From the NCBI GenBank assembly GCA_964503265.1, contig CAZCYO010000002.1, positions 194,604 through 258,603 on the forward strand: a stretch of 64,000 nucleotides of DNA, in the 5' to 3' direction. The translations under genes and the position numbers were made by a program. Positions 1 through 64,000 of this stretch are shown here, in pieces; within the stretch, counting starts at the first letter, position 1; every line of letters begins with the position of its first letter. The notes beneath the pieces were generated by a model. That model worked only from the letters and a program-made list of their open reading frames with translations, made no database searches and was not told the origin of the DNA. The DNA is from an uncultured Gammaproteobacteria bacterium (GTDB lineage: Bacteria > Patescibacteriota > Microgenomatia > Levybacterales > UBA12049).

Positions 1-1
1 A

Positions 2-366
2 CGAGAACTCTATCATCATAAGATCTTACTTAATAACGATCTCTTTTCACTAGCAAAGAACCTACAAAAGGAATATCCTCTATATATCCTTGCGAACGAA
101 TCATTTGAAGGACTTCGTGTAAAAAAAATAAATTTCAATTAGATGATTACTTTACTCAGATCTTTAACTCTGCCGAACTCGGACTTTCAAAACCAGACCC
201 TAACATATTTGAAACAGTTCTTGAAAGAATACAAACTCCTGCAGAACATGTTCTATTTATCGATGATCAAGAGCGCAATGTGAAAGCAGCAGCAAAGTTA
301 GGAATAAAGAGTATTCATTACACGGATTTTGAGAAACTTATTGAAGAATTACCGTTTCTTTCACTG
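2..366 (+). pseudogene. HAD-superfamily hydrolase (subfamily IA-like); 5' end lies outside the window; reading frame broken inside an A8 homopolymer
   Basis: Frame 2 (2-139) reads ...LAKNLQKEYPLYILANESFEGLRVKKINFN*. Frame 1 (109-366) continues QLDDYFTQIFNSAELGLSKPDPNIFETVLERIQTPAEHVLFIDDQERNVKAAAKLGIKSIHY... with the HAD motifs KPDP and hhhDD. The two halves join only with a 1-nt shift inside aaaaaaaa at 121-128. This may be a sequencing error, slippage or a true pseudogene. Confidence 0.5.
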
Positions 367-373
367 TAGATAT

Positions 374-961
374 TTATATAATTGGATGGTTATATTTAGC
401 AACTAATGGCGCTAAATCTGGGAGACCAAAGAGTTCTGCCAAGGCATTAAAATTTCTCACTTTATCTTCCCCATACTTACTCACAAATGCTACGTAGGTA
501 TCAAACGTATTAAAGTTCGGATCTTTTGAGTGGAATTTATCTGCATACATAATGAGTTTTTCCTCCATCGTCTCTGCCAGATAATCGGCCACTGGAAGCG
601 GTAAGTTCTGTCTCACCACATCATCTTTCGTGATCCCTGCTCCTGTATGATGAATCGCAATACGACACAGTGCTTCTGGATAATTTTCCTCTTTTAATAT
701 CGCGTAGCCCTCAACGCCATGTCGAATATAATTCGGCCCGTCAAATACGCCATCACTACTAATTAATTTATATGCGCCAATGTCATGAAGCAGCGCCCCA
801 GCGATCGCCAACTCTTTATCAATTGATAAATCCTTCTTTTCCATAATCCCCTCGGCAATTTCTTTCACGATAAGACTATGAGTGAAGACAAGATCAAACA
901 CCTTCTCACTCGGTGCATGTTTATGATGAAGAGCTGTTATTTCAGATAGTGACGGTATCAT
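374..961 (-). CDS. HD-domain (HDIG-type) metal-dependent phosphohydrolase
   Basis: Motifs ALLHDIGAYK and IAIHHTGAGI (the H..HD...H...D pattern of the HD superfamily); 195 aa ORF. Confidence 0.75.
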   Translation of the reverse strand: MIPSLSEITALHHKHAPSEKVFDLVFTHSLIVKEIAEGIMEKKDLSIDKELAIAGALLHDIGAYKLISSDGVFDGPNYIRHGVEGYAILKEENYPEALCRIAIHHTGAGITKDDVVRQNLPLPVADYLAETMEEKLIMYADKFHSKDPNFNTFDTYVAFVSKYGEDKVRNFNALAELFGLPDLAPLVAKYNHPII

Positions 962-1102
962 AGATTAGTTCGACTTGATTGAGAGGCTCCTTGATAGATT
1001 ATTTTTCCCTGTTCCATATACGCAGTATAACAAAGATTAGTCTGTGTTTGTTTATCTAAGAAAACATGTTACTCAAAGAATTTATTCTGTATACTAGATA
1101 AA

Positions 1103-2149
1103 ATGACTACTGAAGATGAAGATATTCTAAAGGATGCGAAGCTTCGATTTTCGTCTGATCAAAAACCTGGATTTACGAGAAAAGTAGTTGGTGAACACTT
1201 CGAATATTTTAACCTGAGTGGTGAGAAAATTACAGACGAAAAAGTAATTGAGCGAATAAATAAACTCGTTATTCCTCCTGCATATAAAAATGTCTGGATC
1301 TGTCCATATGCTAATGGTTACCTCCAGGCAACCGGTCATGATGATCGAGGACGTAAGCAATATCGCTATCACCCGCAGTGGATAGAAGCAATGCAGGAAG
1401 AAAAATTCTCACATCTATTACAGTTCGCACATCTGCTGCCTAAAATCCGTCGTCGTGTAAATCATGATCTCAAACTACGTGGCATGCCAAAAGAAAAAGT
1501 TATGGCGACAGTCGTCTGGCTTCTCGAAAATACTCTTATTCGAATCGGGAACGAAGAGTATGAAAAAGAAAATAAATCGTACGGCCTAACCACACTTAAA
1601 AATAGGCATGTGAAATTTACGAGAAAACATAATACTCTTTTTGAATTTAAAGGGAAAAGTGGTGTGTATCATTCGGTGAGTATTTACAGTAAAAAAGTAG
1701 CAGCAATTGTTCGCAAATGTAAAGAACTTCCCGGCCAGGACTTATTCGAATATAAAGATGAAGATGGTGAGATTAAAAATATCTCATCATATGAAGTAAA
1801 TGAATATTTAAAAGAGATCACAGGAGCTGAAACCACTGCCAAAGATTTTCGAACTTGGGGTGGAACGGTTATGGCTGCAACTAATTTCGATAACTGCGGG
1901 ATCTGTGATGAAGAGAATATATCAAAGAAAAATATCGTCGAAACAGTGAAAAAAGTTTCAGGTCATTTGCGAAATCGTCCAGCAACATGCAAAAAATACT
2001 ACATTCACCCATCGATCATTAGTGCCTATGAAGACGGCAAAATAATTTCTAATATCGAACAAATGCTCAAAAAAAAGAAATACGAGAAAATTCGCGGACT
2101 AGATGAATGTGAAAATAAAGTCGTAGCACTTCTCACTGCAATGGGATAA
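1103..2149 (+). CDS. topIB: DNA topoisomerase IB (poxvirus/eukaryote-like type IB, bacterial TopIB)
   Basis: 348 aa; N-terminal DNA-binding region and C-terminal catalytic region typical of bacterial TopIB (…KDFRTWGGT…, …YYIHPSII…). Confidence 0.8.
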   Translation: MTTEDEDILKDAKLRFSSDQKPGFTRKVVGEHFEYFNLSGEKITDEKVIERINKLVIPPAYKNVWICPYANGYLQATGHDDRGRKQYRYHPQWIEAMQEEKFSHLLQFAHLLPKIRRRVNHDLKLRGMPKEKVMATVVWLLENTLIRIGNEEYEKENKSYGLTTLKNRHVKFTRKHNTLFEFKGKSGVYHSVSIYSKKVAAIVRKCKELPGQDLFEYKDEDGEIKNISSYEVNEYLKEITGAETTAKDFRTWGGTVMAATNFDNCGICDEENISKKNIVETVKKVSGHLRNRPATCKKYYIHPSIISAYEDGKIISNIEQMLKKKKYEKIRGLDECENKVVALLTAMG

Positions 2150-2165
2150 GTTGTCATCCTCAAAA

Positions 2166-2741
2166 TTAGTGGAATGTCTTTCCTTTTTCGAGCATGTTAA
2201 TAAATTCATTCATTAATCGTTCTTTCGTTTCTGTCTTTTTCGCATTCTGTAGTCGATAGCTCATCACATAGAGATTCACTCGTTTTAGCGTGTCAAAAAA
2301 TAGTTTGGCTTTTTTATTTTTTTCAAGTAATTGTAAAAATTCATCAGGAAATGTGGAGTTACTAAATGAATCGTATGCAGCATCCCATCTTCCATCTGCC
2401 TTTGCAGCGATAACTGCCGCAAGCCCACTTGGTTTCATTTTTTTCTCCATTACAAGTCGTTCTATATGTTCGGTGTTTACTTTAGACCATTTAGATCGCG
2501 GCCCACGAGGAGTAAATCGCTGCATATAGGAGTCTTCATCATATGTTTTCGTGAGCCCATCAATCCAACCATAACAAAGTGCCACGTCAAGTGCCTGATC
2601 GTAGTTAATAGATGTTTTCCCAGATGCTTTTTTATACATCTTAATCCACAGCTCAGTTGTGTCAGCATGATGACTTTCAAGCCATGCTTCAAAGTCCTTA
2701 GGAGTTACAAAAAGAGTTGGGATTACATGTAGGGTATTCAT
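2166..2741 (-). CDS. YdeI/OmpD-associated (DUF1801-like) family protein
   Basis: 191 aa; …GWIDGLTKTYDEDSYMQRFTPRGPRSKWSKVN… resembles YdeI-family bacteriocin-protection proteins. Confidence 0.6.
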   Translation of the reverse strand: MNTLHVIPTLFVTPKDFEAWLESHHADTTELWIKMYKKASGKTSINYDQALDVALCYGWIDGLTKTYDEDSYMQRFTPRGPRSKWSKVNTEHIERLVMEKKMKPSGLAAVIAAKADGRWDAAYDSFSNSTFPDEFLQLLEKNKKAKLFFDTLKRVNLYVMSYRLQNAKKTETKERLMNEFINMLEKGKTFH

Positions 2742-2755
2742 ACGCTAAAATAAAT

Positions 2756-2792
2756 ATTCTGTCATCCCAAATCAAGTTTGGGATGACAGAAT
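2756..2792. repeat. Extended palindrome, TGTCATYCC…GGRATGACA family (copy 1)
   Basis: attctgtcatcccaaatcaagtttgggatgacagaat; near-perfect; downstream of the tktC stop. Confidence 0.85.
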
Positions 2793-2803
2793 ATAAGAGA
2801 TTA

Positions 2804-3793
2804 CTATTTTCTAGAAATAACTTTTTTAACGGCTTCTTTGATCGCGGGGGCGTCCATGTGGTATTTCGCGAGGAGTTCTTTGGGTGTTCCTGATTCGGCG
2901 AACGTGTCTTGGAGGCCGATAAATTCCTGAGGGGTGGGATGATGTTTTGCGAGTGTTTCAGCAATCAGACTGCCTAATCCCCCCATTACTTGATGATCTT
3001 CAACAGAGACGATTGCTCCAGTTCGTTTCGCAAGTTCGACGACGGTGTCGGAATCAAGTGGTTTAATCATCGCGACATTCGCAACTAGCACCTGGATTCC
3101 CTCTTCTTCAAGCTCTTTTGCGGCAAGTAAGGCATAGTAGAGCATGTAGCCAGTGGCAAAGATTGTCGCAACTGGATTCTCGTTCACCCAGAAGGTTTGG
3201 ATTTTATGAGCGTCAAATGGTGTCTCTTCTGTCGTGATGAGTGGCGTTTTATCTCTGGTATAGCGAAGATATGCTGGTCCATAGTGACTTCCGACATATT
3301 CTGTGGCTTTTTTCGACTCAATTGCATCACAGGGAACTGCAATTTCAATGCCTGGCCATGCGCGAACTGAGGCAATATCTTCTGTCGCTTGGTGTGTCGC
3401 TCCATCTGGTCCAGTCATGATTCCAGCATGATGTCCAGCTACTTTGACGTTTGACTCGTTATATACGATCGTTGTTCTGATCTGCTCCCAGTTGCGGCCT
3501 GGATTAAATGTCGCATATGAGGAGATAAAGGCTGTTTTCCCACTGACTCCCATACCAGCTGCAATCGTCGCCATATTTTGCTCTGCAACTCCCACATCAA
3601 AGAACCGTTCTGGAAATTTTTTCTCAAACGCATCACATCGAGTCGATTCTGAAAGGTCTGCAGTGAGGACGACAACGTTTGGATCTTTTTCTCCAAGTGC
3701 GACGATACCTGTGCCAAATCCATCACGAGTTGCTTTCTGTTCGACATCAGCATCAAAGAGTTTTTCGTTAAGTTTTAAATCTTTATTTAACAT
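2804..3793 (-). CDS. tktB: Transketolase, C-terminal (pyrimidine-binding) subunit
   Basis: 329 aa; transketolase Pyr and C-terminal domains (…TRDGFG…, …HQVMGGLGS…); directly downstream of the N-terminal subunit gene. Confidence 0.9.
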   Translation of the reverse strand: MLNKDLKLNEKLFDADVEQKATRDGFGTGIVALGEKDPNVVVLTADLSESTRCDAFEKKFPERFFDVGVAEQNMATIAAGMGVSGKTAFISSYATFNPGRNWEQIRTTIVYNESNVKVAGHHAGIMTGPDGATHQATEDIASVRAWPGIEIAVPCDAIESKKATEYVGSHYGPAYLRYTRDKTPLITTEETPFDAHKIQTFWVNENPVATIFATGYMLYYALLAAKELEEEGIQVLVANVAMIKPLDSDTVVELAKRTGAIVSVEDHQVMGGLGSLIAETLAKHHPTPQEFIGLQDTFAESGTPKELLAKYHMDAPAIKEAVKKVISRK

Positions 3794-3807
3794 ATTTTTC
3801 TTATAAT

Positions 3808-3832
3808 TGTCATCCTCGACTTGATCGAGGAT
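3808..3832. repeat. Family palindrome (partial) overlapping the 5' leader of tkt C-subunit gene
   Basis: tgtcatcctcgacttgatcgaggat; the minus-strand RNA reads …tcgaggatgacaatta… 14 nt before the ATG. Confidence 0.7.
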
Positions 3833-3871
3833 CTATTAGATAAATTCCTAATATAAGGATAGATCTAAAAG

Positions 3872-3896
3872 ATTCCCGTTTTCACGGGAATGACAG
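3872..3896 (-). terminator. Family palindrome acting as intrinsic terminator of tkt N-subunit gene
   Basis: Minus-strand reading: tgtcattcccgtgaaaacgggaat + cttttag directly after the stop. Confidence 0.65.
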
Positions 3897-3897
3897 A

Positions 3898-4779
3898 TTA
3901 TACTGTCGCCATTCTCATATGTAGCTCGTCTTCGATTTTTTTAAGTTCTGTTAAGGCTTTTTCTGCTTCTTCTGCATTTGGTGGTTTACCATGCCAGGTG
4001 TAGTCTCGCTCCATGAAACTCACTCCCTTACCAGGATTCGTATGCGCCATAATAAGTGTCGGTTTCCCATGTAACTGCTTCGCTTCTTCAACAGCTTTAA
4101 TAACTGCAGCCATATCATTTCCATCGACTTCAATCACATGCCAGTTAAATGCTTCGTATTTCGCTCGAAATGGTTCAAGCGGCATAACCTTACTCACTGG
4201 TCCATCAATCTGAATATCATTATAGTCAATTATTTGAATCAGATGGTCAAGTCCCCATTTGCCAGCACTCATCGCTGCTTCCCAGGTACTTCCCTCCTGA
4301 TGCTCGCCATCAGATGTTAAGACATAGACATAATGAGATTTCTGATCAAGTCTGGCTGCGAGTGCAATACCAACTCCCTGAGAAAGTCCTTCACCTAGTG
4401 GTCCTGATGTCGTCTCTAAACCCGGAAGCACAGTTCTATGTGGATGCCCCTGGAGTCGGGAGTTAATTTTGCGAAGTGTTTTAAGTTCTTCAATCGGGAA
4501 ATATCCAGCTGTCGCCATCGTGACGTAGCGCACAGGACAGATATGACCATTTGAGAGAAGTAATCGATCTCGATCTGGCATATCTGAATTCGTCGGATCA
4601 TGGTGAAGCAGATGAAAATAGAGTGCTGTAAAAATATCGGCCATACCAAGTGGACCAGCAGAGTGCCCGGATTTGGCTTCAAGAAGCGTCGTCATGAGAA
4701 GCTGGCGAACAGTGTTCGCCTTCAGTTGTAGTTCGATGAGTTGTTTTTCAGATAGTTGTTCCATATAGTTAATTGTCAT
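3898..4779 (-). CDS. tktA: Transketolase, N-terminal (TPP-binding) subunit
   Basis: 293 aa; TPP-binding motifs GHSAGPLGMADIF and LTSDGEHQEGSTWEA. Alternative start at M6 (4764). Confidence 0.9.
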   Translation of the reverse strand: MTINYMEQLSEKQLIELQLKANTVRQLLMTTLLEAKSGHSAGPLGMADIFTALYFHLLHHDPTNSDMPDRDRLLLSNGHICPVRYVTMATAGYFPIEELKTLRKINSRLQGHPHRTVLPGLETTSGPLGEGLSQGVGIALAARLDQKSHYVYVLTSDGEHQEGSTWEAAMSAGKWGLDHLIQIIDYNDIQIDGPVSKVMPLEPFRAKYEAFNWHVIEVDGNDMAAVIKAVEEAKQLHGKPTLIMAHTNPGKGVSFMERDYTWHGKPPNAEEAEKALTELKKIEDELHMRMATV

Positions 4780-4802
4780 CCTCGATCAAGTCGAGAATGA
4801 CA
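4774..4802. repeat. Family palindrome overlapping the tkt N-subunit start codon
   Basis: tgtcatcctcgatcaagtcgagaatgaca; the annotated ATG (4777-4779) lies inside the left arm. Confidence 0.8.
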
Positions 4803-4813
4803 TGTATAATATC

Positions 4814-6088
4814 TCACTTCTTATAAATAATCATCAAGTCTGAGACGTTCGATTCTAGTTTTCCAGTGTCGATTCCGTCTCCTATTTTTGAAAAGAATTC
4901 GTAACTATTATCATCTGCCAAAAAACTCTGAGGGTCAAGATGCATTTCCTGCGCTTTTTTAACAGTACTGCTATCAGCGATCGCTCCAGCAAAGAAGTAA
5001 AAATCCATTCCATCACTATCAAATGATGCAAAGGTAGTCTTTTCATCAAGATGTGGTAAGCTTCCTAGAACTAATGTTTGGTTCCGCCCACCTTTACCTG
5101 TACCTGTTACATGTAACGTCGTTTCTCCACCAAGTAACGTTAAACCAGGTTGCGCATCAGCAAGTAATTGTTTTGCGAGAGTTTTCGCATCTCCCTGTGT
5201 TTTATCAGATCCGATGGTGACAGAAATTCCTAACGATTCAGCTTTTTTCTTCATCGCTTCCATGGCTGTTCTGTTACTCACAATGAGAAGATTTGAGACG
5301 TTAGAAAAGTATTTATCATCTGTCGCTATTTCTGAAAAGTCGCTATCTGCAAGAGTCAAATCTTCAGGAAGTGGATATTTCGTGAGAAGTTCACGCACTG
5401 TTTCCATGGTTGATTCTTCTTTTACCGTCGGTCCTGAAGCGATCACTGATAGTACACTTCCTGGAACATCTGAGAACATCAAACTCATCACACGAGAAGG
5501 ATACAAATGCTTGGCCAGTCCCCCACCTTTTACTTTTGAAAGATGTTTACGAATGACATTCATTTCTGAGATCGTCGCACCACTTTTCAGCATGGAGTCA
5601 AATACTTTTTTCAATTTTTCAAACTCTAATGCATATGGTGCTTCAAACATAGCCGATCCACCACCGCAAATCACAACTAATACTAAATCTTCTTCTGTTA
5701 GATCATGGATATTCTCAAGAACCTGTTTTGTAAATGCGATATTTGTTTCAGATGGTAGTGGATGTGTACCGAGTGTAAAGTGAATTTTTGAAAATGTTTG
5801 TTCGACATTATCGATCACATAACCGTCTGTTAACCTGTCTCCAAGTGTCTTTTCAATAATTTGCGCAATCCCGGCTGAACCTTTTCCAAACCCAATCACG
5901 AACACACGCTTGTAGTGATTCAGATCTACTGATTCATTCATGATCGTGAGCATCGAATCGTTAAGTGAAACATGCGTATTCATCGCGTTTGCCGGCTGGA
6001 TTGAAGTGAAGGCTGTTTCAATAAGATCGAGGATAACTTTTCGTTCTGGAGTCGTAGCTAATGTGTCGTAATTTTTAATAACGCTCAT
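4814..6088 (-). CDS. Glycerate kinase (MOFRL/DUF4147 family, glycerate 2-kinase)
   Basis: ORF 4814..6124. Probable start M13 (MSVIKNYD…) at 6088. Glycine-rich GKGSAG and LLGGETTLHVTGTGKGGRNQ motifs typical of MOFRL glycerate kinases. Confidence 0.75.
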   Translation of the reverse strand: MSVIKNYDTLATTPERKVILDLIETAFTSIQPANAMNTHVSLNDSMLTIMNESVDLNHYKRVFVIGFGKGSAGIAQIIEKTLGDRLTDGYVIDNVEQTFSKIHFTLGTHPLPSETNIAFTKQVLENIHDLTEEDLVLVVICGGGSAMFEAPYALEFEKLKKVFDSMLKSGATISEMNVIRKHLSKVKGGGLAKHLYPSRVMSLMFSDVPGSVLSVIASGPTVKEESTMETVRELLTKYPLPEDLTLADSDFSEIATDDKYFSNVSNLLIVSNRTAMEAMKKKAESLGISVTIGSDKTQGDAKTLAKQLLADAQPGLTLLGGETTLHVTGTGKGGRNQTLVLGSLPHLDEKTTFASFDSDGMDFYFFAGAIADSSTVKKAQEMHLDPQSFLADDNSYEFFSKIGDGIDTGKLESNVSDLMIIYKK

Positions 6089-6210
6089 TAAGATAAATAT
6101 ACAGTGTGTCCTGAGGGAAAGCAACTCGGTATTTACTCAAACAAGCTATAGTATCATCCATTTCGAGAACCATGACGTGCCGGAACCGATTCTGGTAAAG
6201 CTTTCAGCTT

Positions 6211-6296
6211 TCTAGAATGACAATAATATAGGTGTCATCCCAGACCCCGCCAATGTTTTAAAAGAGCGAGTTGGGGGTGACAAGCATACTACATGA
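6211..6296. repeat. Cluster of degenerate family half-sites in the divergent region
   Basis: tctagaatgacaat…gtgtcatcccagacccc…gggggtgacaag. Confidence 0.4.
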
Positions 6297-6311
6297 ATAT
6301 ATAATTACCAT

Positions 6312-6815
6312 GTGATCCACTATTCATTTACTACATCATTCGTTATTAACTCGTCACTCCCAGCTGTTTGGAAAACACTTCTGGATTTTCCGCAATGGAA
6401 AAGCTGGTGGCCAGGTGTGAAATCTCTGAGTGTTTCTGCTAAAAAACTTTCGCCAATACTCCACCTGAGAATTGGATTTCCGTTTTATTCCCTCGCACTT
6501 AATCTTCAAATCACCCATATTGATACAAAAAAAGTCATAGCATTTACGACAAGTGGAGATCTTATCGGAAATGGCATGTTCATTCTCAACACAAAAGGCG
6601 AATCTACAGAAGTCATATTCGATTGGAATGTCGCCACACCAAAATTATGGATGAATATCGTTGGAGCACTAGCCAAGCCTATTTTTGAATTCTCGCATAA
6701 TGTAGTGATGCGATGGTTTGTAGAAGGTCTTGCAAAACAGCTGCGAACAAGTGCGTCAGATGTGTCCTATACAGTAAACAAAACACCACCTGTAAGAGAA
6801 GAATTTACAATCTAA
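6312..6815 (+). CDS. SRPBCC (polyketide cyclase/START-like) family protein
   Basis: 167 aa; N-terminal …SLPAVWKTLLDFPQWKSWWPGVKS… matches the Polyketide_cyc2/SRPBCC signature. Confidence 0.55.
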   Translation: MIHYSFTTSFVINSSLPAVWKTLLDFPQWKSWWPGVKSLSVSAKKLSPILHLRIGFPFYSLALNLQITHIDTKKVIAFTTSGDLIGNGMFILNTKGESTEVIFDWNVATPKLWMNIVGALAKPIFEFSHNVVMRWFVEGLAKQLRTSASDVSYTVNKTPPVREEFTI

Positions 6816-6875
6816 CTTAGATATTACGTAAGAAGACGTGTCATCGTGTGGACTGTACAAAACAATGACTAACGT

Positions 6876-7694
6876 TTAGTTTCGACTTGAATCAACGATA
6901 GATTGTACGCTTTTACTACCACGAAAAAGATGTTTTGCACGATGCAGTCGCATTCGAACAGTTGACATAGGAACATCTAGTTCTCGGGCGATATCGCTAT
7001 AGCTTAGGTCACCAAAATATCTCAACTCTACGATTCGTCGATAATCATCAGGTAAGGTACCTATAACCCGTAAAATTTCATTCGAAGTTTCATCGCGTAA
7101 TGTATATTCTTCAGTTCGTTCACCTGAAACCAGCGTTCCTAGATCCTGATCACCAAAACCCGCATGTTTAGTTCTACTCCTTTGCTTTCTCAGTTCATCA
7201 AATGCTTTATTCCGAGCGATCTTGGCTCCCCACGGACCTAATCCTCCCCGATCTTCGACAAAACTATCCCGGTGTATCCACATTGCGAGGTGTGCTTCTT
7301 GAACTACCTGCTCTGCAATTCCACGATCACCAACTATTCTCTGTACAGACACAACTGTCTTTTCCCTATCATCTTCAAAGTAACGCTTCAATTTTTCTTC
7401 TAATTCATGTAAATCTTTGGGTTCTCGTTTTGTACTAATGGGCTCTGGAAGATGGTGTTCTCCATGTTCTGGTAAGGAAACGTCTTCAGCACGTAGTGTG
7501 CCTGAAGTATCATACATATCGTGATCAGACACATACCCATTTCCATTCGTACTATCTTCCAATCCATTACTGGATATATGGTCAATAGAATTGATAGGTA
7601 CATCAAATGGTAAGGTGAGATCCGCGGGAACCTGATATTCTCCCATATCTTCTGCAACTTCTAGTGGTGTAGTACGTTTAAATTCCATAAGCAC
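6876..7694 (-). CDS. ECF-type sigma-70 factor with a ~100-aa acidic N-terminal extension
   Basis: C-terminal half has sigma region 2 (…VVQEAHLAMWIHRDSF…) and region 4 HTH (…RYFGDLSYSDIARELDVPMSTVRMRLHRA…). N-terminal 100 aa is D/E-rich with no recognisable domain. Confidence 0.75.
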   Translation of the reverse strand: MLMEFKRTTPLEVAEDMGEYQVPADLTLPFDVPINSIDHISSNGLEDSTNGNGYVSDHDMYDTSGTLRAEDVSLPEHGEHHLPEPISTKREPKDLHELEEKLKRYFEDDREKTVVSVQRIVGDRGIAEQVVQEAHLAMWIHRDSFVEDRGGLGPWGAKIARNKAFDELRKQRSRTKHAGFGDQDLGTLVSGERTEEYTLRDETSNEILRVIGTLPDDYRRIVELRYFGDLSYSDIARELDVPMSTVRMRLHRAKHLFRGSKSVQSIVDSSRN

Positions 7695-7801
7695 AAGTGC
7701 GGATTATAGGATATTTTATATGTTTGGTCAACCGTTGTTATCACATAACAGTAAGAACAGTTAACTATTGACAATTATAAAATCAGGAGTATAGTTAGTG
7801 T

Positions 7802-8509
7802 ATGAAAGACACTAAGATAATTGCTTTACCAAACGAGACGCAACCAAGAAATCTTCAGGAGTTAAAAAAGCCTGCTGTTTCAATCCAAGTACTTATTTTT
7901 TCAATCCAACATAATAAACTCACAGTAGCTCTCATTAACCGTCCACGAGAACCATTTCTTAATTTCTGGAGTATTCCGGGAGACATGATCGAGGAACATG
8001 ATCCACTTGAAACTGCTGCACGATCTATTTTATTTCGAAAAACAGGTATTCGAGACGTCTATCTCGAGCAGTTATATACATTTGGAGATATAGATCGAGA
8101 CCCAAGAGGAAGAGTTATCACCATCGCCTATTTCGCGCTTATCCCTCATACAAGTATCGATTTAACGAAAGCGCCACTAACACTTAAAGCAAAATGGGTA
8201 AATGTGAATGCTCTACCAGAATTAGCCTTCGATCACGCAAAAATTATTCAGTATGCAGTAGAACGGATCAAAGCAAAGCTTCTCTATAGTGACATCGCTA
8301 AAGCGCTCCTCCCTGAAAAATTTAGATTATCCGAACTCCAGCAGGTGTATGAAGTCATTCTCGGAAATTCACTTGATAAACGAAATTTCAGAAAGAAAAT
8401 GCTCTCACTGCATATTATCGAACCGACGCTAGAAACATATAAAGAAGGCAGTCATAGACCTGCCAAATTATTTCGATTTTGCACGAAAGAGCTAGTCATT
8501 TTTGATTGA
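7802..8509 (+). CDS. NUDIX-family hydrolase-like protein (NrtR-like architecture with C-terminal extension)
   Basis: 235 aa; degenerate Nudix box around WSIPGDMIEEHDPLETAARSILFRKTGI. C-terminal ~90 aa unassigned. Confidence 0.5.
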   Translation: MKDTKIIALPNETQPRNLQELKKPAVSIQVLIFSIQHNKLTVALINRPREPFLNFWSIPGDMIEEHDPLETAARSILFRKTGIRDVYLEQLYTFGDIDRDPRGRVITIAYFALIPHTSIDLTKAPLTLKAKWVNVNALPELAFDHAKIIQYAVERIKAKLLYSDIAKALLPEKFRLSELQQVYEVILGNSLDKRNFRKKMLSLHIIEPTLETYKEGSHRPAKLFRFCTKELVIFD

Positions 8510-8729
8510 TTTTTTTTGAACAAGAGTTAGTGTATTTAATACATTAACTAAATTACTGATTATTGCTATATATTTTACCTTATAGTAAAATCTCTTAGCA
8601 AAACTTATAGGCTGAATATATGCGTCAGGCGCATCTATTTGTCTAGAAGTACTAGGCAATTGTACTCCAAGTGAGACAGGCGAACGCTCGCCTATCCTCT
8701 CGCAAGGAGTGCTCTTTGACAAGTGAAGA

Positions 8730-9680
8730 GTGTTACATAATAAGAAGGAGGTACTATTGCGTCAATCTGCTAGTGAGCTGCTTCTGGGAGTTATCCTAGG
8801 CGCAGCAGACACATCGCTTGTTCATGTAGGAAACCATGAAGGAACTACGGGCACGTTTGAGATCTTTGGAAATGGCATATATGGTGGGTACACCCCACTC
8901 GCCAGCACCGATGATTTCAACATCTTCGCCACACGTTTCCCGAGTGGACAGATGGGGCTGATGAAAATCAGTAAAACCCCTGAGGCCGTTACTCTCCTCC
9001 TCAAAGAGGAGAAAACGCTCCGCACACTACAAGCGATCTCAGCACAGATCGATGAGGACTCAATTCGGAAAGGAGGCAATGCCTTCTACTACGGATCGAT
9101 GTTTCCCCGAGTGCATGACTCATTCCATGAGACAGACGTCACGGTACTATTCCTGGGTTTCGACCCTAATACAATCGCATCGTATCGACAGTTCGTCCCG
9201 CTCTCCGTTCTAACGCACGAACGCCGAGTAGATATCCAGACCTCGGTCTGGATTCTCGGCAAAGCACTGAAATTGCTCGACTTCCTGCACTCCAACGGTT
9301 ACACCTTGGGATTCATCGATGGCACAAACATGTTCTTGGAGACAAGTCTCCATGGAGTGTTCATGCTCGATTTCTCAAGCGCTGATGCCGTGACTTCGCA
9401 AGAAGCCCAGCGTGCAGAAGTCATCACGCTCGCTCATATCGTTTGGGAAGCTGTCGGAGGAACTGATTCCTCAGATCCTCCCTTTGCTAACCAGCAGATG
9501 ACGAGTACTGACTTTACAGATTTCATAGCCTTCTTCAAGCATCTGACCAATGGGGTCAGTGCTATCGAAGCTCACAAAGCTCTCTACGAGCTGGCTGAGC
9601 GTATTTGGGGAAAGGGGGAAAAGAAAGCCTCAGGCAACTATGGCCGACCATTCCATCCGTACATAAGCTACCCTCGGTAG
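8730..9680 (+). CDS. Divergent protein-kinase-fold protein (atypical or pseudo-kinase), GC-rich island gene
   Basis: Kinase-like order of elements: Gly-rich FGNGIYGG; LMKISK (VAIK-like Lys); …FLHSNGYTLGFIDGTNMFLETSLHGVFMLDFSSA resembles the YLHSxxIIHRDLKPxNILL…DFG catalytic segment with HRD->LGF and DFG->DFS substitutions. Strong RBS aaggaggt at 8743-8750 suggests the true start may be TTG at 8756. Local GC is about 50-55%. Confidence 0.45.
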   Translation: MLHNKKEVLLRQSASELLLGVILGAADTSLVHVGNHEGTTGTFEIFGNGIYGGYTPLASTDDFNIFATRFPSGQMGLMKISKTPEAVTLLLKEEKTLRTLQAISAQIDEDSIRKGGNAFYYGSMFPRVHDSFHETDVTVLFLGFDPNTIASYRQFVPLSVLTHERRVDIQTSVWILGKALKLLDFLHSNGYTLGFIDGTNMFLETSLHGVFMLDFSSADAVTSQEAQRAEVITLAHIVWEAVGGTDSSDPPFANQQMTSTDFTDFIAFFKHLTNGVSAIEAHKALYELAERIWGKGEKKASGNYGRPFHPYISYPR

Positions 9681-9695
9681 CGAAAGAAGGAGAAC

Positions 9696-10892
9696 ATGGG
9701 AGATAAAAGTAAGGTAGCAGGGTATAACTCTGCTGTCTACCACGAAACCGTCGAACGAATCACGAGGCGAGGAGGAGACCTCCACGACGAAGGGCGTCAG
9801 CAGTATTCCCAAACTGGGCGACTGCATCCGTACGTTGACCTCAGCACAGGAGGCCCAAGGCGGTCAATCAATGCGCTGATTCAGCGCGAAGACAGTCTCT
9901 GGGTTCTCTCAAGTGGTGTGAAGCTCCACGTCATCTATTGGACAGATGGCACGGGATCGTTCAGGACCTTCATGCGAGGTGTCTTCCGAAGCATGGAAGA
10001 AATCTTCGGCTATCTCGAAGGACTACGCAGTCAGTATCACATCGATATCGCGTTCGGCGTCATCCAGGATGATGAAGATCCACATCCCCCTGCACAACTC
10101 AGCGAAGCTGAAGGAAACGAAACTATCGTGCAACATATCCCCAAACTCGTCGCAGACGGCGGCGGGGGTGATGATCCCGAAGAATACGATCTGGGCCTGG
10201 CGGCGCTAGCATGGCGAACGCAATCAGACATCAATCTTTTCTACGGCCTGCGCGGACTCTCCGTAATGGTCGGCGATCAGATTGGACGAGGATGGGTATC
10301 CGGACCCGGACAATCCTTCAGGGGAAACACCATTCCAAGCGTCTACAGGCGACTTGGTATCCGTCCAACGGAACTCGAAGGCGTCGGGTCACTTCCCACG
10401 CGTGAACTCATGCAACTGGTGCTGCAGAAGTGGCATTTCTATATGTTGCTCCTGCGGCATGACTACGACCGGTACATCACCAACTGGTGGAAGCAGATCG
10501 TCGGCCCCAGCCGCGTCATCGAAATCTTCGATGGAAGCCTCGTCACACCGACTTGGGCAGGGCTTGCGTACATCACAGAAACGGCTCAACCGAGCCGCGA
10601 TGGGCTCGATCATTTCCTCAATAGCCAGCAGAATAAACTGGTCGACAAGAGGACGGTCAGCCTCGTCTGGGATGCGCTGCAAGCCGCCGAAGAGAACTTC
10701 GGCGCTCAGACTCGTCTCCCGGGATATGCTGAACTTCCCAAGCCTGGCGATTTGTTTATCGATCGTCGTGACCCGTGGCCGATCGGTCACCGTCGCTTCA
10801 GCGAAAACCCTTCCCAGGTAGCCCTCCAGCCGAACGTTCAGCCAGTTGCCGCAAAACGGCGAAGTGGCATCGACTGGAAGAAGTTGAGCTAA
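9696..10892 (+). CDS. Hypothetical protein (GC-rich island), 398 aa
   Basis: RBS aaggag 9 nt upstream; Arg/Gly-rich with acidic patch DGGGGDDPEEYD; no recognisable motif. Stem-loop 10909-10941 follows the stop. Confidence 0.6.
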   Translation: MGDKSKVAGYNSAVYHETVERITRRGGDLHDEGRQQYSQTGRLHPYVDLSTGGPRRSINALIQREDSLWVLSSGVKLHVIYWTDGTGSFRTFMRGVFRSMEEIFGYLEGLRSQYHIDIAFGVIQDDEDPHPPAQLSEAEGNETIVQHIPKLVADGGGGDDPEEYDLGLAALAWRTQSDINLFYGLRGLSVMVGDQIGRGWVSGPGQSFRGNTIPSVYRRLGIRPTELEGVGSLPTRELMQLVLQKWHFYMLLLRHDYDRYITNWWKQIVGPSRVIEIFDGSLVTPTWAGLAYITETAQPSRDGLDHFLNSQQNKLVDKRTVSLVWDALQAAEENFGAQTRLPGYAELPKPGDLFIDRRDPWPIGHRRFSENPSQVALQPNVQPVAAKRRSGIDWKKLS

Positions 10893-10908
10893 TACTCTTC
10901 ACTTCACT

Positions 10909-10941
10909 CCGCGGGGCGGCAGAGAAATTCTCTGTCGTCCC
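10909..10941 (+). terminator. GC-rich stem-loop after GC-island gene B
   Basis: gcggggcggcagagaaattctctgtcgtcccgc (nested palindrome); weak T-tract. Confidence 0.4.
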
Positions 10942-11260
10942 GCTACCTATTCCGATCACATCGGAACTGATGAGTTCTAGAAAATATAACGCATTTTCAC
11001 AGAACGAAAGGTAAATAGACTTATAATATGTCTTAATGATATAATATAGGCTGTTAATTGCACATTAATAATGAGCGAAATAGTAATAGCTGTTCAATGC
11101 GAACAATCCTGTCACTATTTTTCTCTTCATACTATCGATATTTACTAGTATGACTGGTAGCTTCATGTCCCGAAATATTTTCGAGATAGCAAGCTATCAG
11201 TCATGACCTTATGACTGATTTTTCCCGTGGCTGGGAATGGTTCTCTCTCTATGAAAGGAG

Positions 11261-12119
11261 CATGCCTTCTATGGATGATGCATTGAAAGCCCGTCTAGTG
11301 GAACTCGGACTCAACGAGGAACAAGTCGGCAAGATGGCTGAGGCTGGCGCACAATCCGCACCGGATATGGCGCTCACCTCGGCCGAGGACATCGTCGCAA
11401 TTACCGGCATCGGCATTATCGCCGCCCGCCGCATTGCGCACGCATTCGCTCCGACGATCGAACCTACTCCGGCCCCACCCGCTGCCGTCGCTGCTACTCC
11501 GCTGCCAGCGGTCAACGTCACCGTCACGAACAACGACCCCGGCACCATGCGGGTTTCGGAGCTTTTGACAGCTGTTGCCCAAGGCGAGCGCGATCGCGAT
11601 TTCGTCCAAGCGCTCACCAAGAAGGTCGGCGCACGAAGGCGTGTCTATGTCCGCGACGAAAATGGTCGCCTCGACGTCGATGCAACGATGGATCTCATCA
11701 ATGAGGACATCCACATCGGCGAAGAACCGGCATTCTGGGGCAATCAGCCCACAGAAACACTCACTGAAGTGCTTGATGTTCAGCGGTTCAACGACCCGCT
11801 GACCGGCGAACCCATCACCCGCGGCAATCCGTGGTTGAAGCTTCCCATCGACGACATGGCAGCCGTTGCCTATGCGAAGATGAAGAACTTCCTCCGCGGC
11901 ACGGAAGATCCCTATACCATCGTCAACGAGGCCCAGTCGGGTAATTCCGAGCGGTGGACGCGCGTCCAGAATCTCTGGAAGCGCGGTCTGCGTAGCACCG
12001 ATCCCATGACACTCCAAGCTCGGGCGGCCATCTATCGCCGTTCCGGCGAAGGGATCACCACTCCACGCGAGGAGGTGTCGGCTACGGCCGGCCCGCGGTT
12101 TCGCTACGACAAGGAGTAG
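11261..12119 (+). CDS. Hypothetical protein with a helix-hairpin-helix-like motif (GC-rich island)
   Basis: ORF 11211..12119. RBS gaaaggagc precedes ATG at 11261 (MPSMDDALKAR…). …AEDIVAITGIGIIAARRIAHAF… resembles an HhH DNA-binding motif, followed by an Ala/Pro-rich linker. Confidence 0.55.
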
Positions 12120-12204
12120 TTTCTTCTCGGACTACCTTCGGGTAGCACGAGAATCTTCCAACGCAACACAGTTCGGAATCTGGCTCAGGGATCATGCGAG
12201 GGAA

Positions 12205-12510
12205 ATGACGAGTGCGATTTTTTCTCCAGAGAATATCTGGGAAGATCTCGCACCTGTACATGTCCTCGCACTTAGGGCCCTTGCACCTGAACGTGTGTTC
12301 ACCCCGGGAAACCGGGAAGAATATCTCAAGCGAGTAACTGACGATCAGACGTTACAACAGATCGCAGACGCGATCTTCAGTGACGATTTTGGATTCGTCC
12401 GTTCCCTTCCAAAGGAATTCCAGGACTTGGAAAATCTGCTGATCCAGCTCGTACAAATCGCGTACCGCGAAGGTATCCGCCCTGCGGATGCTCGCGTTAA
12501 GGCGATGTGA
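12205..12510 (+). CDS. Hypothetical small protein (GC-rich island), 101 aa
   Basis: Intact ORF with upstream gcgaggga; last gene of the GC-rich block. Nested GC-rich hairpin 12513-12572 follows. Confidence 0.5.
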   Translation: MTSAIFSPENIWEDLAPVHVLALRALAPERVFTPGNREEYLKRVTDDQTLQQIADAIFSDDFGFVRSLPKEFQDLENLLIQLVQIAYREGIRPADARVKAM

Positions 12511-12626
12511 GCTGAGAGCGTATCGATAGTATTACCGGGGAGCGGGGTCTCATCATGAGACGTCGCTCTCCACCCTATTCTGATGTGTATCAGGACTGAT
12601 GATTCCGAAAGGATGAAAGGGAATTT

Positions 12627-14099
12627 ATGAATAGAGAACTTGTCTCATTCGTCGGAATAGGAATCGGCGAAGAAGCAAAAGGTGCTGCTACAGAATGGGC
12701 CACAGGCGAAACACAAGCGCATACGGTTTGGCGGTCTGGTGGTTCCCAAGCAGGCCACAATATAGTCCGTTCAGATGGACGCGAACATACATTTAGCCAC
12801 TTTAGTACTGGCACATTTGACGGCGCCCGTACATACCTCAAACATATGGTGATAAACCCCGTCGACCTTTTTACTGAAGGAATTGCTCTGGAAGAAAAAG
12901 GCATTGATAATCCCTTTAAACGAATCGTTATCAGTAGTGACTGTCTCACCACCACTCCGTATCATAGTGCAATGAGTCGATTCCGTGAAATAATGCGTGG
13001 ACCAGATAAAAAAGGAACCATTGGCACAGGTGTCGGCGAAGCAGTCATTGATGCACAAGAACATCCAGATCTCGCAATCCGTGCGGGAGAATTTACCGGT
13101 GATAGAGAGGCACTGCTTAAAAAACTTGAGGCAACTCGAAGATATAAAATAGATCAGGTTACGAGATTTATTAGCCAAGAAGGTTTTAGTGAGCTTCCAC
13201 CTGAAGCGATTGCAGAACTGAGAGTATTAGGGAATGAAACACTTAAAGAAAAAATCGCTGACTCTTTTCAAGGTATTGGCCAAATAGTCAGAATCGTTGA
13301 TGATTCGTACCTGGATGAAATGCTTGAGACAGAAGGAACAATCGTTCACGAACCTTCACATGGAGCACTTCTCCATCCAAGAGATGGCTTCGTCCCACAC
13401 GTTACGCAAATAGATCCACTCGGAAAAGACGTTTTTCGTTCTTTAGGAGAACGATTTTATCGCGGCAATGTTCTTCGCATCGGAGTATCGAGGTGCTATA
13501 TGACCAGACATGGTGCTGGACCTCTGGTTTCTTATGACCAAACAATGACACGAAATATTCAAGATGTCCGTAATAATGCAAATCAAAACGCAAATGAATG
13601 GTTAGGCGAAGTAAGAAACGGGCCATATGATATCGTCGCGACAAAATATGCTATAGACATCGCAGGTGGACCAGAGATGTTTACGGGATTAAAAATAAGC
13701 CATCTCGATGAACTAGCAAAACAACAACAGTGGGAGGTTTGTGAAGGATACAACTATACAGGCACTGAAGAAGATCTTAGTGATTTTTTTGAAACAAATA
13801 ATACTGGCGACATCATCCGAATCAAACGCCATCCAGATGATGGAAGCGATAGGCATTATGACCATCAACGCAAACTCACAAAGCTCTTAAAAGAGTGTAA
13901 GCCTATTCTAAATACACTAAAACCGACAGAGGAAAAATCACTTGAAGATGTATTCATTGATTATGTCGAAGAACAGTTGGATGTTCCTGTGGTGGCTGTA
14001 GCAAGAGGTCCACGAAAAGAAGATCGAGAACTAAGACCTGGATGGGAAGAATTATTTATGAACGGAAAACATACGAGAAAAGAAGTAAGACTCGGATAA
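12627..14099 (+). CDS. Adenylosuccinate synthetase-like protein (PurA family), divergent and extended (490 aa)
   Basis: PurA-family blocks align: GIGEEAKGA (vs GDEGKGK), GGSQAGHN (vs GGHNAGHT), KKGTIGTGVGEAV (vs TTGRGIGPAY), HEPSHGALLH (vs FEGAQGTLLD), MTRHGAGPLVS (vs STRVGAGPFP). The P-loop is altered (Asp->Glu, Gly->Ala, second Lys->Ala) and the protein is about 60 aa longer than canonical PurA. Confidence 0.65.
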   Translation: MNRELVSFVGIGIGEEAKGAATEWATGETQAHTVWRSGGSQAGHNIVRSDGREHTFSHFSTGTFDGARTYLKHMVINPVDLFTEGIALEEKGIDNPFKRIVISSDCLTTTPYHSAMSRFREIMRGPDKKGTIGTGVGEAVIDAQEHPDLAIRAGEFTGDREALLKKLEATRRYKIDQVTRFISQEGFSELPPEAIAELRVLGNETLKEKIADSFQGIGQIVRIVDDSYLDEMLETEGTIVHEPSHGALLHPRDGFVPHVTQIDPLGKDVFRSLGERFYRGNVLRIGVSRCYMTRHGAGPLVSYDQTMTRNIQDVRNNANQNANEWLGEVRNGPYDIVATKYAIDIAGGPEMFTGLKISHLDELAKQQQWEVCEGYNYTGTEEDLSDFFETNNTGDIIRIKRHPDDGSDRHYDHQRKLTKLLKECKPILNTLKPTEEKSLEDVFIDYVEEQLDVPVVAVARGPRKEDRELRPGWEELFMNGKHTRKEVRLG

Positions 14100-14104
14100 G
14101 AATA

Positions 14105-16084
14105 TTATTTCACACCAAGATCTAGATCTGGTAAAAATACTCTACTGACAAATGTTTGTGTAGCCACTCTTCTATATCCTGGATCATAAAAAGATCCTTG
14201 ATGATCAATCAGTTCTCCCTCCTGTATTTTTTCATTGTTATCTGGATAAAACCGGGCATACCCTTTATGAAGTAACCGTGACTGTAACAGATCATTTTCG
14301 AGCTGACGGAGAAGGTGTCTTCGTACGTCATCTTTTTGATCACCCGAACGAGAAAGATCTACATATCGTACTAACAGATCATCTCGTACCTGCTGTAATT
14401 TCGCTAAGTCCCCTATCCATGCACCACCTAAAAACGAATGGATTTCTGTAAAACTAATAACAGGAATTCGATCCTTACTTTCAATTGGTTGACGGAAAAC
14501 GAGCTGACCATCCTTTTTGTCTAACCAGAATTCTTTAACTAACCCAAGATTCTTAATTTCTGGCAATTCATAGAGGGGTGTAATCACTTTATGTCTATCT
14601 TCCGCTTTTACTTCTGGTCTCACAAAGACTACCGTATCAAGGTCTGATGTAAGACCTGCGTATCCTTTCATTTGTGATCCACAGAGTAAAAATCCGGGAT
14701 AAAATGTGTGCGAAAGCGCTGGAGTATCTGTTAGTTTTGTCGCAGCTACGCTAAGAAGACTCGCTTGATTACTTTCAAGTGTAGTAAGATCAACAGGAAA
14801 AACCTGTTGGAGATCTGGAATAGGAATACCTAAGACTTCTCCCTTTTCTTGTTCTAACATCCCTTCACGAACAAAATAGTTAATACATCTACTTACCTCT
14901 TCTTTAATTTCGCTATCTCCCTCAGCAAAAAATGACACAAGTGTATCCCATGCAGCATCCGCAAAGGCAACACCCTGACCTTTATCAATTCGAGCATAGT
15001 CTTCCCCGAGCTTAAGAATCGTTCTAACGGCTAGTCTATTTACATCCTTACCAGCAAATAAACTCTCAAGGGCAAGTAATGTATCTAGACCCCCATCCGC
15101 GTTCATCATACATGATGCAATGTCTTGTGCTGTTTTATCAATCACATCATTGATTCGTACATCTTTTTCCCAACGAACTCGAGCTTCACTCATACTTTTT
15201 GCATACGAAGAGGTAATAGGATCATATGTTTCTTCAATCGTTCGCATAGTTTCATTGAACTGAGAAGTAACGTCACTGATCGAATGTGCTTGGAGCTCAT
15301 ATTTGGAGGCTATACTACTATGCAGTACCGTATCAATTACCTGATTATTCCGGCCCAATATTCCGACAAACTTCCAATCTTCCTCTTTTACATCACCATT
15401 CGCATACGCAACTCTGGTTCCTTCTGTTACTGCTTCTGCTAGTTCATCGTCATTACTAAGCCGCAGGACCTCAAGAATATCTTCCGAACGAAGTAATCCT
15501 TTCCGTAACGCAAACGGGATTACATGCCCAGCTTTTACTACCCATTTTGGTTCTCCCATCCCTGGTTCAAGAACATCTCCATCAACAAAATTTGCGCGCA
15601 CATCGGTCTCACAGAGTAATCTAACCCATGCATCTTTATATTTCTCGGCAAATTTCTGTTCGCTTTCCTCAAGTTCCTCTGAATCTTTTTTAACTCTTCG
15701 ATCTGGGAGGATTTGGGATGGGAGATATAAAATGAGGCGGGCGTTATTTTCATCTGTTTCAAGAAAATTAGTGAGTTGAGAGTAGACGGCTCTCGCACTG
15801 TCAGCGGAAACGAGCCCTGTATTCATCGCCTCAGATATATCCATTCTCGGATCTGGAATCGCTGCGAAAAGAGTGCCGAGTGAATCATATAATTCTCGTC
15901 TCTCTGCCGCCTCTTTGAGAAGTCGTGGGTGTTCTAGTACTGACTGAGGTAAATTATTTTCACTGCCATCTCCCGCATAAAAAAGATCCACCCCTATAGG
16001 GCGCTGAAATGTAATATGTGGTTCTGTTTCTTTTCTTTCAGAAATAGGCTGATTTTCGCGTAACATATGCCTGAATTGTAGCAA
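14105..16084 (-). CDS. Large hypothetical protein with C-terminal Pol-beta-superfamily nucleotidyltransferase motif
   Basis: 659 aa; …GSQMKGYAGLTSDLDTVVFV… (residue ~465) fits the GS-x(9-13)-DhD minimal NTase signature. ~440-aa N-terminal region unassigned; ~190 aa follow the NTase motif. Confidence 0.6.
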   Translation of the reverse strand: MLQFRHMLRENQPISERKETEPHITFQRPIGVDLFYAGDGSENNLPQSVLEHPRLLKEAAERRELYDSLGTLFAAIPDPRMDISEAMNTGLVSADSARAVYSQLTNFLETDENNARLILYLPSQILPDRRVKKDSEELEESEQKFAEKYKDAWVRLLCETDVRANFVDGDVLEPGMGEPKWVVKAGHVIPFALRKGLLRSEDILEVLRLSNDDELAEAVTEGTRVAYANGDVKEEDWKFVGILGRNNQVIDTVLHSSIASKYELQAHSISDVTSQFNETMRTIEETYDPITSSYAKSMSEARVRWEKDVRINDVIDKTAQDIASCMMNADGGLDTLLALESLFAGKDVNRLAVRTILKLGEDYARIDKGQGVAFADAAWDTLVSFFAEGDSEIKEEVSRCINYFVREGMLEQEKGEVLGIPIPDLQQVFPVDLTTLESNQASLLSVAATKLTDTPALSHTFYPGFLLCGSQMKGYAGLTSDLDTVVFVRPEVKAEDRHKVITPLYELPEIKNLGLVKEFWLDKKDGQLVFRQPIESKDRIPVISFTEIHSFLGGAWIGDLAKLQQVRDDLLVRYVDLSRSGDQKDDVRRHLLRQLENDLLQSRLLHKGYARFYPDNNEKIQEGELIDHQGSFYDPGYRRVATQTFVSRVFLPDLDLGVK

Positions 16085-16117
16085 AAAATGAAGATAAAAA
16101 CAAACTATAGGTTTATT

Positions 16118-16651
16118 TTACTTTTTATCTGGAACGAAGTAGAGAGCTTCTGAGTTCATACAATATCTTTTATATGTCGGGGATGGGCCGTCGTCAAAGA
16201 CGTGACCTAAGTGTCCCCCACATTTGTCTAAAACTTCAATTCTTTCCTGTCCAGGTACGCTGTCATCTTTTCTAAGGACGAGTGCTTCTTTAGAAATTGG
16301 GTCCCAGAAGCTCGGCCAGCCGGTTCCTGAATCGTACTTCTGCTCGGACCTAAACACTGGTTCGTCACAGCCCACACTATAGAATGTTCCTTTTCGATGT
16401 TCATCCAGGAGCGCCCCGGTAAATGGAATTTCTGTTCCCGCTTCACGCAGGATATGGTATTGGTCAGCTGTTAAGAGTGTTTTCCACTGCTCATCTGTTT
16501 TTACTTTCGCTTTATCGAAGCTTCCTGAGATGATAGAGGAAGAATCTGATGTAATAGTCGAAGGAGTGACGAGTTTCGTAGTATGAATCATCATCCAACC
16601 AAAGACGATTATGGCGATGACTAAGAAAGTAAAGAAAAGTTTTATGTTCAT
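16118..16651 (-). CDS. msrB: Peptide-methionine (R)-S-oxide reductase MsrB, exported or membrane-anchored form
   Basis: N-terminal hydrophobic anchor MNIKLFFTFLVIAIIVFGWMMI; catalytic RYCMNSEAL and GHLGHVF motifs; lacks the two zinc-binding CxxC pairs. Confidence 0.85.
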   Translation of the reverse strand: MNIKLFFTFLVIAIIVFGWMMIHTTKLVTPSTITSDSSSIISGSFDKAKVKTDEQWKTLLTADQYHILREAGTEIPFTGALLDEHRKGTFYSVGCDEPVFRSEQKYDSGTGWPSFWDPISKEALVLRKDDSVPGQERIEVLDKCGGHLGHVFDDGPSPTYKRYCMNSEALYFVPDKK

Positions 16652-16664
16652 AATGTAGTTACAT

Positions 16665-16746
16665 TGTCATTCCCGCGAAAGTCGCGATCCTTCGAAGGGG
16701 GACGGGAATCTTTTAAATAGATCCCCGATCTGGTCGGGGATGACAT
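16665..16746. repeat. Two adjacent family palindromes between the CcdA-Trx gene and msrB
   Basis: tgtcattcccgcgaaagtcgcg…cgggaatc and atccccgatctggtcggggatgacat. Confidence 0.75.
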
Positions 16747-16764
16747 ATTACTTTTTAGCTTAAA

Positions 16765-18531
16765 TCACCCAAACGTATAGGCGAATGCTTCTAGTCCGGG
16801 GGATTCGAAGATGAGTAATAATTTGTGTTGTTCTGTTTTTCCTCTCAAATCCACGATGTCGTAGAGGCGGTCAGAGTCGATAGTAATCATGCCATCTGTG
16901 ACATCGGCGCCAGACATGCTGCTATCGATCGTTTTCCCATCGAGTATTACTTTTACTTTACCCGTAGTAGCTGAACCTTTTTTAATCACTAAATAGACAT
17001 GTCCTGCATTAAACGTATAACTAATTGATGCGTTTTTTTTCGCTTCTGCATATTCTGGAGTTATATTCCATGTTCCGCCAAAAGCAAATGAGTTAACAGG
17101 GATAGCTGAGGGAGTTTCAAATGCTTGCTCGCCCTCATCTACTTTACCGTTTGGAAAAAGATAAAGCATTCTTTTGGCACCGAGATATGTTTCTGGTGAG
17201 ATTCGTGACACTGGTGTCTCGTCCGGCATGGACTGAATCTTCGTATCGACGTTCTGTCCTGCTTCTTTAAGAAGGTTTTGGATGGCGAGTTCCATCTGAT
17301 CATACTCCCCTTCTCCGAAATGTGTTCGACGGACAATTCCTTTCGCATCGATCAAGTATTCCGCAGGCCAGTACTGATTCGTATAAGCATTCCATGTCGC
17401 GTAATCGTTATCCTGTGCTACTGGATAGTGAATGTTGAATTTACTGATGGCAGACAGCACATTTGCAGTTTCTTTTTCGAACGCAAATTCTGGCGTGTGA
17501 ACACCAATCACAACGAATCCTGAGTCTTTATATTTGTCATACCAACTCGTCACGTGTGGGAGTGTTCGCACACAGTTAATACACGTATACGTCCAGAAAT
17601 CGACCAACACTACTTTCCCTTTTAAACTTTCAAGAGTGATAGGTTTACTTTCTGTCCCTGTTCCTGAGGGATTATTTAACCACTGAGTAATACCAGTAAA
17701 TTCTGGTGCAGGGACGTTCGCGTTAAATAGATCACGCGGATCTGTCGTGACGGTAAAGAGGCTTTCTGCGCCACCTTTAAGATTGGTAAGTTGTTTCGTC
17801 ACCACGTCACTCGTTTCAAAACCATTGAAAACTGCATCGAGTGCTGGGAAACGGTTAGCAAGTGCGAGCTGAAAATCCTGGACTTTATTTGTGTAAATAA
17901 GTACAGCAGTTAGAATCATCACGACGCCAAATGCTTGCTGGATTCGTCCTGTATAGGGAGAAAGTCTGCGTGAGTTTTTAAGGAATCTCTGTCCTGCATA
18001 GGCAAATACAAAGAGTGGAATACCTACTCCTGTCACGTACGCGAGTGTCACGAGAATTACTTGGAACGAAACCTGCCCTGTCGCAGCGAGTGTCGCGATA
18101 GCAGCTAATATAGGTCCAGCACACGGGCTCCAGACGAGTCCGAGTGAAAGACCTGTTACAAATCCAGCACCAAACCCACTTCCCTGCTCCTGACCTGATG
18201 TGCCGAAACGACTCGTGAGTCTACTAATTCCAATCTCCATAATTTTCGTAAATCCTGGCACGATCATCGCGACACCTAAGAGTGAAATAACGACCACAGC
18301 AAAAATACGAAGGATGTTCGGGTCTAAGTGAAGAAATTTGACAAGATACGAAACAGAAAGCGTGAAGATAGTAAAACTCGCCATGATACCAAGCGTTATG
18401 CCAAGTGGACGACGATGGCCGCCATTTCCGGCAATACTACTTGAAAGGATTATTGGCAATAAAGGCCAAATACATGGGGCGAGAATAGTGACAAGTCCTG
18501 ATAAGAATGCGAACCCAAGTAGTAAAATCAT
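16765..18531 (-). CDS. Fused CcdA/DsbD-type thiol-disulfide transporter + thioredoxin-like (TlpA/redoxin) domain + extra C-terminal domain
   Basis: N-terminal polytopic region with the two conserved Cys (LAPCIWPLLP…, …WSPCAGPIL…) as in CcdA. WTYTCINCVRTLPHV is a thioredoxin CxxC motif. 588 aa. Immediately upstream of the exported msrB in the same orientation. Confidence 0.8.
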   Translation of the reverse strand: MILLLGFAFLSGLVTILAPCIWPLLPIILSSSIAGNGGHRRPLGITLGIMASFTIFTLSVSYLVKFLHLDPNILRIFAVVVISLLGVAMIVPGFTKIMEIGISRLTSRFGTSGQEQGSGFGAGFVTGLSLGLVWSPCAGPILAAIATLAATGQVSFQVILVTLAYVTGVGIPLFVFAYAGQRFLKNSRRLSPYTGRIQQAFGVVMILTAVLIYTNKVQDFQLALANRFPALDAVFNGFETSDVVTKQLTNLKGGAESLFTVTTDPRDLFNANVPAPEFTGITQWLNNPSGTGTESKPITLESLKGKVVLVDFWTYTCINCVRTLPHVTSWYDKYKDSGFVVIGVHTPEFAFEKETANVLSAISKFNIHYPVAQDNDYATWNAYTNQYWPAEYLIDAKGIVRRTHFGEGEYDQMELAIQNLLKEAGQNVDTKIQSMPDETPVSRISPETYLGAKRMLYLFPNGKVDEGEQAFETPSAIPVNSFAFGGTWNITPEYAEAKKNASISYTFNAGHVYLVIKKGSATTGKVKVILDGKTIDSSMSGADVTDGMITIDSDRLYDIVDLRGKTEQHKLLLIFESPGLEAFAYTFG

Positions 18532-18570
18532 ATATTGTTTTAATTATTATTCTATACTAAATATTTCAGC

Positions 18571-18600
18571 CTGGATCCCAAATCAAGTTTGGGATGACAG
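18571..18600. repeat. Family palindrome (near-identical core to copy 1)
   Basis: ctggatcccaaatcaagtttgggatgacag vs copy 1 tgtcatcccaaatcaagtttgggatgacag. Confidence 0.8.
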
Positions 18601-18617
18601 TATGTATATATACTAGC

Positions 18618-18680
18618 AGTTATTAGTTATTAGTTATTAGTTATTAGTTATTAGTTATTAGTTATTAGTTATTAGTTAAC
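18618..18680. repeat. Heptanucleotide microsatellite (AGTTATT)8 + AGTTAAC
   Basis: Read directly: agttattagttattagttatt… 8 perfect units then a variant unit. Lies in the 525-nt divergent intergenic region between the CcdA-Trx/msrB operon start (18531) and purF (19057). Confidence 0.95.
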
Positions 18681-19056
18681 TTGCAATTGCTGAGACTGGT
18701 TGATGTGAATAGAACAAAAATTAGCTTACTACCAGCTGATACTTTTTCAAAAAACTAAAAACAGCTCCCAGAGGTAACTGAGAGCTGTAGTGAGAATACG
18801 CTATATCCTCTATTAAGCGGACTTATTATCAAGAAAAAGATAACAGCATCATTGTTCGGTTTATAAACATATCCATATACTTGTTAGATACCCTAAGAGA
18901 AGCAGTATTTCGATCTAGTAGCAATCTCATATAGACACTATACTGCCCCTGACTGAATAATCGCTGAATGCAACAGAGTAATGTTCTAGCCAGTAATAAC
19001 TATTCATACTGATGACTTGCTACAGAATATATTTCGACGTACTATAGTTATGTGAC

Positions 19057-20601
19057 ATGGTAGAAGGATACTCTCCCGCTCCACATTCTTCAGAGTCATA
19101 TGACTCTGATACTCTTCGCGAAATTAAAGATCATTGTGCTGTCGCCGGAATTATCGGCCCTGATATTCAGTATGCAGGAAGATATGCATTTACCATGGCA
19201 AAAGCACTCCAGCACCGCGGACAAGAAAGTTCTGGAATGGTGCTCACAAATGGTGATTGGTTTTATGCTCATAAGAAACTAGGACTGGTAAACGATGTGT
19301 ATCGTGAAGGAGATGAACTCGATGGCATCCCAGCAGATCAAGCGCTCGTTCAGAATAGATATTCGACCTTTTCTCCTGGATCAGCCGAAGACCATATGCA
19401 ACCAGTTCTTGATGAAGATAAGGATTTTACACTGGCTCACAATGGCAATATCGCCAATACAAAAAAACTGGATGACGCACTAACTAACTTCGGCATTTCC
19501 TATGAACATCTGAATGACACTGAGCGAATTCATGCTGTCATGGCACATTTCATCAAACACGGCGCATCACTTGAGGATGCGATGGCTCGAGTTCTGCCAC
19601 TTGCTGATGGTGCAGCGTCACTCATCGCAATGGATCGAAATAAAATGGTCGCTGCGAGGGATGAACATGGGATTCGGCCATTGGCATTTGGGAAACTCGG
19701 GGAAAATGTCGTCTTCGCATCTGAAACACATGCTCTAGATGAAATCGGAGCAGAATATCTCCGTGAGGTCAGACCTGGAGAAATGATCGTCGCAGATAGA
19801 CGTGGAATCGGAAGTGTAAAAGAATATCAAGTCATCACTGACGAATCGAATAATGTCCCCAGAGAGAGGCTAGACATCATGGAGTTCTTTTATTTCGCTC
19901 ATCCTGATAGTCAGCTTTATGGAAGATGTGTACGAGATGTACGAGCAGCACTGGGAAGGCAACTTTTTTCAGAAATGCCCCGTGAAGGAGATCTCGTAAC
20001 TGGAGTTCCCAATTCTGCAATTCCAGCAGCGAGAGCATTTGCAGAAGCTGCGGGTCTCGAATATATCGAGGCAATCACTAAGAATAAGAGAAAGAAAAGT
20101 ACGAATGAGCAAATTCTTCGCACATTCATCTCATCAGACCCACTGGAAGCGGCACGAGAAGCATATAATATAAATGCCGATCTAATTCGAGGAAGAGATC
20201 TCGTCGTCCCAGATGATTCACTGGTGCGAGGAACAACACAACGTGTGTTAAATGAGTTGCTCTGGCAAGCTAAACCAAAAAGTATTCATAATAGAATTGT
20301 CTCTCCCCCTTTTCGCTATGTCGAAGTTCATGGACTGGATGTTCCAGACCAGAGACCACTTATCGCGTATGGGAACTCAGTCGAATCAATTCGAGAGATG
20401 GTCGGTGCGACCTCACTCGGATTTCTCTCGATAGAGGGATCAGTTAACGCAATCGGGAGAACACTGGCAGACTTTTCAACTGGCCCATTTACCGGTGAGT
20501 ATCCCACAGATATCGGTGAGGAGAAAAGACGTAACATAGATTTTAATCATTATTACTTTTATAACGATCTGTATGCCGGACCACAAAAGCGTCGTCGATA
20601 A
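19057..20601 (+). CDS. purF: Amidophosphoribosyltransferase (glutamine PRPP amidotransferase)
   Basis: Ntn class-II glutamine amidotransferase with propeptide then catalytic Cys (…DHCAVAGIIG…). C-terminal type-I PRTase motif VVPDDSLVRGTT. 514 aa. Confidence 0.85.
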   Translation: MVEGYSPAPHSSESYDSDTLREIKDHCAVAGIIGPDIQYAGRYAFTMAKALQHRGQESSGMVLTNGDWFYAHKKLGLVNDVYREGDELDGIPADQALVQNRYSTFSPGSAEDHMQPVLDEDKDFTLAHNGNIANTKKLDDALTNFGISYEHLNDTERIHAVMAHFIKHGASLEDAMARVLPLADGAASLIAMDRNKMVAARDEHGIRPLAFGKLGENVVFASETHALDEIGAEYLREVRPGEMIVADRRGIGSVKEYQVITDESNNVPRERLDIMEFFYFAHPDSQLYGRCVRDVRAALGRQLFSEMPREGDLVTGVPNSAIPAARAFAEAAGLEYIEAITKNKRKKSTNEQILRTFISSDPLEAAREAYNINADLIRGRDLVVPDDSLVRGTTQRVLNELLWQAKPKSIHNRIVSPPFRYVEVHGLDVPDQRPLIAYGNSVESIREMVGATSLGFLSIEGSVNAIGRTLADFSTGPFTGEYPTDIGEEKRRNIDFNHYYFYNDLYAGPQKRRR

Positions 20602-20605
20602 GTAA

Positions 20606-21619
20606 TCAATCTGAATTCTGGTTTTGAATGTTTCTCACCTTTTCTTCAATCTCTGCAAACATCTTTCTTCCCTCTAAAAATCGTGCTTGATCGCGATTTG
20701 CAGTCGCTGGAACTGTCATAGATTCACGAAGTTGGGCGTCAAGGAGATTATATTCGTTCATGAGTTTAGCTTTTTGAGGACTTCCCATGATCGCTTGGTA
20801 TGAATCAAGAGACGTATAGCCCTCATCGAGTCTGTGTCTGGAATTTAAGCGCTGAATAGCAAGTGTCTCGTACCGTTCTTCATTCCAGTCCTGAATCCCT
20901 AATATATCAGTATCTGAATGTCCCCCGTCATACCAAGGAGGAATGCGAGAATAGACAACGCTCGTGGTAATTTCAGAATCAGGAAACGCAGTAGCAAATG
21001 TCTCCTGCATCGACTTTATCGTCTCACCCGATTGACTAAAGTCATCAATGCACAGAATACGTTTATAAGGAACAGCGAAATACTGATCTGAAGTCTCGTC
21101 TTTTACTTTTCTCACGTAGGTTCGGCGTACTTGCTCTGCATCCTGAGTGGCAACTTCCGATTTTTCAATCGTAAAAGAAGATATGTCACTTGGATCACCT
21201 CCATCACTTCCAAAAGAACCTCGCTGTTTCGTTCCGATATCGATATAACGAACAACAGGTCGCACAGCATCTGGATAGTAATCATTCCACAGATCCTTAA
21301 ACATAAGACCGATGGGTAGCCCGGCTTTCAGCGCCACTATAAGGACTTCTGGGGCTGTGCCATTCTCAATTGCAGGGCGAAAAGATTCCATAAATGCGTG
21401 TGTTTCTTCTGCTGTCTCATCAATACTCAGCGGTAGTTCTCTTTTACGAAACTCAACTAATCCAGATAAATTTGTCGTTCCAACTATCCCAACACGCGTA
21501 GCAGGGTCAAACAGACTTGCTCTCATGCCTTCCTTTCTCGCCTGCCGCCGCTCATTTTTCGCAGCAGCCTTCTGTTCTTTTTTAGACATCGCATCGTGTC
21601 CCGATACTTGTTCAGACAT
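20606..21619 (-). CDS. PRTase-domain protein of unknown specificity
   Basis: 337 aa; …YKRILCIDDFSQSGETIKSMQ… matches the PRPP-binding hhhhDDhhxSGxT motif; remainder unassigned. Confidence 0.5.
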   Translation of the reverse strand: MSEQVSGHDAMSKKEQKAAAKNERRQARKEGMRASLFDPATRVGIVGTTNLSGLVEFRKRELPLSIDETAEETHAFMESFRPAIENGTAPEVLIVALKAGLPIGLMFKDLWNDYYPDAVRPVVRYIDIGTKQRGSFGSDGGDPSDISSFTIEKSEVATQDAEQVRRTYVRKVKDETSDQYFAVPYKRILCIDDFSQSGETIKSMQETFATAFPDSEITTSVVYSRIPPWYDGGHSDTDILGIQDWNEERYETLAIQRLNSRHRLDEGYTSLDSYQAIMGSPQKAKLMNEYNLLDAQLRESMTVPATANRDQARFLEGRKMFAEIEEKVRNIQNQNSD

Positions 21620-21699
21620 ATATGTATGGTATGAGACAGACAGATGATTTGCAATATTAATTTATAAACCTGTCTTGACAGGTACTGTATACTAGAAGT

Positions 21700-22092
21700 A
21701 TGAATAAGCTCACTTTTGATGAGACACGAGTGATTGTCGGGAAAGGGACTGAGGAGCCGTTTACGGGTGAGTATGATAATTTTTATAAAGACGGGACATA
21801 TATTTGTCGGCGATGTAATAATCCCCTCTACTCTGCGAAAACGAAATTTGATGCGCACTGTGGATGGCCAGCATTTGATGATCATTTCGAAGGTGCGGTA
21901 AAGAGAAATCCTGATCCCGATGGCAGACGAGTTGAGATAGTATGCGCCAACTGTGATGCACATTTGGGGCATGTATTTACCGGTGAACAATTGACAGAGA
22001 CGAATACGAGGCACTGTGTGAATTCACTTTCGATCAAATTCATTCCTGAAGGGACAGAGCTGCCGGAGGTGTTAGACAAAGAGGAGGAATAG
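21700..22092 (+). CDS. msrB: Peptide-methionine (R)-S-oxide reductase MsrB, cytoplasmic zinc-containing form
   Basis: 130 aa; two CxxC pairs (CRRC…, CANC…) plus HLGHVF and RHCVNS catalytic motifs. Confidence 0.9.
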   Translation: MNKLTFDETRVIVGKGTEEPFTGEYDNFYKDGTYICRRCNNPLYSAKTKFDAHCGWPAFDDHFEGAVKRNPDPDGRRVEIVCANCDAHLGHVFTGEQLTETNTRHCVNSLSIKFIPEGTELPEVLDKEEE

Positions 22093-22093
22093 T

Positions 22094-22166
22094 TGTCATC
22101 CTGGAATGGCAAAGACCATGATAGGATCTCACTTATTGTCATTCCGGACTTGATCCGGAATCCAGG
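22094..22166. repeat. Nested family palindromes between msrB and msrA
   Basis: Outer tgtcatcctgga…tccagg with inner tgtcattccggacttgatccggaat. Confidence 0.7.
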
Positions 22167-22237
22167 CTCCTACTGTTACTGAAATAAAAGCAACTGGATC
22201 CTGAATCGAGTTCGTGGCCGCAGGCTCCCTTCGGGAG

Positions 22238-22813
22238 ATGACTTATATTATGAATAACAATACTACTACTGAAATTGCAACATTGGCTGGAGGATGTTTC
22301 TGGTGTACGGAGGCGATATTTAAACGACTTAAGGGAGTGATGTCTGTTCTTCCTGGGTATGCTGGTGGGCATGTGGAGAATCCAAGCTATGCTGAAGTTT
22401 CGGAAGGAACGACGGGACATGCTGAGGCGATCCAGATCGAGTTCGACCCGACTGAAATTCCTTTTGAGAAGATCCTTGATATTTTCTGGCATACGCATAA
22501 CCCGACGACGATCAACCAGCAAGGAAATGATGTCGGACCACAGTATCGATCGGTCATTTTCTATCACGATGAGCAACAAAAAGAAATAGCTGAGAAATCA
22601 AAAGAAGAACTTGAAAAAGATAATCCCTATCATGCGCCGATCGTGACAGAAATTACTGAGTTTACGAATTTTTATGAAGCTGAGGATTATCATAAAAATT
22701 ATTTCGACCGCAACCAAAACCAAGCCTACTGCAACTTCGTCATCGATCCAAAGATTCACAAGTTATTAACGATGTATAAAAAAGATGTGAAGGATGAATA
22801 TATAGAGGAATAA
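22238..22813 (+). CDS. msrA: Peptide-methionine (S)-S-oxide reductase MsrA
   Basis: ORF 22214..22813. GGCFWCTEA active-site motif at the N-terminus. Start at ATG 22238 or 22250 (RBS gggag 22233-22237). Confidence 0.9.
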   Translation: MTYIMNNNTTTEIATLAGGCFWCTEAIFKRLKGVMSVLPGYAGGHVENPSYAEVSEGTTGHAEAIQIEFDPTEIPFEKILDIFWHTHNPTTINQQGNDVGPQYRSVIFYHDEQQKEIAEKSKEELEKDNPYHAPIVTEITEFTNFYEAEDYHKNYFDRNQNQAYCNFVIDPKIHKLLTMYKKDVKDEYIEE

Positions 22814-22822
22814 TATACTCTG

Positions 22823-22863
22823 TGTCATTCTGGAAAACAGATCCTGGACAAGCCAGGATGACA
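22823..22863. repeat. Nested family palindrome after msrA stop
   Basis: tgtcattctgg aaaacag atcctggacaagccaggat gaca. Confidence 0.8.
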
Positions 22864-22922
22864 ACTAATTTTTTTACCGTAAATCCAGGGTGTCGACTTT
22901 TAAAGAAACAAGTTGTGAAATT

Positions 22923-23306
22923 CTATACTGTATTAACGAGTGAGAGAAGTGCATCGGTGTTAAACGGTTTAGGTAAAAATGCGTTCGCACCACACTGAAT
23001 CACTGTTTCTTTCGCAGATGGGTGAGCTGAAATCATGATGACTGGAATTTGTTTTGTATCGTCTTGTTTTTTAAGTTGTGTACAAATCGTTCGTCCGTCT
23101 ATTCCTGACATGAGTACATCAAGAATAATTACATCTGGACTAAATTCTGCAATTTTCGAGTATGTTTCGTCGCCTTTCAAACTTGTCGCGACAGTAAAAC
23201 TTGCATCTTCTAAAATAAAAGAAATTGCTTCTAAAATACTTTCATCATCATCGATAACAAGAACTTTTTTTCTCATATTCATTTTAGTGTAGTTCGGCGT
23301 AATCAA
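22923..23306 (-). CDS. Stand-alone response-regulator receiver (CheY-like) protein
   Basis: 127 aa; KVLVIDDDESILEAI…VIILDVLMSGIDG…KPF; receiver domain only, no output domain. Confidence 0.85.
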   Translation of the reverse strand: MITPNYTKMNMRKKVLVIDDDESILEAISFILEDASFTVATSLKGDETYSKIAEFSPDVIILDVLMSGIDGRTICTQLKKQDDTKQIPVIMISAHPSAKETVIQCGANAFLPKPFNTDALLSLVNTV

Positions 23307-23356
23307 ATTGTCTATGGATTGGATGTATGATTCTCGTAAGCATGGCGGTGAGGATG

Positions 23357-24844
23357 TTATCTTTTCTCGACAGGGAGAGAGAAAAAGAAGGTTGAGCCAC
23401 TTCCCTTTTCACTTTCGACCCAAATTTTCCCGTGATGACGTCTGATAATTTCTTTAGAAATGTAGAGTCCCATGCCAAAACCTGGAAATGTTTTTTCTTT
23501 ATCGTCAGCGACTTGGTACAATCTATCGAAAATCTTATTCTGTTGTTCTTTCGCAATCCCAATCCCATGATCTGCCACGCTGACAATAACTTCGTCTTTA
23601 TGTTTCGTTAAACGAATTGTTATCGCACCCGTCCCGACAGAATATTTGATCGCATTAGTAATCAAGTTTGTTACTACTTGATAGATTCTGAATCTATCTG
23701 CCTTCACGTCTGTCGGTACTGTTTTGACAAGCACCAGTCTATTTCCAGCTGACGCTTGGAGCTCGTCTACTGTCTCACTGAGTAGTTCGTCAAAGCGAAA
23801 TTTTTCCATTGAAAACGTTAACTTTCCTGTTTGAATTCGTGAAACATCAAGTAAATCATTGACCAGTTCTTGTAAGCGCTCAGTTTGGGTTTTGATACGT
23901 GTGACAATCGTAGTAACTCGAGCATCCTTCATGGATGCTGTTCGTAGCTGTAAAGAATCTATGTAGAGTTTCATACTCGTTATTGGAGTTTTAAGTTCAT
24001 GTGATGCCATATTTACGAAATCATCTTTGCGTTTTTCGAGTTCTTTTTGGGCGGTGATATCTGTGATGATCGAAGCTGCAGCGACGATCTCTCCTCGCCT
24101 GTTTTGAATAGGTGTCGCATTAACCGTAACATATATTTTTTTCTTATCTTTTCGTTCAATCGTGAACTCTTTACGAAGCACAGGCTTGCCACTTGTTACT
24201 GCTTGAAAGACTGGAGATTGAGATGGAGAAACAACTTTCTCATCGATAGTACTTTTTATGTCATACTGCTGTCTCCCCATTAAAAATCCGATCGGAATTT
24301 TCGATCCAATGATCTCCTCAAGTCTTTTATTTGCCTGTACTACTTTCCCCTCATTATCTGTGATAATCACACCCACAGGCAGCTGCTGAATGATGGCTTC
24401 AAGGCGGCGGCGACCATTTGACTCGCGCTCAATTAATCCGTCAATCGTCTGTTTTAGCCATCCGATGATCAGTGCTAAGAAAAAATAAATCGCACTTAAG
24501 ATAACAGTCGTATCGATCCCACTCGCAAGCTGATTTCCTTCGTACTTCCGGCTGTAAATAATATAAAAATAATATGCAATCGTAATCGCGACTGTCACAA
24601 ATCCACCGAGTATTCCTGCACGAAATGCAAAATACATAATCTGTGGAATAAAAAAGAAAATTGCAGCCAGTCCAATACTATTTGGGTCATGTGCGACTGA
24701 ATAGGAGTACCACTCAAGCAGAACAATCGTTATCCCAGGTAAAAGAACTGCAAACCAATATGGATAGCGTTTATCCCCTAAGTGAGCGATAGGGTTAAGA
24801 AAAATATATACTTTTTTTATCATGGGTAATGGGCATTTTAACAC
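23357..24844 (-). CDS. Sensor histidine kinase (N-terminal multi-TM sensor, PAS-like, HisKA, HATPase_c)
   Basis: MASHELKTPITSM (H-box) and …VADHGIGIAKEQQNKIFDRLYQV…GFGMGLYISKEI (N/G boxes). Possible start M8 at 24823. Confidence 0.85.
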   Translation of the reverse strand: MLKCPLPMIKKVYIFLNPIAHLGDKRYPYWFAVLLPGITIVLLEWYSYSVAHDPNSIGLAAIFFFIPQIMYFAFRAGILGGFVTVAITIAYYFYIIYSRKYEGNQLASGIDTTVILSAIYFFLALIIGWLKQTIDGLIERESNGRRRLEAIIQQLPVGVIITDNEGKVVQANKRLEEIIGSKIPIGFLMGRQQYDIKSTIDEKVVSPSQSPVFQAVTSGKPVLRKEFTIERKDKKKIYVTVNATPIQNRRGEIVAAASIITDITAQKELEKRKDDFVNMASHELKTPITSMKLYIDSLQLRTASMKDARVTTIVTRIKTQTERLQELVNDLLDVSRIQTGKLTFSMEKFRFDELLSETVDELQASAGNRLVLVKTVPTDVKADRFRIYQVVTNLITNAIKYSVGTGAITIRLTKHKDEVIVSVADHGIGIAKEQQNKIFDRLYQVADDKEKTFPGFGMGLYISKEIIRRHHGKIWVESEKGSGSTFFFSLPVEKR

Positions 24845-25065
24845 AGAATAATTAACTACTAGTAAGAGTAGTTATCAAAGTATCCCTGTTGGAAGAAAGA
24901 AAATAAAAAGAACATCATCCTATAGCTTTAATTTCTCTCTCTGAACAGGTATAATGCATTCACATTTTCAACTCTTAAGCATTCGCGCTTTTATGAGTTA
25001 AAAACGTATTATAATTTTCGCACATTTACAAAATTCTCCGATGTAATCGGAGTTAGTTACGAAGA

Positions 25066-25133
25066 TCTCCATCCCTGGTGGCATAGTGTGTATTACGCTT
25101 AGTACACAGTGTGCCACCCAAGAGGGATGGAAC
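25066..25133 (+). promoter_or_regulatory. Long imperfect inverted repeat in the leader of GC-rich ORF 25155..25603
   Basis: ccatccctggtggcatagtgtgtattacgcttagtacacagtgtgccacccaagagggatgg: outer arms ccatccct/agggatgg and ggtggca/tgccacc plus imperfect inner arms; ends 10 nt before the RBS aaggagg. Confidence 0.4.
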
Positions 25134-25154
25134 GAAGAAGAAAGGAGGCCATAG

Positions 25155-25603
25155 TGAAAATGCCGAACGGCTACGAAGCGTTTCTCGCTGTCATGGAAGT
25201 CTTAATCGCATTCAATCATGAATTGAGGCGACGGAACATTCCGCCAGAGAACACTCTTCCACATCTTAATCCACGTGGATCGCAGAATGAATCAGGGATA
25301 CTCCTTGAGGTGCTTGATGACGGTAACACCGTTCTCATAACCGAGTGGGGATCTGTACGCATTCTTGAACACCCGGAACTCACACTGACTCAGAAAATCC
25401 AGATACGTGAGATCGTGATGAATCGTCTTGGTGCGAATCCGCATCACACAGATGACTCATCTCGAGCAGCTCTCTACCGTCTCTCCCAACTGGAAGACGG
25501 CAGGCCTCTGCCACAATACCTGAAACGGTACGAGAAGCGTAACCCATCAGTCCTGAGCGAGGAATGGGAACGGCTTCTCACGTTCTACTTATTACTACCA
25601 TAA
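25155..25603 (+). CDS. Hypothetical protein (GC-rich), ~149 aa
   Basis: ORF 25109..25603; RBS aaggagg at 25143-25149 precedes GTG 25155 / ATG 25160. The first ~45 nt of the long ORF overlap a long inverted repeat and are unlikely to be coding. Confidence 0.5.
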
Positions 25604-25663
25604 GGAAACCTACTACGTGAGCATGCGCTCACGTATCGTGTTCCATATACAGGAGAACGTAAC

Positions 25664-26074
25664 ATGACTGGCGGACAGATCACGCCCCCTCATCGTCCGG
25701 ATGTTCACATCGTTGGCCCGAATAACACGATACTGCAAGTAGTTCGGCCTCTCCGTCCCGTCACGGGTCAGGAGATCATGAACGCTCTACGCAGTATCCG
25801 GATGCAGGGCACACGCTACATCGCACGGCAAGTCTCCCCGCGAAACGGCATACCGTATTTTCAGATCGGCCGCCAAGGTGAACAGGTGCAGCAGCACTGC
25901 ATCGTTCGGGCCGGAGAAGATTTCACCGAAACCGCAATCGCCGCGACTGAAACATACACGACGTTCGCCCTGGGCGAACACGTCTGGGGTAACACCCAGG
26001 TCCGCAAGCGGGATGCCTATCGAGGGTGGATTAGCGCCACCTGCGAACAGTTGTATCTCCATCTTCCGAAGTAG
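25664..26074 (+). CDS. Hypothetical protein (GC-rich), 136 aa
   Basis: RBS caggag upstream; no recognisable domain. Confidence 0.5.
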   Translation: MTGGQITPPHRPDVHIVGPNNTILQVVRPLRPVTGQEIMNALRSIRMQGTRYIARQVSPRNGIPYFQIGRQGEQVQQHCIVRAGEDFTETAIAATETYTTFALGEHVWGNTQVRKRDAYRGWISATCEQLYLHLPK

Positions 26075-26102
26075 GAAGACGAGACTAAAAAGGAGTAACG
26101 TC

Positions 26103-26480
26103 ATGCCTGGAGTTCAAATCCGCACGAATACATCACAGTACCAGGAGCTGAGTGAGCGAGAACGACTCGATATAGCCACTGACATCTGTGGCACGATTGT
26201 AGGCGAACTCGATCTCTTGGAGGAGAGCGAAAGTGTAGCCGTATCCTGGACAGCCCCTTTTGAGGGAGCCAGTTCGATGAACGAAGTCGACTTCACTGTC
26301 GAAATTGAGTTCTCGAAACGCTACAAAAAGAAGCACATCAAGAGCCTAGCTCGTACAGTCGCTCAAGAGCTCAGCCGCTACACCTGTGTTCCAGCTGGAT
26401 CGTCGATCGGAGTCTGGATCAAGACTCCCTACCGGTACTACTGGTATCAAACCCAGAAATCTACCGAGGACCCTTCGTAA
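26103..26480 (+). CDS. Hypothetical protein (GC-rich), paralog of 33319..33708
   Basis: RBS aaaaggag then ATG 26103 (MPGVQIRTNT…). Shares the block …VAVSWTAPFEGASSMNEVDFTVEIEF… with …VLVSWASPFDEESSHNMPSFYITVKLVVEI… of the 33319 gene. Confidence 0.55.
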   Translation: MPGVQIRTNTSQYQELSERERLDIATDICGTIVGELDLLEESESVAVSWTAPFEGASSMNEVDFTVEIEFSKRYKKKHIKSLARTVAQELSRYTCVPAGSSIGVWIKTPYRYYWYQTQKSTEDPS

Positions 26481-26595
26481 CAACTGACACGTGCGAAATC
26501 GGCACTGTGTGCTTCATGAAATTGAGAGTAAATCTCTTCTTCATGAGGTCACAGTGCCTTTTTTGTGGTAAAAAAATGTATTCCTAAGGTCAATT

Positions 26596-26619
26596 TGTCA
26601 TTCTCACGAAAGTGAGAAT
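26596..26619. repeat. Family palindrome
   Basis: tgtcattctcacgaaagtgagaat. Confidence 0.75.
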
Positions 26620-26687
26620 CTATTAGACTATTCCTATGACAATTACTTATATGAGAGTCTGTTATATGTTAAGGAATTCTCTAAGAG

Positions 26688-26714
26688 ATTCTCAGTCAAG
26701 CTGAGAATGACAAT
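26688..26714. repeat. Family palindrome
   Basis: attctcagtcaagctgagaatgacaat. Confidence 0.75.
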
Positions 26715-26739
26715 AGTGAATATCTAATCCTTCTTTTTC

Positions 26740-28173
26740 TCAAAAATTCCCCCAGAGTACCTGATTTGTGACTTCGTGATGATAGAGAATTTCTGATGAT
26801 TTAATCACTGTCCCAAGCTCTCTGGGTGATCTATCGGCGGCTGCTTGCTTATAGGCAGCATATTTTTCTTTATTCTGAGAACCGAGTAGCTTCTCGATGA
26901 AGTCACTGGATTTAAATAATTTAATGGCATCATACAGCGTCCCTGGAAGAAACCTGATGCGATCTCGTTTTTCTTCATTTTTCGTCAGTGGAGTTCCCTC
27001 GATGCCAGTTTTTAAAATCGTATACATCACGAGGTATGGATTCGCATCTGGAGCGACCGATCTGACTTCGATTCTGGCACTTCGTTCATTTGCGACCGGA
27101 ATTCTGATCATCGAACCACGGTCAATCGCTGAGACTTTAATTTGATTCGGCGCCTCAAAGTGTGGATCGAGTCGACGATACGCATTTACACTACTATTAA
27201 GAATGAGACAAATTTCAGGCGCGTGATTAAGCAGTCGTGTAATCATATCCCAGGCGGATTTAGAGAGGCCATCCTGCCCTTTCGCGTCATAAAACATATT
27301 TTTGCCGTTTTTTGAAAGTGAAACATTCGTGTGCATGCCAGAACCGTTAATACCGCTCACTGGTTTGGGCAGAAATGTCGCTGTCATACCCATGGAGTTC
27401 GCGACTTGGCGACAGACGAGTTTATACAGCTGAATTTTATCGGCTGCACGCTTCATATCTGCATAAGTGAAGTTCATCTCGAACTGTGAGGGCGCGACCT
27501 CTGGGTGATCTTTTTCATTACCAAACCCCATGGCACGCTGCGCTTCGGCCGAGGCATCGATAAAGCGGCGAAGTTTATCTAGTGGAAGTGAATGATAGTA
27601 GCCACCCGTCGAGATCAGTTCAAATCCCTTCCCCTCTGTAAAGATCTGCTCCGCATTCACTCCGTCGACTAAAAATCCCTCAATTTCAGCCGAAGCATAC
27701 GCTGTAATACCTGACTTCTTTTTCAACGCTGCTGAATACTCCATGAGTTGACCTCGAAAATCTGACATATAGGCTGTGCGGTCACGATTTAGCACGTTCG
27801 CAAAAAGAATGACTTTTCCGGGTCCGAAGATATCTGAAGGGAGCCAGTAAATACTCGTCCAGTCTAGATCAAGACGAAGATCTGATTCTGACTGCTGGGT
27901 AAAGCCACGAATCGATGAACCGTCAAAGGTCAGATTTTCGAGGTTATCGAGGAGAAATTTCTTATCATAATCAAGCATGTGAAACCTGCCTTCGATATCT
28001 GTGAAGCACACAGTGACCGCTTTAATACGCTTTTCCAAAATGAGGTAATCAGTATATTCTTTCTGAAGTTGTATTGGATCTTCCGTCTCTGCCCGCAGTC
28101 GAGCCTTTGTGTTCATTATTTCGAGTGTATCGTACGGAATTTCCAGGAATGTTTTTAATTTATTTTCTTCCAT
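26740..28173 (-). CDS. glnA: Glutamine synthetase family protein (GlnA-like, ~477 aa)
   Basis: GS catalytic-domain blocks (…SGMHTNVSLSKNGKNMFYD…, …FGPGKVILFANV…, …RIPVANERSARIEVRSVAPDANPYL…). Confidence 0.75.
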   Translation of the reverse strand: MEENKLKTFLEIPYDTLEIMNTKARLRAETEDPIQLQKEYTDYLILEKRIKAVTVCFTDIEGRFHMLDYDKKFLLDNLENLTFDGSSIRGFTQQSESDLRLDLDWTSIYWLPSDIFGPGKVILFANVLNRDRTAYMSDFRGQLMEYSAALKKKSGITAYASAEIEGFLVDGVNAEQIFTEGKGFELISTGGYYHSLPLDKLRRFIDASAEAQRAMGFGNEKDHPEVAPSQFEMNFTYADMKRAADKIQLYKLVCRQVANSMGMTATFLPKPVSGINGSGMHTNVSLSKNGKNMFYDAKGQDGLSKSAWDMITRLLNHAPEICLILNSSVNAYRRLDPHFEAPNQIKVSAIDRGSMIRIPVANERSARIEVRSVAPDANPYLVMYTILKTGIEGTPLTKNEEKRDRIRFLPGTLYDAIKLFKSSDFIEKLLGSQNKEKYAAYKQAAADRSPRELGTVIKSSEILYHHEVTNQVLWGNF

Positions 28174-28315
28174 ATTTATATTAATTTAATAATTATTTAA
28201 TATAAAAATAATATAAATTAATTTATACATTGTTGCAATAGATCAAACTGGAGCAAGATTGGGGATGGTTGAGAAATACATTCTCAACCATCCCCGAGAA
28301 AGATACAAATGAATG

Positions 28316-28753
28316 CTATTGGACAGGTGCCTGTGGACTCTGCCGTTCAGCTTCGAGTAGCATGAATTTGCGACGAAGATCGTCCAGCTCCTGAGCGCGA
28401 GTGCGAGTGCCAAATGACACTTGCTCATGACGCAGGAGATATCGTATCTCCACTTCGAGGTATTGGATCGCCAGCACGTACTCACCTCGCTCGAGTGCCG
28501 AGATGACAGATTCGTAATAGTCGATCCGCTGCTGCCAGATATCTACATCCTTTTGAGAGTTACTCACAGCACCTCGAACGACCCAACGTTCGATACGCCA
28601 TCCGAGAGTCCACCAATGGAATACTTCAGCAATCTCCGTTAGGAGACCTTGGTTGTACCTCAGTTTTCGAGTGGCCTCCTCGAGTTCCAACTCTCCCTGG
28701 TGCTTTTCGTTCCGCAAGAGTTCAAGCGTCCGACTAACGACATCCGATGACAT
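28316..28753 (-). CDS. Hypothetical helical protein (GC-rich), 145 aa
   Basis: Intact ORF. The terminator module (29050-29110) of the upstream paralog cassette lies further upstream. Confidence 0.45.
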   Translation of the reverse strand: MSSDVVSRTLELLRNEKHQGELELEEATRKLRYNQGLLTEIAEVFHWWTLGWRIERWVVRGAVSNSQKDVDIWQQRIDYYESVISALERGEYVLAIQYLEVEIRYLLRHEQVSFGTRTRAQELDDLRRKFMLLEAERQSPQAPVQ

Positions 28754-29049
28754 CTCGCCCTCTCCTTTCTGAGAGATACTCCGTGTTTTCCTACGATTCT
28801 AGGGTAGATGATTTCAGCTGGATAAGCTTTTTGCTCCTCCTTTGGTTAGTTTCACATCATCACAGGTGATGACTTCCTAGGTATTTTGAAAAAATACACA
28901 CGAAGCCATCACCTATTACCCAGTACATTCATTCTGTATCAATGTGCTAAAAATCTCTCGACGACTAGAGACAGCGTTCTAGTCTAAAGCGTCAAAAAGA
29001 ATGAGGGAAGTTTAGCACAAACTGAAGGAAATTAGGGAAAAAGACTGCT

Positions 29050-29110
29050 AAAACGCGAAACGCCCCGGGGTAAGCCGGGGCGTATTTCGCACGAAATGTT
29101 AGTTACGGAA
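29050..29110 (-). terminator. Duplicated terminator module, copy 1 (two hairpins + T-tract on minus strand)
   Basis: Minus-strand: stop, catttcgtgcgaaat (hairpin), cgccccggcttaccccggggcg (8-bp GC hairpin), tttcgcgtttt. The 61-nt copy differs from 30257-30317 at 3 positions. Confidence 0.75.
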
Positions 29111-29941
29111 TTTGTACGCCATTTTGTCTGCCTCTTCTGCGGGCAGAGTAGCGGAGCTGATGTACTCCCTCCTGGTGACGATCCAGCCGTCCAGAATCTC
29201 AGTGACCCTGTAGACAATGATTCGCCAAGAAGTCGAACCTTTCTCTGCAAGCAAGAGACTGTTACCCGTGAAGATGATATCTCCTACTTTCACAGGAACG
29301 AGCGTGTGGTGCAAGAAGAGATCATAGCGATCTCGTTGCGTGCGATACACATAGGGCGAGACTCGCTCGCCTGACAAGTCGCTGCTGAGCAGATAGATAT
29401 TCCCCGCAGACGGAGGAAACTCATCGACTGTCCAGAGGGCATTATGCCCACCTGAAGTCTTCTTGATCTGGAAGAACAGTTCCCGAGGGAACTGTTCCTG
29501 CGGAACGATCTCCGAATCGCGGAGGGCTGCGATAGCATCCGCCACGACGCGGTTCCTGTCTGAGTGAGTTGTAAATCGACGAATATAGCTCAGTTTATGC
29601 ACCATATCCTCGATACTGCAGAGATGCGTCGCCCACCATGCACACGTGTAGCGACCACTCACGCGAGTCTTCTCATGCCCAGCTGACAAACCATCTGTCG
29701 AATATTCGGGAAGCCCGATATCCTTCAGAACGGTGTTGAGAGCCTGGACCGATTCGAGCTGCGAATAGCCAAAACCCGTTATGGTCATCGTACCAGTCAA
29801 GTTTTGGCCGAGTGTGCGCTCGACACCCTCAAGGTACGCCTTTTCACTGGCCCCGCGCAACACTCCAACAAAAAGATTGCCGTCCCGAAAGGACTCAGGC
29901 GTCATGTGTTCGAACCGTGATGGCATAATGGTCGTAGTCAT
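29099..29941 (-). CDS. Hypothetical protein; C-terminal domain paralogous to 30310..30717 and 30731..31183
   Basis: ORF 29099..29971; RBS ggaggaagg precedes M11 (MTTTIMPSRF…) at 29941. C-terminal …HNALWTVDEFPPSAG… matches …LLWTDDDFPSEV… and …VLWTIEDFPDSL… of the tandem paralogs. Confidence 0.6.
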   Translation of the reverse strand: MTTTIMPSRFEHMTPESFRDGNLFVGVLRGASEKAYLEGVERTLGQNLTGTMTITGFGYSQLESVQALNTVLKDIGLPEYSTDGLSAGHEKTRVSGRYTCAWWATHLCSIEDMVHKLSYIRRFTTHSDRNRVVADAIAALRDSEIVPQEQFPRELFFQIKKTSGGHNALWTVDEFPPSAGNIYLLSSDLSGERVSPYVYRTQRDRYDLFLHHTLVPVKVGDIIFTGNSLLLAEKGSTSWRIIVYRVTEILDGWIVTRREYISSATLPAEEADKMAYKFRN

Positions 29942-30017
29942 GCCTTCCTCCACATGTAAGTGAAACAACAATCAGGGCAACCATACAGGAAAGAAATCTT
30001 TCTTTCATCTATGGCAA

Positions 30018-30125
30018 CCCCGATATAAATCCGTAACTTATTAACGTGCCTGCCCGCCTATAATCGCTCTTTAAGCCGCTCCCTGATATACATCGGGAAA
30101 AGGCGAAAAGGAAGATATAGTGGGC
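30018..30125 (-). repeat. Conserved ~108-nt leader repeat, copy 1 (upstream of 29099..29941)
   Basis: ccccgatataaatccgtaacttattaacgtgcctgcccgcctataatcgctctttaagccgctccctgatatacatcgggaaaaggcgaaaaggaagatatagtgggc; about 90% identical to 31220-31329. Confidence 0.85.
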
Positions 30126-30256
30126 TATAAAAAATGACTATGTTCCCTTAGAAAGCTTTCAAATGAAGCTAAAAAGAGAATATATTCGAGGAAAGTATAA
30201 CAAAAAATCGCACTGAAGTCAAACTATAGGATTATTTACGTGGGTTGTCTAGCCCT

Positions 30257-30317
30257 AAAACGCGAAACGCCCCGGGGTAAGCCGGGGCGTGATTCGCACG
30301 AAATGATAGTTACGGAA
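30257..30317 (-). terminator. Duplicated terminator module, copy 2
   Basis: Same architecture as 29050-29110, directly after the stop of 30310..30717. Confidence 0.75.
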
Positions 30318-30717
30318 ATAGTACTTGCTTTGCCAGACGTCCTGGCAAGACCGAGACCGGTACATGGATCGGGACCAGAGCGACCCAGCCAATCTTCTTG
30401 AACAATCCCACGACTATGTAGCCGGGGATTTCGTAGGTGTTATTCCGCCTCCTGGCACGAGTACTTTCAGCGGTGAAAACAACAAAGTTCTTCCGAAGTG
30501 GCACTAGGTGGATACTACGTGACACGTCAGATAGATCCCGCTTTGTGCGAAGATGTGGGGGATCGATAAAAATCCCCTTCGAATAGTCGAGGATGAGCAA
30601 CTTTGTGCCTATGACTTCGCTGGGAAAATCATCATCCGTCCAGAGGAGCGGTTGACCTTTCCAACTGACGAGTGTCTGGAGGTAGCGATTGTTTACGAGA
30701 TAGTCTTGAAACGCCAT
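30310..30717 (-). CDS. Hypothetical protein, paralog family member (135 aa)
   Basis: MAFQDYLVNNRYLQTLVSWKGQPLLWTDDDFPSEV… aligns with the adjacent 150-aa gene; 13-nt gap suggests co-transcription. Confidence 0.6.
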   Translation of the reverse strand: MAFQDYLVNNRYLQTLVSWKGQPLLWTDDDFPSEVIGTKLLILDYSKGIFIDPPHLRTKRDLSDVSRSIHLVPLRKNFVVFTAESTRARRRNNTYEIPGYIVVGLFKKIGWVALVPIHVPVSVLPGRLAKQVLFP

Positions 30718-30730
30718 GGTATTCCTCCTC

Positions 30731-31183
30731 TTAGGCCAAACAAACCTGCTCTACCAGATAGTCTGGCAAGGCAGAGAGTTTGACATGAGACGCAGCCAGA
30801 GCAATCCAGCCACGCGCTTTAGTAACGTACTTCACATAGTGACATGTGACGAAGTATTCCCCGTTCCGAAGGATCGCTTTACGACTCACTGTAGTGAGGA
30901 TGATGTGTCCTCCACGAACGCGAACGAGTGAAAGGGTGCGTGAAACATCATAGGGATCGACTTCGGTACGAAGTGGTCGCGGACGAACCAGCTTGCCCTC
31001 ATCATACGCGAATATCTGCAAGCCGGTTTCCGGGAGTAGCGAGTCAGGAAAGTCTTCAATCGTCCAGAGGACAGGTAATCCTGAATCACTAACTAGCGTC
31101 TGGAAGTATCGTTTGTCAACGAGCTGATCTACGAGAGACATGGTGCCTCCTCCACAATCTATTGGTCTCCTATCAGAGACCAC
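30731..31183 (-). CDS. Hypothetical protein, paralog family member (150 aa)
   Basis: …LVDQLVDKRYFQTLVSDSGLPVLWTIEDFPDSL…; RBS ggaggagg; preceded by the conserved ~108-nt leader repeat. Confidence 0.6.
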   Translation of the reverse strand: MVSDRRPIDCGGGTMSLVDQLVDKRYFQTLVSDSGLPVLWTIEDFPDSLLPETGLQIFAYDEGKLVRPRPLRTEVDPYDVSRTLSLVRVRGGHIILTTVSRKAILRNGEYFVTCHYVKYVTKARGWIALAASHVKLSALPDYLVEQVCLA

Positions 31184-31219
31184 CAGAGAAAAAATAACTA
31201 ATTACGCTCTCTCTGGTGG

Positions 31220-31329
31220 CCCTGATAAAAATTCCGTAACTTATTAACGTGCTTGCCCGCCTATAATCACTCTTTAAGCCGCTCTCCGAAAATACATCGG
31301 GAAAAGGCGAAAAGGAAGATATGGTGGGC
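31220..31329 (-). repeat. Conserved ~108-nt leader repeat, copy 2 (upstream of 30731..31183)
   Basis: ccctgataaaaattccgtaacttattaacgtgcttgcccgcctataatcactctttaagccgctctccgaaaatacatcgggaaaaggcgaaaaggaagatatggtgggc. Confidence 0.85.
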
Positions 31330-31434
31330 GAGAAAAGAACTATATCCCTTTTATCGTTATCACATAAAACGAGAAAGAATATATAATTCAGAGTGAAGTA
31401 TAGCAAAATGAAGGTAAATTATACAACTATGGGG

Positions 31435-32163
31435 TTATCTTTGGATAACTTTTCGAAGTTTCTCTACTTCCTCACCCGTCAATTCCCTATGCTCCCCTTC
31501 TGGAAGGTCGCCAAGTTCGACTGGGCCGAATTTCACTCTCGCTAAATTAATGAGTTTGATCCCTGTCACCAGACACATTCGTCTGACCTGTCTATTTCTT
31601 CCTTCATGAATCGTCAGTTTAAGAACCGTCTCATCTTTTGATGCAGTAACTACGCTCACTTCGGCCGGGAGCGTCTTTCCATCATTCAGATCTACTCCAT
31701 CTCGTAGTGTCTCAAGTTGGTCTTTTGAAACCATGCCTGCGATCGTCAATCGGTATACTTTCGGCACATGGTATTTCGGATGCGTCAGCTGGTGAGTGAG
31801 TTCTCCATCATCTGTCAGAAGAATGATCCCCGTCGTATCTTTATCAAGTCTTCCCACAGGATAAATCGCTCGTGTGGTCTGGATATTCGATGTCACATCT
31901 TCTCTCCCCAGTTCATCAGAGGTCGTCGAGATAACATTTTTGGGTTTATGCAGCAAATAGTAGACAAATAGTCCCTCTGTTCGTGCTTCGCCGTTAAGCG
32001 TTATCGTATCAATTGCCGGATCAATTTTCGTTTCAGGCGTAGTTACATTCGTCCCGTTAATGGTCAGAGCATTTTCTTTAAGAAATCTTCTGGCGTTACG
32101 CCTAGAACTCAGACCAGTCTCTGAAAGATATTTATCGACCCGTATGCTGCTGTTCTTTTTCAT
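31435..32163 (-). CDS. Pseudouridine synthase, RsuA/RluB family (S4 domain + catalytic domain)
   Basis: ORF 31435..32205; probable start MKKNSSIRVDKYL at 32163. S4 RNA-binding N-terminus; catalytic …GRLDKDTTGIILLTDDGELTHQLTHPKYHVPKVY…. Confidence 0.85.
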   Translation of the reverse strand: MKKNSSIRVDKYLSETGLSSRRNARRFLKENALTINGTNVTTPETKIDPAIDTITLNGEARTEGLFVYYLLHKPKNVISTTSDELGREDVTSNIQTTRAIYPVGRLDKDTTGIILLTDDGELTHQLTHPKYHVPKVYRLTIAGMVSKDQLETLRDGVDLNDGKTLPAEVSVVTASKDETVLKLTIHEGRNRQVRRMCLVTGIKLINLARVKFGPVELGDLPEGEHRELTGEEVEKLRKVIQR

Positions 32164-32335
32164 GTCGCTATTATAGCAAGCACGCAACGTAAATCCCATA
32201 GTCAAAGATTGTGCTATAATTTAGCGCGTAACACAGTCGATTTGTACGTTTGTTCTTTAACATTACCTCCTTGTTAGGCCTTTGGATATGACGTGTGTCA
32301 TATCTAAAAACCCTGATCGTTAAAGGAGGTTCTCG

Positions 32336-33031
32336 ATGCTCCGTAAGATTCAGCCGAGGCATGTGACGACTGTGGCAGTACTGGTATTCATCCTCTTCGT
32401 CATCAACGTTGGAATTGCGTATCGCGAAGATCAGCAGGCGAAGAAAGCCTTCTGTCCTCGCCCACCAATTCTGTCGATGAACGGATCAAGCGTATATGTC
32501 GTCCCAGAAGTCGATGTGGTCCATAACCCACAGCAGACAAATACGCTCTATCTCAAGGACGAGAAGAACAACCAGAGGACGCTTGCTCGGTTTACCGGCA
32601 TCCGCTTCTCCGCTCCAAGTTGGTCACCGACTGGAAAGTTCATCGTCTTCGTGGCTACGTATGTCGGAGAGAATACTCGCAGTGAAATCTGGCGAGTTAA
32701 TCCCGATGGCACAGGCTTACAATCCTTAGTCGGCTTCGAAGACACGTTCCAAAATCCCAACCACCCTCAGGTCTCGCCTGACGGAAGGTATGTGATTCTT
32801 GATGCCTATTCAGGCATTATGGAACTTGATGTCGAGACGCTTGCAGTAGCATGGGTGGTCGTATCCAAAACCGAGCAACTCGATGCCTCTGACTGGTACT
32901 ACTTCACCAACCCGACATACATCGGCACTGACGGTGCAATCTCGTACACATATTCTGGAGCCCACGAATCTGGCTTCGGCTATACCGACGAAAAAGGCGA
33001 GAACTACAACGTAACACCGTGGTGTAAATAA
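32336..33031 (+). CDS. Membrane-anchored TolB/PD40-like beta-propeller repeat protein
   Basis: N-terminal TM (VAVLVFILFVINVGIAY); repeats …SWSPTGKFIVF…, …PQVSPDGRYVIL… typical of PD40/WD40-like TolB blades. GC-rich. Confidence 0.55.
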   Translation: MLRKIQPRHVTTVAVLVFILFVINVGIAYREDQQAKKAFCPRPPILSMNGSSVYVVPEVDVVHNPQQTNTLYLKDEKNNQRTLARFTGIRFSAPSWSPTGKFIVFVATYVGENTRSEIWRVNPDGTGLQSLVGFEDTFQNPNHPQVSPDGRYVILDAYSGIMELDVETLAVAWVVVSKTEQLDASDWYYFTNPTYIGTDGAISYTYSGAHESGFGYTDEKGENYNVTPWCK

Positions 33032-33318
33032 CCACGACTATCAGGACGGGAGATGTGAAGAATATGGGTAACCTATCTTCACATCTCCCACCCCCTCACC
33101 ACATAAGCAACTAATCTTTTCCTGACAAATTCCAGACGAAATAGTCCTATAGCTTTACTTTTGTGGCTATTTTTGATACCATCACAGTATACTGATTATC
33201 AGTATGAACATTAACAATTTTTGAAAGTGACTATTTGGCCGTGCCAGAAGAGACATAACACACGTTATTTCCCTCCTGGCAACTGTGCCAAATAGATCTC
33301 ATACAGGAGTAAGACCGC

Positions 33319-33708
33319 ATGAAGGCGCTCGTGACGATCCTTTCTTCCGATTTCTACTTCGAAAAAACAGGACAGCAAGGTCGCCATGACTTAGCATATG
33401 CGCTAAGTGAGCGAATCGATTCGGAAATTAACCGACGGACACGAACAGGACATGATGTCCTTGTATCCTGGGCCAGTCCATTCGACGAAGAGTCGTCTCA
33501 TAATATGCCTTCGTTCTACATCACCGTCAAACTGGTCGTCGAAATCAATGGCGATCAGATCCTGAGCATCGTTTCAGAGATCAAGCGTGCCTTCGAGATC
33601 TCTCCTGCGATTCAGTACGGATCTATCTTCATCATCGAGATCATGCCCCATGGCTCGATCGACTCAAGTACCTTCGAGCTCGTGAAGGAGTATATGGAGG
33701 TTCGATGA
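33319..33708 (+). CDS. Hypothetical protein, paralog of 26103..26480
   Basis: 129 aa; shared VSW(A/T)(S/A)PF(D/E)… block. Its stop overlaps the start of the next gene by 4 nt (ATGA). Confidence 0.55.
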   Translation: MKALVTILSSDFYFEKTGQQGRHDLAYALSERIDSEINRRTRTGHDVLVSWASPFDEESSHNMPSFYITVKLVVEINGDQILSIVSEIKRAFEISPAIQYGSIFIIEIMPHGSIDSSTFELVKEYMEVR

Positions 33709-33995
33709 ACGAACTCGCGAGGGATCTCATTCTGATCTTCGGCCCGATGGCCGCATCTGCTCTCGTAGCAGTCGTCTACTGGAGGTGGCCGAGTCTGGAT
33801 ACGGACGATTCATTCCCTTACATCGCTCTTTGCTTCATCGCAGCGTCGTTCGTCCTTCCATGGCTTGGCTTCATGTGGCTGTCTAATCTCCACTGGATCA
33901 TAAGATTTATGTTAAGCGTAACATGCGCTTGTATAAGTTTTGTGATTCTCTTGGTGCTAACAGTGCGCCTCCCGGCCAGAAGTCCGACCGAGTAA
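33705..33995 (+). CDS. Small membrane protein (3 predicted TM), translationally coupled to 33319
   Basis: 96 aa, hydrophobic segments; ATGA start/stop overlap. Confidence 0.5.
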   Translation: MNELARDLILIFGPMAASALVAVVYWRWPSLDTDDSFPYIALCFIAASFVLPWLGFMWLSNLHWIIRFMLSVTCACISFVILLVLTVRLPARSPTE

Positions 33996-34264
33996 CACTT
34001 TCAAAAATTGAACACCACAAGCCCTGAAGGGCATAAAGGAGCGTGTGCGCTATCGTTGCATGAAAGCGCAACGAACTGAGCCCACTCTCCCACTCTTCAG
34101 GGCTCTTTTCGTTACCCCCAAAAAAAATTACAAAGTAATAGTTCCTTAGTATATACAAGAAAGCACCGGTTGGTAGCGACGTACCAACAGTATGCTTCTT
34201 GTCCCGCAAGTGGGAAGCCGAAGTCGTACTACAACACGCCGCACCAAGTTCCGGTGCTTAAAGA

Positions 34265-34903
34265 TTATGTTCGAGAGAGTATGTTCAGGATGAGATCCAT
34301 AGCCTCACGATGAAACTGAATAGCTTGGCTTCGCCAAGCCAGGCCAGCCGATGAATGACTAAGAAGTCCCTCTGACTTCTCTAGTAGTCCACGTTCGCTG
34401 ATAGCCCTGCGCATATCGGGATGTAACTCCCTCATCATCCTGAGCGTACTGGTGTCTGCCCTGAGCGTTTTGAGCAGCCACTGATCGAGTTTCGACCACC
34501 AGGTCTCCAGATCATACGAAGGCTGCGTATCGATCCAGGCAGCAAGCTCGGTTCCGGTTAGTTCCCAGTCGTCAAACTGTCCCCAACCGGAAACATACTC
34601 CCTGGCAAATGCCTCTGCATAGTATTCCCACGGGAATACAAAATAGAGAGGCACATCGCTACGCCGTTTCAAGTCACCTCCCACGAAGAAATGATACAAG
34701 ATGCTTTGTGCGAGAGTGAACGATCCAGTTCCAGTAGAGCCCCATTCGAATTGGAAGGCCCATGTAGGGATCTTCGTAAGTGGGGCGTGATTGACAGTAA
34801 CCACCCGTGAGTTATCACGTAAGACAAACCTACCTCGATAGACTACCGTGAGATCAAATTCAGACACGGGATCCTCCTTATGAGTATCTGGTACTACCTC
34901 CAT
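34265..34903 (-). CDS. Hypothetical protein (GC-rich), 212 aa
   Basis: Intact ORF, Trp-rich; no recognisable domain. Confidence 0.45.
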   Translation of the reverse strand: MEVVPDTHKEDPVSEFDLTVVYRGRFVLRDNSRVVTVNHAPLTKIPTWAFQFEWGSTGTGSFTLAQSILYHFFVGGDLKRRSDVPLYFVFPWEYYAEAFAREYVSGWGQFDDWELTGTELAAWIDTQPSYDLETWWSKLDQWLLKTLRADTSTLRMMRELHPDMRRAISERGLLEKSEGLLSHSSAGLAWRSQAIQFHREAMDLILNILSRT

Positions 34904-35101
34904 ATGGGCAGCTTGTAATAGACTGATATCTACTAAAAGCTACCAATGTGAATCACTGTGAAAAGAGCGACATGCGAACCGATGAGATTATATCGTATCT
35001 GCGAGCACGAATTCAACTATGGGATATGATTTAGTACGTAACTAATGTCGAAGTCCACATGTGGAGTATCTCAACCGCGATTTTTAGCTTATCCAGTTTC
35101 A

Positions 35102-35527
35102 TTATTTCCCGACAGATTCGATGGTGAGGATACCGATGGTCGGATATTTGTCATCAGTTTTAGGTTGAAATGTACCAGTAATAGAGACGTTTTCATTCAT
35201 CGGAAGTTGACTCATATGCGCATAGGTCGGGTCAGAATCAACGACAGCATAGTATTTCCCGTCTACTCCTTTAAGCCCAATCGCACATTCCATACTGATA
35301 GGTCCACTCGTATTTTTATGGGGCAGACACATAACTTTTCCTTTTATGGTTACTTTTTCACCAGGCGGCAGTGTCGCAGTCGCATCAATAGGCTGGTCAC
35401 TTGGAACCATTCGATCAGAATATGCTGACGGAGCTTTTTTTTGCAGTGAGAAAAATGCGAGGCCACCGATGAAAGCGAAGAGCAGAATAACAAACAGTAG
35501 AAGTAACCGAGATTTAGTATTACTCAT
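35102..35527 (-). CDS. Signal-anchored exported protein of unknown function
   Basis: ORF 35102..35620; likely start MSNTKSRLLLLFVILLFAFIGG (signal anchor) at 35527. Confidence 0.5.
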   Translation of the reverse strand: MSNTKSRLLLLFVILLFAFIGGLAFFSLQKKAPSAYSDRMVPSDQPIDATATLPPGEKVTIKGKVMCLPHKNTSGPISMECAIGLKGVDGKYYAVVDSDPTYAHMSQLPMNENVSITGTFQPKTDDKYPTIGILTIESVGK

Positions 35528-35697
35528 ATCCACATCTAGCATAACACAAGTGAAATATGCGAATAAATACCCGTACCTATTGTTTTTCGTAGCTTGTATG
35601 GTAGTTTTGACCTCACCCATAGCACTAGTAGAGTAAATTGCTTTCTCTATGAAACACGATTGATTAATCCCCGAAAAGTTACTACACTACCCATACT

Positions 35698-36099
35698 ATG
35701 TATTATTCATACAAATGTCCCTACTGCGGACGAGTTTTTTACACATACGATACAAATAAAGAACGGGCATCACGCACACTTTATTTCACGATCAAACAGC
35801 ACCTCATCGACTATAACGAAGATCATAAAGAGTATGTCTTAGATGACGGAGAAGAAGCAGATAGTGATCAGATTTATGAAGAAATGGTAGAAAGCAACAT
35901 CGCACCCCCAGGAGGATATAAAGCCACGCTGACCAGTCTCAATCAACCTGAAACACACTCTTCACCTTCATCCTACTCAAGTGTAGGAGCGATCATTTTT
36001 CTCGTCGTCCTCATCGGTCTACTCATCGCCATATTCGTCTTTTTCCCAAATCTCGTTACCTCATTCATAGCATCTCTCTCAGCTCCGTTTCAAAACTAA
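35698..36099 (+). CDS. Zinc-ribbon (CPYCG) membrane protein
   Basis: N-terminal YKCPYCGRVF zinc-ribbon-like motif; C-terminal TM helix; intrinsic terminator 36164-36208 downstream. Confidence 0.5.
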   Translation: MYYSYKCPYCGRVFYTYDTNKERASRTLYFTIKQHLIDYNEDHKEYVLDDGEEADSDQIYEEMVESNIAPPGGYKATLTSLNQPETHSSPSSYSSVGAIIFLVVLIGLLIAIFVFFPNLVTSFIASLSAPFQN

Positions 36100-36163
36100 T
36101 CCCTTTTGAAAATCCCTCCTTAAAGAATTTTTATCTTGAGAACATACTACATTCTAAGTAAAT

Positions 36164-36208
36164 CGGGGTTCTCCAGTTTTATATACTGAAGAACCCCGTA
36201 CGTTTTTT
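36164..36208 (+). terminator. Intrinsic terminator of 35698..36099
   Basis: cggggttctccagttttatatactgaagaaccccg + tacgttttttt. Confidence 0.65.
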
Positions 36209-36210
36209 TG

Positions 36211-36552
36211 TTACTCTGCTGACCACGAGTTCACGAACTGGGCAAGCGATTTCGCCCGTCGATTCCTCTCTTCAGCACACTCGCGGCCATCCCCACAGTG
36301 AATACCATGCCGATCCTTTAACGACAAATGAAGGCAGACACGAGTATCGGCTGAAATCACGTCTGCCATGCGTTTGGCATCAGCAAGTGATTCGAGTAGA
36401 TAGAACCTACGAGAGGGAGAGTACTTAGAGTTTTTGCACCGCTCCCCTTCTGTGTTTTCGTGTTCAGGCAGCGAGTAATCATTCAATCGCAAATCCTGAC
36501 CACACTCTCGACAATGTCCCATGACGACGAATGCAAGTTCTTCCATGCTCAT
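36211..36552 (-). CDS. Hypothetical Cys-rich protein (GC-rich), 113 aa
   Basis: Cys pairs (CRECGQ…, …HCGDGREC) suggest a metal-binding module. Confidence 0.4.
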   Translation of the reverse strand: MSMEELAFVVMGHCRECGQDLRLNDYSLPEHENTEGERCKNSKYSPSRRFYLLESLADAKRMADVISADTRVCLHLSLKDRHGIHCGDGRECAEERNRRAKSLAQFVNSWSAE

Positions 36553-36633
36553 CCTCCTGTTGAAATGACTACTCCGAAACTTTCGGATTTCACGGATTAT
36601 AGCAAATATGATGGAATATAAACTATGAAGAAT

Positions 36634-37047
36634 TTACCCGAGGAAATAAATGATTGCGGCGGCGATTTGGAGACATACGAAGATGGATCCGGCTTGGATT
36701 GCGATTTTTTGTACCATCCATTTTTTCTCAGTTCCACCGAAAATCACTGAACTTACCTCTGTTGGGAAAACGAATCCCATCCAGCAGAATGCAGCCAGTG
36801 CAAACGGATTCCAGCTTGTATTGGCGACGAAAATCGCTAGAACTGTCGTAGTGATCAGTGTCATGAGGATTTGAAGACCATAGAATGGTCCCATTTCTTT
36901 CTGCATTTTCTGCTGAACTTCTTTAGAAAGCTTATCAAATCCATGCATTTCCCCCCACTGCTTCCCAAAAAGCAAACCGAACCAAAGAGCACCGGTTATA
37001 AACTGGAGTACTGTAGCGATGATAATTGCGAGGTAATTTATTTGCAT
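36634..37047 (-). CDS. DUF1761-like membrane protein (paralog of 39692..40078)
   Basis: 137 aa, 4 TM; the two paralogs share …YL(A/A)…G(A/Y)LW(F/Y)…F(G/A)K(Q/S)W…. Confidence 0.5.
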   Translation of the reverse strand: MQINYLAIIIATVLQFITGALWFGLLFGKQWGEMHGFDKLSKEVQQKMQKEMGPFYGLQILMTLITTTVLAIFVANTSWNPFALAAFCWMGFVFPTEVSSVIFGGTEKKWMVQKIAIQAGSIFVCLQIAAAIIYFLG

Positions 37048-37127
37048 AGGCGTACTCTCTACATAATAAAATCTTTCTGCCCGTTTTGCAAGAGAAAAAA
37101 TACTTGAGGTAATTACACAGTTCGACG

Positions 37128-37748
37128 TTATTTGAAGATTTCCAGTGTGGAGAGTATTTTATCGACTTCTGATTGGAATCCTACACTCGCTGGATCATTG
37201 ACTGAGGTTGAGATGAGGACAGCAGTGTCTGAGCTACTATCTTTTTGGAAGACATAATTTTTCGATTCCCCGAGCCCACGTATTGTATAGGTGTATCCAG
37301 TATAGTTATTCAACTTCACTTCTTTTTTCGGTATCGTTATTTCAGATGTTCCATCAGCGGTACTTTCTGTTATATGCGTATCGACCCAGTCACTGAGGTT
37401 CTTTCTAGCAAGTGGTACCACTTCGAAGACGACGAGTACTCCGTCATACATTTCTGTCTGCCCCCTCTGTGTCGCGCCTATTTTATAGATACGGATATGT
37501 TTGGGATCTTTTGTATCGAGGATGAAATCTGCTGGATAAAGGAATGTATACGCTCCACTTGCTTCACGATAACTACTTCCCCCAGCTTTTAGTTCCCTCG
37601 TATCCACACTCGGCACGACCTCTGTCATTTTCTCAGTAGGAGTTACAACAGCGTTATTAGAAGGTAGATTACTTTTTTTAGTCAAAAGAAACACTGCGCC
37701 AATTCCGACGATAACGATAAGAAGAACTAACACCCCACTTTTTTTCAT
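37128..37748 (-). CDS. Exported or lipoprotein-like protein of unknown function
   Basis: N-terminal signal/TM MKKSGVLVLLIVIVGIGAVFLL; 206 aa. Confidence 0.45.
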   Translation of the reverse strand: MKKSGVLVLLIVIVGIGAVFLLTKKSNLPSNNAVVTPTEKMTEVVPSVDTRELKAGGSSYREASGAYTFLYPADFILDTKDPKHIRIYKIGATQRGQTEMYDGVLVVFEVVPLARKNLSDWVDTHITESTADGTSEITIPKKEVKLNNYTGYTYTIRGLGESKNYVFQKDSSSDTAVLISTSVNDPASVGFQSEVDKILSTLEIFK

Positions 37749-37806
37749 AACCCTCTTTCACTAGTAGTGTAAGCTATTGCACGAGAACATTCAAACTCAG
37801 CCGTGA

Positions 37807-38112
37807 CTAAATAACACCAGAAATAAGCAGCAGTAACACGAGTACCGTAAAAATCGCGAAGACACCCACAGTACGAGCAAATAGCCGGAGTGCTTCTTTT
37901 TTCTTTCCATCGATAAACAGTTGCAGTGGTTGATAAAAGAATAGATACGCCATGACGGTCACAGAGAGCGTGAGCAGTGATAAAAATACGAGTGGAGCAT
38001 ATGCAGTATCTGGTTTATTCATTTGCATCTGAGAGATGAAATTAATCACACTGACCACCAGAGCGATATATGAAGCAGCCCCGAGCGCATTAATAATAGG
38101 ATTCTTACTCAT
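37807..38112 (-). CDS. Small membrane protein
   Basis: 101 aa, 3 hydrophobic helices. Confidence 0.4.
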   Translation of the reverse strand: MSKNPIINALGAASYIALVVSVINFISQMQMNKPDTAYAPLVFLSLLTLSVTVMAYLFFYQPLQLFIDGKKKEALRLFARTVGVFAIFTVLVLLLLISGVI

Positions 38113-38156
38113 AAATATAGTATATCAAATGTAGATCATCTCTATGAAGAGTTCTC

Positions 38157-38804
38157 TTAGAACAATTCTTCTTCATTTGGTGTATGTGGCATCTCTGAAA
38201 CGATCATTTTATAATACACTTCCCGTGTGAGCACCACATCTTTCATACAATACGTCGCGATCTCCTCTATCCGTCCCTCCTGAAAATACTTCCACACATC
38301 TCCCCCATTCATTTCATCCTTTGACGTCTGAAGACCGAAGACTTTAGACAGCAGATCCAGTTTTACAGCCTTTCGACTATCTCCCCACAGATCCCATTCT
38401 TTCATCGTGTCATAAATCGGCACATTTCTGTACCGTGCGAACGAGATATCCATCCTCGGCATGACTCCCAGAATTCGTGACCGTTTATAGATAAATGGGA
38501 AATCGAACTCATATATATTATGCCCGACGAACTGATGCACTCCCTGTGCGATCTCCCAGAACTTCGTCAGCATGTCTTTTTCCTCACCCGTAAGCACTCC
38601 CTCCTCGATTACTCCCGCATCATTATCCTTTATATACCCGATAGCACAAACCCGCCCGAAAGCCCCATCAAAAGACATAGATTCATACAGCTCCCTTTCT
38701 TCTTTCTCCGCATTCCCATTCTTAGCCCGCATAATCTCCACGAATTTTTCGCGGTTATCTTCATCACAAGGAATTGTTTCAATATCAAAAAATAATCTGA
38801 TCAT
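38157..38804 (-). CDS. DEDD-family 3'-5' exonuclease (RNase H-like fold)
   Basis: Exo motifs FFDIETIP (Exo I), FVGHNIYEFDFPF (Exo II), YCMKDVV (Exo III, Y-x3-D). Confidence 0.7.
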   Translation of the reverse strand: MIRLFFDIETIPCDEDNREKFVEIMRAKNGNAEKEERELYESMSFDGAFGRVCAIGYIKDNDAGVIEEGVLTGEEKDMLTKFWEIAQGVHQFVGHNIYEFDFPFIYKRSRILGVMPRMDISFARYRNVPIYDTMKEWDLWGDSRKAVKLDLLSKVFGLQTSKDEMNGGDVWKYFQEGRIEEIATYCMKDVVLTREVYYKMIVSEMPHTPNEEELF

Positions 38805-38844
38805 ATAGTGACATTATAGTACACGGTAACTACTAATATTAATA

Positions 38845-38899
38845 TGTCATTCCGGTCTTGCTTGCCGGTCGTAGCATAGGCGAAGTCTGGATCCGGAAC
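38845..38899. repeat. Family palindrome (composite)
   Basis: tgtcattccggtcttgcttgccgg…tctggatccggaac. Confidence 0.55.
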
Positions 38900-39088
38900 C
38901 CAGCAACTAATTATCTTATCTATTGTTTTTTCTCTTTATTCTCGGTAGAATCTCCTCAGTTATGGCCGATAATCCCAGAAGAACTGAAGTAATAAGAAAT
39001 CCACATACAGGAAGCGTCGGGCCTCGCCCACAGCCAGATAGAGCTCCCGCACAACCAGCATCACAGCCGCCTGCCAACCCTAAACCAA

Positions 39089-39586
39089 ATGAGTCAAGCA
39101 AATAAGTACGAAGAAGCAAGAATTCGAAATAAAGAAGTCGGAGAACGCAGAGAAGAGCTCTGGATTACAGAAGCGAACAATCGTCTCATCGAACTATCTC
39201 GGCTATTTTTGACCGTAACCTTTCTGATTTTTACTCTTTCTTTTGCTCTTCTATCAGACAAATTACCTATTATACGAGATGAAACACTCAGAACGCTCCT
39301 GATACTGAGCTGGGTTTCAAATATCTTTTCACTGATCAGTGGGGTCATATTTATTATTTCCGAAATATTTTACTTTCTAAAGCTATCGCGAATATACGGG
39401 AAGTATGTGAGTGCGTGGAGTGAAATAGAGGGTGACTACGAGAAAATGTCAGAAAAAGCACATGACGCATTGAAAAATTTTTCAGAATCCTCATCACTTA
39501 TCCCACTAGTCCTCCAAATAGTGTTTGCCTCCATTTCTCTCTTCCTATTATTCTCTCTAGGTATAATCACCATTGTTACGAAATAG
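39089..39586 (+). CDS. Membrane protein of unknown function
   Basis: 165 aa, multiple TM helices. Confidence 0.4.
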   Translation: MSQANKYEEARIRNKEVGERREELWITEANNRLIELSRLFLTVTFLIFTLSFALLSDKLPIIRDETLRTLLILSWVSNIFSLISGVIFIISEIFYFLKLSRIYGKYVSAWSEIEGDYEKMSEKAHDALKNFSESSSLIPLVLQIVFASISLFLLFSLGIITIVTK

Positions 39587-39691
39587 AGATTTACTACGTA
39601 GTTTTTATGGGAAATTATTACGATTGTTCCACCTGATGGAATCTTTTAAAACCCATCATTGAAATACTCTCTGGGGAGATACGTAATGTAT

Positions 39692-40078
39692 CTAGAAGAA
39701 CCCTATGATAAGTCCCATTAGAGAAAGAAGAAGTATATTATACCCAGCATTTATGAAATACAGTTTCAACGGTCGATGTTCGAATAAATAATTACTTCCA
39801 AAGGCCATCGCCACCCAGCCAAACCCTGCTGCGAGACCTGCAAAAAGTCCAAAAAAAGGAGACTGACCAGGCCCAATAAATGCGGCGAGGTTCAAAGCCA
39901 TAACGAGAGTCAGCAAGTACGAACCTAAAGCGCGCTTAGGCATACCGTTTTTCATTTGGTTTTCACTAACTCCTGACAATTTTTGCCAAGATTTAGCAAA
40001 AAATACAGAATACCAAAGATACCCTAAGATAAGACCAGTGAAAGATGCAATAAAAGCTGCTAGAAAATTAATTTCCAT
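39692..40078 (-). CDS. DUF1761-like membrane protein (paralog of 36634..37047)
   Basis: 128 aa; see paralog. Confidence 0.5.
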   Translation of the reverse strand: MEINFLAAFIASFTGLILGYLWYSVFFAKSWQKLSGVSENQMKNGMPKRALGSYLLTLVMALNLAAFIGPGQSPFFGLFAGLAAGFGWVAMAFGSNYLFEHRPLKLYFINAGYNILLLSLMGLIIGFF

Positions 40079-40182
40079 ATCGACTATTATTGTAGCAAAT
40101 TAAAAAAAATTTATATATGTGAGATAAAATCTTGGCTGCACCTTATGGACTCGTTTAGAATCTATTTGGTATACTCATACTT

Positions 40183-40361
40183 ATGAATAATGCATTAAAA
40201 GATGGCGATACATGTAAAGTTATTGCTGGTACACATAAAGGAAAGACTGGTAAGGCAGTAGACATCAATACAAGTAAAACTGGAGTAATTACTATTACGG
40301 TCGTGCAAGGCAATGGGGAAAGATTTAAGACACTTGCCAAAAACGTTACTATTGTTCACTA
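40183..40361 (+). CDS. Small (59 aa) Tudor/KOW-like DUF2945-type protein, not in the ORF track (<60 aa)
   Basis: MNNALKDGDTCKVIAGTHKGKTGKAVDINTSKTGVITITVVQGNGERFKTLAKNVTIVH*; GD.V…H.GK.G.V pattern of small hypervirulence-associated TUDOR-domain proteins. Hairpin cttctgctctaccagaag + T-rich tract follows. Confidence 0.45.
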
Positions 40362-40393
40362 AAGACTTCTGCTCTACCAGAAGATAAATAAAT

Positions 40394-40696
40394 CTATCTT
40401 TTTATTTCTAGAACTAGAGTAACTTTTTCATCTGCAGATATTTTTTCGTTTTTTCTCACGTCTTTTTTTATGGGAAGCAGGTATCCTTTTGATTTTTTAT
40501 CAGGGAATATTGATGTTTCCCATATTGTTTTTCCGATGCGCGCTTTGACAGAGAGCGACCCCCATCCTCGTTTCAAATCTCCAAATTGGCGATTTATATC
40601 ATCTGATATTTCTTCAGGTATAGTTACAAAATGCCATCCTGCCATACCAGGGTACAACCAAACAACCGTATCTATTTTATATTCGTTATATTTCAC
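40394..40696 (-). CDS. DUF1905-domain protein
   Basis: 100 aa; …WLYPGMAGWHFVTIPEEISDDI…G…SLSVKARIGKTIWETSIFP… matches DUF1905. Confidence 0.55.
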   Translation of the reverse strand: MKYNEYKIDTVVWLYPGMAGWHFVTIPEEISDDINRQFGDLKRGWGSLSVKARIGKTIWETSIFPDKKSKGYLLPIKKDVRKNEKISADEKVTLVLEIKR

Positions 40697-40821
40697 AGAT
40701 GAGATGATTATAACAAAAGGTTCGAATATCTACCTTTGGGTAAAGAAAATTTTCTGTGAAATAGGCGTCTTTGGGGGTGAAACCGCAGACGCCTGGAAAT
40801 AGTGTTGAAAAAACGGTGAGA

Positions 40822-41199
40822 TTAGGCTGGGACTAGACTAGGGTTAGGTACGTGGTGTTTGCGCTGGACATCCGCCTGTTTTTGCTTGGGTTTACCCCGA
40901 AGTTTGTACAGAACGGCGATCTTGTAGATAGATGTTGGGTCGTCGACGACCATCAGTGCGACTACGTTAGCTGCGACGAGATCTAAGAGATAGATACTCA
41001 TCGCAAGTGGTGGTATGTTGATGTGACTTCGACTGAGATAGGATACTTCAGCGATTACCTCCTTCTTAGTCAGTGGACCATACTTCAGAGATGTGACGAT
41101 GAGATCGTTTACCTCCTCCTTCTCATGTCCACCGAGATGGACCATGATCATTCCCATAGCTTTCACGATGTGAACGATCAGCCACGTAAATAGATCCAT
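40822..41199 (-). CDS. Hypothetical protein, 125 aa
   Basis: Intact ORF, moderately GC-rich; no motif. Confidence 0.35.
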   Translation of the reverse strand: MDLFTWLIVHIVKAMGMIMVHLGGHEKEEVNDLIVTSLKYGPLTKKEVIAEVSYLSRSHINIPPLAMSIYLLDLVAANVVALMVVDDPTSIYKIAVLYKLRGKPKQKQADVQRKHHVPNPSLVPA

Positions 41200-41317
41200 A
41201 GCTCCCTCCTCCGTTTACTTCAATTGACAATGTGCGAGCGTCACGAGCCAGCAATGAGGCTAGCGATACTCTGGGGGAATTATACGAAGAGAAAATAGAA
41301 AAAGCAAAGTTGAAGAC

Positions 41318-42424
41318 TTATGTAATTATCTTCTCCCACGGAAACTCTTCTCTCCCGAAGTGGCCGTAGGAGGCGGTTTTTAGGTACAGGGGTTGGCGCA
41401 GATTCAGGCCAGTGAGGATTCCGGATACTGAGACGTCGAGTAACTCTTTTATAAATTCTTTGATCTCTGCATCACTCACAGTTCCAGTTCCGAATGTATC
41501 GATTTCCTGGGCTACTGGGTATTTCTCACCGATGCAGTAGGCTAGTTCTATTTCTATTTTCTCGGCCAAGCCTTTCGCGACGATGTTTTTAGCTAAATAT
41601 CTCGCAGCGTAGGCGCCAGATCTGTCGACTTTCGTCGGGTCTTTTCCTGAGAATGCGCCGCCTCCGACTCTGGCGAAACCGCCGTAGGAGTCCACGATGA
41701 TTTTTCTCCCTGTGAGACCAGTGTCACTCGCTGGGCCGCCGATATGCCAGACACCGGTACCATTCACGATGATGTCTTTCATGGCGATAGTGAAGCCATA
41801 TTCACTCAGGACTGGGACGACGACGGTTTCGTAGAGATCGTTTTTGACATTTGTGAGTTTCTTTTCTTCTGCGTGGGGTACTGCGAGGACGACTGATGGT
41901 ATCTTGACTGGTATATTATTTTTATACAGCACACTGACCTGGGTTTTCCCATCTGGACGAAGATACGGGAGGGTTTTTGAGGTACGGACGTGATCCATTT
42001 TTTCAGCCAGCTTATGTGCGAGGGTGATCGGCATTGGCATGTATTCAGTCGTGTCCAGACAGGCGAAGCCGAACATCATTCCCTGATCCCCTGCTCCCTC
42101 TGTGTCGACTCCTGTCGCGATTTCTGGGGATTGTTCATGAATGTAAATATTAATTGGTGATTCAAAGGTAAATCGAAATCGAGGATCTGTATAGTCGAGG
42201 TTTTTGATCGTATCCCGGGCGATCTTTTCGAAATTCACTTTCGCAGTCGTCGTCACTTCCCCTGCCAGGACAATTCTATTTTCTGTGACGAGAGTCTCCA
42301 CAGCCACACGGCCGTTGGGATCTTTTTTGAGAACAGCATCCAGAATTGCATCACTGACTTGGTCACAGATTTTATCGGGATGTCCTGCACAGACAGATTC
42401 AGAGGTAAATAAAAAGTCTTTCAT
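41318..42424 (-). CDS. metK: S-adenosylmethionine synthetase (bacterial MetK type)
   Basis: MKDFLFTSESVCAGHPDKICDQVSDAILDA…; GGGAFSGKDPTKVDRSGAYAARY; 368 aa. Confidence 0.95.
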   Translation of the reverse strand: MKDFLFTSESVCAGHPDKICDQVSDAILDAVLKKDPNGRVAVETLVTENRIVLAGEVTTTAKVNFEKIARDTIKNLDYTDPRFRFTFESPINIYIHEQSPEIATGVDTEGAGDQGMMFGFACLDTTEYMPMPITLAHKLAEKMDHVRTSKTLPYLRPDGKTQVSVLYKNNIPVKIPSVVLAVPHAEEKKLTNVKNDLYETVVVPVLSEYGFTIAMKDIIVNGTGVWHIGGPASDTGLTGRKIIVDSYGGFARVGGGAFSGKDPTKVDRSGAYAARYLAKNIVAKGLAEKIEIELAYCIGEKYPVAQEIDTFGTGTVSDAEIKEFIKELLDVSVSGILTGLNLRQPLYLKTASYGHFGREEFPWEKIIT

Positions 42425-42612
42425 AGTTTGTTAGGTAATAACCGCATTTCAGATCGATTTAGCACCCATACTAGTCAGGGTTGCCGGATAAGTAGTAACG
42501 AGTCGAAACTCTCCTTATCACTCAAAATGCTATAACCATTTAACCAGACCGAAACTACATTTACAATATCCTTTTTTGCTAAATCCCTATAGTTTTATGC
42601 TATAATCCCTAA

Positions 42613-43275
42613 ATGCGTGCCATTCATTTGCCAGAGAATAAATTTTTGAAGATTTTTGTCCTGTTTTGGGGACTGGCTCTGGGGATGTATGTTCTCCCCT
42701 TTATTCTCGGCGGATTTTTACTTTACTTCGTGTATAAGAATCTCGATAATCTCATCATTCGAAATTCGATCTTAGTCGCGATCGTACTTCCGACGCTCCT
42801 TTTCGGCTCGATTTGGGTAGCTGGGATTACACAGGGTATCACTTCCCCGACTCCAGCCACCGTCAGTACTCCGGCACCTACTATTCTCCCTAGCAGTACT
42901 CCCGTTCTAACGATTACTCCGACTACGACCGTAGTTCCAACAGCTACACCGAGCACGAAAGTAATCCTTTCCCCTACACCTGCTGTACAGTCAGTCAAAA
43001 AATCTATTCCGACACCGACCTATCATATAGTCATCCCAGATAAAGCGAAACTAACCCCGACTCCGATTCCGATCTATGATCCCCCAGCCTCGACATCGTC
43101 GAATAACTCAGTACCTATAACAAATAACCAATCTAGCGGATTTACCTGTAATTGCGCGAAAACATGTCCGAATATGATCTCCTGTGCCGAAGCACAATTC
43201 CAACTAAATTCGTGTGGATGCTCAGCTCGTGACTCAGATCACGACGGAGTCGCCTGCGACGCCCAGTGTCAGTAA
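42613..43275 (+). CDS. Membrane-anchored Thr/Pro-rich protein with C-terminal Excalibur Ca-binding domain
   Basis: N-terminal TM helices; T/P-rich linker; C-terminal …CNCAKTCPNMISCAEAQ…DSDHDGVACDAQC (Excalibur DxDxDGxxCE motif). Confidence 0.6.
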   Translation: MRAIHLPENKFLKIFVLFWGLALGMYVLPFILGGFLLYFVYKNLDNLIIRNSILVAIVLPTLLFGSIWVAGITQGITSPTPATVSTPAPTILPSSTPVLTITPTTTVVPTATPSTKVILSPTPAVQSVKKSIPTPTYHIVIPDKAKLTPTPIPIYDPPASTSSNNSVPITNNQSSGFTCNCAKTCPNMISCAEAQFQLNSCGCSARDSDHDGVACDAQCQ

Positions 43276-43349
43276 ACTCTGTGTAACTGGGGCACCTTTA
43301 TCGGTAATTATTCGTACTAAGTAATTCTCTTTTTGTTTAGAATAGATAT

Positions 43350-44873
43350 ATGACGGTGAAAAAGGGGTGGTTGTATGTGGGGATGTTTTTTCTGGCGTTT
43401 TTCGTCCAGATGATTGGGCTAAATCAAATCGGGCGGACGTGGGATGAACAGTATAAGGCAGATAATGGCTTTGTCGCGTTGGATAGGATGTTTGCCGGAG
43501 ATGTTTCACTTTCTTCGTGGAATGTCGGAACAGAACATCCGATGGTCGCTAAATATATCTACGGACTATTCCTTCGTCCAGAAGCGATTCCGATACGCGG
43601 AAAAGACGTCACGATCTCAGATGACGAGATTACGAGGATTAAAAATGGCACATATCTGCGGACGATTTTATGGGATAAAGAATACGCAGTTCCCTATGAT
43701 TTTACATTCCCACGAGTTATCTCTGCATTCGCACTCGCACTTGCTGTAGTACTTACTACAGTACTTGCTGGATTTGTGATCGAAAGTATGTGGTGGAGTA
43801 TGTTGCCTGGAGTATTTCTACTACTTACTCCTCGATTCGTCTATCTAGGTCAGCTGATGACATTTGAATCTCTCTCTGTCTTTTTCTTCTGCACGATTCT
43901 CCTTCTTTTTTCGAAATTATTTACAAACCCCGTCAAGCTTCGAAAATTCATCACACTTGGTATTCTCTGCGGACTTTTTTTCTGGACTCGGTATAATAAC
44001 ATCATTATTTTCCCCCTCCTGATAGGCTGGCTCGCTGTTCATTATTACTTTTTTAAAGATAAAAAAATCTTCGATCCTCGACTCCTTCTTATTCCCGTTA
44101 TCGCATTTTTCTTAGGCGTTCTGATCTGGCCACTGCTCTGGTATGAATTTCCGAAATACTTACTCCAAAGTTTCTCGTTTCATGAGCACCGGTTTGTGGG
44201 GATTTCACTGTACTACTGGAAATATTTCTTCATCACGACACCTATACCTGTACTTATTGGTGCATGTATCGGGATCTATTATTACGTGAAAGAACGAACG
44301 TATTGGAACATGAGTATGCTGTGGTTGATCATATGCATTGTAGGTATCTATAGCCTTCTCGTGATCGAAACAGGCGGAACGAGATATGTGATTATTCTCT
44401 ACCCCCTTCTGGCTATTACAGCCTCTTACGGATATTTTCGAATACTCAAGCATAAGTACGCTCTCATCCTTATCCCATTTGTAACCTATATGCTTATCGA
44501 ACAAATGCGTTTTTTCCCGTACTATTTAGATTATTATAATGTGTTTACAGGCGGTGCGACCGGTGCGATTCATCAGGGGTATGAATTTTCCTGGTGGGGA
44601 GAGGGACAGAGAGAGGCAAATGACTGGATCACGAAAAACGCTCCTGCTGGTTCCACAGTTGGCCTTATCACCTCCCCAAAATACGTTTTTCCCTCGATGC
44701 GGCGAGATCTAAAAAATAAAGAAAACGTCGATGAAAAGACAGACGCAGACTTCGTCGTTATCTCTCGGACCATGATCCCCAGCCTTTCAAAAACCTTCTT
44801 TAAAACCCACGAAGTAACCTACCGAGCATCGATAGATAATGAGTGGTTAGTTGAGGTCGTAAAGAAAAAATAA
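43350..44873 (+). CDS. GT-C glycosyltransferase of the PMT/ArnT (GT39/GT83) family
   Basis: 507 aa polytopic; first periplasmic loop carries …GRTWDEQY… (the DE motif of PMT/ArnT-type GT-C enzymes). Confidence 0.65.
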   Translation: MTVKKGWLYVGMFFLAFFVQMIGLNQIGRTWDEQYKADNGFVALDRMFAGDVSLSSWNVGTEHPMVAKYIYGLFLRPEAIPIRGKDVTISDDEITRIKNGTYLRTILWDKEYAVPYDFTFPRVISAFALALAVVLTTVLAGFVIESMWWSMLPGVFLLLTPRFVYLGQLMTFESLSVFFFCTILLLFSKLFTNPVKLRKFITLGILCGLFFWTRYNNIIIFPLLIGWLAVHYYFFKDKKIFDPRLLLIPVIAFFLGVLIWPLLWYEFPKYLLQSFSFHEHRFVGISLYYWKYFFITTPIPVLIGACIGIYYYVKERTYWNMSMLWLIICIVGIYSLLVIETGGTRYVIILYPLLAITASYGYFRILKHKYALILIPFVTYMLIEQMRFFPYYLDYYNVFTGGATGAIHQGYEFSWWGEGQREANDWITKNAPAGSTVGLITSPKYVFPSMRRDLKNKENVDEKTDADFVVISRTMIPSLSKTFFKTHEVTYRASIDNEWLVEVVKKK

Positions 44874-45147
44874 GTAGTTTTACCCTTTTAGTCCCATAAT
44901 GATCGACTTCAGGCATGGGTTTTGCTATACTCCATTCGTAATTTAGTAATCGAACATATTTGCTTGTTTCTTTACTACCTACACAATCTACTCTTTTGCA
45001 CATTTATAATTTGTCCCGATTACATCGGGAATTGCGGATACTAGTACGTGGATAGCACTCTGAACAGGAATAGTTCATGTGTAGGGTGCTATCCATGAGG
45101 ATAGTCAGTGAGTCCTCTGACACGATTCAGAGAGAAAGGATATTCCC

Positions 45148-45636
45148 ATGCCGATCGTTCCACTCGAACATTCAGGACAAGACTTCGCTGTTGACCCACG
45201 GGCCATCACGTTATTTGATCTCCAAGCCAGGCGCGAGGGAGATAAAGTGGTCATGGGTCACTATCTGTCCGATCCGAACGCGCCGTATCTCTTGAAACTC
45301 TTCCAGCTCGGACCAAACTACCTGGAAGCGGTCATTTCATCAATCCAGGACGATGAGCGAGCTGGGAAAGGTAATCTGACGAAACGAGTTATCGTAGATA
45401 ACCGCACGGCGATATTACTGTACCTCCAGGGGGCGCTTACACTTATCGATTTCAGCGATGTCCAACACCGGGAAATCGACCTGGGTAAGATTACCGGAAA
45501 TCCGGCAGTTCACGTCCCCACCCTGCTCTTGAGGCCGATCAAATGGGGCATCTACAGTTTCCCACTCTTGATCATCAGCGAGCGCTGGTTCGGTAACTTC
45601 CGCGCAACGCTCGATGAGAATGACGACGTCGTCTAG
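45148..45636 (+). CDS. Hypothetical protein (GC-rich), 162 aa
   Basis: RBS agaaaggatattcccatg; no motif. Confidence 0.45.
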   Translation: MPIVPLEHSGQDFAVDPRAITLFDLQARREGDKVVMGHYLSDPNAPYLLKLFQLGPNYLEAVISSIQDDERAGKGNLTKRVIVDNRTAILLYLQGALTLIDFSDVQHREIDLGKITGNPAVHVPTLLLRPIKWGIYSFPLLIISERWFGNFRATLDENDDVV

Positions 45637-45731
45637 ACTATCCTAACTACTCACACTCCGCGCAAAAGAGAAGCGCTTGGAAGAACGATAAATATTTTTT
45701 ATCAATCCTACAAGCGCTTTTTTTATGTCTC

Positions 45732-46121
45732 TTATTTATCATCGGCCGCATCATAAAATCGTGCAGGCTCTCTAGGAATAAGTGGTCGAATACTGGGAAG
45801 AGGCAACCCTTCTGGTACTTTCGCCCCAGGATATATCCTCCCTTGTTCTTCCATAATATCATCGAAATACAAATTAAATCCCAAAGCTAACGCATCAAAG
45901 GTCTCATGACAATTCCCTTCTCCAGCACAAAGTCCCACAGCATTGTTTCTCGATCGTATTTGCGCCCTACTCCATCCCAGACTATCAGCCTGAATTTCAG
46001 GTACGATATGGTGAATTTCTAAACATCCATCACTTCCGCAATATGCACAACAATTATTTTGTTGCATACGCACCTTTTCTCTGGTTTTCTGGGAGAAATT
46101 AACTCGTTTCTCCAATGACAT
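45732..46121 (-). CDS. Stand-alone HNH endonuclease-domain protein
   Basis: 129 aa; …CCAYCGSDGCLEIHHIVPEIQ…N…CAGEGNCHE… = CxxC…HH…N…CxxC/H HNH motif. Confidence 0.65.
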   Translation of the reverse strand: MSLEKRVNFSQKTREKVRMQQNNCCAYCGSDGCLEIHHIVPEIQADSLGWSRAQIRSRNNAVGLCAGEGNCHETFDALALGFNLYFDDIMEEQGRIYPGAKVPEGLPLPSIRPLIPREPARFYDAADDK

Positions 46122-46304
46122 TTAGCTCTTCACTCCTTTGCAAAAAGTAAGGATAAGAATTTTTAGGGGTGGCTGACACTGAGGGGTTGTTAAAGAAGAA
46201 ACACTATACGTATAGAATCGTTTTTGTTCTATCATCAGCTATCTGTAATTAGTATAGATAATTATTGTTTAAAAATATAGGAGTCGGCCTGGTATAATCT
46301 AGAT

Positions 46305-47147
46305 ATGAATAAAGTAAAAAAGATTGCAAAGAAAAAAAATGGTTCATTCCTGGGACTATATAAAACACAATGGATAATTCTCATAGGTGGCGTCAGTATC
46401 ATCTGTGTATTACGTTTTATTTCAGTAAAACTCCATGAAAGAGATGTTAATTCCTATGGCTATAATTCTACTTCTATTCCCCCTCTCACTCGAGTATCTC
46501 CAAGACCGACTGAAATTATAGAACCCGACGCAGCAGAAGTAAAACAATCATCAGCAAGTGTGACTCCTAGCGGTTGCGAAAAAATATATAATAGTACTTA
46601 TGCTGACCTTTCATTTCCATATAATAGCTGCGCATGGACGATAAATGAAATACAAGAAAATGCAGATAGTGAATCAGCACCAGACACTATTATCGCGACT
46701 CATTCGATTTCCCAAGCGGAAGCCATTATTGATTTTGTCCCAACAGGTTTTGATGGCGGCTTCCCTTTTTGTCGGAATATCAACTCAGCAACGATAATCA
46801 CCAGCGATATAATTCGAGTAAATATCAAGCCTACAAATCCTTATCAGACCAATAACTTGATTAGATATCTCACCTCAAAACATAACGTGGGTATCAAGGG
46901 ATATAGCGGACCAAACGGTCAAAGTAAGTTTGCAGAATTTTCATTTCTTAATAAACAAGACTACCTTCCTTATAACATCTGTTTTAATGATGGAGGTATG
47001 GTACCTATTCCGATGATTGATTTCTCTCAAAAAGTTGATGTCCGCATGAGTCTTCCTTTTATCGAGGAATCGGCTAGCTCTAAAATGTATTTTTCAGATG
47101 CAGACACACTTGCTAGAGATGTTTACTCTGTAGCATTACACAAATAA
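46305..47147 (+). CDS. Secreted or signal-anchored protein of unknown function
   Basis: 280 aa; N-terminal TM after a Lys-rich leader. Confidence 0.45.
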   Translation: MNKVKKIAKKKNGSFLGLYKTQWIILIGGVSIICVLRFISVKLHERDVNSYGYNSTSIPPLTRVSPRPTEIIEPDAAEVKQSSASVTPSGCEKIYNSTYADLSFPYNSCAWTINEIQENADSESAPDTIIATHSISQAEAIIDFVPTGFDGGFPFCRNINSATIITSDIIRVNIKPTNPYQTNNLIRYLTSKHNVGIKGYSGPNGQSKFAEFSFLNKQDYLPYNICFNDGGMVPIPMIDFSQKVDVRMSLPFIEESASSKMYFSDADTLARDVYSVALHK

Positions 47148-47177
47148 TTTTTTTGTACATGTTGCTATACTTTCTTT

Positions 47178-47411
47178 ATGGTCATCTATCAGAAGCCAAA
47201 TAAAGAGCTTATGTTTGCTGGATCTGGATTTCTTGTATCTCTTATAACCCACGGTATACTTCACTTCTGTGCACTCATCGTATTTACACTTTTTGGACTT
47301 ATTTGGGCGTATGAAGAAATCACCTCGGGGGTCAACTGGTTTCGTCGCATGCTTGGAGTACTAGCACTACTGTTTATTCTGTTTTATCTCTATCATCAGT
47401 TCCGCTCATAA
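47178..47411 (+). CDS. Small 2-TM membrane protein
   Basis: 77 aa hydrophobic ORF. Confidence 0.35.
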   Translation: MVIYQKPNKELMFAGSGFLVSLITHGILHFCALIVFTLFGLIWAYEEITSGVNWFRRMLGVLALLFILFYLYHQFRS

Positions 47412-47523
47412 GTGATCTATACGAAAAGCTCCGCTGCCAAAACCAAAGTGGTCTGACAGCGGAGCGAGAAACGAAAAAAGAAGACAAGTCCTCCACAGAA
47501 TGTGCTTGCGCACAAATTCTGGT

Positions 47524-47871
47524 TTAAGACATAGTCTCTTCAGTCGTCTCAGATGGGAGAGGAAGTGTTCCGGAGACGTATCCCGCGATCGTTTTTTTCC
47601 ACGGTTCGTCTGGCCACCTAAGTTCACTGCCAAGAGTGGCAGCAAACGTTCCCCAGATGTGGGGCCAAGCATCAGGAGAACAGCTTTGTGCTGTGAGTAA
47701 CCGAGCAGCGAGAATTTTCTCAAGCTCAGGATACCTTCCTTTAGGAAGTTCTCCCAAGACTGCTTCGATCACCGGAGCTGGATTGCGAGCCATGCGATGT
47801 CTCCCTATCCTATCCAAACCATAGTTGCCATAGAGCAACCAGCGCTTATTTGCGCGGAGTGTAGTATACAT
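47524..47871 (-). CDS. Hypothetical protein (GC-rich), 115 aa
   Basis: Intact ORF; Trp/Arg-rich; no motif. Confidence 0.4.
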   Translation of the reverse strand: MYTTLRANKRWLLYGNYGLDRIGRHRMARNPAPVIEAVLGELPKGRYPELEKILAARLLTAQSCSPDAWPHIWGTFAATLGSELRWPDEPWKKTIAGYVSGTLPLPSETTEETMS

Positions 47872-48055
47872 CTATTGTATTTCCATGTCAAACTATAGGT
47901 CTCATATAACTATACTATAGTTTTCAGCTCCCTCTTTCGCCATACTTACACGATTATCATCCCAGCATTACACAAATCCTGTTAACTAGTTATCTAAGTT
48001 AATTAATTTTCAATTGGCTTATATCCAAATACTTTCAAGGAAGGGGGTGAAATAA

Positions 48056-48796
48056 ATGACACAACTTAAAACAAGACTATCTACAGCTATCGTAACCGGC
48101 GCAGTAATGCTCAGTGCTTTCGCACCAGCAGCGTTCGCATCAGACATCACTGTCTGGGGTAATGGAGCTGGTTCACAAACTTCAGTAAACATGAATTCAA
48201 ATGAACAACATTCAGTAACGCAGAGTAACACTACTCGTGTTTCGAACAATGTTCAAACGAATACTACAACAGGTGGAAATACTTCTGGTGGAAACACTGG
48301 AGGAAATACTTCTGTTACTTCAGGAAGTGCTAACACTACCGTTGGCATTATCAATGAAGGTAGTAGTAACATGCTTACTATGCCAAACTGTGGCTGCAAT
48401 ACAACATCTGGAACAACTATAAGCGTTTCCGGAAACGGTGCAGGTTCACATACAGCTGTTAGTACAAACATGAATCATGCTATGAACACGTCTCAAATGA
48501 GTAATTCACAAACACAGAATGCTGTGATGACGAATACTACAACAGGAGGAAATGCTTCTTCTGGAAATACTGGCGGTTCAAGTATGCACTGGAATCCTTT
48601 TATGAATAATTCTAATTGGATGACGACCCAGAACTCTGCCATGAATTGGTGGATGACTCACAATGGTTGGACATGGAGTAATGGTATGTGGAACTATTCT
48701 GGTAACACAGGAAACGGTTCATCTACCACTATGAGTGGAAACGCATCAACAATCGTTGGCATCTTTAACGGTGGCAACTCGAATATGATGCACTAA
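48056..48796 (+). CDS. Secreted Thr/Asn/Gly/Ser-rich repeat protein (imperfect internal ~70-aa repeats)
   Basis: Signal peptide MTQLKTRLSTAIVTGAVMLSAFAPAAFA. Repeats …(V/W)GNGAGS(Q/H)T(S/A)V…TNTTTGGN(T/A)S(G/S)GNTGG… occur twice; the repeat-end motif (…TTVGIINEGSSNMLTM, …STIVGIFNGGNSNMMH) occurs once more at the C-terminus. RBS gaagggggtga. Confidence 0.6.
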   Translation: MTQLKTRLSTAIVTGAVMLSAFAPAAFASDITVWGNGAGSQTSVNMNSNEQHSVTQSNTTRVSNNVQTNTTTGGNTSGGNTGGNTSVTSGSANTTVGIINEGSSNMLTMPNCGCNTTSGTTISVSGNGAGSHTAVSTNMNHAMNTSQMSNSQTQNAVMTNTTTGGNASSGNTGGSSMHWNPFMNNSNWMTTQNSAMNWWMTHNGWTWSNGMWNYSGNTGNGSSTTMSGNASTIVGIFNGGNSNMMH

Positions 48797-49077
48797 TCAT
48801 GTTTCTTCAAATCCTGCCCCTTCATAGGGGTAGGATTATTGAAGATACCCTCCCCTACTACTTTTTTCTTCTTAAGAAAATACCCATACACAAATCTCAA
48901 TCTTCTCTTACTAAATCATCATACTTCCCCGCTAAGATAAATAAATAGTTTGAGGCGCCACATTTCTAAAAAAATGCGGCATCTCGAGGCTTAGACAAGC
49001 CGAGATCCTGGGATCATACAGATCCAGGGCCATACTATTATAGATAACTAATCTAGGAGTGAGGGGGTGAATAATAT

Positions 49078-49686
49078 ATGACACATACAATACTTGGAAT
49101 TTTTGCTGACAGAGCAAATGCTGAAGAAGCGATTAATCATCTTGAAGAAGATGGATACAATCCGAAGAATATCTCAATCGTCATGAAAGATTCAGGCGAG
49201 AGAACAGAACTCGAAAATAATACTGGTGCAAATGTTGCAGGAGGAGCACTATCAGGTGCTACGACAGGCGCAGTTGTGGGAGGGATTGCGGGATTACTCG
49301 CAGGAACTGTTATGCCAGTACTTGGTGGACTTCTTATTGCAGGGCCTATCGGTGCAGCACTCGGATTCACAGGAGCTGCCGCGACAACTGTTTCTGGTGC
49401 CGCAACTGGCGCAGTCGCAGGAGGATTACTCGGAGCGTTGATGGGACTTGGAGTTCCAGAAGAAACAGCCAGAGTATACGAGGATCGAGTTAATGAAGGC
49501 GGAATCTTGATTGCTGTTCCAGCAAATGAAGATAGAGTTGAGGATGTTAAAGATATCTTAGAAGAATTTGATGCCGAAGATGTACAAGTGGTCTCCACAA
49601 AAGAAGAACACAAATCACATTTTACGTCACATAATCATTCAGATGATGTAACAATTCATACTCGTGGACAACATAGAGTAGAATAA
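49078..49686 (+). CDS. General-stress-protein-like protein with Gly-zipper membrane segment (DUF1269/YflT-like)
   Basis: N-terminal …ILGIFADRANAEEAINHLEEDGYNPKNISIV…; central GxxxG-rich hydrophobic stretch; strong intrinsic terminator downstream. Confidence 0.55.
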   Translation: MTHTILGIFADRANAEEAINHLEEDGYNPKNISIVMKDSGERTELENNTGANVAGGALSGATTGAVVGGIAGLLAGTVMPVLGGLLIAGPIGAALGFTGAAATTVSGAATGAVAGGLLGALMGLGVPEETARVYEDRVNEGGILIAVPANEDRVEDVKDILEEFDAEDVQVVSTKEEHKSHFTSHNHSDDVTIHTRGQHRVE

Positions 49687-49713
49687 TATATTTTTTTCTA
49701 CAACAAAAACACG

Positions 49714-49740
49714 AAAGCCCCAGTTGGGGCTTTTTTGTTG
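49714..49740. terminator. Bidirectional intrinsic terminator
   Basis: aaagccccagttggggcttttttgtt; A-tract upstream and T-tract downstream serve both the 49078 gene (+) and the convergent 49867 gene (-). Confidence 0.75.
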
Positions 49741-49866
49741 AGGAGAACTTTCCACGGACAAAGCACCATGAAGGCTTCGAGTATCGAAGCAATCTAGTGC
49801 ATCTGTCCGTCTACGCATGTGTAGCCGTTAACGCATATGATCGCTCCTTTCTCACCGTTATGGTGC

Positions 49867-50691
49867 TTATTGTGCCGACTTGGCTTGAGCGATGAGTTCA
49901 TGAAGCTTTGATTCAGCTTCCATGAAGTCATCAGCATCAATTCCGAAGTCTGGCGAATAGTTCATGGGCAGACCTGCCAGATTTTCATACGCAGGTGTGC
50001 CCTCAGGTGTTAGTACTTCGAGTTTCCACTCCTGGACCATTCGTGAATGAGCAGGCAGCAGAGCGCGCCCGACCCATCCATCATCTTCGACGGTAATCCC
50101 ATCAACCCAGCGTGGCGCTGGCGGCTCGGAATAGTCACGAACGACAGCTCCCTCCAGCGTGATCTTCTTCTCGCTTTCAAGCTTTTCAGCTATATCCCAG
50201 ATCTCCCGCGTAGGAATTCCGAGAATCGCTGCAAGCGATTGCAGATAGAAGTATCCGCCCCAGAATGAAGCCCCGTTTCCATCCTCGATGAACTCTCCAT
50301 CTCGAGCCTTCTTTTTGAGATCATCGACGATCTCACTCACATGCTCGATTAGAGATTCACCATGAACCTGAACATATTCAGCGTGGAGCTCCTGGTAGCG
50401 AAGCTCCTGGACGTGCTTTCGAACCGGACAGTTATCCTTCCCTTGCAGGGTATATCGCTGTCCGTTTTCTACCTTCCAACCGACATTTTCAGTGAAAGTA
50501 CACTCACAGTAGAGTGCATGTCCATCGTATGACTGGCCCTCGCGGCCTTGTCCCATGATGTCAAATGTCACAGTCCCTGAGAACTTCATCCAGGCCACTT
50601 CGTGACCGTCGATCACGAATGAACGGATGATTTCATACGTCGGATTCGTGCCGTTTGCCTCGTAGTAACGAGCCATGTGCGAATCGATCAT
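49867..50691 (-). CDS. Hypothetical protein (GC-rich), 274 aa
   Basis: Intact ORF; no motif. Confidence 0.45.
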   Translation of the reverse strand: MIDSHMARYYEANGTNPTYEIIRSFVIDGHEVAWMKFSGTVTFDIMGQGREGQSYDGHALYCECTFTENVGWKVENGQRYTLQGKDNCPVRKHVQELRYQELHAEYVQVHGESLIEHVSEIVDDLKKKARDGEFIEDGNGASFWGGYFYLQSLAAILGIPTREIWDIAEKLESEKKITLEGAVVRDYSEPPAPRWVDGITVEDDGWVGRALLPAHSRMVQEWKLEVLTPEGTPAYENLAGLPMNYSPDFGIDADDFMEAESKLHELIAQAKSAQ

Positions 50692-50904
50692 GACGTCCTC
50701 TCTTTCGTACTAACTCACCTGTCAAAGAACTCCACTTCGCTAAAGCTTCGCGGAGCAAGCCCAGCGAGCCTATCGAAACGGTGTATTGATCTCGCCCTCC
50801 TTAGCGTTATGCGAAAGAGAGAAAGAACAAATTCATCATACTGTGGTTCAGGCTTTCACGCTTGATCTAAAAATGATATAATAATGACGTAATTAGCTTT
50901 ATTT

Positions 50905-52029
50905 ATGAAATATAATTTTAAAGAGAAAGAATTATCTGCAGACTTTAGCGTAAATTTGACATCAGAAGTCACCCGTCAGCTTACTCCTGCTGGTCTTTTT
51001 ACGCTTTCTGGAATGTCAGGTGTGGGTATTTCTTTTTTCATTCGCTTTTTAGTAAGTCAAAAATTAGATAAAAGTATTTATATCGATATTCTGTCTTTAT
51101 CTACTCCTACCAAAGCAGCTGTTTATGAAGCGCTTCTGAAAGAACTCGGAGGAAATGTAGCAGGTAACACAGATGTTCTCGAAGCATGTAAAAAACGACT
51201 AGAAATAGTTCTTAAAGAAGAAAACCACATAACAATTATCTTTAATCGCTTTGATGAACTAGGAAAAGAAATTGATAAGCAGTTTTTAGGTAGTCTTCGA
51301 ACGCTTAGACACGGGGCGGCAGATAAAGTCTCGATGATTTTCGTGACACACTCGTCGATGGTAAAACTTTTTCCAGAAGCAGTTGCAAATGCAAATCTCG
51401 ATTTATTTTCAAATATTGTCTGGTTCTCCCCTTTTTCTAAAGATGATTTACTCGCCCTCATAACACTTCATTCACCTGAACTTGTCACTGATCCGGAGGT
51501 TTTTACGTCAGCATACATAGCATCGGGTGGACATTACCAATTATGTAAATTGTTCTTAAAATCTTCATATAAAACTTCCCCACTTCAGGACCCAACAATT
51601 CTCTATTCCCTCCAATCTCTCTACGAAGGCTTTAGCTATTCTCAGAAAAAACAGTTACAACGAATTGTGCAAAAAAAAGGTATTAAAAACATCGATCCTG
51701 ATCTTCTTAATCTAAAAGCCGTTATCTTTACAAATGATTCATACACACTCTTCTCCCCTCTTCTTGAAGAGTATATTAAAAAATTCTCACGGCTTAAATT
51801 ACCTGTTAAAGAAGCGATAATATTTAAACTGTTAAAACAAGCCAGAGGAAAAGTCGTTTCGAAAGAAGAACTCTTTAGATCTCTCTGGTCAGAAGATGCA
51901 GAAGAATTTGGTTCTGACTGGGCGCTTAATTCACTTATCTATCGCCTCAGAAAAAACCCGACCTTTATCTCACAGGGATATGTGATCGAAAATTATAAAA
52001 AAGTAGGGTACACCCTACTTAAAGATTAG
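50905..52029 (+). CDS. Regulator-like protein: N-terminal degenerate P-loop NTPase-like domain + C-terminal OmpR/PhoB-type winged-helix DNA-binding domain
   Basis: SGMSGVGISFF (Walker-A-like but lacking Lys) and IIFNRFDEL (Walker-B-like). C-terminus …VKEAIIFKLLKQARGKVVSKEELFRSLWSED…WALNSLIYRLRKN matches trans_reg_C. Confidence 0.5.
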   Translation: MKYNFKEKELSADFSVNLTSEVTRQLTPAGLFTLSGMSGVGISFFIRFLVSQKLDKSIYIDILSLSTPTKAAVYEALLKELGGNVAGNTDVLEACKKRLEIVLKEENHITIIFNRFDELGKEIDKQFLGSLRTLRHGAADKVSMIFVTHSSMVKLFPEAVANANLDLFSNIVWFSPFSKDDLLALITLHSPELVTDPEVFTSAYIASGGHYQLCKLFLKSSYKTSPLQDPTILYSLQSLYEGFSYSQKKQLQRIVQKKGIKNIDPDLLNLKAVIFTNDSYTLFSPLLEEYIKKFSRLKLPVKEAIIFKLLKQARGKVVSKEELFRSLWSEDAEEFGSDWALNSLIYRLRKNPTFISQGYVIENYKKVGYTLLKD

Positions 52030-52103
52030 TAAGTCCCCTGTTTTTTCCATTGCGATAGTGAATTAGTAATAGAAGTCTGGTTCGAAATAGTCGTAAGTGG
52101 CCC

Positions 52104-52132
52104 CTGCTGTCATTCCCGAAGGATGACAGCAG
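52104..52132. repeat. Family palindrome between convergent genes
   Basis: ctgctgtcattcccgaaggatgacagcag, near-perfect. Confidence 0.85.
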
Positions 52133-52213
52133 GGATGGAATTCAGATAAAGGATATCCTCTGCTAAAAGATGCACGCATCTTTTAGGGTAAGACATGCTT
52201 ATCTTGCTTTCCG

Positions 52214-52480
52214 TTAGGAGACATTGTTTTGCATAATGGCTGAAATCTGCCGCGCCCAGGGAGTATCTACACCCTTAAGTTCATTGGTCAGAATCGCTGC
52301 CATTTTCTGCCAATCCAACGACATGTTCTCAAGTGGCGTATATGGCACATCATCACGAAGACTAATAAGCCGCTGGCGGAGGTTATGGTATCCTTGTTTT
52401 GGAATTTGTTCCAGAACCTGATTAATGACAGCCTGAATATCACGCACGTTGCACCTCCAAAGTCCTAAAAAAGCTACCAA
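52214..52480 (-). CDS. Hypothetical small protein (GC-rich), 88 aa
   Basis: Intact ORF only; weak. Confidence 0.3.
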   Translation of the reverse strand: MVAFLGLWRCNVRDIQAVINQVLEQIPKQGYHNLRQRLISLRDDVPYTPLENMSLDWQKMAAILTNELKGVDTPWARQISAIMQNNVS

Positions 52481-52559
52481 ATAGTAGCTTTACGCAGTAG
52501 CGCGCTCAAATTTTACTATAAAAATAATTATTAGTCAAACTATGGGATATCATCTTTGT

Positions 52560-53600
52560 CTATTTGAGGTATTTTTTATAAAATTCCACAGTTCGCTCCA
52601 TCGCAGTGCCGAAACTCGGATCAGTGATATTGTGTCCACCTGTCGAGTATTCATAATATTCGTGAGGAATCGAAGTTTTATCCAGGAGCGCCACGAGATC
52701 TCGACTATAGCCGATATTCACCACATCATCATCCTGTGCATGATGAATTTCTATCGCTCCTTTGATATCTGATAAATAGTTAGTCGGTGCGACCTGTGAC
52801 CAGAACGGACTACTCGCACTTGGGCTGCCTACTTTTTCAAGTAATTGCCGTCTCAGGTTTGTTCGCTGTGTTACCTCAACTGGTGGACGATAACTCGTAT
52901 CATTAAGTCCATATTTGAGTTGATCTTCATACGAATACACTGCACCCGCCCAGATGACAATAGCAGGAATTGTTTGTTTAATCACAGCTGAGCGAAGTAA
53001 TGTATTTCCAGCCATCGAGTGTCCCCACATTCCCACTGCATCTTTATTGACGAAGTCAGCTGACTGCATCGCAGCATAGGCATTAAGCGTATCGACTACA
53101 TAATCAGATCCGTAGTAGCCCCCACCTGCTTTTCCTTCTGATTTTCCATGACCTCGCAGATCAATTTTAAATACCACAAATCCATTTCTTGCGAGTGAGT
53201 CCACATACGCGATATATTTTTCAGTTGTTACATACTGTGTCGGTGGAATATATCCATGAACGAAAATAACTGCCGGCCAGCCCCCGTTAGGCTTCTCTCC
53301 GGTAGGTTTTGTTACCAGCGCATTAATGTTTAATCCATCTGACTGATAGCTCGTTAGATACGAGGTGTAACTCCCGTTATCTGAAATTTGTTCAAGTGCT
53401 CCTAATTTGCTTGTATAACTACGCGAACGAAGATATGGGATTGTCATGTGCTGATATATTTCCGGGAATGCAGAAAGTAACAATTGAGATGTAGCATTCA
53501 TAGTAGTACGTGCTTTCTTAGAAATACCAAAGTAACTCAGTACAACTACAAATAGAACAAGTAACACGGAGATTATACCGATAAGTAGTATTCGAGACAT
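52560..53600 (-). CDS. Alpha/beta-hydrolase (dienelactone hydrolase / S9-like), signal-anchored
   Basis: N-terminal TM; …VIFVHGY…, nucleophile elbow GHSMAG, C-terminal …GGHN… His. Confidence 0.7.
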   Translation of the reverse strand: MSRILLIGIISVLLVLFVVVLSYFGISKKARTTMNATSQLLLSAFPEIYQHMTIPYLRSRSYTSKLGALEQISDNGSYTSYLTSYQSDGLNINALVTKPTGEKPNGGWPAVIFVHGYIPPTQYVTTEKYIAYVDSLARNGFVVFKIDLRGHGKSEGKAGGGYYGSDYVVDTLNAYAAMQSADFVNKDAVGMWGHSMAGNTLLRSAVIKQTIPAIVIWAGAVYSYEDQLKYGLNDTSYRPPVEVTQRTNLRRQLLEKVGSPSASSPFWSQVAPTNYLSDIKGAIEIHHAQDDDVVNIGYSRDLVALLDKTSIPHEYYEYSTGGHNITDPSFGTAMERTVEFYKKYLK

Positions 53601-53704
53601 ATCGAAGAGAAGGTATACTATAACACATCGTAATGAAAATGAGAAAACTATCCACTACCCCTTCCTTCCCCGTAATAGGGGAAGGAAGGTCTAACAAACA
53701 ATGC

Positions 53705-55285
53705 TTAGTGAACAAAAACAACACCGTTCACTACGTTAAAAGGGCCATCAGCCGGCGAAGTCATCGCACTTACTCCAGCCTCTGCTAGAGTTTTCGTGGT
53801 AAAGCTTCCCCAAATCTGATCCGGACTACCATCTTTTACTTTCGCAAAAAGCCACTGGCCAACCCATGATGGATTGCTTGCCTGTGCAACTTTTCCAGCG
53901 AAGTACGCATACTGTCCCGAGACGCTAACACTCGAAATTAAGAGCCGATACCACGAACCATTTGCGTCTTTATACGTAAATGCTCCGTTCTGATCAGCAG
54001 TATTCGCGACGAACTGTGCAGTTCGAGTTAATCCATTAGCCGAGTACGTAGCGTTTCCTAAAATTGAGTGTGAATTCGCTCGCACGTATGCGACACACTG
54101 ACCTTGGTTTGGAAATGTAGGAGAATTAAACGTACTCCATCCTCCATTTTTACACTGATCCACAGTCGTCGGTGGACCGATAACTGGAACTACCGTAATG
54201 TGATACGGATTTTCTACACCGTTAGTCCATGCTGAGGTAACTAACGCTCCGTCTCGTGCACGAACCCTGAGATAGTACTCTCCTGGAGGTGTTCCAGCTG
54301 TTGGAATTTCAGACACTGTTAACCACCCACTCGAATAAATATTCGACGTATATAACGCATCAGAAAATGCTTCGTACTGATATTCATACGGTGGATTTGT
54401 ACTTCCAGATGAGTCTGTCCAATCAACTTTCACCAGTGCACTACTTAAAACACTTACCCCATTTGTGGGAATTGTTATTACTGGAGTTGAGGGAGCGACA
54501 TTTGGTTCGAAATCAAATGTCTTAGTACCAGATGCTGTACCTAGTTTAAACGCATCAATATTTTCTGTATAACCATCAGCATAGGGTTCACCTACACGAA
54601 TCCCCATCCATGAATCTGTTACTCGAACTCGAATTCCTGGAAACGCTGTTAGTAGTGAACTCCATGTTCGGTATTCACTAGTATTATTATCTGGCCATTT
54701 ATTACCATTGCTAGCATATCCTGACCATGTCCATAATCCGTTTCCTCCATTGACCCCGTCCCATTCTTTCCACGTATTTTGTGGAATAGTTCCGACAGTA
54801 TTTGCTGCAGGAACATATACTAATCTCTTTTGCCAACTATCTACTGGGTAATACGCAACATTATTAAAGTCGACATTAAAATTTAAGTATCCTGAACGAT
54901 TCGCACTTGCGGCTGCTCCATTTCCACTCGATGGATTATAGGTACTAAACGTAAGCGTTGTAATATTCGCAAGTGGTGTTCCACTAAATTGGTATGTTGC
55001 AAGATTGCGGCGCTGTGACCCAGTGACACTAATCTGTGCACTCCCAGTTCCAAGCGGTGCGACCACTGGTCCATTCACAAATGAACCAAGCGCATTATCG
55101 ATAACATCAGTTTCATCGTTATAGAAAAACCATTTTTCAGGATGAGCGATAACATCTGAAATATTTGTTGCAAGACTAGGCGCTGTCACGACAGTAGTCG
55201 TATTTACTGCAAAAGCAGGCAAAACTGTTGCAAAAAGAAGTGAAAGTGTGGCAAGAAAAGAAATTGCTAATTTTCTTATATTCAT
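53705..55285 (-). CDS. Large secreted protein of unknown function (526 aa)
   Basis: Signal peptide MNIRKLAISFLATLSLLFATVLPAFA; Thr/Asn/Gly-rich, probably beta-rich. Confidence 0.5.
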   Translation of the reverse strand: MNIRKLAISFLATLSLLFATVLPAFAVNTTTVVTAPSLATNISDVIAHPEKWFFYNDETDVIDNALGSFVNGPVVAPLGTGSAQISVTGSQRRNLATYQFSGTPLANITTLTFSTYNPSSGNGAAASANRSGYLNFNVDFNNVAYYPVDSWQKRLVYVPAANTVGTIPQNTWKEWDGVNGGNGLWTWSGYASNGNKWPDNNTSEYRTWSSLLTAFPGIRVRVTDSWMGIRVGEPYADGYTENIDAFKLGTASGTKTFDFEPNVAPSTPVITIPTNGVSVLSSALVKVDWTDSSGSTNPPYEYQYEAFSDALYTSNIYSSGWLTVSEIPTAGTPPGEYYLRVRARDGALVTSAWTNGVENPYHITVVPVIGPPTTVDQCKNGGWSTFNSPTFPNQGQCVAYVRANSHSILGNATYSANGLTRTAQFVANTADQNGAFTYKDANGSWYRLLISSVSVSGQYAYFAGKVAQASNPSWVGQWLFAKVKDGSPDQIWGSFTTKTLAEAGVSAMTSPADGPFNVVNGVVFVH

Positions 55286-55435
55286 AATAATTCACCTCCT
55301 CTCTCCCTGATTATTTCTTATATATAGATTAGTTATCTACAATTGAATATGATTGTGCAAGGCAAATTTTAAGCATGAGTATATTCTTAGATAAGAATAT
55401 CGTATATCTTCTAGTAAATGTGTGCAAGTAAGAAA

Positions 55436-55678
55436 TTATACCAATCCGGGGAAAAAATCGGTGACGATATGAGGTGGTTTGACTCCCATTTGTTTGAGCG
55501 TTGACTCATATGAATGTACCATTCCGTGCGGTCCTGAGAGATAAAAAATTCGTTCTTTCCAATCTGGCACCTCTGTTTGAATTAATCCTGAATCTAATCT
55601 TCCAACTCGCCCAGTCCACTGATCGTACTGTCTCTCTGTATCGGTAATCGTGTAGATAGTTTTTATCCCTAATCGCAT
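55436..55678 (-). pseudogene. Remnant of an FNR-like oxidoreductase (C-terminal NAD(P)-binding end only)
   Basis: 80-aa ORF ending …RIFYLSGPHGMVHSYESTLKQMGVKPPHIVTDFFPGLV matches the conserved C-terminus of ferredoxin-NADP-reductase-type NAD-binding domains. No FAD-binding N-terminal part upstream. Confidence 0.4.
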
Positions 55679-55811
55679 TTCTGCTTCATCAAAAATATCT
55701 TTATATACTATGTCCTGTGGATATTTATTCGCAAAGAAATGTACGATATCTCTTTTTTCATCTATGTATGATACTGCACATTTCTAATTCTAGCTTAACT
55801 TTAGTTGTACA

Positions 55812-56411
55812 TTACTGTGCTGAAGATGAAGCAGAAGGAGTACTTGTCACAGCTGATCCCTTATAGGTAAAATTTCGTGTTAACGATTTACTATCACTCG
55901 ATACGGTACTTGTGACACGCAGTTGAAATGACACGTTTCCACTTGGCAGATTATAGAGACACGGTGCATTCGTATTATATTCTGACCATGATCCCCCATT
56001 TATTCGATACGACCAGACGACAGAACAGTAATTCTCATCTGGATAACTGATCGTAAAACAGACTGGATTATCGCTAATCGTTTCCCCTTCAGCTGGTGAA
56101 CTAATACTAATTGGGCCTACGGTTTTTTTACAAACATTTGAGTTCGTTGGCTGCACGATGATATTCGGAGCAGTAGTGGTCTTTTCGGGAACTACTATGA
56201 CTTGTGGTGTAGGTGTAGCAGTATTTGTAGACGGTTTTTTAGCGATATTACTAAAGTTAACGATTAATCCCATGATAAGTAGCGGAATCGATAAAATCCC
56301 TGCCACATAATCCAAATGCATCTTCTGTGGTCTAAGTTTTTTAATCTTCCGAACCAGCCTCAAATTCTTTTCTTTCAAATCTTCAATCGCACTCATATCT
56401 TTATTGTACAA
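55812..56411 (-). CDS. Membrane-anchored Thr/Pro-rich surface protein
   Basis: TM helix then T/P-rich linker and Cys-containing beta-rich C-terminal domain. Confidence 0.45.
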   Translation of the reverse strand: MYNKDMSAIEDLKEKNLRLVRKIKKLRPQKMHLDYVAGILSIPLLIMGLIVNFSNIAKKPSTNTATPTPQVIVVPEKTTTAPNIIVQPTNSNVCKKTVGPISISSPAEGETISDNPVCFTISYPDENYCSVVWSYRINGGSWSEYNTNAPCLYNLPSGNVSFQLRVTSTVSSDSKSLTRNFTYKGSAVTSTPSASSSAQ

Positions 56412-56697
56412 AAATTCCCCTCATCAGTCCAGGAACCATTACAGCTAAGTCGTCCGTGTGAACTTTGCGTTAAAAAAAATTATCGGAATGAGCGTTAAAA
56501 AACTGTAAGGCGAAGCCCTATATAACTAAAGCTGAGTCCGGAGTTTTAGCCCCGATTTAATCGGGGTTAGCGAATGGAGAAGGATTTTTAGTATTGTGGA
56601 ACTTTAGGACGAGACCCGCCTTCATCGCTATGCGAAGCATTGCGGGCAGGGTTTTGGTACTTTTTCGGCAAAAAGTACGATAAAAAATAAAAGATTG

Positions 56698-57099
56698 CTA
56701 TTTCACTACCGCCGTACAAAACTTGCATCTCTTAGCCTTAAGAGGGATGAGGCTTAAACATTCAGGACACGTTTTATCTGTAGGATCAACTTTTTCTTTT
56801 CTTTTAATTCGATCTGTCAGTTTATTCATCGGAAGAACGATAAAGAAGTAAATAACCCCAGCGATGATAAGAAATGAAATTAACGCGTTAAGAAAGTCCC
56901 CGACTAAAAATTTACTTTTATTAATCGTAAAATAAATTCCTGAAAAGTTAGGTTCTCCCCCAAATGCTCCGATAAATGGCGTAATCACATCTTTAACCAA
57001 CGCATCTACGATCTTTCCAAATGCCCCACCGATCACGACCGCGACAGCCAAATCAACGACATTCCCACGAAGTATAAAATCTCTAAATCCTTTTAACAT
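56698..57099 (-). CDS. mscL: Large-conductance mechanosensitive channel
   Basis: MLKGFRDFILRGNVVDLAVAVVIGGAFGKIV… canonical MscL N-terminus. Confidence 0.9.
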   Translation of the reverse strand: MLKGFRDFILRGNVVDLAVAVVIGGAFGKIVDALVKDVITPFIGAFGGEPNFSGIYFTINKSKFLVGDFLNALISFLIIAGVIYFFIVLPMNKLTDRIKRKEKVDPTDKTCPECLSLIPLKAKRCKFCTAVVK

Positions 57100-57106
57100 A
57101 AAATAC

Positions 57107-57130
57107 TGTCATTCCCGACCTGATCGGGAA
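57107..57130. repeat. Family palindrome between photolyase stop and mscL start
   Basis: tgtcattcccgacctgatcgggaat. Confidence 0.75.
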
Positions 57131-57151
57131 TCCATATAGTAATTTCTATTA

Positions 57152-58504
57152 TTACAAATCATTCACATATTGTACATATGCTTTTATATCAAACTTTCCT
57201 TTTGCTCCGTTATAACTCATATATCTGATCTTTCCAAATATCTCCCGTTCAAACCATGCCCGGTCATGCACCCCACCCATCGACCATGCAATTCCTGTAT
57301 ATCCGTTTGGATCTCTTCCATCGAGAAAATACTTATCGTTAAGATAGATCGCGTGCTTCATCGCGTCTTCTGGTGTAGCACTCCATTCAAATATTTTTTT
57401 TGCCCAATACATCCGTAAATACCCATGCATTTTCCCTCGTTTTACCATTTCGAGTTGTGCAGCATTCCATAAGTCATCATGAGTCTGACCCTGTTCTAAC
57501 TCAATGAGTGAATAAACATACTCCCTTTTATCTCTTCTATGTTCATCAAGCGTTTTTTGAGCCCATGCAGGAAATCCTTTCGTCGTATCATAGTGAGGAT
57601 TATAGAAACAAAAGTTATCAGATAATTCTTTTCGAACAATGAGTTCTTCCAAAAATGCTTTTTTAGAAGCTGAGTTAGTCGTTGCTCTCTCTACTTCAAG
57701 GGCAATTCGTTGTGATGCGACATGACCGAAGTGAATATATGGCGATAATTCAGATTGTGCATGTTTAGTTGGATCATTTCTTTCTCCATCATATGCATAT
57801 AGTCGATTTTCAATAAATTCACTGAGCGCTTTTTCTGCCGCAATTTCTCCAGGAGTAATCCAATCAACTACTGAGACAGTTATATCTTCTCTAATGTTCT
57901 TTCGAACCTTTTCCCAATCAACAGGTGTTGTTTTTTCAAACCATGGTTTCTCTTGTTTCTTAACAGATGGAAATTCTGTTAAATAGTCTGGTAGTAATCG
58001 CTGAATTTTGGGACGAATAGTATATGCGCCGAATTCTTGTTTTTGAGATGCTATCCATACTGGAACAATATTATGGGTATCTACTTCATAAAAGGGAATC
58101 TCAATTGTTTGACGAATACTCTCCTTCCACGCTCTATTATATCGAAGTGGCGAGAAGTCAGTGACAAGTGCACCAATTTTCTTTTTCGCAACAAACTTTT
58201 CTATTTCTTTTACTGGAGTTCCCTGCAAAAAATAAAATGGAATATTTTTTTCATTCAGAATCTTCTCTACTTCTTGTATTCCATCTAACATGAATTCTAT
58301 TAGCCGAGATGTAGCATGTTCAAATTCTGTTCGTAAACAAAATACGACAGCAAATGGAACATTATGTTCTAAGGCCAATTTCTGTGCAAAAATAAGTGCC
58401 CAGTTATCATTCACGCGTTGATCCCGACTCATCCAGTAAATAATTGGACCTGAAGAATATGATGCATCATTTAGTTGTCGAACACGATCGAGATTGTGAC
58501 TCAT
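57152..58504 (-). CDS. phr: Deoxyribodipyrimidine photolyase, class II CPD photolyase
   Basis: 450 aa; class II signature …PIIYWMSRDQRVNDNWALIFAQ… and C-terminal FAD-binding region …GYTGIAWSMGGVHDRAW…. Confidence 0.85.
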   Translation of the reverse strand: MSHNLDRVRQLNDASYSSGPIIYWMSRDQRVNDNWALIFAQKLALEHNVPFAVVFCLRTEFEHATSRLIEFMLDGIQEVEKILNEKNIPFYFLQGTPVKEIEKFVAKKKIGALVTDFSPLRYNRAWKESIRQTIEIPFYEVDTHNIVPVWIASQKQEFGAYTIRPKIQRLLPDYLTEFPSVKKQEKPWFEKTTPVDWEKVRKNIREDITVSVVDWITPGEIAAEKALSEFIENRLYAYDGERNDPTKHAQSELSPYIHFGHVASQRIALEVERATTNSASKKAFLEELIVRKELSDNFCFYNPHYDTTKGFPAWAQKTLDEHRRDKREYVYSLIELEQGQTHDDLWNAAQLEMVKRGKMHGYLRMYWAKKIFEWSATPEDAMKHAIYLNDKYFLDGRDPNGYTGIAWSMGGVHDRAWFEREIFGKIRYMSYNGAKGKFDIKAYVQYVNDL

Positions 58505-58544
58505 ATATCTATTATACTCTCACTTTTAACTACACGAGGTGTAA

Positions 58545-58582
58545 CCAAAAGAGAGAGGCCGAACTGTTTTTTCGTTCGGCCT
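58545..58582 (-). terminator. Intrinsic terminator of 58620..59240
   Basis: Minus strand: gaggccgaacgaaaaaacagttcggcctc + tctctttt. Confidence 0.6.
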
Positions 58583-58619
58583 CGCCTCCTCTCACATCTG
58601 TGAGAAACTACTTATGCGA

Positions 58620-59240
58620 CTACGAGCCGCCATTGAAAATCGGCCATTCCCGCACGCGCTGCCACCACGGGCGACGCTGCGGCTTCAACCGCGCAAGCAC
58701 ATACTCACGAAACTCCGAAACCCGCTGTTCAGAGTTATCGTCACCTGAGGTGACATACGCACCTCGTGCGGCGAGAAACTCAATCGCAGCCTTGAGTGCT
58801 GGCCCAGTCTTGGAGAACTCCACGTAGCTCACTTCATCCATGAAGTTGAAGTGAGTTTGCGTGATCAACTCGTCTTGCGTCAGCAGCTGCCTGAATACCC
58901 GCAAACCGGACTCTACAGATAGACCTGATAAGTCTGGCAGGATCACGAAGTTAACACTCCCAGCCTTCCGTTCTGTAGGCGAAGAGAGAGTGATTGCCCG
59001 CTCGATCAGGGTATTTGAGAGCTGGTGTGTTCCATCAGGTGGGATCCGAAGGGTCGTCACGACCATTTGATCGAACTGAACCTCTACAATGAGAGGCATC
59101 TGGGTGACGTTATGAACACCGACGAACGGCGCTCGCCCATCTAGAGTAAGAAACGTGTGATATCCACCACACGCACATAGCTTGGGAGAAAGCCTCGACC
59201 CATTTTCAGGATCGTAGACTTCCAGATCAACGAACTGCAT
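58620..59240 (-). CDS. Hypothetical protein (GC-rich), 206 aa
   Basis: Intact ORF; terminator hairpin 58555-58582 downstream. Confidence 0.45.
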   Translation of the reverse strand: MQFVDLEVYDPENGSRLSPKLCACGGYHTFLTLDGRAPFVGVHNVTQMPLIVEVQFDQMVVTTLRIPPDGTHQLSNTLIERAITLSSPTERKAGSVNFVILPDLSGLSVESGLRVFRQLLTQDELITQTHFNFMDEVSYVEFSKTGPALKAAIEFLAARGAYVTSGDDNSEQRVSEFREYVLARLKPQRRPWWQRVREWPIFNGGS

Positions 59241-59574
59241 CTGTTAGTCCTTTCGGTAACATTCATTGAACGAAAATCATTCGTCACCAGTTACGGCTTG
59301 TGCATTTCCTCTTGCGCATGAAGACGAATGATAAACCACATCATAAACAGAATATCTGCTGTTTATAATACGGCTTACCATAGTCCATGAACAAGGAATA
59401 TAAGTAGTTCATAGGGAGGCGATCTAAAAATAAATAATTTTCAAAAAGTAGCTTTCCATTTTCTGCAAATAGAGAATGGAGTACCGTCTGTTACTAGTTA
59501 TTTATTTCCAGATTACTCCCTACAATTTTTTTTAAGGTGCAATTTTTAGATTATAGGATATTATTCGAGGCTAG

Positions 59575-60696
59575 TCAACGGATAAAATGAAGTATAACAG
59601 TGATAGTTATTATAAATCCAGTCACGAGATTGAAGTACATAAATTTTCTAAATAATCCAGAAATCATAGTGCGATCAAGTAAGGACCAAATTGGAAAAAC
59701 AGTGTATCCACCTATAACTGATCCGATGAGAAAGTAATCCTTTCCCTGAAGTAAAAGTAATACGGCTGATATCGCATAAAAGCAAAAGATAGCAAATGAA
59801 GTTTTCGTTTCACCCAGCACTGTCGCGATGGTTTTCATCCCTGCTTTTTTATCTGGAATTATATCTGGCAATGCACCGAGCATATGTGATGCAATTCCCC
59901 AGAAAAAGAAACTCAAAAATTCTATCCTGATTATCCCCTCTCCTCCTCCCCAGAGAAATCCGATCATAGCTGGTAACACAAAGTGAAGTGATGATGTAAT
60001 TGAATCAAGGCCGGGTTTAATTTTCGTGCGAATCGGAGGAACTGAGTATGCGATTGCTAGAAATATCGCAGAAAGATAACTTAAAAAAAGAACATTACTT
60101 CTTAGAAACCCTGGAAAGAATATCAAAGCACATCCGGTACTTACCCACAGCATTAGTTTATGAAGTTTCTTGGGTAAAATAGCACCTTCTATTGAGGCTT
60201 TACGCGGATTTTTTATATCTGTTTCATAATCATAGATGTCATTTATTCCGTAAACGAGTAAGTTATACGGAAGTAAAAAAAACACAACACAAAGTATATC
60301 TTCTAAAATGAATGTTCCCCGCGCAAGAAATATAGCAAGTCCCGCAGGATATGCAGTATTAACCCACGAAAATGGACGAGAAGAAAACATAACCATTCGC
60401 CAATCTTTCCAGGAAAACTTCATTAATGAAGGAATAGAAAAAACAGTAAGAATAAGAGCAAATCCATAGAAAAAATCTTCAATCGGAATCGTTCCAATCA
60501 TAATCCCACTAATAGCGTGTGCATTATAGACCACTATAGGAAGTCCTGTTAAATATGAATCAAAAAGCACCATACATACCATAAATATGCCAACCACTTC
60601 CCAAAACCCCTTTTTAAACATATATTTTTCTCCAATAAATACATCAAATGAAAGGATAATAAGCAGTGGAATAATCGTGAGTAATATATATGTCAT
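59575..60696 (-). CDS. Fusion protein: lycopene-cyclase-domain (CrtYf/CrtYd-like half) + UbiA-family prenyltransferase (lycopene elongase CrtEb/LyeJ-like)
   Basis: ORF 59575..60756; probable start MTYILL… at 60696, overlapping the upstream stop by ATGA. N-terminal ~100 aa: …FDSYLTGLPIVVYNAHAISGIMIGTIPIEDFFYGF (lycopene-cyclase-domain PxE(E/D) motif). Remainder: UbiA motif YGINDIYDYETD (NDxxDxxxD) and polytopic. Confidence 0.65.
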   Translation of the reverse strand: MTYILLTIIPLLIILSFDVFIGEKYMFKKGFWEVVGIFMVCMVLFDSYLTGLPIVVYNAHAISGIMIGTIPIEDFFYGFALILTVFSIPSLMKFSWKDWRMVMFSSRPFSWVNTAYPAGLAIFLARGTFILEDILCVVFFLLPYNLLVYGINDIYDYETDIKNPRKASIEGAILPKKLHKLMLWVSTGCALIFFPGFLRSNVLFLSYLSAIFLAIAYSVPPIRTKIKPGLDSITSSLHFVLPAMIGFLWGGGEGIIRIEFLSFFFWGIASHMLGALPDIIPDKKAGMKTIATVLGETKTSFAIFCFYAISAVLLLLQGKDYFLIGSVIGGYTVFPIWSLLDRTMISGLFRKFMYFNLVTGFIITITVILHFIR

Positions 60697-60995
60697 ATAA
60701 CCTTTCTCCATCTCCCAAGTAGTAGCGTTATATAACTTACAAGTACTAGAAAACATACCTCTTCAAACGGTATACCCGGCAAAATCCAAATACCGATAAC
60801 ATATGCCGAATTTGTGGCGAAAACTCCAAGCAGTACACCGAGTACATCAATTCCTAAAAACAGCAGTACCGTATATCCTATCGCGCGAACCCATGTCTGA
60901 TACTGTTTTTGAAATAATACTATGCTATATCGTTTATCAAGGATTACAAGTCCGATGAGTGAAAATAATAGAACACTAACATAAAGAATCTGCAT
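60693..60995 (-). CDS. Lycopene-cyclase-domain protein (CrtYe/CrtYc-like half of a heterodimeric carotenoid cyclase)
   Basis: 100 aa; …LGIDVLGVLLGVFATNSAYVIGIWILPGIPFEEVCFLVL… (PxEE motif). Confidence 0.65.
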   Translation of the reverse strand: MQILYVSVLLFSLIGLVILDKRYSIVLFQKQYQTWVRAIGYTVLLFLGIDVLGVLLGVFATNSAYVIGIWILPGIPFEEVCFLVLVSYITLLLGRWRKVI

Positions 60996-61019
60996 AAATT
61001 ATAGATAAGCGTATACTGC

Positions 61020-62051
61020 TTATTTTTCTCTTTTTGTGACAAAAGCTACGAGTTCTAGTAATACATGTTTATCTGCTTCTTCAAGTTTTATATTGTTAAT
61101 ACTCATCGTTGCTTCTTCTTCAAGTTTTTTTTGAATTTGTGCAATTTGTTCAGTAATCGCATAGCGTGAAATGAGTTGTTTTACAAAGAGTATGTGGGAT
61201 TCTGTTATATCCTTCCCCTTAAGATCTAAGAGTGTTTCTCTCTCCTCGTTTGTCACGTGTTGTAATAACAAATACCAGTAGAGCGTTTGCTTTCCTTCTT
61301 TGATATCAGATCCAACTGGTTTACCAATTTTTTGCGCGTCCCCATACAATCCTAGTGAATCATCGGTCAGCTGATATAGTTGTCCGATTGCTTCACCGAA
61401 ATGAGTAACATCTTTCATAAACTGAACATCTTCCCCTCCAAATAAACTTCCAAGTATCATAGGAAGTGAAAACGAATATCTTCCTGTTTTATACATGTAC
61501 AATTCTAGAATTTTTTCTTGCGTTATTTCCTCCGGCCACACATCTTGCATTTGTCCAAAACCTACAGTAATCAGCTCATGTGATAATACTTGAAGCATCA
61601 CATGTTTATGTGAAGTCTCAAGCTGTGACAGCACTTCAAATACCATGAAGAACATAATATCTCCGACACATATTCCCATGGAACTACCCATCTGGGCAGT
61701 GTTTACAAGATGTTTTTCTTTTGCTAGATTTCCATATTGTTGATGAATACTTACCTCTCCTCGTCGTAATCCATCCCCATCAATAATATCATCATGAATG
61801 AGTAGTGCAGAATGAATAAGCTCCATCAAAGATGCCAGCACCAATACTTCACGAGTTACGCTAACACCTTTTATCTGTGCTCCAAAAATTACTAATCCTC
61901 CTCGTAATAATTTACCTTTTTTACTATATGGAAATATTCTCGCAAAAACATCGGCAGCCCAAGGAAGATGATGATATTTTTTTTCAAATTCTATCTGTAA
62001 TTCTGTCAGAATCTGATCAATTTCTTTTCGATGATGAGTAAGAATATCCAT
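61020..62051 (-). CDS. crtE: Polyprenyl (geranylgeranyl) diphosphate synthase
   Basis: First Asp-rich motif LLIHDDIIDGDGLRRG; second YQLTDDSLG; trans-isoprenyl diphosphate synthase fold. Confidence 0.8.
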   Translation of the reverse strand: MDILTHHRKEIDQILTELQIEFEKKYHHLPWAADVFARIFPYSKKGKLLRGGLVIFGAQIKGVSVTREVLVLASLMELIHSALLIHDDIIDGDGLRRGEVSIHQQYGNLAKEKHLVNTAQMGSSMGICVGDIMFFMVFEVLSQLETSHKHVMLQVLSHELITVGFGQMQDVWPEEITQEKILELYMYKTGRYSFSLPMILGSLFGGEDVQFMKDVTHFGEAIGQLYQLTDDSLGLYGDAQKIGKPVGSDIKEGKQTLYWYLLLQHVTNEERETLLDLKGKDITESHILFVKQLISRYAITEQIAQIQKKLEEEATMSINNIKLEEADKHVLLELVAFVTKREK

Positions 62052-62053
62052 AA

Positions 62054-62878
62054 CTAAAACAATATTTTTTTCATAACTGTCATACCTATCTTAACTCGTG
62101 ATGGTTTTACTTTTCGTTCAAAAATAACCTGTGGGTTTTTATCAATTTCTTTAATAACATTCTCGTAAAGTTCAGCACAAACGACAATAGGTAGACGATA
62201 TTTTTTAGGGATTAACCTAAATCCTTTTTTCGATTCTGAAATCATACGTAGTATTCTCTCTGTTTGGAAATGTATAAAATTACCAAATTCTTTTTTCTGA
62301 TTTTTGACGACAGTTGCTGCTACTTCGTTAGGTAATCCAAACTTTTTTAGTTCTTCTTGTGGAAGATACACATATCCATTTTTTTGATCTTCATCTATGT
62401 CTCGAATAATATTCACTAACTGCATAGCACGACCAAGTAACTGAGCACTCGAATATGCTTTTTTAGGAATTTCGAGAACATAACACATCATAATTCCTAT
62501 GACTTCCGCAACACCATAGATAAATTCCTGCAGTTCTGCATAGCTTAAAAAAGTTTTTTTCTTGATTGCAACTTCTTGCCCCAAAAAATACTCTTCGATA
62601 ACTCTTCGTGGAATATGTTTTCTTTTAGCAAGACCTATGAAAGCTGCAATTATGACATGTTCACTTTCTTGTTTTCCATCAAATGCACGAAGTGTTTCAC
62701 GTTTATATTTTTTATATTCTTCAAGTTCTGGTGGAATAGCATCTACGAAATCATCCGCAATTCTCACAAAACTATAGAGAATAAAAACATCATTTCGCAC
62801 AGGTTTTGGAAATAACAGTGATGCAGTATAAAATGTTTTACTCGCTTTTTTTGTTATTTCTGCAAATTGATTATTCAT
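62054..62878 (-). CDS. crtB: Phytoene synthase
   Basis: …YGVAEVIG…, …GRAMQLVNIIRDIDEDQKNGYVYLPQEEL… squalene/phytoene synthase signatures. 8-nt overlap with crtI. Confidence 0.85.
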   Translation of the reverse strand: MNNQFAEITKKASKTFYTASLLFPKPVRNDVFILYSFVRIADDFVDAIPPELEEYKKYKRETLRAFDGKQESEHVIIAAFIGLAKRKHIPRRVIEEYFLGQEVAIKKKTFLSYAELQEFIYGVAEVIGIMMCYVLEIPKKAYSSAQLLGRAMQLVNIIRDIDEDQKNGYVYLPQEELKKFGLPNEVAATVVKNQKKEFGNFIHFQTERILRMISESKKGFRLIPKKYRLPIVVCAELYENVIKEIDKNPQVIFERKVKPSRVKIGMTVMKKILF

Positions 62879-64000
62879 ATGTTTTCCTTATTACTTCTTC
62901 AGTTGCTTTTGCAGATAACATCACTCCAGGAACACCAGCACCCGGATGTGTACTCGCGCCAACTAAAAATAACTGTTCAAATTCTTCACTTTTATTGTGT
63001 GGTCGAAAACTTGCACTTTGGAGAAGCGTTGGTTCCAAACTCCAGCATGCTCCCAGATAATTGTTTCGTTCTTTTTCAAAATCATTTGGAGTAAATACTT
63101 CACACACTTCTATATTTTTCTTTAAGTCTTTCATTCCAAAATCATGTTCTAGATACGTAAGTATTTTTTCTTTATAGTCATGTTTCGTTTCATCCCAATT
63201 GATATTTCTTTTTTTCATATTTGTAACTGGCACAAGAACATACATACTCTCACTTCCGTTTGGTGCCATTGATGGATCAGTTCTGGTTGGGATATGTAAA
63301 TACATTGAAAAATCGTCTGGGAGAATCTTTTTATCAAAAATGTCATGTATGAGTTCTTTATATCGTGGAGAAAGAATGAGCGTATGATGGAGTAACTGTG
63401 GATACTTTTTTTTAACACCCAAATACAATAAAAAACAACTCATCGAATAACGTTTTGATTGTATTTTTTTATTTGTCCATCTATTTCTTTTTTTAGCAGG
63501 AATAAGATCCATATATGTATGTGCTACGTGTGCATTTGAAACTACACCATCTGAGAGGATTTTTTTTCCCTTAACTTTGACCCCTACAACTTTTTTATCC
63601 TGAATAAGAATTTCTTCGACTGGACTATTCGTATATACTTTCCCACCAAGTTCTGTAAATAATTTTTCAAGTGCAGTAACCAAACTATACATTCCGCCTT
63701 TTGAGAAAAATACACCATCTTGTTTTTCTAAGTATGGAATCATCAAATAGACACTTGGTGCTGTAAAGGGATTTCCACCGATAAAAAGTGGATGAAACGA
63801 AAAAGCAAATCGTGCACGAAAATCATGAAAAAAAGTGGAGACTCGCATATAGACTGGGAGAAGTGATTGAAGTTTTATCGCAGTTGGAACAAATGAAAGA
63901 AAATCTTTCAGATAAAACGGTCTTCCTCCGACACCATCTAAAAGGACAAATTTATACAATTGTTTTGTATAGTGAATAAATCTGTCATATCCCGCTCCAT
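62871..64000 (-). CDS. crtI: Phytoene desaturase (C-terminal ~375 aa; N-terminus beyond window edge)
   Basis: C-terminal CrtI signature …FLVGASTHPGAGVPGVMLSAKATEEVI…; reading frame runs open to position 64000. Confidence 0.85.
   Translation of the reverse strand, partial: GAGYDRFIHYTKQLYKFVLLDGVGGRPFYLKDFLSFVPTAIKLQSLLPVYMRVSTFFHDFRARFAFSFHPLFIGGNPFTAPSVYLMIPYLEKQDGVFFSKGGMYSLVTALEKLFTELGGKVYTNSPVEEILIQDKKVVGVKVKGKKILSDGVVSNAHVAHTYMDLIPAKKRNRWTNKKIQSKRYSMSCFLLYLGVKKKYPQLLHHTLILSPRYKELIHDIFDKKILPDDFSMYLHIPTRTDPSMAPNGSESMYVLVPVTNMKKRNINWDETKHDYKEKILTYLEHDFGMKDLKKNIEVCEVFTPNDFEKERNNYLGACWSLEPTLLQSASFRPHNKSEEFEQLFLVGASTHPGAGVPGVMLSAKATEEVIRKTYE

Follow-up and report, generated by a model that had tools for sequence, protein, structure and literature searches.

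Intergenic hairpin repeats of an uncultured bacterium probably match the Ssn-related motif of the Neisseria NTS/dRS3 type

We analysed a window of 64 kb (the whole stretch of 64,000 nucleotides) from an uncultured bacterium, with approximately 60 open reading frames (ORFs). The window carries one family of hairpin repeats, which are strictly intergenic and occur as singles, outward-facing inverted doublets, and small arrays. The motif TGTCATYCC occurs 11 times, in comparison to 1.29 ± 1.23 expected, and 0 of 100 shuffles reached 11; the family proposed in a preliminary description is thus real, and a related hairpin was found at every position listed there. The unit is oriented and approximately 26 nt long, with the asymmetric architecture 5'-TGTC-ATYCYNNN-loop-NNNRGRAT-C-3', in which an 8-bp palindrome (ATYCYNNN/NNNRGRAT) encloses a CTTGA or GAAA loop and is followed by C. 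Eleven copies in the window are clean, and about 6 more are decayed or composite. A covariance model trained on the clean copies matched 11 sites (34–53 bits, E <= 3e-6), and no other site in the 64 kb came close. The oriented, non-palindromic TGTC flank lies directly 5' of the palindrome in all 11 clean units, while C follows directly 3' in 9 of them, the two symmetric copies having G there. The stems are perfect over 7–8 bp with loops of 4–5 nt, and as single-stranded DNA (ssDNA) the clean units fold at −6 to −16.6 kcal/mol (z −2.8 to −8.6 against shuffles). The two-armed palindrome TGTCATYC...GRATGACA, previously taken as the shared unit, is present at only three sites (2760, 4774, and 22823), and the remaining copies carry TGTC on one side and C on the opposite side. 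Analysis of the ORFs and their Pfam domains placed six sites between co-directional genes, three between convergent genes, and three between divergent genes.

The spacer separating tktC (stop 2804) from omdA/ydeI (start 2741) contains a symmetric, unstranded 37-nt perfect palindrome, ATTCTGTCATCCCAAA-tcaag-TTTGGGATGACAGAAT (2756..2792), with the unit core at 2760–2788, TGTC mirrored on both arms, and an ssDNA fold of −16.6 kcal/mol (z −8.6). The tktN/tktC spacer contains a doublet (3808–3895). Its left arm is the canonical plus-strand unit TGTC-ATCCTCGA-CTTGA-TCGAGGAT-C (3808..3834), which is the top covariance-model match (53.4 bits), and its right arm is the canonical minus-strand unit TGTC-ATTCCCGT-GAAA-ACGGGAAT-C (3870..3895) with a GAAA tetraloop. 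A second symmetric, unstranded palindrome of 29 nt, TGTCATCCTCGA-tcaag-TCGAGAATGACA (4774..4802), occupies the centre of a 50-nt insertion (4764–4813) between glyK and tktN, and its stem is a near-twin of the 3812–3832 stem. The doublet 16665–16745, between a dsbD-like gene and msrB, combines a long-loop or decayed plus-strand unit as left arm (TGTC-ATTCCCG, 27 nt, CGGGAAT-C; 16665..16711; weak model match of 12.4 bits) with the canonical minus-strand right arm TGTC-ATCCCCGA-CCAGA-TCGGGGAT-C (16719..16745, 49.2 bits). The canonical minus-strand unit TGTC-ATCCCAAA-CTTGA-TTTGGGAT-C (18573..18599) is located 44 nt upstream of the dsbD-like start and is identical to 2764–2789 over 26 nt, ATCCCAAATCAAGTTTGGGATGACAG, which bears out the identical core noted earlier for the copies at 2756 and 18571.

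Between msrB and msrA, a long-loop plus-strand variant (TGTC-ATCCT-..ATGG..CCAT..-AGGAT-C; 22094..22132) begins 2 nt past the msrB stop, and the canonical plus-strand unit TGTC-ATTCCGGA-CTTGA-TCCGGAAT-C-CAG (22137..22163, 45.6 bits) follows it. Reading of the sequence suggests two further decayed unit-like hairpins on the minus strand (22197–22217 and 22223–22243, within 22197..22243), neither being a significant model match; with them the 157-nt insertion between msrB and msrA would be complete. The unstranded element at 22823..22863, between the convergent msrA and response-regulator genes, is a composite (34.3 bits) of a canonical minus-strand unit (22839–22863, TGTC-ATCCTGG-CTTGT-CCAGGAT-C) and a 5' half-unit on the plus strand (22823–22833). 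The doublet 26596–26712 consists of the canonical plus-strand left arm TGTC-ATTCTCAC-GAAA-GTGAGAAT-C (26596..26621, GAAA loop, 40.1 bits) and the canonical minus-strand right arm TGTC-ATTCTCAG-CTTGA-CTGAGAAT-C (26686..26712, 46 bits), the latter 28 nt from the glnA stop. The canonical plus-strand unit TGTC-ATTCCCGA-CCTGA-TCGGGAAT-C-CAT (57107..57133, 49.3 bits) occupies the interval between the photolyase stop and the mscL start. The pairs at 3808/3872, 16665, and 26596/26688 had been described as extended palindromes; they are in fact three inverted pairs of units with TGTC facing outward and arms 9–66 nt apart.

Three further copies are doubtful. These are a degenerate plus-strand copy (TGTC-ATTCCGG, 37 nt, CCGGAAc-CCAG; 38845..38900) without a significant model match, a short, symmetric, unstranded variant CCTGCTGTCAT-CCTTCGGGA-ATGACAGCAGG (52097..52133) between convergent genes, which folds well (−12.8 kcal/mol, z −5.3) and scores just 10 bits, and an unstranded relic TGTCATCCC...GGGGGTGACA (6233..6282) in a divergent promoter region, whose only model match is a weak adjoining one at 6179–6228. 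The long copies formerly regarded as nested, at 16665 (z −0.1), 22094 (not significant), 38845 (z −1.7), and 6233 (z −1.9), fold no better than shuffles (z −0.1 to −1.9); they are decayed or composite copies.

Comparison with related genomes at four gene junctions revealed that the relatives' spacers measure −8 to 20 nt; at the corresponding places in the window, 37–157 extra nt built of units are present, in clean blocks of 157, 50, ~88, and 37 nt. The 157-nt msrB/msrA spacer (22093–22249, including 22094..22132 and 22137..22163) is missing from relative L244, in which the two genes overlap by 8 nt. In sister species L258, glyK and tktN overlap (TGATG) and are unit-free, versus the 50-nt insertion in the window, where tktN starts at the ATG ending at 4764 (homologues of 287–288 aa). 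The doublet 3808–3895 is missing from relatives L255 and L257, and L258 carries a different, 285-nt unit array between tktN and tktC. The 2756..2792 copy is missing from the tktC/omdA spacer of relative L255/L256, and in L244 the next gene lies 6 nt downstream of glnA with no unit between. Across 80 relatives' loci (802 kb) the covariance model gave 3 matches, compared with 11 in the 64-kb window, and approximately 60 kb of closely related syntenic DNA gave zero. The short spacers of the relatives, set against the unit-made extra nucleotides of the window, indicate that the window copies inserted recently into short spacers rich in AT; close relatives lack them or have different ones. The junction blocks missing in relatives and the differing L258 array agree with the REP/MITE-like propagation, rather than independent terminator evolution, suggested in the preliminary description. 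The associated transposase or target-site duplication considered there was not found: none of the four insertion junctions that were mapped shows a recognisable duplication, and a Pfam search of the ~60 window ORFs detected neither Y1 nor IS110 nor any further transposase domain.

To place the unit among other genomes, we scanned 185,579 genomes with a pattern that did not demand stem pairing, and obtained at least 135 matches in at least 120 loci of more than 20 phyla; among the matches listed, 112 of 135 have perfect 8-bp stems. In 148 distinct copies, 99.6% of the alignment cells are paired, and double changes, amounting to 260 compensatory cells, affect seven of the eight pairs. G-U cells number only about 13 in these copies, a scarcity that fits a palindrome acting at the DNA level. 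Of 185 copies in other genomes, 184 have C directly after the palindrome, T precedes GTC in approximately 90% of the 185, and doublets and arrays are many in the unit-bearing loci. One unit type is common to very many phyla, with its stem pairing kept by compensatory changes.

Judged by its sequence, the unit appears to match a published motif that the preliminary description had missed, the Neisseria NTS/Ssn-related motif (SRM). Chenal et al. (Nat Commun 2025, PMC11893778) reported that the SRM is bound as an ssDNA hairpin and cut just upstream by the small GIY-YIG nuclease Ssn, SsnA being a cd10448 GIY-YIG ssDNA endonuclease and the Neisseria NTS being CGTCATTCCCGCGMAVGCGGGAATCYRG. In that work, cleavage is controlled by the GTC that flanks the palindrome on its 5' side, and no base matters more for SsnA binding than the C that follows the palindrome. 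Nicking a few nt 5' of GTC was observed in vitro for the enzymes of Neisseria, N. elongata, N. wadsworthii, and Wolbachia; of cleavage that is strand-specific and confined to ssDNA, the Neisseria and Wolbachia enzymes are the only known examples (PMC11893778). The published degenerate SRM regex, hand-built from 29 genomes (PMC11893778), matches just three window sites (3870..3895, 16719..16745, and 52097..52133), owing to CTTGA as the dominant loop and the AT-richer inner stem. The Neisseria NTS allowing up to 3 mismatches matches 0 window sites; the best window unit (3870..3895) agrees with the NTS consensus at 23 of 28 positions by hand count, and this unit is also the one exact dRS3 match in the window (ATTCCC-N8-GGGAAT at 3872–3891).

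The preliminary description had the copies reused as intrinsic terminators and leader hairpins, which would work at the RNA level. Every copy is intergenic, several lie 8–50 nt from start codons, and three sites fit a lenient terminator pattern in the correct orientation for the upstream gene: 2794–2754 (the 2756..2792 copy, on the minus strand), 3891–3872, and 22859–22841 within the composite 22823..22863. However, sites of this pattern are no commoner in the window than in shuffles. The T-tracts said to follow several copies reduce to a T4+ run after 2 of 11 clean window units and 25 of 185 copies elsewhere, and 2–3 of ~15 window copies have a T-run and look terminator-like. The units point with transcription as well as against it and split operons (tktN/tktC, msrB/msrA, and glyK/tktN) whose genes overlap or abut in relatives. 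G-U pairs are nearly absent, no Rfam family matches, and SsnA does not bind the RNA form of the motif (PMC11893778). We regard this role as highly improbable.

Outside housekeeping genes, unbiased clustering of the ORFs in the at least 120 listed loci left a single recurrent family, which encodes a small GIY-YIG protein, and no transposase family recurred. In locus L080, the GIY-YIG gene (5546–5935) has outward-facing units on both sides, 35–36 nt away, and similar small GIY-YIG genes in L011 and L016 are directly flanked by units. Homologous genes of Flavobacteriaceae adjoin variant ATTCCTGC-GAAG-GCAGGAAT-C hairpins (L259, L264, and L269). Small GIY-YIG genes number 5 in 678 kb of unit-bearing loci and 4 distinct ones in 802 kb of control loci, where they are flanked by other hairpins or tRNAs; as they are not commoner in unit-bearing loci, the association rests on adjacency. 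Six-frame HMM and Pfam (~60 ORFs) searches found no GIY-YIG or ssn gene in the 64-kb window or in L122 and L254, two Logan contigs that overlap it, so a partner nuclease is putative here.

These results bear on two other ways of spreading. The units could be REP/REPIN elements served by a RAYT (an IS200/IS605-like Y1 transposase), or a recombinase of the IS110/Piv type could act on them. In favour, the inverted doublets look like REPINs/BIMEs, a conserved 5' tetranucleotide lies beside the palindrome, and dRS3 is a known target of such a recombinase for Neisseria filamentous prophages. The tetranucleotide is TGTC and not GTAG, however, the ~60 window ORFs include no transposase domain, and no transposase family recurs in the listed unit-bearing loci; we consider this option very unlikely. 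Alternatively, SRM-like units might spread and persist as selfish hairpins without Ssn or any protein partner, for instance through replication slippage, template switching at hairpins, or recombination. The 64 kb lack an ssn gene, among genomes carrying over 200 SRMs 19% have no detectable ssn homologue (PMC11893778), and the symmetric TGTCAT...ATGACA copies, seen in the window alone among the sequences examined, look less like nuclease substrates than like the outcome of fold-back copying of a hairpin. Against this, GIY-YIG genes elsewhere have canonical units beside them, and strict conservation across phyla extends to the GTC flank, which does not pair, to the CTTGA loop, and to the 3' C; such conservation points to sequence-specific protein recognition. 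We consider partner-free spread unlikely.

Taken together, we favour, with a probability of roughly 70%, the reading that the repeats are recently inserted SRMs of the Neisseria NTS/dRS3 type, with an Ssn-family nuclease presumably encoded outside the window and the doublets as gene-less derivatives. This nuclease would be a small protein with GIY-YIG as its single domain, and its gene would lie elsewhere in the genome. When the TGTC strand becomes single-stranded, during replication, repair, or entry of transforming or conjugative DNA, the hairpin could extrude; by analogy with the enzymes characterized in vitro (PMC11893778), Ssn may then bind the stem together with the 3' C and introduce a nick a few nt 5' of GTC. 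The doublets share the geometry of the unit-ssn-unit cassettes in other genomes and are best read as gene-less, MITE/REPIN-like derivatives; Ssn activity or host repair may have spread them. If RNA hairpins within operon spacers affect transcription at all, that effect would be incidental. The window would thus hold a known, very widespread type of hairpin repeat in an uncultured bacterium, and not home-grown terminators.

In comparison to known systems, the units resemble Rho-independent terminators in forming a stable stem-loop shortly downstream of some genes, but most copies lack a U-tract, their flanks and loop are conserved in sequence, and copies are found inside operons and upstream of genes. 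The doublets resemble MITEs such as the Neisseria Correia elements, being non-coding sequences of 80–117 bp with terminal inverted repeats and presence/absence polymorphism, whereas they lack a recognisable target-site duplication and a related DDE transposon, and single half-elements are as common as doublets. REP/BIME/REPIN elements of E. coli, Pseudomonas, and Stenotrophomonas likewise consist of short palindromes outside genes that carry a conserved tetranucleotide on the 5' side and form inverted doublets and arrays; they too are confined to intergenic spacers (operon-internal ones included), with lineage-specific expansion and fast turnover between close relatives. They differ in having GTAG and an imperfect palindrome instead of TGTC and a perfect one, in being species-specific rather than conserved across phyla, and in their HUH/Y1 transposase, the protein associated with the present unit, where seen, being a GIY-YIG nuclease. 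From the SRM/NTS/dRS3 repeats, the window units differ in their mostly CTTGA loop and AT-richer inner stem, the symmetric derivatives, the absence of an ssn gene from the 64 kb, and a host from an uncultured, ORFan-rich lineage rather than a symbiont or pathogen studied so far. With these repeats they share the oriented GTC-AT(T/C)CC... palindrome with a 7–8 bp stem and a 4–5 nt loop, the 3' C directly after it followed by YA/YRG, the intergenic placement and clustering around particular genes, the outward-facing arrangement around a small GIY-YIG gene (L080 and L011), and, in the window itself, one exact dRS3 unit and two GAAA tetraloops.

Analysis of the window revealed a small oriented hairpin repeat. 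The motif TGTCATYCC occurs at 11 sites in 64 kb, compared with 1.29 ± 1.23 expected from dinucleotide-preserving shuffles. Coordinate reading together with a search for AT[CT]C-initiated hairpins defined the unit as 5'-T-GTC, an 8-bp palindrome (ATYCYNNN / NNNRGRAT) with its loop, a C, and then TA or CA. The loop is either 5 nt long, mostly CTTGA, or a GAAA tetraloop. TGTCAT, C14, G28, and AT are invariant in the alignment of the 11 clean copies, and the inner stem is variable. A covariance model built from these copies regained exactly the same 11 sites (34–53 bits), with only weak matches elsewhere in the window, and the clean units fold as single-stranded DNA at −6 to −16.6 kcal/mol (z −2.8 to −8.6). 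The enrichment of the palindrome family proposed in the preliminary description is therefore real, but the unit is smaller and asymmetric. The two-armed form (TGTCAT...ATGACA), said to occur throughout, is present only at 2760, 4774, and 22823. The 3' C is missing from the symmetric copies. Searches of 1.48 Mb of other fetched loci and of IMG/VR did not find this form, so that among the sequences examined it is confined to the window. Three supposed palindromes (3808–3895, 16665–16745, and 26596–26712) each resolve into an inverted doublet, a pair of units whose TGTC sides point outward, and the long or "nested" copies at 16665, 22094, 38845, and 6233 fold no better than shuffles. The common core of the copies at 2756 and 18571 was borne out as a 26-nt identity (2764–2789 and 18575–18600). 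In the window, no Rfam family reached its gathering score, with sub-threshold matches around the units at chance level only, and no tRNA or tmRNA was detected.

The copies in the window are intergenic in every case. Units lie between co-directional genes at six sites (tktC/omdA, tktN/tktC, glyK/tktN, dsbD-like/msrB, msrB/msrA, and photolyase/mscL), between convergent genes at three, and between divergent genes at three. A role as terminators and leader hairpins had been suggested for them. A run of at least four T residues within 12 nt accompanies 2 of the 11 clean units, and a lenient terminator pattern is passed by three units, with its total count in the window equal to the shuffle expectation. 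Since the units also lie on either strand with respect to transcription and some are operon-internal, termination or leader activity is not supported as their general function. The units lengthen intergenic spacers, are liable to be mis-annotated as terminators, and generate false start codons. The mechanically called start of tktN is the ATG within the ATGACA of a unit (4774–4779), while translation actually starts at the ATG that ends at 4764, as indicated by homologues of 287–288 aa and by the sister species, whose protein begins with MEQ. For msrA, too, the start is the ATG at 22250 rather than the GTG at 22214.

Ten of the 11 clean units are located in the first 27 kb. The following region (27000–57000, approximately 30 kb) consists mostly of small ORFs without a Pfam match and has no clean unit; its exceptions include a PolB-type exonuclease (38157–38804), two DUF1761 proteins, and DUF6166. 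The window also contains a bacterial type IB topoisomerase gene (1103–2149), a stretch of raised G+C content (0.50) at 8–12 kb with four ORFs lacking a family match, and, at 59575–63959, carotenoid genes for phytoene synthase, polyprenyl synthase, and lycopene cyclase that form a cluster adjoining a photolyase gene. The closest named homologues of tktN, at approximately 70% identity, come from Patescibacteria MAGs, and the photolyase shares 57% identity with that of a Gastranaerophilales MAG. A tandem array of (AGTTATT) × 8.7 with 100% matches (18618–18678), which could be a slippage-prone contingency repeat, lies in the divergent dsbD-like/purF intergenic region, 19 nt from the unit at 18573–18599. 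Two msrB paralogues are present (16118–16651 and 21700–22092). An association of the units with msr/dsbD genes was considered, as msrA/B also occur in the unit-bearing loci L017 and L021; with about 0.6 expected by chance on a rough estimate, it is not significant.

The NTS of Neisseria, CGTCATTCCCGCGMAVGCGGGAATCYRG, contains the dRS3 element (ATTCCC-N8-GGGAAT) and generalises to "Ssn-related motifs" (SRMs) (Chenal et al. 2025, PMC11893778). SsnA, a 94-aa GIY-YIG protein, binds its motif only as single-stranded DNA and cuts a few nucleotides upstream; cleavage is governed by the base triplet directly 5' of the palindrome, and the most critical base for binding is the C just 3' of it (PMC11893778). 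The motif typically flanks ssn genes, and an ssn gene is present in 81% of the genomes having more than 200 motifs (PMC11893778). Neither the published SRM regex nor the NTS string describes the window copies well, and unit searches relied instead on the covariance model built on these copies.

Scanning of the pattern TGTCATYCYNNNCTTGANNNRGRATC over 185,579 species, each represented by a single genome, gave at least 135 matches in at least 120 loci, compared with a chance expectation of about 17 (approximately 36 bits, 596 Gb, both strands; our own arithmetic, assuming equal base frequencies). The hosts among the matches listed include all classes of Proteobacteria, Bacteroidota, many Patescibacteria, Melainabacteria, Elusimicrobia, Dehalococcoidia, Spirochaetes, Omnitrophota, Dependentiae, Coxiellaceae, and one archaeal MAG, and the CTTGA-loop subtype is nearly letter-for-letter identical in more than 20 phyla among these matches. 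A perfectly complementary 8-bp stem, which the pattern does not demand, is found in 112 of the 135 matches listed. The model search retrieved 192 copies in 100 of the 120 listed unit-bearing loci, many of them in inverted doublets or arrays. Among 148 distinct copies, in an alignment fitted to the model, 99.6% of the cells are paired, and seven of the eight pairs show changes on both sides, with 260 compensatory cells and only about 13 G-U cells; slid controls collapse. The stem covariation and the rarity of G-U fit selection acting at the DNA level, on a palindrome or hairpin, and not at the level of RNA. Of 185 copies with a perfect stem, 184 have a C directly after the palindrome; the search pattern had fixed this position in about 112 of them and left it free in the rest. 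Dense clustering was observed in a Melioribacteraceae MAG (L089, 140–953; at least 12 units in about 1 kb) and an alphaproteobacterial MAG (L032, 40–257; four units within a 135-nt direct duplication). In IMG/VR, the canonical unit occurs in 41 viral-contig stretches (L203–L243), some with two copies, representing phage DNA or host flanks.

Clustering of all ORFs of the 120 listed unit-bearing loci revealed a sole recurrent non-housekeeping family, a small GIY-YIG protein (PF01541). In L080, the GIY-YIG gene (5546–5935) has outward-facing canonical units 35–36 nt off on both sides, and the GIY-YIG genes of L011 and L016 are flanked likewise. In a profile search, thousands of proteins with the name "GIY-YIG nuclease family", about 103 aa long, were retrieved. 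In the sampled Flavobacteriaceae, such genes (L264, 2001–2318; L259 and L269, 2001–2315) are wedged in operon spacers (paaA/paaB; dut/nucleotidyl-transferase gene), with variant ATTCCTGC-GAAG-GCAGGAAT-C hairpins alongside. Counted simply, unit-bearing loci are not richer in GIY-YIG genes than control loci, where these genes are flanked by other hairpins (CCGCGTC-TGA-CGCGG) or tRNAs; the evidence for the link is therefore the adjacency together with the published association. Small GIY-YIG genes in two distant relatives (L128, 8479–8916; L149, 3334–3669) are flanked by CCGCGTC-TGA-CGCGG or CCGAGTC-TGA-CTCGG, which looks like another Ssn/motif pair, and those of L163 and L170 lie among tRNA genes. 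Six-frame HMM searches detected no GIY-YIG/ssn gene in the window, the overlapping Logan contigs L122 and L254, or the close relatives, and no GIY-YIG gene in the 41 viral loci (368 kb). Pfam/NCBIfam searches of the approximately 60 window ORFs found no transposase, RAYT, IS110, or GIY-YIG protein.

Comparison of the window with its relatives revealed recent insertion of units. In 80 metagenome loci with dsbD-like relatives (32–67% identity, 802 kb), only three model matches were found, compared with 11 in the window. Two closer relatives, identified through GlnA and tktN homologues and with genes at approximately 71–80% nucleotide identity to the window, are free of units over the roughly 60 kb that is syntenic, even with filters off. 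The msrB and msrA genes overlap by 8 nt (GCATGAATAAA) in the relatives, whereas in the window they are separated by 157 nt (22093–22249), composed of two units plus two decayed copies. Where the sister species L258 has a glyK/tktN overlap (TGATG), the window has a 50-nt block (4764–4813) centred on the palindrome at 4774–4802. Between tktN and tktC, 12–20 nt apart in relatives, the window has a doublet of about 88 nt inserted directly after TAA-T, and it gains a 37-nt palindrome at tktC/omdA, where relatives have 20 nt. L258 is close to the window (98% identity for the tktN protein; approximately 89% for nucleotides over an alignment including the 50-nt gap), and its tktN/tktC junction carries a different 285-nt unit array (956–1240), with one canonical unit (1166–1191), several interrupted or half units, and stems differing from those of the window doublet; the site resembles a hot spot of rapid turnover. 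The dsbD-msrB spacer is about 10–20 nt in the distant relatives L140 and L146 and 113 nt in the window, including an 81-nt doublet. In the close relatives L255 (5853–6575) and L257 (2545–3255), a GDSL-lipase gene lies between the dsbD-like gene and msrB; the window slot (16652–16764) holds only the 81-nt doublet, reflecting either loss in the window or gain in L255/L257. The 5' flanks of inserted units are AT-rich, and no target-site duplication was recognisable at the four compared junctions. The extra unit blocks are insertion polymorphisms with fast turnover, in agreement with the earlier suggestion of a propagating repeat, as the blocks at all four junctions are absent or different in relatives. 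These base-resolution comparisons show hairpins entering the spacers of operons and being turned over from one sister species to another, which bears on how SRMs multiply.

In a putative mechanism, the hairpin extruded from the TGTC strand would be the target of an Ssn-family nuclease encoded outside the window, which would recognise it and make a nick 5' of GTC. Doublets would be gene-less derivatives of unit-ssn-unit cassettes, and the compensated stem changes would fit templated correction within the hairpin. A copying step could combine this nick with folding back of the hairpin and synthesis mirroring the 5' flank; speculatively, the symmetric copies may be fold-back products. Discrete insertions, 37, 50, and about 88 nt long, sit precisely at junctions where the genes of relatives overlap or abut. 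The window may show SRM hairpins in mid-movement, with the symmetric palindromes as footprints of the copying step, a reading that we consider unlikely. In the Ssn work, movement of SRM hairpins is likewise only a hypothesis (PMC11893778). If the mid-movement reading is true, Ssn/SRM would represent a mobile element of a new, hairpin-based kind, beyond a restriction-like ssDNA system.

In comparison with NTS/SRM, the window unit has the same architecture, and the unit at 3870–3895 is an exact dRS3 pattern sharing 23 of 28 positions with NTS by our own count. The published SRM regex, built by hand, matches only three window sites, and NTS with up to three mismatches matches none; at the sequence level the unit is a subtype rather than a copy of the Neisseria element. 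The repeat family of this uncultured, ORFan-rich bacterium is now placed in the Ssn/SRM ssDNA-nuclease system, characterised only in 2025: its elements belong to the already known Ssn/SRM hairpin kind, as a subtype with a CTTGA loop from an uncultured lineage.

Follow-up and report, generated by a model that had tools for sequence, protein, structure and literature searches.

Predicted hammerhead ribozymes in a conserved CPR gene cluster whose left half is probably a GC-rich block

Four adjacent genes, here called A to D (Table 1), stand out from their surroundings by base composition, and the question raised by this locus is what this GC-rich block represents. The first-pass annotation had noticed a compositional break and interpreted the genes as a co-transferred four-gene island. 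A GC scan of the window (the whole stretch of 64,000 nucleotides that was analysed) confirms the break and shows a sharp step. In 1-kb windows the GC content is 0.51-0.55 over positions 9001-13000 and 0.39-0.43 on either side; in 200-nt windows it changes from 0.33 at 8500-8699 to 0.50-0.65 across 8800-12600. The steps coincide with gene borders within about 120 nt. At 200-nt resolution the intergenic DNA within the block resembles the host in being AT-rich, and a single AT-rich gap at 10900-11200 (GC 0.32-0.38) separates A-B from C-D. The excess resides in synonymous sites: GC1 and GC2 are nearly equal in A to D and the adjacent genes, whereas the GC3 values of A to D (Table 1) compare with 0.26-0.31 in four adjacent genes. 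Gene C has the highest GC3 among the 62 ORFs of the window, which holds six other short GC-rich ORFan patches as well. Neither a tRNA nor a flanking direct repeat was found at the block as a mark of insertion, and the called ORFs adjoining it include no integrase or transposase. All four ORFs are present as initially read, with slightly corrected coordinates, and all have homologues elsewhere; no Pfam family was matched by any of them, gene A included.

Table 1. Positions of the features discussed, given in coordinates of the window
Feature	Position	Strand	Description
NrtR-like regulator	7802..8509	+	NUDIX domain and winged helix; Pfam NrtR_WHD E 6e-26, and NUDIX
Inverted repeat, 5' arm	8721..8735	+	15 nt; pair I3, 93% complementary, brackets the A-B unit
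Gene A	8757..9680	+	Kinase fold, degenerate catalytic residues; GC3 0.55; ORF opens at GTG 8730
Gene B	9696..10892	+	vWA domain, MIDAS motif D84-x-T-x-S88, C-terminal extension; GC3 0.60
Inverted repeat, 3' arm	10890..10904	+	Holds ACTCTTCAC motif, found past the B stop codon in related loci
GC-rich hairpin	10911..10943	+	15 bp; directly 5' of HH1; ViennaRNA z -6.0; folds beside the ribozyme
HH1, type III hammerhead motif	10944..11013	+	Core fully canonical, stem II long; predicted cleavage after A10949
Promoter-like site 5' of C	11016..11045	+	TAGACT, 18-nt spacer, TATAAT with preceding TG; 10/12 consensus positions; consensus match only
Gene C	11271..12119	+	RAD51-N/SAM-like HhH domain, Pro/Ala linker, domain of ~200 aa; GC3 0.68; ORF opens at 11211
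Gene D	12205..12510	+	Small partner of C; GC3 0.52
GC-rich nested hairpin	12537..12571	+	9-pair stem around 6-pair stem; directly 5' of HH2
HH2, type III hammerhead motif	12573..12621	+	R1 74.6 bits; Rfam 16.5 bits; predicted cleavage after A12577
Adenylosuccinate-synthetase-like (PurA-superfamily) enzyme	12627..14099	+	Pfam PF00709 E 3.6e-42; core member; GC3 0.30, host-like
Pol-beta/MNT-type nucleotidyltransferase	14105..16084	-	659 aa; C-terminal domain GSxxKGYAxxxSDLD; core member; GC3 0.28

Gene A probably starts at TTG 8757, six bases past AAGGAGG (database protein 307 aa). It had been taken for kinase-like, and its AF2 model (pLDDT 82.7, pTM 0.81) together with Foldseek bears out the protein-kinase fold: 1868 matches to the PDB were obtained at E <= 1e-3, and the best 50 of the 1868 are all protein kinases (E 1e-8). 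The LGF read at the HRD position is indeed there. Of the catalytic-loop residues, the Asn has a counterpart in an alignment with the LanKC kinase domain and the Asp has none. The earlier wording left the choice between a pseudo-kinase and an atypical kinase; pseudokinase is the better label, because the VAIK Lys, the HRD Asp and the DFG Asp are all unconserved in the A family. As modelled, gene A is a pseudokinase, i. e. a predicted kinase fold without conserved catalytic residues.

For gene B, the AF2 model (pLDDT 74.8) finds integrin beta I-like, ITIH1 and SpaC vWA domains in Foldseek (E 2.5e-6), and the MIDAS residues D84, T86, S88, D125 and D194 are invariant across 12 loci. By its model gene B is a vWA domain in which the metal-binding motif (MIDAS) is intact. 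The motif pair of the inverted repeat around A-B recurs in L008 and L151, and L013 has a different but complementary pair. With RNAduplex z-scores of -5.1 in the window and -4.0 in L008, the two arms could possibly form a 5'-3' RNA stem.

A and B turned out not to form part of an island of four: with the two AT-rich genes on the right of the block they belong to a larger conserved cluster. About 20 related loci carry A, B, the PurA-like protein, an HhH protein (E394, or C and D as here) and a Pol-beta nucleotidyltransferase of ~640 aa. About 17 distinct loci keep A, B, the PurA-like gene and the nucleotidyltransferase in this order, some of them with E394 in addition; in L009, L014, L025 and L150, whose contigs are short or cut, parts of it are seen, and the fragments L152 and L153 contain no more than A-B or B. 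As to the co-occurrence of the four genes elsewhere, A and B are linked, and the C-D or E394 module takes varying positions within the cluster. The PurA-like protein and the nucleotidyltransferase are fused into one protein of 1075 aa in L005, and B and the PurA-like gene lie in one ORF in L024. Pairwise identities of A, B, PurA-like protein and nucleotidyltransferase correlate with r = 0.72-0.89, i. e. these genes diverge jointly. A scan of one genome per species, covering 185,579 species, detected the cluster in 14 genomes. All 14 named genomes with the cluster belong to the Patescibacteria, as does every locus with a named organism. The gene cluster is previously undescribed and, judged by the named loci, has so far been found only in ultrasmall Patescibacteria.

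The PurA-like protein of the window shares 49-53% identity with those encoded at other loci. Its score is 113 bits, where 402 are required of a PurA equivalog, and when it is aligned with PDB 3ue9 the Asp-binding TGRxRR loop has no counterpart. In the nucleotidyltransferase family, 7/8 members match Pfam Polbeta (5.8e-8) and NTP_transf_2; the match to PDB HI0073 has an E of 0.002. PADLOC assigned no known defence family to any cluster member, and MoxR, STAND and PP2C partners, which are typical of known vWA systems, are not present. Most loci do not have a defence-island context; in L026 the cluster adjoins a ribosomal-protein operon.

Gene C probably starts at Met21, position 11271 (database protein 282 aa). 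The HhH-like motif noted at first reading holds up as an HhH domain, and the C-family profile matches the RAD51 N-terminal domain (E 8e-4). The N-terminal domain of C is common to the E394 family (hmmsearch E 9e-12; hhalign 97%), and gene C is the counterpart of E394 in other loci. Altogether 56 relatives of C were found, of which those of ~400 aa bear EAD7 or EAD1 effector-associated adaptor domains; the window's own gene C has no EAD. The frame of gene D stays open, and keeps its similarity to the homologues, as far upstream as about 12094; none of the start codons ATG, GTG and TTG occurs in it ahead of 12205. Gene D is 36-41% identical to L008_144, and homologues occur in L150 and L151 as well. 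A C-like and a D-like gene adjoin the nucleotidyltransferase in L150, E394 is followed by D in L008, and an HhH protein is followed by D in L151. These pairings, the N-terminal domain shared by C and E394 and the EAD-bearing relatives of C place C and D in the cluster system, as far as sequence comparison goes.

Only some of the cluster genes have the GC excess. Relative to the nucleotidyltransferase, GC3 is higher by 0.22 for A (positive in 16/17 loci), by 0.27 for B (17/17) and by 0.32 for E394/C (13/13), sign tests in which independence is overstated as the loci are phylogenetically related. The excess recurs in nearly all of 19 loci, at 25-50% protein identity and a host GC of 0.34-0.56, and ribosomal-protein genes beside the cluster in L026 lack the bias. 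Since almost all loci show a high GC3 in A, B and E394/C next to host-like enzyme genes, the bias is a maintained property of these genes. A GC excess that extends across homologues of 25-50% identity in varied hosts is therefore not the fading signature of one transfer. The synonymous GC of A to D would be most simply explained by selection on RNA or codons, and is not the trace of a recent transfer.

The GC-rich nested hairpin that the first-pass annotation had placed at the end of the block does exist. It does not end an island, however, but belongs to a predicted RNA-processing module of hairpin and hammerhead. It is neither a terminator nor an island border; it has no T-run, and HH2 lies directly 3' of it. 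The hairpin 5' of HH1 has no T-run after it either, and a terminator scan calls neither of the two. HH1 and its hairpin (10911-11013) come after gene B. HH1 scores 28.2 bits (E 0.01) with Rfam Hammerhead_3, whose gathering score is 48.5, and 46 bits (E 1.7e-9) with the custom model R1 when HH1 was held out; its minimum-energy fold is the three-way junction. Held-out HH1 and the L009 copy were both recovered by R1 at an E of about 1e-9. In the hammerhead alignment 95.3% of the cells are paired and the stems covary, with compensatory changes in 11/16 pairs; slid controls gave 33-52%.

A hammerhead is found between B and the next gene in 8/8 group-1 loci covering that stretch. A strong hairpin ends 3 nt 5' of the ribozyme in 6/10 cases, and the start codon lies 5-20 nt past stem III of the hammerhead. 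HH2 is positionally homologous to the hammerheads 5' of the synthetase-like gene in L001, L005, L008, L013, L014 and L151, and the 3' strand of its stem III (AGGG) overlaps the ribosome-binding site of the PurA-like gene. Positions 10.1/11.1 of HH2 are U-U instead of G and C, and its cleavage may thus be impaired. Given this change and the C at position U4 of the L013 hammerhead, some of the cluster copies may be inactive. Group-2 loci (Saccharibacteria, Daviesbacteria) show the GC3 excess without any hammerhead, and two hammerheads outside the cluster are accompanied by no compositional step. Therefore the link between ribozyme and composition is not a general one.

The explanation that we favour, with moderate confidence, is that the block is the GC-rich left half of a conserved CPR cluster of five to six genes with predicted hammerheads, which would be an NTP-dependent signalling or conflict-type module. 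The domain content, from which this role of the whole cluster is derived, suggests that the PurA-like GTP-dependent ligase and the nucleotidyltransferase could form a core that modifies or transfers nucleotides. The vWA-pseudokinase pair (B and A) could act as a metal-dependent sensor or scaffold of the enzyme core, and the HhH protein as an output or adaptor module. In loci of the Woesebacteria/Peribacteria type, including the window, self-cleavage of the type III hammerheads would release the A-B and C-D messages. After cleavage the upstream RNA fragment would end with a protective GC hairpin, and the ribosome-binding site of the next gene would be freed from stem III.

Alternatively, the cluster could be a metabolic module peculiar to CPR bacteria that salvages or interconverts purine or NAD-related nucleotides, in which the PurA-like protein and the nucleotidyltransferase are the enzymes, A, B and C have regulatory or scaffold functions and control is exerted by the NrtR-like regulator next to the cluster. 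Nucleotide salvage is needed by CPR bacteria. NUDIX/NrtR homologues adjoin the cluster in L001 and L013 as they do in the window, which makes the regulator a recurrent cluster neighbour; in L150 the C-D pair is near a NUDIX gene, and the copy there lies beside NadE, NUDIX and NAPRTase. Housekeeping-like contexts such as the ribosomal operon in L026 and the lack of PADLOC matches point the same way. However, we consider such a metabolic role unlikely: the PurA-like protein is far under the PurA equivalog cut-offs and has no aspartate-binding loop, the cluster is rare (14 genomes in the species scan), and a pseudokinase, a vWA protein and an EAD-linked HhH protein are what signalling or conflict systems typically contain, unlike salvage pathways.

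There is a small chance that the cluster, or its GC-rich part, derives from phages or mobile elements, with a viral gene pool repeatedly replacing A-B and C-D by recombination or, as a variant, with GC-biased gene conversion. Hammerheads of the sort seen here are typically found in phage transcripts. In IMG/VR contigs the same type III hammerhead with a trailing ribosome-binding site is abundant (124 R1 matches at 80 loci, several per contig), and prophages have clustered gene-flanking hammerheads (PMC3088659). In addition, A has a weak PHROG 'kinase' match (E 7.7e-5), and within group 1 the B tree differs in part from the A and PurA-like trees. Yet no relatives of A were detected in 2.9 million viral contigs or 50,697 phage records and none of B in 72,556 plasmid records, the genes called around the loci include none for phage structure or integration, and the composition steps at gene borders are sharper than recombination tracts predict.

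A joint recent arrival of A to D from a GC-richer donor, as an island that acts as effector, toxin or signalling cassette and whose composition has yet to drift, is very improbable and largely refuted: the sharp GC step, the missing Pfam families, the other short GC-rich ORFan patches, which could be foreign DNA, and a distant C relative in a 60% GC organism (L149) would fit, but these genes have a high GC3 in nearly all of the 19 divergent loci, they diverge in step with the adjoining AT-rich cluster genes, the intergenic DNA inside the block is host-like, all insertion marks looked for at the block (tRNA, flanking direct repeat, adjoining integrase or transposase ORF) are missing, the C-D/E394 module is differently placed among loci, and no relatives of A or B turned up in the viral, phage and plasmid collections searched for them.

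Several known systems resemble parts of the proposed signalling or conflict-type module. The TerY-P triad, reportedly described by Anantharaman, Iyer and Aravind in 2012, consists of the TerY vWA protein, a Ser/Thr kinase and a PP2C phosphatase and is said to be tied to the synthesis of nucleoside-like metabolites. Similarly, the cluster pairs a vWA protein and a kinase-fold protein beside nucleotide-metabolising enzymes, but it has neither the PP2C phosphatase nor Ter genes, and its kinase-fold protein is without conserved catalytic residues. With PurA and PurZ the PurA-like protein shares the full-length match to PF00709, the P-loop-like GxxxxKG and the GGxxAGH. It differs by its low PurA score, a PurZ match of only E 0.002, the deletion of the aspartate-binding loop of PurA and, in some genomes, its fusion to the nucleotidyltransferase or its place in the vWA ORF. 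The motif FGSRxKGxAxxxSDLDLAV is common to the nucleotidyltransferase and the MNT-type enzymes of HEPN/MNT toxin-antitoxin pairs (e. g. HI0073), whereas the domain of the cluster is C-terminal in a 640-aa protein, preceded by ~450 N-terminal aa, and has no HEPN partner.

Effector-associated adaptor domains of the EAD7/EAD1 type are on record for conflict systems centred on vWA proteins and NTPases (Kaur, Burroughs, Iyer and Aravind 2020, PMC7159879). The cluster resembles these in combining a MIDAS-intact vWA protein, an NTP-using component and variable output proteins, and relatives of C bear EAD7/EAD1, which define effector coupling there. In contrast to these systems, the called genes of the cluster loci include no MoxR AAA+ ATPase, STAND NTPase or GAP1 GTPase, the C of the window lacks an EAD, and the NTP-using parts are the PurA-like ligase and the Pol-beta nucleotidyltransferase. 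Moreover, the hosts are unicellular, reduced CPR bacteria, whereas the paper stresses multicellular bacteria.

Gene-flanking type III hammerheads are known from transcripts of bacteria and prophages (Perreault et al. 2011, PMC3088659). Those of the cluster share with them the core CUGAUGA ... GAAA, the A-U pair 15.1/16.1, the cleavage site after a NUH triplet, closed stems I and II with an open stem III, and an intergenic location, in some cases a few bases 5' of a start codon. Unlike them, the cluster copies all score under the Rfam gathering threshold, lie inside a chromosomal CPR cluster, are mostly preceded by a strong GC hairpin and mark a compositional border.

The four GC-rich genes of the window (A, kinase fold; B, vWA protein; C, HhH protein; D, the small partner of C) are part of a conserved CPR gene cluster that is undescribed so far and that is marked by embedded predicted hammerhead ribozymes and by a persistent, gene-specific GC3 bias. 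Our literature search found neither a description of this cluster nor a report joining hammerheads and CPR.

The first-pass annotation had taken the four genes for a GC-rich, co-transferred island. Its compositional observation was borne out. In 1-kb windows the GC content of 9001-13000 is 0.51-0.55 versus 0.39-0.43 on both sides, and in 200-nt windows it climbs from 0.33 at 8500-8699 to 0.50-0.65 over 8800-12600. A compositional deviation from the host is therefore present, with an AT-rich gap (GC 0.32-0.38) that splits the block into A-B and C-D. The GC excess lies almost wholly at third codon positions; GC1 and GC2 are similar to those of the neighbours. GC3 amounts to 0.55, 0.60, 0.68 and 0.52 in A, B, C and D, and to 0.26-0.31 in the adjoining genes for a sigma factor, an NrtR-like protein, a PurA-like protein and a 659-aa nucleotidyltransferase. 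All four ORFs exist as described, with some of the start coordinates in need of correction. The corrected starts and the other features are compiled in the table.

Positions of the cluster features in the window and in related loci (L numbers: loci or contigs gathered by searches)
Feature	Locus	Position (strand)	Remark
Gene A, likely start	window	8757	TTG behind AAGGAGG; 8730 in the first-pass annotation
Gene C, likely start	window	11271	Met21; 11211 in the first-pass annotation
Gene D, upstream reach of homology	window	about 12094	no canonical start; start at 12205 in the first-pass annotation
Open frame upstream of the gene D ATG	window	12094-12204	about 37 codons
PurA-like gene	window	12627-14099 (+)	
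Nucleotidyltransferase gene	window	14105-16084 (-)	
Inverted repeat around A-B, 15 nt	window	8721-8735 / 10890-10904	5' UTR / just past the B stop codon
AT-rich gap	window	10900-11200	
Sub-threshold Hammerhead_3 match	window	10942-11015	
Hammerhead HH1, after B	window	10944-11013	
GC-rich nested hairpin	window	12537-12571	
Hammerhead HH2, after D	window	12573-12621	
Further GC-rich ORF patches	window	25109-26480, 28316-31183, 32336-34903, 45148-45636, 49867-50691, 58620-59240	
CBASS-like gene pair	L001	5410-8185	
PurA-like/nucleotidyltransferase fusion	L005	12260-15487	
B/PurA-like ORF	L024	8460-10706	
Tandem C-like genes	L149	8023-10521	
Hammerhead after a D homologue	L151	14897-14957	
Hammerhead outside the cluster	L005	20074-20134	
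Hammerhead outside the cluster	L021	12426-12486	

The open frame upstream of the gene D ATG resembles the N-termini of homologues. Lying in the +1 frame relative to C, whose end it overlaps, it has no ATG, GTG or TTG. The D homologues of two related loci (L008, L150) begin within the end of the preceding gene. This could be due to truncation of D, to a non-canonical start, to a frameshift or to an error of assembly. As a further peculiarity, the 1117 aa of A, B, C and D together contain not a single cysteine, versus 0.6% in the host genes of the window. The lack of cysteine does not characterise the families, since A and B homologues from other loci have this residue. Six more patches of short GC-rich ORFs were seen in the window, with GC3 values of 0.45-0.63 at a genome average of about 0.35-0.40. 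Of the ten patch ORFs scanned against Pfam, one matched DUF6166, one gave a weak PD40 repeat and eight had no match. The genome as a whole seems to be characterised by GC-rich ORFan genes.

The interpretation as a recently acquired island, on the other hand, is largely refuted. A word-indexed search of 5.8 billion protein clusters returned very few relatives (8 of A and 9 of B), and therefore most loci were taken from DNA-level scans. On contigs that are long enough, A-B is always accompanied by the PurA-like gene and by the gene of a nucleotidyltransferase of about 640 aa with a Pol-beta domain; in the window, both genes lie just beyond the stretch delimited in the first-pass annotation. Most loci additionally contain, between these two genes, a member of the E394 family (about 400 aa, named after a 394-aa member in L008), the counterpart of C elsewhere. 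The conserved unit thus extends beyond the four genes to the PurA-like and nucleotidyltransferase genes. Signatures of insertion were not found either: the window contains no tRNA, no direct repeats flank the block, and there is no integrase or transposase among the ORFs adjoining it.

Among 185,579 species, 14 genomes with the cluster were found, all from Patescibacteria (Woesebacteria, Peribacteria, Daviesbacteria and Saccharibacteria); the CPR origin of the window itself is judged from these relatives. In L005 the PurA-like protein and the nucleotidyltransferase are naturally fused to one protein of 1075 aa, and in L024 B and the PurA-like part share a 748-aa ORF, which is judged by ORF continuity only. 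From these fusions one would expect the PurA-like protein to contact both B and the nucleotidyltransferase. When loci are compared in pairs, the identities of the four core proteins are correlated with each other (r = 0.72-0.89). Shared taxonomy, fusions and joint divergence together indicate that the cluster is inherited as a block. Its genomic context varies, from a CBASS operon (L001) to transporters (L005) and a ribosomal-protein operon (L026). A known defence system was seen beside one locus only, L001 (BroJett037), in which a CBASS-like pair of SAVED and SMODS/AGS-C genes precedes the cluster by about 1.8 kb. PADLOC gave no match for the PurA-like protein, the nucleotidyltransferase or E394.

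In the window, A-B is bracketed by a short inverted repeat. Its motif pair, ACAAGTGAAGA / TCTTCACT, is shared by L008 and L151; L013 has a different yet complementary pair, and in L001 and L005 the repeat is not significant. The motif ACACTCTT follows the stop codon of B in most loci of group 1, i. e. the Woesebacteria/Peribacteria-type loci to which the window belongs. The inverted repeat may form a stem between the 5' and 3' ends of A-B in the mRNA.

Scans of A-D against Pfam, NCBIfam, PHROG and PADLOC gave nothing usable save a weak PHROG "kinase" match for A, and Pfam Pkinase did not match A. The AF2 model of A (eight homologues; pLDDT 82.7, pTM 0.81) is a confident bilobal kinase fold. 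With Foldseek the model had 1868 matches in the PDB at E <= 1e-3, of which the 50 listed were all protein kinases, among them PAK3, PKA, Aurora, PDK1, CaMKII and PknB. The first-pass annotation had proposed a pseudokinase or atypical kinase; its kinase fold stands, and the choice it left can now be narrowed. The window protein indeed reads LGF at the HRD position but retains K79, N200 and D214. Among 18 homologues compared, those of group 2 (the Saccharibacteria and Daviesbacteria loci) have Q, L or M in place of the VAIK lysine, no catalytic-loop aspartate is conserved and the DFG aspartate is variable (D, N or G). In the family as a whole, the catalytic set of VAIK Lys, HRD Asp with Asn at +5 and DFG Asp is thus not conserved. 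Therefore A is best called a pseudokinase.

For B, no Pfam family was matched at E <= 1, VWA included. The model (pLDDT 74.8) shows a Rossmann-like vWA fold, and Foldseek aligned it with integrin beta I-like domains, ITIH1 and SpaC at E-values of 2.5e-6 and above. The MIDAS residues D84-G-T86-G-S88, D125, D128 and D194 are invariant in 12 loci, the motif being DxTxS instead of DxSxS. Profiles of the B and E394 families found nothing significant among the PDB sequences.

The two enzymes of the cluster can be assigned to superfamilies. The PurA-like protein matches PF00709 over its full length (residues 9-464, E 3.6e-42). The level of PurA equivalogs was not reached, with 113 bits at a cut-off of 402 (NF002223) and 95 bits at a cut-off of 396 (TIGR00184). 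In E. coli PurA, aspartate is bound by the TGRxRR loop, which reads TTGRRRR there. Aligned to solved PurA, the cluster protein keeps the P-loop-like and GGxxAGH motifs without this loop; opposite the TGRPRRTGW stretch of PDB 3ue9 there is a gap of five residues and RNGPY. Probably the protein is active as a GTP-dependent ligase and uses another substrate. The 659-aa protein contains the nucleotidyltransferase motif hG[GS]x9-13Dh[DE]h as GSQMKGYAGLTSDLD and has the pattern GSxxKGYAxxxSDLD. Seven of the eight family members match Polbeta (5.8e-8) and NTP_transf_2, and the window protein alone stays below the family cut-off (14.5 versus 21 bits). Among sequences with a solved structure, the MNT-type protein HI0073 is closest to it. 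The N-terminal part of about 450 residues matched no family or solved structure; it is conserved, for example in DVRANFxDGDVLEPG.

C and E394 have only the N-terminal HhH domain of 60 residues in common. The first-pass annotation had already recognised an HhH-like motif in C, and with a profile of its family the RAD51 N-terminal domain was matched. Relatives of C numbered 56 in an exhaustive HMMER search. Some have 280-315 aa like C itself, others have about 400 aa and end in an EAD7 or EAD1 domain. According to Kaur et al. (PMC7159879), such domains serve as adaptors through which effectors are recruited to conflict systems centred on vWA proteins or NTPases. The C protein of the window has no EAD, nor was one matched on the other cluster proteins scanned. 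In L149, from an organism with 60% GC, two tandem genes each encode a C-like domain with a C-terminal EAD1, a paired-adaptor arrangement as described for conflict systems; hence the C domain also occurs outside CPR. L008, L150 and L151 have homologues of D, and the gene immediately before them is in each case of the E394, C-like or another HhH type; in L150 the C-like/D-like pair stands back to back with the nucleotidyltransferase gene. In this genome C-D is located between B and the PurA-like gene. From these observations, C-D is probably a variable output module of the system to which A-B belongs.

The Rfam scan placed a sub-threshold Hammerhead_3 match right after B (28.2 bits, E 0.01). At the corresponding position of L001, L008, L009 and L014, a pattern search found the canonical CUGAUGA-stem II-GAAA arrangement together with a stem I hairpin; the hammerheads of L005, of L013 and after D (HH2) were added by reading the sequences. 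In HH1 the core is fully canonical (C3-U4-G5-A6-N7-G8-A9, G12-A13-A14, an A15.1-U16.1 pair and H17). That of HH2 is canonical as well, with U-U at 10.1/11.1, and the L013 copy has a C at position U4; slow cleavage or none is expected of these two copies. The predicted cleavage sites in the window follow A10949 in HH1 and A12577 in HH2. The Rfam gathering score of 48.5 is reached neither by HH1 nor by HH2 (16.5 bits), nor by anything else in the window or in seven related loci. Over eight sequences the three-stem structure is 95.3% paired, versus 33-52% in slid controls, with two-sided changes in 11 of its 16 pairs. Although HH1 and the L009 copy had been left out of its construction, a covariance model recovered both of them at E-values of about 1e-9 and found two further copies in L151. 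Minimum-energy folds reproduce the three-helix junction.

Between B and the gene following it, a hammerhead is present in all eight group 1 loci whose sequence covers this region, and none was found in the Saccharibacteria and Daviesbacteria clusters. Six of ten ribozymes are preceded, at a distance of three bases, by the end of a strong GC hairpin; among these hairpins is the nested hairpin at the right end of the block, which the first-pass annotation had pointed out and which is real. It has no T-tail and was not scored as a terminator. Terminator function was rejected for this hairpin and for the one before HH1, because neither is trailed by a T-run. On the other side, the 3' strand of stem III runs into a ribosome-binding site, with the start codon 5-20 nt further on. 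The likely role is that the predicted self-cleavage would leave the upstream message with a hairpin-protected 3' end and would free the ribosome-binding site of the downstream gene. One copy in L151 lies directly after a D homologue with only convergent genes beyond, so that it could only shape the 3' end of the transcript, there being no downstream cistron. Hammerheads of the same type were also seen outside the cluster, in L005 and L021, with no GC step across them.

The ribozyme type itself is of a known kind. In viral contigs from IMG/VR (L029-L108), this minimal type III hammerhead with the trailing GAAAGGGAA...AUG is abundant; the model gave 124 matches in 80 loci, with up to five per contig. 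Clustered hammerheads flanking prophage genes have already been described (PMC3088659).

The GC3 bias was compared across 19 loci from hosts with a GC content of 0.34-0.56. Relative to the nucleotidyltransferase gene of the same locus, GC3 was higher on average by 0.22 in A (positive in 16 of 17 loci), by 0.27 in B (17 of 17) and by 0.32 in E394/C (13 of 13). The steps can be abrupt: in L001, B (0.68) and the PurA-like gene (0.19) are only about 120 nt apart. At protein identities of 25-50% synonymous sites are saturated, and therefore the bias must be actively maintained, gene by gene. High expression alone is unlikely to be the cause: codon usage in the biased genes is shifted towards GC in general, and no bias is seen in the ribosomal-protein genes next to the cluster in L026. 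In group 1 the GC border coincides with the hairpin and the hammerhead. As a general rule, hammerheads do not mark GC borders, since the two outside the cluster have no step and group 2 has no hammerheads. As to candidate causes, the gene-sharp borders are more easily reconciled with selection on RNA or codons than with recombination-driven conversion.

A far-reaching interpretation would join these observations: the cluster could be a new NTP-dependent immune or conflict system, known only from CPR so far, with an RNA split by hammerheads and a selected GC content. As a whole we consider this unlikely, though worth setting out. The PurA-like ligase and the MNT-type nucleotidyltransferase would make or transfer a modified nucleotide acting as signal or toxin, the vWA-pseudokinase pair would control these enzymes, and the HhH proteins with their swappable domains would be the output. 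Self-cleaving hammerheads would divide the operon RNA into separately stabilised messages, and the synonymous GC enrichment of the non-enzymatic genes would be kept by RNA selection independently of lineage. The main rival to a signalling or conflict-type role of the cluster is a metabolic module, i. e. nucleotide or NAD-linked salvage under NrtR control. The repeated occurrence of an NrtR or NUDIX gene next to the cluster is consistent with it; pseudokinases, vWA proteins and EAD-linked HhH proteins are rather typical of signalling or conflict systems. A phage-derived origin lacks support, with no relatives of A in IMG/VR or phage records and none of B in plasmids.

If the immune or conflict interpretation were true, the strong synonymous GC enrichment would exemplify a rare kind of selection, acting on particular genes at the nucleotide level and persisting across bacterial classes. 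A large part of bacterial diversity belongs to CPR, whose conserved gene clusters are mostly without an assigned role. The parts of this one are recognisable, and it is therefore testable in the few genetically tractable Saccharibacteria. It is also a clear chromosomal example of hammerheads between cistrons, each with a 5' hairpin and with a ribosome-binding site in its 3' strand, so that the long-standing question of what bacterial hammerheads do becomes directly accessible by transcript-end mapping. Moreover, cluster genes that are GC3-rich in hosts of 0.34-0.56 GC beside host-like neighbours contradict the equation of a GC step with recent transfer, which calls for caution in compositional island detection in reduced genomes.

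Compared with known systems, the cluster differs in its partners. vWA-MoxR ternary conflict systems contain a MoxR AAA+ protein and a VMAP partner, whereas no AAA+ or MoxR gene stands beside the vWA gene in the gene-called loci. Likewise, a MoxR, STAND or GAP1 partner as in the conflict systems of the Aravind group is absent from the called genes. In the TerY-P triad a PP2C phosphatase accompanies the vWA and kinase genes, whereas no PP2C appears in any of our gene lists. We thus do not count the cluster among either of them. Yet with a vWA protein that has a metal site, a pseudokinase, two fusible nucleotide enzymes and an HhH protein with EAD-bearing relatives, its domain set resembles the NTP-dependent signalling and conflict systems of the Aravind group and, more loosely, the TerY-P triad, which suggests a function of a similar kind.

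Follow-up and report, generated by a model that had tools for sequence, protein, structure and literature searches.

A 64,000-nucleotide stretch of the AT-rich chromosome of a tiny, uncultured Patescibacteria (CPR) bacterium (hereafter the window; GC 42.5%) carries discrete GC-rich ORFs, singly or in small islets, among AT-rich core genes. This raises the question of whether they are genes at all and, if so, whether they are imports or a resident class. A preliminary description of 25100-36560 had listed such ORFs both there and further on, up to 59240; all of them proved GC-rich at gene level, and three more were found between 25100 and 36560 (29099-29941, 30310-30717 and 30731-31141; GC3 0.48-0.61). 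The compositional difference it had reported was clear. At gene level, GC3 split the ORFs into two groups, 22 GC-rich ORFs with a mean of 0.556 and 44 core ORFs with a mean of 0.345 (Mann-Whitney p=1.3e-10). AGA made up 3 of 273 arginine codons (1%) in the GC-rich set compared with 29% in core genes, TTA and ATA were avoided as well, and a single codon signature was common to about 11 separate islets. AGA was likewise scarce in homologs of one protein family, family A, on contigs L091-L093 and in GC-rich orphans of a syntenic relative, L001. Products described as rich in Arg, Ala, Gly and Trp were indeed enriched in Trp (1.8-fold) and Arg (1.5-fold), and also in Gln (1.4-fold), with Lys depleted (0.56-fold), but Ala and Gly showed no enrichment. 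The paralogy suggested for 26103-26480 and 33319-33708 held, although only weakly, at 21% identity with a pairwise E=2e-5.

The GC-rich ORFs are real coding genes, as the preliminary description had supposed. An artefact could arise by chimeric assembly, or by chance long ORFs in non-coding DNA, since stop codons are AT-rich; chance ORFs do run longer in GC-rich DNA, and overlapping antisense ORFs are listed here too (for example 25787-26104 and 33907-34209). However, junctions between core genes and GC-rich ORFs were recovered in two independent assemblies, L009 (Logan) and L090 (ENA), the latter with 99-100% identity across 31473-35131, which rules out chimeric assembly. Shuffle tests speak against chance ORFs: each GC-rich segment is filled by a single open frame, a result matched in 0-38 of 500 shuffles per ORF and in none of 500 for the seven longest ORFs. 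Furthermore, a canonical GGAGG or AGGAG lies, correctly spaced, before the start codon of 20 of the 22 GC-rich ORFs; with the threshold unchanged, the figure for internal ATGs is 12%. The ORFs also show coding-type periodicity (GC1 > GC3 > GC2), homologs and paralogs were found at the protein level, and the AF2 model of the family-A product of 29099-29941 was confident (pLDDT 78); no fold match to this model was found. The artefact explanation is effectively refuted.

Table 1. Features of the window, in order of position (SD, Shine-Dalgarno site).
Feature	Position	Strand	Remarks
Four-gene GC-rich cluster	8730-12510	+	GC 0.50-0.60; leader motif GCACATTAATAA at 11060-11071
Core PAS/HisKA histidine kinase	23357-24844	-	GC3 0.36; no SD; protein 75% identical to syntenic L001 gene
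Host-type promoter-like element	24919-24955	+	CCTATAGCTTTAATT...TATAAT; upstream of islet 1
Leader motif, then short hairpin	25016-25052	+	TTTCGCACATTTACAA, then CTCCGAT-GTA-ATCGGAG
GC-rich orphan ORF, 147-149 aa	25154-25603 (alternative start 25109)	+	SD AGGAGG 25143-25148; GC3 0.50
GC-rich orphan ORF, 136 aa	25664-26074	+	SD CAGGAG
GC-rich orphan ORF, 125 aa	26103-26480	+	SD AAGGAG; weak paralog of 33319-33708
Long hairpin terminator between islet 1 and glnA	26483-26562		Apparently bidirectional; conserved with L001 12248-12324
Core glutamine synthetase	26740-28173	-	AT-rich; no SD; protein 91% identical to L001
GC-rich orphan ORF 28316-28753, 145 aa, with hairpin terminator 28261-28295	28261-28753	-	SD AAGGAGAGG; GC3 0.54
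Family-A unit 1	29048-30132	-	Terminator, ORF, 5'-UTR hairpin, leader motif
Unit 1 terminator stem	29060-29083	-	
Unit 1 ORF, 280 aa	29099-29941	-	Two domains; SD GGAGG 29947-29951
Unit 1 5'-UTR hairpin	~29971-30024	-	
Unit 1 leader motif	30038-30049	-	GCACGTTAATAA
Unit 1 promoter	30194-30230	-	CCTATAG-TTGACT-17 nt-TATACT with TG; kept in six family-A loci
Family-A unit 2	30255-31336	-	Tandem copy ~1205 bp away; flanks 92-93% identical to unit 1
Unit 2 terminator	30267-30290	-	
Unit 2 ORF, 135 aa	30310-30717	-	SD GGAGG
Unit 2 ORF, 136 aa	30731-31141	-	SD GGAGG
Unit 2 leader motif	31241-31252	-	
Unit 2 promoter	31397-31426	-	TTGTAT-18 nt-TATACT; directly past rluB stop; layout syntenic with L092
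Core pseudouridine synthase, RluB-like	31435-32205	-	AT-rich; protein 67% identical to both L001 and L092 copies
Structured leader of PD40 gene	32261-32338	+	Upstream CCUCCUU pairs with SD AAGGAGG (32323-32329); architecture kept in L152
GC-rich ORF 32336-33031, 231 aa, with terminator hairpin 33048-33089	32336-33089	+	N-terminal TM helix; PD40 beta-propeller repeats; GC3 0.58
Overlapping GC-rich orphan pair	33319-33995	+	Both SD-led
Orphan ORF, 129 aa	33319-33708	+	GC3 0.59
Orphan ORF, 96 aa	33705-33995	+	Membrane protein
Conserved structured non-coding element or terminator	34018-34113	+	Past pair 33319-33995; 79% identical to L001 9119-9211
GC-rich ORF, 212 aa	34265-34903	-	Partial DUF6166 match; GC3 0.51; possible alternative GTG start at 34867, preceded by AAGGAGG
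GC-rich orphan ORF 36211-36546/36552, 111-113 aa, with terminator 36164-36198	36164-36552	-	CxxC motifs; SD CAGGAGG; GC3 0.50
GC-rich SD-led orphan adjoining metK	40822-41199	-	
Leader motif (44998-45009) and GC-rich orphan ORF 45148-45636	44998-45636	+	GCACATTTATAA; GC3 0.63; by eye, same motif and hairpin as at 25016-25052, the two outermost pairs differing on both sides
GC-rich orphan	47524-47871	-	Paralog of 52214-52480
GC-rich orphan, 274 aa	49867-50691	-	GC3 0.53
GC-rich orphan, 88 aa	52214-52480	-	Paralog of 47524-47871
GC-rich orphan, 206 aa	58620-59240	-	Strong terminator; GC3 0.59

The two groups also differ in translation initiation. Most core genes have no SD and many are leaderless, their -10 box lying exactly 6 nt ahead of the start codon, whereas the GC-rich ORFs are leadered and SD-led. 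In the window, which does not include the 16S 3' end (anti-SD), SD sites were found for 9 of 15 GC-rich and 10 of 54 other ORFs, and the leaderless signature for 0 of 15 and 16 of 54, respectively. On other CPR contigs, SD sites precede 10 of 14 GC-rich ORFs but only 14 of 234 others (odds ratio 39, p=8e-9). The -10 box peak exactly 6 nt before the start was seen in 36 of 280 low-GC3 ORFs and in none of 29 high-GC3 ORFs.

Around the GC-rich ORFs a cassette anatomy recurs. To judge by their sequence, the promoters appear to be of host type (sigma-70): the consensus CCTATAGTTTGAyTT-N13-TGnTATAmT had 56 metagenome matches, several with an ATG 6-8 nt past the -10 box. The leader motif GCACRTTWAYAA is common to five islets (5 matches compared with 0.07 expected), always in sense orientation and 108-211 nt upstream of GC-rich ORFs. 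The terminators had been described as family palindromes, but they are individually different hairpins, with one shared solely by the two family-A units. Past the islet 1 stop codon, a 93-nt stretch including the hairpin has a folding energy of -40 kcal/mol, and this terminator is 75% identical to that of L001 across 84 nt. Each cassette, or small cassette group, would form its own transcription unit, in the order host-type sigma-70 promoter, long and often structured SD leader, one to four small ORFs and strong hairpin terminator.

Homology searches for taxonomic affinity returned orphans nearly throughout and no donor match. Pfam matched 2 of 22 GC-rich ORFs compared with 13 of 20 core ORFs, and donor homologs were found neither among 5.8 billion clustered nor among 1.84 billion representative proteins; the latter held only 6 distant homologs of family A. 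For the ten in-range GC-rich ORFs searched, PADLOC gave no matches and NCBIfam none save weak, sub-threshold ones to 32336-33031, and the product of 25154-25603 matched no family in any library searched. The cassettes resemble phage morons in having their own promoter, their own terminator and a composition unlike that of their neighbours, and might be moron-like units left over from an integrated mobile element, such as a prophage, that has decayed. PHROGs gave weak matches for 8730-9680 (kinase, E=8e-5) and, as the only one within 25100-36560, for 36211-36552 (E=1e-4). However, 18 of the 20 ORFs scanned had no PHROGs match, phage hallmark genes were not found, tblastn against 50,697 phage genomes was empty, and so were 2.9 million viral contigs, by protein and by flank motif. 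The cassettes are moreover scattered singly between syntenic core genes across 50 kb. A prophage origin is thus disfavoured, and we regard it as very improbable.

We then consider whether the islets are recent imports. GC1/GC2/GC3 were 0.583/0.403/0.556 in the 22 GC-rich ORFs and 0.507/0.369/0.345 in the 44 core ORFs. The former values (58.3/40.3/55.6) lie close to the Muto-Osawa prediction of 58.5/40.6/54.7 for a genome of 51.4% GC, indicating codon-position GC at an equilibrium of about 51% GC with no sign of amelioration. Taken alone, this pattern and the scarcity of AGA would fit equally well with genes imported very recently, their donor having about 52% GC. Several independent, unameliorated transfers from unrelated, GC-richer, SD-using donors would also account for the atypical codon use and for initiation unlike that of core genes. 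In the syntenic L001 region, no counterpart was detected for 10 of 12 in-range GC-rich ORFs, and other GC-rich orphans stand in place of the window's islets; these absences could represent real gain and loss, beyond mere divergence past recognition.

However, for three loci, some on short contigs (0.9-1.5 kb), orthologs occupy the same position in genomes that diverged deeply; their synonymous sites are saturated (pS ~0.70), yet GC3 is still 0.58-0.67. The regulatory flanks there (promoter, leader and terminator) keep 73-90% identity, compared with 24-52% for the proteins. The PD40 protein is 52% identical to its L152 ortholog (pS 0.70; GC3 0.62, compared with 0.58 in the window); its leader, highly conserved when the alignment is read by eye, folds at -31.5 kcal/mol (z=-5.1), and the L152 counterpart at -30.9 (z=-3.8). 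The pair 33319-33995 has its positional counterpart at L001 9219-9767, the membrane protein being 24% identical. In the window and in L092 alike, family A comes immediately after rluB; the proteins are 27% identical (GC3 0.65 in L092), and promoter and leader can be aligned. Host-type promoters, a genome-specific leader motif common to unrelated islets, the single codon signature and the lack of donor homologs also argue against recent transfer; neither an integrase nor a tRNA gene was found, nor were there direct repeats in the flanks. We therefore consider it quite unlikely.

The preliminary description had likewise argued against recent bulk transfer, in favour of old acquisition or a distinct gene class. 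That conclusion stands on the orthologs, the host promoters, the shared codon signature and the common leader motif, but not on the spacers from which it was partly drawn. These are AT-rich as described (GC 0.37-0.48), but in nearly all bacteria the DNA between genes is richer in AT than the genes themselves, so AT-rich spacers are no proof of long residence. The most discriminating features, which that description missed, are the split between SD-led and leaderless genes, the scarcity of AGA and the conserved non-coding flanks around divergent ORFs.

The dN of GC-rich ORFs was 0.39-0.72 compared with 0.07-0.26 for core genes, with similar dS. Protein evolution is thus several-fold faster in the cassettes than in the core, whereas the regulatory flanks of the cassettes are conserved. 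The same pattern could be produced by cassette exchange, in which the conserved flanks act as homologous recombination arms and divergent alleles or unrelated ORFs are swapped in from a pool of about 52% GC; with repeated swapping, composition would have no time to ameliorate. Flanks 73-93% identical around ORFs 24-52% identical are consistent with this. So are the uniform codon signature, the codon-position GC, which fits an outside equilibrium, and the layout of family A, with two single-domain ORFs in unit 2 and one two-domain ORF in unit 1 and L092 (unit 1 and unit 2 proteins are 27-41% identical). Candidate reservoirs are other Patescibacteria or one of their plasmids or phages, as yet unsampled; horizontal transfer in this group is mostly between its own members according to one paper (PMC12455944), and some Patescibacteria loci have 49-54% GC. 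However, those examined hardly use SD sites, no GC-rich reservoir was found, and searches of viral contigs, phages and plasmids were without a match. All family-A homologs have AT-richer flanks on both sides and the same promoter, leader and terminator, and in the four contexts available family-A GC3 follows that of its neighbours at a constant offset, which is unexpected for independent draws from a single pool. Exchange thus appears unlikely.

On balance, we lean towards the GC-rich ORFs being a coherent, lineage-specific and long-resident class of accessory cassettes in the Patescibacteria chromosome, whose GC-rich composition is actively maintained. Such cassettes would occupy variable slots in a syntenic backbone of AT-rich core genes, most of which lack an SD or a leader, and the GC-richness of the cassettes (a GC3 excess of about +0.15 to +0.25 over neighbours) would be a stationary property of the class, persisting past full synonymous turnover and not the fading trace of an import. 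They may have been acquired anciently into the flexible gene pool of Patescibacteria or born within it, with the GC excess upheld by a class-specific fixation bias. GC-biased gene conversion at recombination-prone cassettes seems the likeliest cause, although it should have raised GC in the flanks too, and their AT-richness counts against it. The alternative would be selection tied to leadered, SD-dependent and tightly regulated expression; codon selection should leave GC1 and GC2 unshifted, and the shift of both counts against it. Because of their diversifying pattern, the cassettes probably serve conditional functions related to interaction with a host cell or phage.

We found that the open reading frames (ORFs) of the window, which has a GC content of 42.5%, form two groups at the level of the gene. 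GC at the three codon positions (GC1/GC2/GC3) was 0.583/0.403/0.556 in 22 GC-rich ORFs compared with 0.507/0.369/0.345 in 44 AT-rich core ORFs, and the two sets differed in GC3 with p=1.3e-10. Every isolated GC-rich ORF listed in the preliminary description fell in the GC-rich group by gene-level GC3, and three more were found in the range 25100-36560 (29099-29941, 30310-30717 and 30731-31141, here called family A). The spacers, previously described as AT-rich, indeed had a length-weighted GC content of 0.38-0.43 everywhere. The products had been called rich in Arg, Ala, Gly and Trp; we found enrichment of Trp, Arg and Gln and depletion of Lys, and neither Ala nor Gly was enriched. A proposed paralogy between 26103-26480 and 33319-33708 could be detected, at the weak level of 21% identity (pairwise E=2e-5). 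Housekeeping genes in the window encode glutamine synthetase, a PAS histidine kinase, an RluB-type pseudouridine synthase, MsrA/MsrB, adenylosuccinate synthetase, MetK and photolyase. The nearest GlnA relatives among species-representative genomes were Patescibacteria MAGs, with Ca. Levybacteria at the top (76% identity), followed by Paceibacterota, Saccharibacteria and Nomurabacteria. Identical proteins are present on a 341-kb NCBI contig and in Logan and ENA assemblies. A tRNA scan and an Rfam scan of the window were both empty.

An artefact, in which the GC-rich stretches would be assembly chimeras or chance reading frames, is disfavoured. Two independent assemblies, L009 (Logan) and L090 (ENA), match the window at 99-100% identity and cover junctions between an AT-rich core gene and a GC-rich ORF, indicating that these stretches are not chimeras. 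One open frame fills each GC-rich segment, which shuffled sequences matched in 0-38 of 500 trials per ORF; for the seven longest ORFs, none of 500 shuffles kept the frame open. Furthermore, GC by codon position in these ORFs showed coding periodicity, their paralogs and distant homologs were alignable at the protein level, and one product, the 280-aa member of family A, was modelled with confidence by AlphaFold. The GC-rich ORFs are not chance ORFs.

The compositional difference extended to codon choice. AGA made up 3/273 Arg codons (1%) in the GC-rich set compared with 29% in the core, AAG rose to 58% from 18%, ATC to 68% from 33% and TTC to 73% from 29%, and TTA fell to 5% from 20%. This signature was seen ORF by ORF over about 11 separate islets, and it was also present in family-A homologs on other contigs (L091-L093) and in GC-rich orphans of L001, the contig of a syntenic relative. 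Regression coefficients for GC1, GC2 and GC3 at equilibrium come from Muto and Osawa and from Lawrence and Ochman. The values of the GC-rich ORFs (58.3/40.3/55.6) lay close to the Muto-Osawa equilibrium at 51.4% GC (58.5/40.6/54.7), and the core genes fitted that of 40.7% GC. As all three positions fit this equilibrium, there is no amelioration signature, in which GC3 would be shifted hostward ahead of GC1 and GC2.

The two groups also differed in their translation initiation signals. Taking a duplex energy of -6 kcal/mol or lower with ACCUCCUUA as an SD call, we found a canonical GGAGG/AGGAG site 5-11 nt before a start codon in 20 of the 22 GC-rich ORFs; among internal ATGs of the same ORFs, 12% passed -6 and 1-3% passed -8. 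Core genes, with starts set by the longest ORF, had an SD site in 6 of 44 cases, and in many of them a TATAAT-like box stood just 5' of the ATG. When 280 low-GC3 ORFs of the window and related contigs were considered, the -10 box ended exactly 6 nt before the start in 36 and 7-9 nt before it in 32 more, against a background of about 3-4 per position, and the peak at 6 nt was absent from high-GC3 ORFs (0/29). This -10 peak without an SD site is the predicted leaderless-mRNA signature of the core genes. The split recurred on other Patescibacteria contigs, where 10/14 high-GC3 ORFs were SD-led compared with 14/234 of the rest (odds ratio 39, p=8e-9) and the leaderless signature occurred in 0/14 and 68/234, respectively. 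When ORFs were chosen on SD alone, GC3 was higher in the SD-led ORFs in 16 of 21 loci.

The metK gene, which adjoins the GC-rich, strongly SD-led orphan 40822-41199 (window 40822-42424, minus strand), has an intermediate GC3 (0.50) and ordinary AGA use, so GC elevation alone does not place a gene in the orphan class. On an unrelated 80-kb contig of 39% GC (L095), runs of Pfam-less SD-led ORFs at 4136-6554 and 10001-11937 have a GC3 0.10-0.20 above that of their neighbours, and in one of these ORFs the ribosome-binding region, GAAAGGAGTAACGTC-ATG, matches 14/15 nt before the 26103 start of the window.

Genomes that mix leaderless and SD-led genes have been described in Actinobacteria and Deinococcus and form 'group C' of GeneMarkS-2 (PMC6028130), and the anti-SD motif is missing in some Parcubacteria (PMC9297842). 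As in 'group C', many genes here have a -10 box 6-9 nt before the start and a minority have a canonical SD site; the difference is that here initiation mode separates together with composition and with core or orphan status. We found no report in the literature that couples composition to initiation mode.

Next, we searched for functions of the encoded proteins. Pfam matches were obtained for 2 of the 22 GC-rich ORFs compared with 13 of the 20 core ORFs scanned. One is a partial DUF6166 match in 34265-34903, above the gathering threshold (36.3 bits, cut-off 27; E=6e-9) and spanning only positions 9-55 of the 93 in the profile. The other is a marginal PD40 repeat in 32336-33031 (22.2 bits, threshold 20.9). 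A single homolog of the PD40 protein was found (52% identity), along with weak repeat-level matches to TolB-type proteins; identification of the protein as TolB itself was rejected, since the TIGR02800 equivalog scored 25.7 bits against a cut-off of 343. PADLOC and NCBIfam searches with ten ORFs in the range returned nothing except weak, sub-threshold NCBIfam matches to the PD40 ORF, and PHROGs gave no more than weak matches for the GC-rich ORFs. Elsewhere in the window, the GC-rich cluster 8730-12510 begins with a gene (8730-9680, plus strand) that weakly matches a PHROG 'kinase' (phrog_3043, E=8e-5), the sole functional hint in that cluster. Word-index queries of 5.8 billion protein clusters recovered, for family A and for the DUF6166 protein, only self or near-self matches; six distant relatives of family A, in similar contexts, came from an exhaustive profile search that covered 1.84 billion representative proteins. 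A sequence search of the PDB with the family-A profile gave nothing significant. AlphaFold (AF2) returned a confident two-domain model (pLDDT 78) for the 280-aa family-A protein encoded by 29099-29941 on the minus strand, with an alpha/beta N-domain and a beta-rich C-domain. A Foldseek search of this model against the PDB and BFVD found nothing with E<=0.001, so the modelled fold may be new.

We then examined the anatomy of the islets, each of which is closed by a strong hairpin terminator. The palindromes, earlier taken as members of one family, turned out to be ordinary terminators with T-tails that differ between cassettes. Family A is a tandem duplication of about 1205 bp in which identity between the two units is 92-93% in the non-coding flanks and 27-41% in the proteins; unit 1 holds one two-domain ORF, and unit 2 two single-domain ORFs. 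The promoter (CCTATAG-TTGACT-17-TATACT), leader and terminator of family A are conserved at five further loci from different samples, with protein identities of 24-35%. The leader contains the box GCACGTTAATAA..TTACGGA and, upstream of the SD site, a hairpin of about 24 bp in which 8 pairs show compensatory changes among five sequences; this hairpin may be a cis-regulatory RNA. The terminator, CGCCCCGG..CCGGGGCG-TTTCGCGTTTTAG, shows compensatory C/G swaps when the alignment is inspected by eye. The coordinates of these and other elements are collected in the table.

Sequence elements of the cassettes and core genes (window positions unless a contig is named; L001, syntenic relative; L091-L093, contigs with family-A homologs; L095, unrelated 80-kb contig; L096-L151, other metagenome contigs with promoter-consensus matches; L152, contig with the PD40 ortholog)
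Feature	Coordinates	Strand	Remarks
Family-A tandem units 1 and 2	29048-30132, 30255-31336
Family-A 5'-UTR hairpin	29971-30024	-	equivalent in unit 2; L091-L093
Promoter consensus site	24919-24955	+
Promoter consensus sites	30194-30230, 31397-31426	-
Promoter consensus sites	33146, 42586, 47890
Leader motif GCACRTTWAYAA	11060, 25020, 44998		sense to GC-rich ORF
Leader motif GCACRTTWAYAA	30038, 31241	-
Short hairpins after GCACRTTWAYAA	25036-25052, ~45015-45031
PD40 leader	32261-32338	+	ortholog leader L152 4-100
Structured non-coding element	34018-34113	+	counterpart L001 9119-9211
Nested inverted repeats	26613-26635 / 26672-26694		with TGAGAAT motifs
Leaderless signature, examples	upstream of 19057, 38804, 46305, 58504		also L001, L095, L096-L151

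A promoter consensus, CCTATAGTTTGAyTT-N13-TGnTATAmT, combines an upstream CCTATAG with a -35 box and an extended -10 box. It had 56 exact metagenome matches, on AT-rich Patescibacteria-like contigs, and at several of these an ATG stands 6-8 nt past the -10 box. The generality of the consensus on such contigs indicates that the cassette promoters are of host type. CCTATAG was considered as a cassette-specific motif and rejected, as it belongs to this general Patescibacteria promoter. A generic sigma-70 scan of the region gave 17 sites compared with 19.3 in shuffles, so the promoter calls rest on conservation.

The leaders carry further elements. The 12-nt motif GCACRTTWAYAA occurs in 5 copies in the window (0.07 expected), each in the sense orientation and placed 108-211 nt 5' of a GC-rich ORF; these five ORFs encode unrelated proteins. 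A short hairpin follows it in two cases, with apparent compensatory changes by eye. This distribution suggests regulation in common or a shared leader module, and the motif may be an operator or an mRNA 5' end. In the leader of the PD40 gene, the SD sequence AAGGAGG pairs with an upstream CCUCCUU (-31.5 kcal/mol, z=-5.1), and the ortholog leader on L152 has a matching architecture (-30.9 kcal/mol, z=-3.8). The predicted fold is a stable, conserved three-tier stem-loop with the SD-sequestering architecture expected of an element like an RNA thermometer. Separately, we observed a 95-nt structured non-coding element with a T-tail, in which a long stem (GCCCTGAAG...CTTCAGGGC) closes around an internal hairpin; it is 79% identical between the window and L001. 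The ORFs beside it are barely alignable between the two, and its role could be that of a complex terminator or of a small RNA.

Signs of mobility or of a phage origin were then sought. No integrase or transposase domain was present in the ORFs scanned, no tRNA gene lay at the borders, and no flanking direct repeats were found besides the family-A tandem duplication. Two candidate mobility signatures were discarded: AGTTACGGAATTT, which flanks both family-A units, was rejected as a terminal inverted repeat of a transposon because it is not enriched (4 in the window, 2.2 expected), and TTTCGCAC/GTGCGAAA, which brackets islet 1 (25154-26480), was dropped given its weak enrichment (6 against 2.25). 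In tblastn searches, the concatenated ORFs of both sets had no match in phages, and 11 of the 12 ORFs in the range (all but the PD40 ORF 32336-33031) had none in plasmids. Viral contigs scanned with three proteins and two flank motifs gave no match, and the protein searches identified no donor lineage. According to Hendrix and colleagues, phage morons are said to be autonomous promoter-gene-terminator units of distinct composition that sit between genes. The cassettes resemble them in having their own promoter and intrinsic terminator and a distinct composition, in being inserted between unrelated genes and in their accessory or unknown function. One rival reading, which this likeness recalls, takes them for prophage remnants. 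It is disfavoured: unlike morons, the cassettes lie outside any prophage, in a cellular core chromosome with genes such as glnA, rluB and that of a histidine kinase as neighbours, have no phage homologs that we could find and appear to be old residents.

The age of the cassettes was addressed by comparison with relatives. Core genes of L001 are syntenic with those of the window and their proteins 51-91% identical. Most GC-rich ORFs of the window have no match there, and L001 carries its own GC-rich SD-led orphans. Taken alone, this comparison looks like rapid turnover; three loci with positional orthologs give a different picture. The rluB gene of L092 has a family-A gene immediately downstream, an arrangement shared with the window (RluB 67% identical). 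Promoter and leader are alignable, the proteins are 27% identical, and the L092 gene has a GC3 of 0.65 and AGA at 1/20 Arg codons. The PD40 gene and its ortholog on L152 have a leader that is clearly conserved in an alignment of 77% overall identity, and the start of the terminator is also conserved. Their proteins are 52% identical, synonymous sites are saturated (pS 0.70), and GC3 is 0.58 in the window and 0.62 on L152. The gene pair 33319-33995 has a positional counterpart at L001 9219-9767, and both copies are GC-rich; the membrane protein is 24% identical and the partner protein not alignable, and the structured element that shows 79% identity (34018-34113) lies downstream of this pair. 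Core genes at a like divergence are just as saturated at synonymous sites (pS 0.68-0.73) and still have a GC3 near 0.35-0.42, and dN was 0.39-0.72 in cassettes compared with 0.07-0.26 in core genes. Furthermore, family-A GC3 tracked that of the local neighbours at a steady offset in four contexts (0.47 with neighbours at 0.33 on L095, 0.58 and 0.38 in the window, 0.65 and 0.47 on L092, and 0.67 and 0.41-0.52 on L093/L094). Positional orthologs past synonymous saturation, together with this tracking, indicate that at least some cassettes are old residents and that their GC-richness is a maintained, stationary property.

Two other differences between related sequences were observed. The assembly L090 is 99-100% identical to the window up to position 35131 and then fully divergent. 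This strain-level breakpoint falls inside ORF 35045-35428 (plus strand, MSKSTCGVSQ...), which in the window is truncated and overlapped by the opposite-strand gene 35102-35620; in L090 (1-343) a different, longer ORF runs onward. All SNPs between the window and L090 lie in two GC-rich ORFs and change the protein; L090 has a coverage of about 2x and the SNPs were not used. In L001, a DDAH-family amidinotransferase gene (11440-12243) directly follows glnA. It is absent from the window, where 26563-26739 holds in its place 177 nt of AT-rich sequence with nested inverted repeats, possibly the scar of a deletion or else a small repeat element.

Recently acquired or mobile DNA is usually AT-richer than its host, as Daubin et al. 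in 2003 and Rocha and Danchin in 2002 reportedly found. Horizontal gene transfer (HGT) and genomic islands have been described in Patescibacteria (PMC12455944), and the cassettes share with such islets and flexible-genome hotspots their atypical composition and codon use, their orphan genes and their variable slots between syntenic core genes, with content that differs among related genomes. Classic recent HGT from unrelated donors would account for these likenesses but is disfavoured. The cassette units hold one to four genes and have neither an integrase nor a tRNA gene nor direct repeats at their flanks; their GC content exceeds that of the host, their promoters are of host type, they show no amelioration signal and have no donor that we could find; and their positional orthologs outlast synonymous saturation and are still GC-rich. 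The earlier proposal that the mosaic does not stem from recent bulk transfer, and that the genes were either acquired long ago or form a distinct class, is thus upheld in substance, although by other arguments than those first offered.

Collectively, these results are best explained by a distinct class of accessory cassettes that are long resident and evolve fast. Each would combine a host-type promoter, conserved regulatory leader and terminator with SD-dependent translation, and the class would have its own GC-rich equilibrium. One force that might maintain this equilibrium is GC-biased gene conversion at recombination-prone loci, which would account for shifts at each of the three codon positions. 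Local signs of recombination are consistent with it, namely the tandem duplication with near-identical flanks, the reordering of rluB and the pair relative to L001 and the breakpoint at 35131, and the AT-rich flanks are left unexplained. The other is selection tied to the mode of expression, which would produce sharp ORF boundaries and so extreme an AGA avoidance; the altered amino-acid composition is less readily explained in this way. A possible alternative to a maintained equilibrium is repeated replacement of alleles, through the conserved flanks, from an outside pool of about 52% GC. However, no such pool was found, and the GC content of the cassettes tracks that of their neighbours.

The reading as long-resident cassettes can be carried further, to a tentative and rather unlikely proposal that, in Patescibacteria of this lineage, one small chromosome holds two gene compartments: an AT-rich core that is leaderless or lacks SD sites, and a GC-rich accessory regulon held at its own equilibrium. 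The regulon would lack AGA, depend on SD sites and have structured, motif-bearing leaders, and the class-specific force would be GC-biased conversion or selection coupled to expression mode. If true, the determinants of bacterial GC content could be studied through a natural experiment inside one genome, and the two compartments would also point to a conditional expression programme, for instance for host attachment or phage attack, that is gated by initiation mode and codon usage.

Other known systems share some of these features. Diversifying loci such as capsule/O-antigen, hsdS and pherotype loci likewise have flanks conserved at about core level, a divergent interior and atypical composition, but they are usually AT-rich, whereas the cassettes are single small GC-rich ORFs. 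Integron cassettes and CALINs also consist of small, mostly orphan ORFs, each followed by a palindromic element, with variable content. Here, in contrast, the cassettes have their own promoters and long leaders, occur in both orientations and are scattered rather than arrayed, and the window contains no integrase.

Compositionally atypical accessory islets and moron-like units are a known kind. The variant described here is unusual in being GC-richer than its host, nearly AGA-free and SD-led amid a core predicted to be leaderless, in having conserved flanks around very divergent ORFs and in a composition that outlasts synonymous saturation; we found no description of such a variant in the literature. 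Genes of odd composition are usually filed as recent HGT and expected to fade toward the host composition. Those studied here break that picture, as they are GC-richer than the host, are read from host-type promoters, use a different initiation mode and have kept their composition after synonymous turnover. In practice, gene finders and HGT detectors that have learned from core genes will handle this class wrongly. If the pattern is genome-wide, a single genome would offer a manageable setting in which to tell mutation bias, biased gene conversion and selection apart as causes of GC content. The pattern would then also mark out a class of fast-evolving Patescibacteria genes not recognised before, which may be co-regulated and whose members would be candidates for interaction with host cells or phages.
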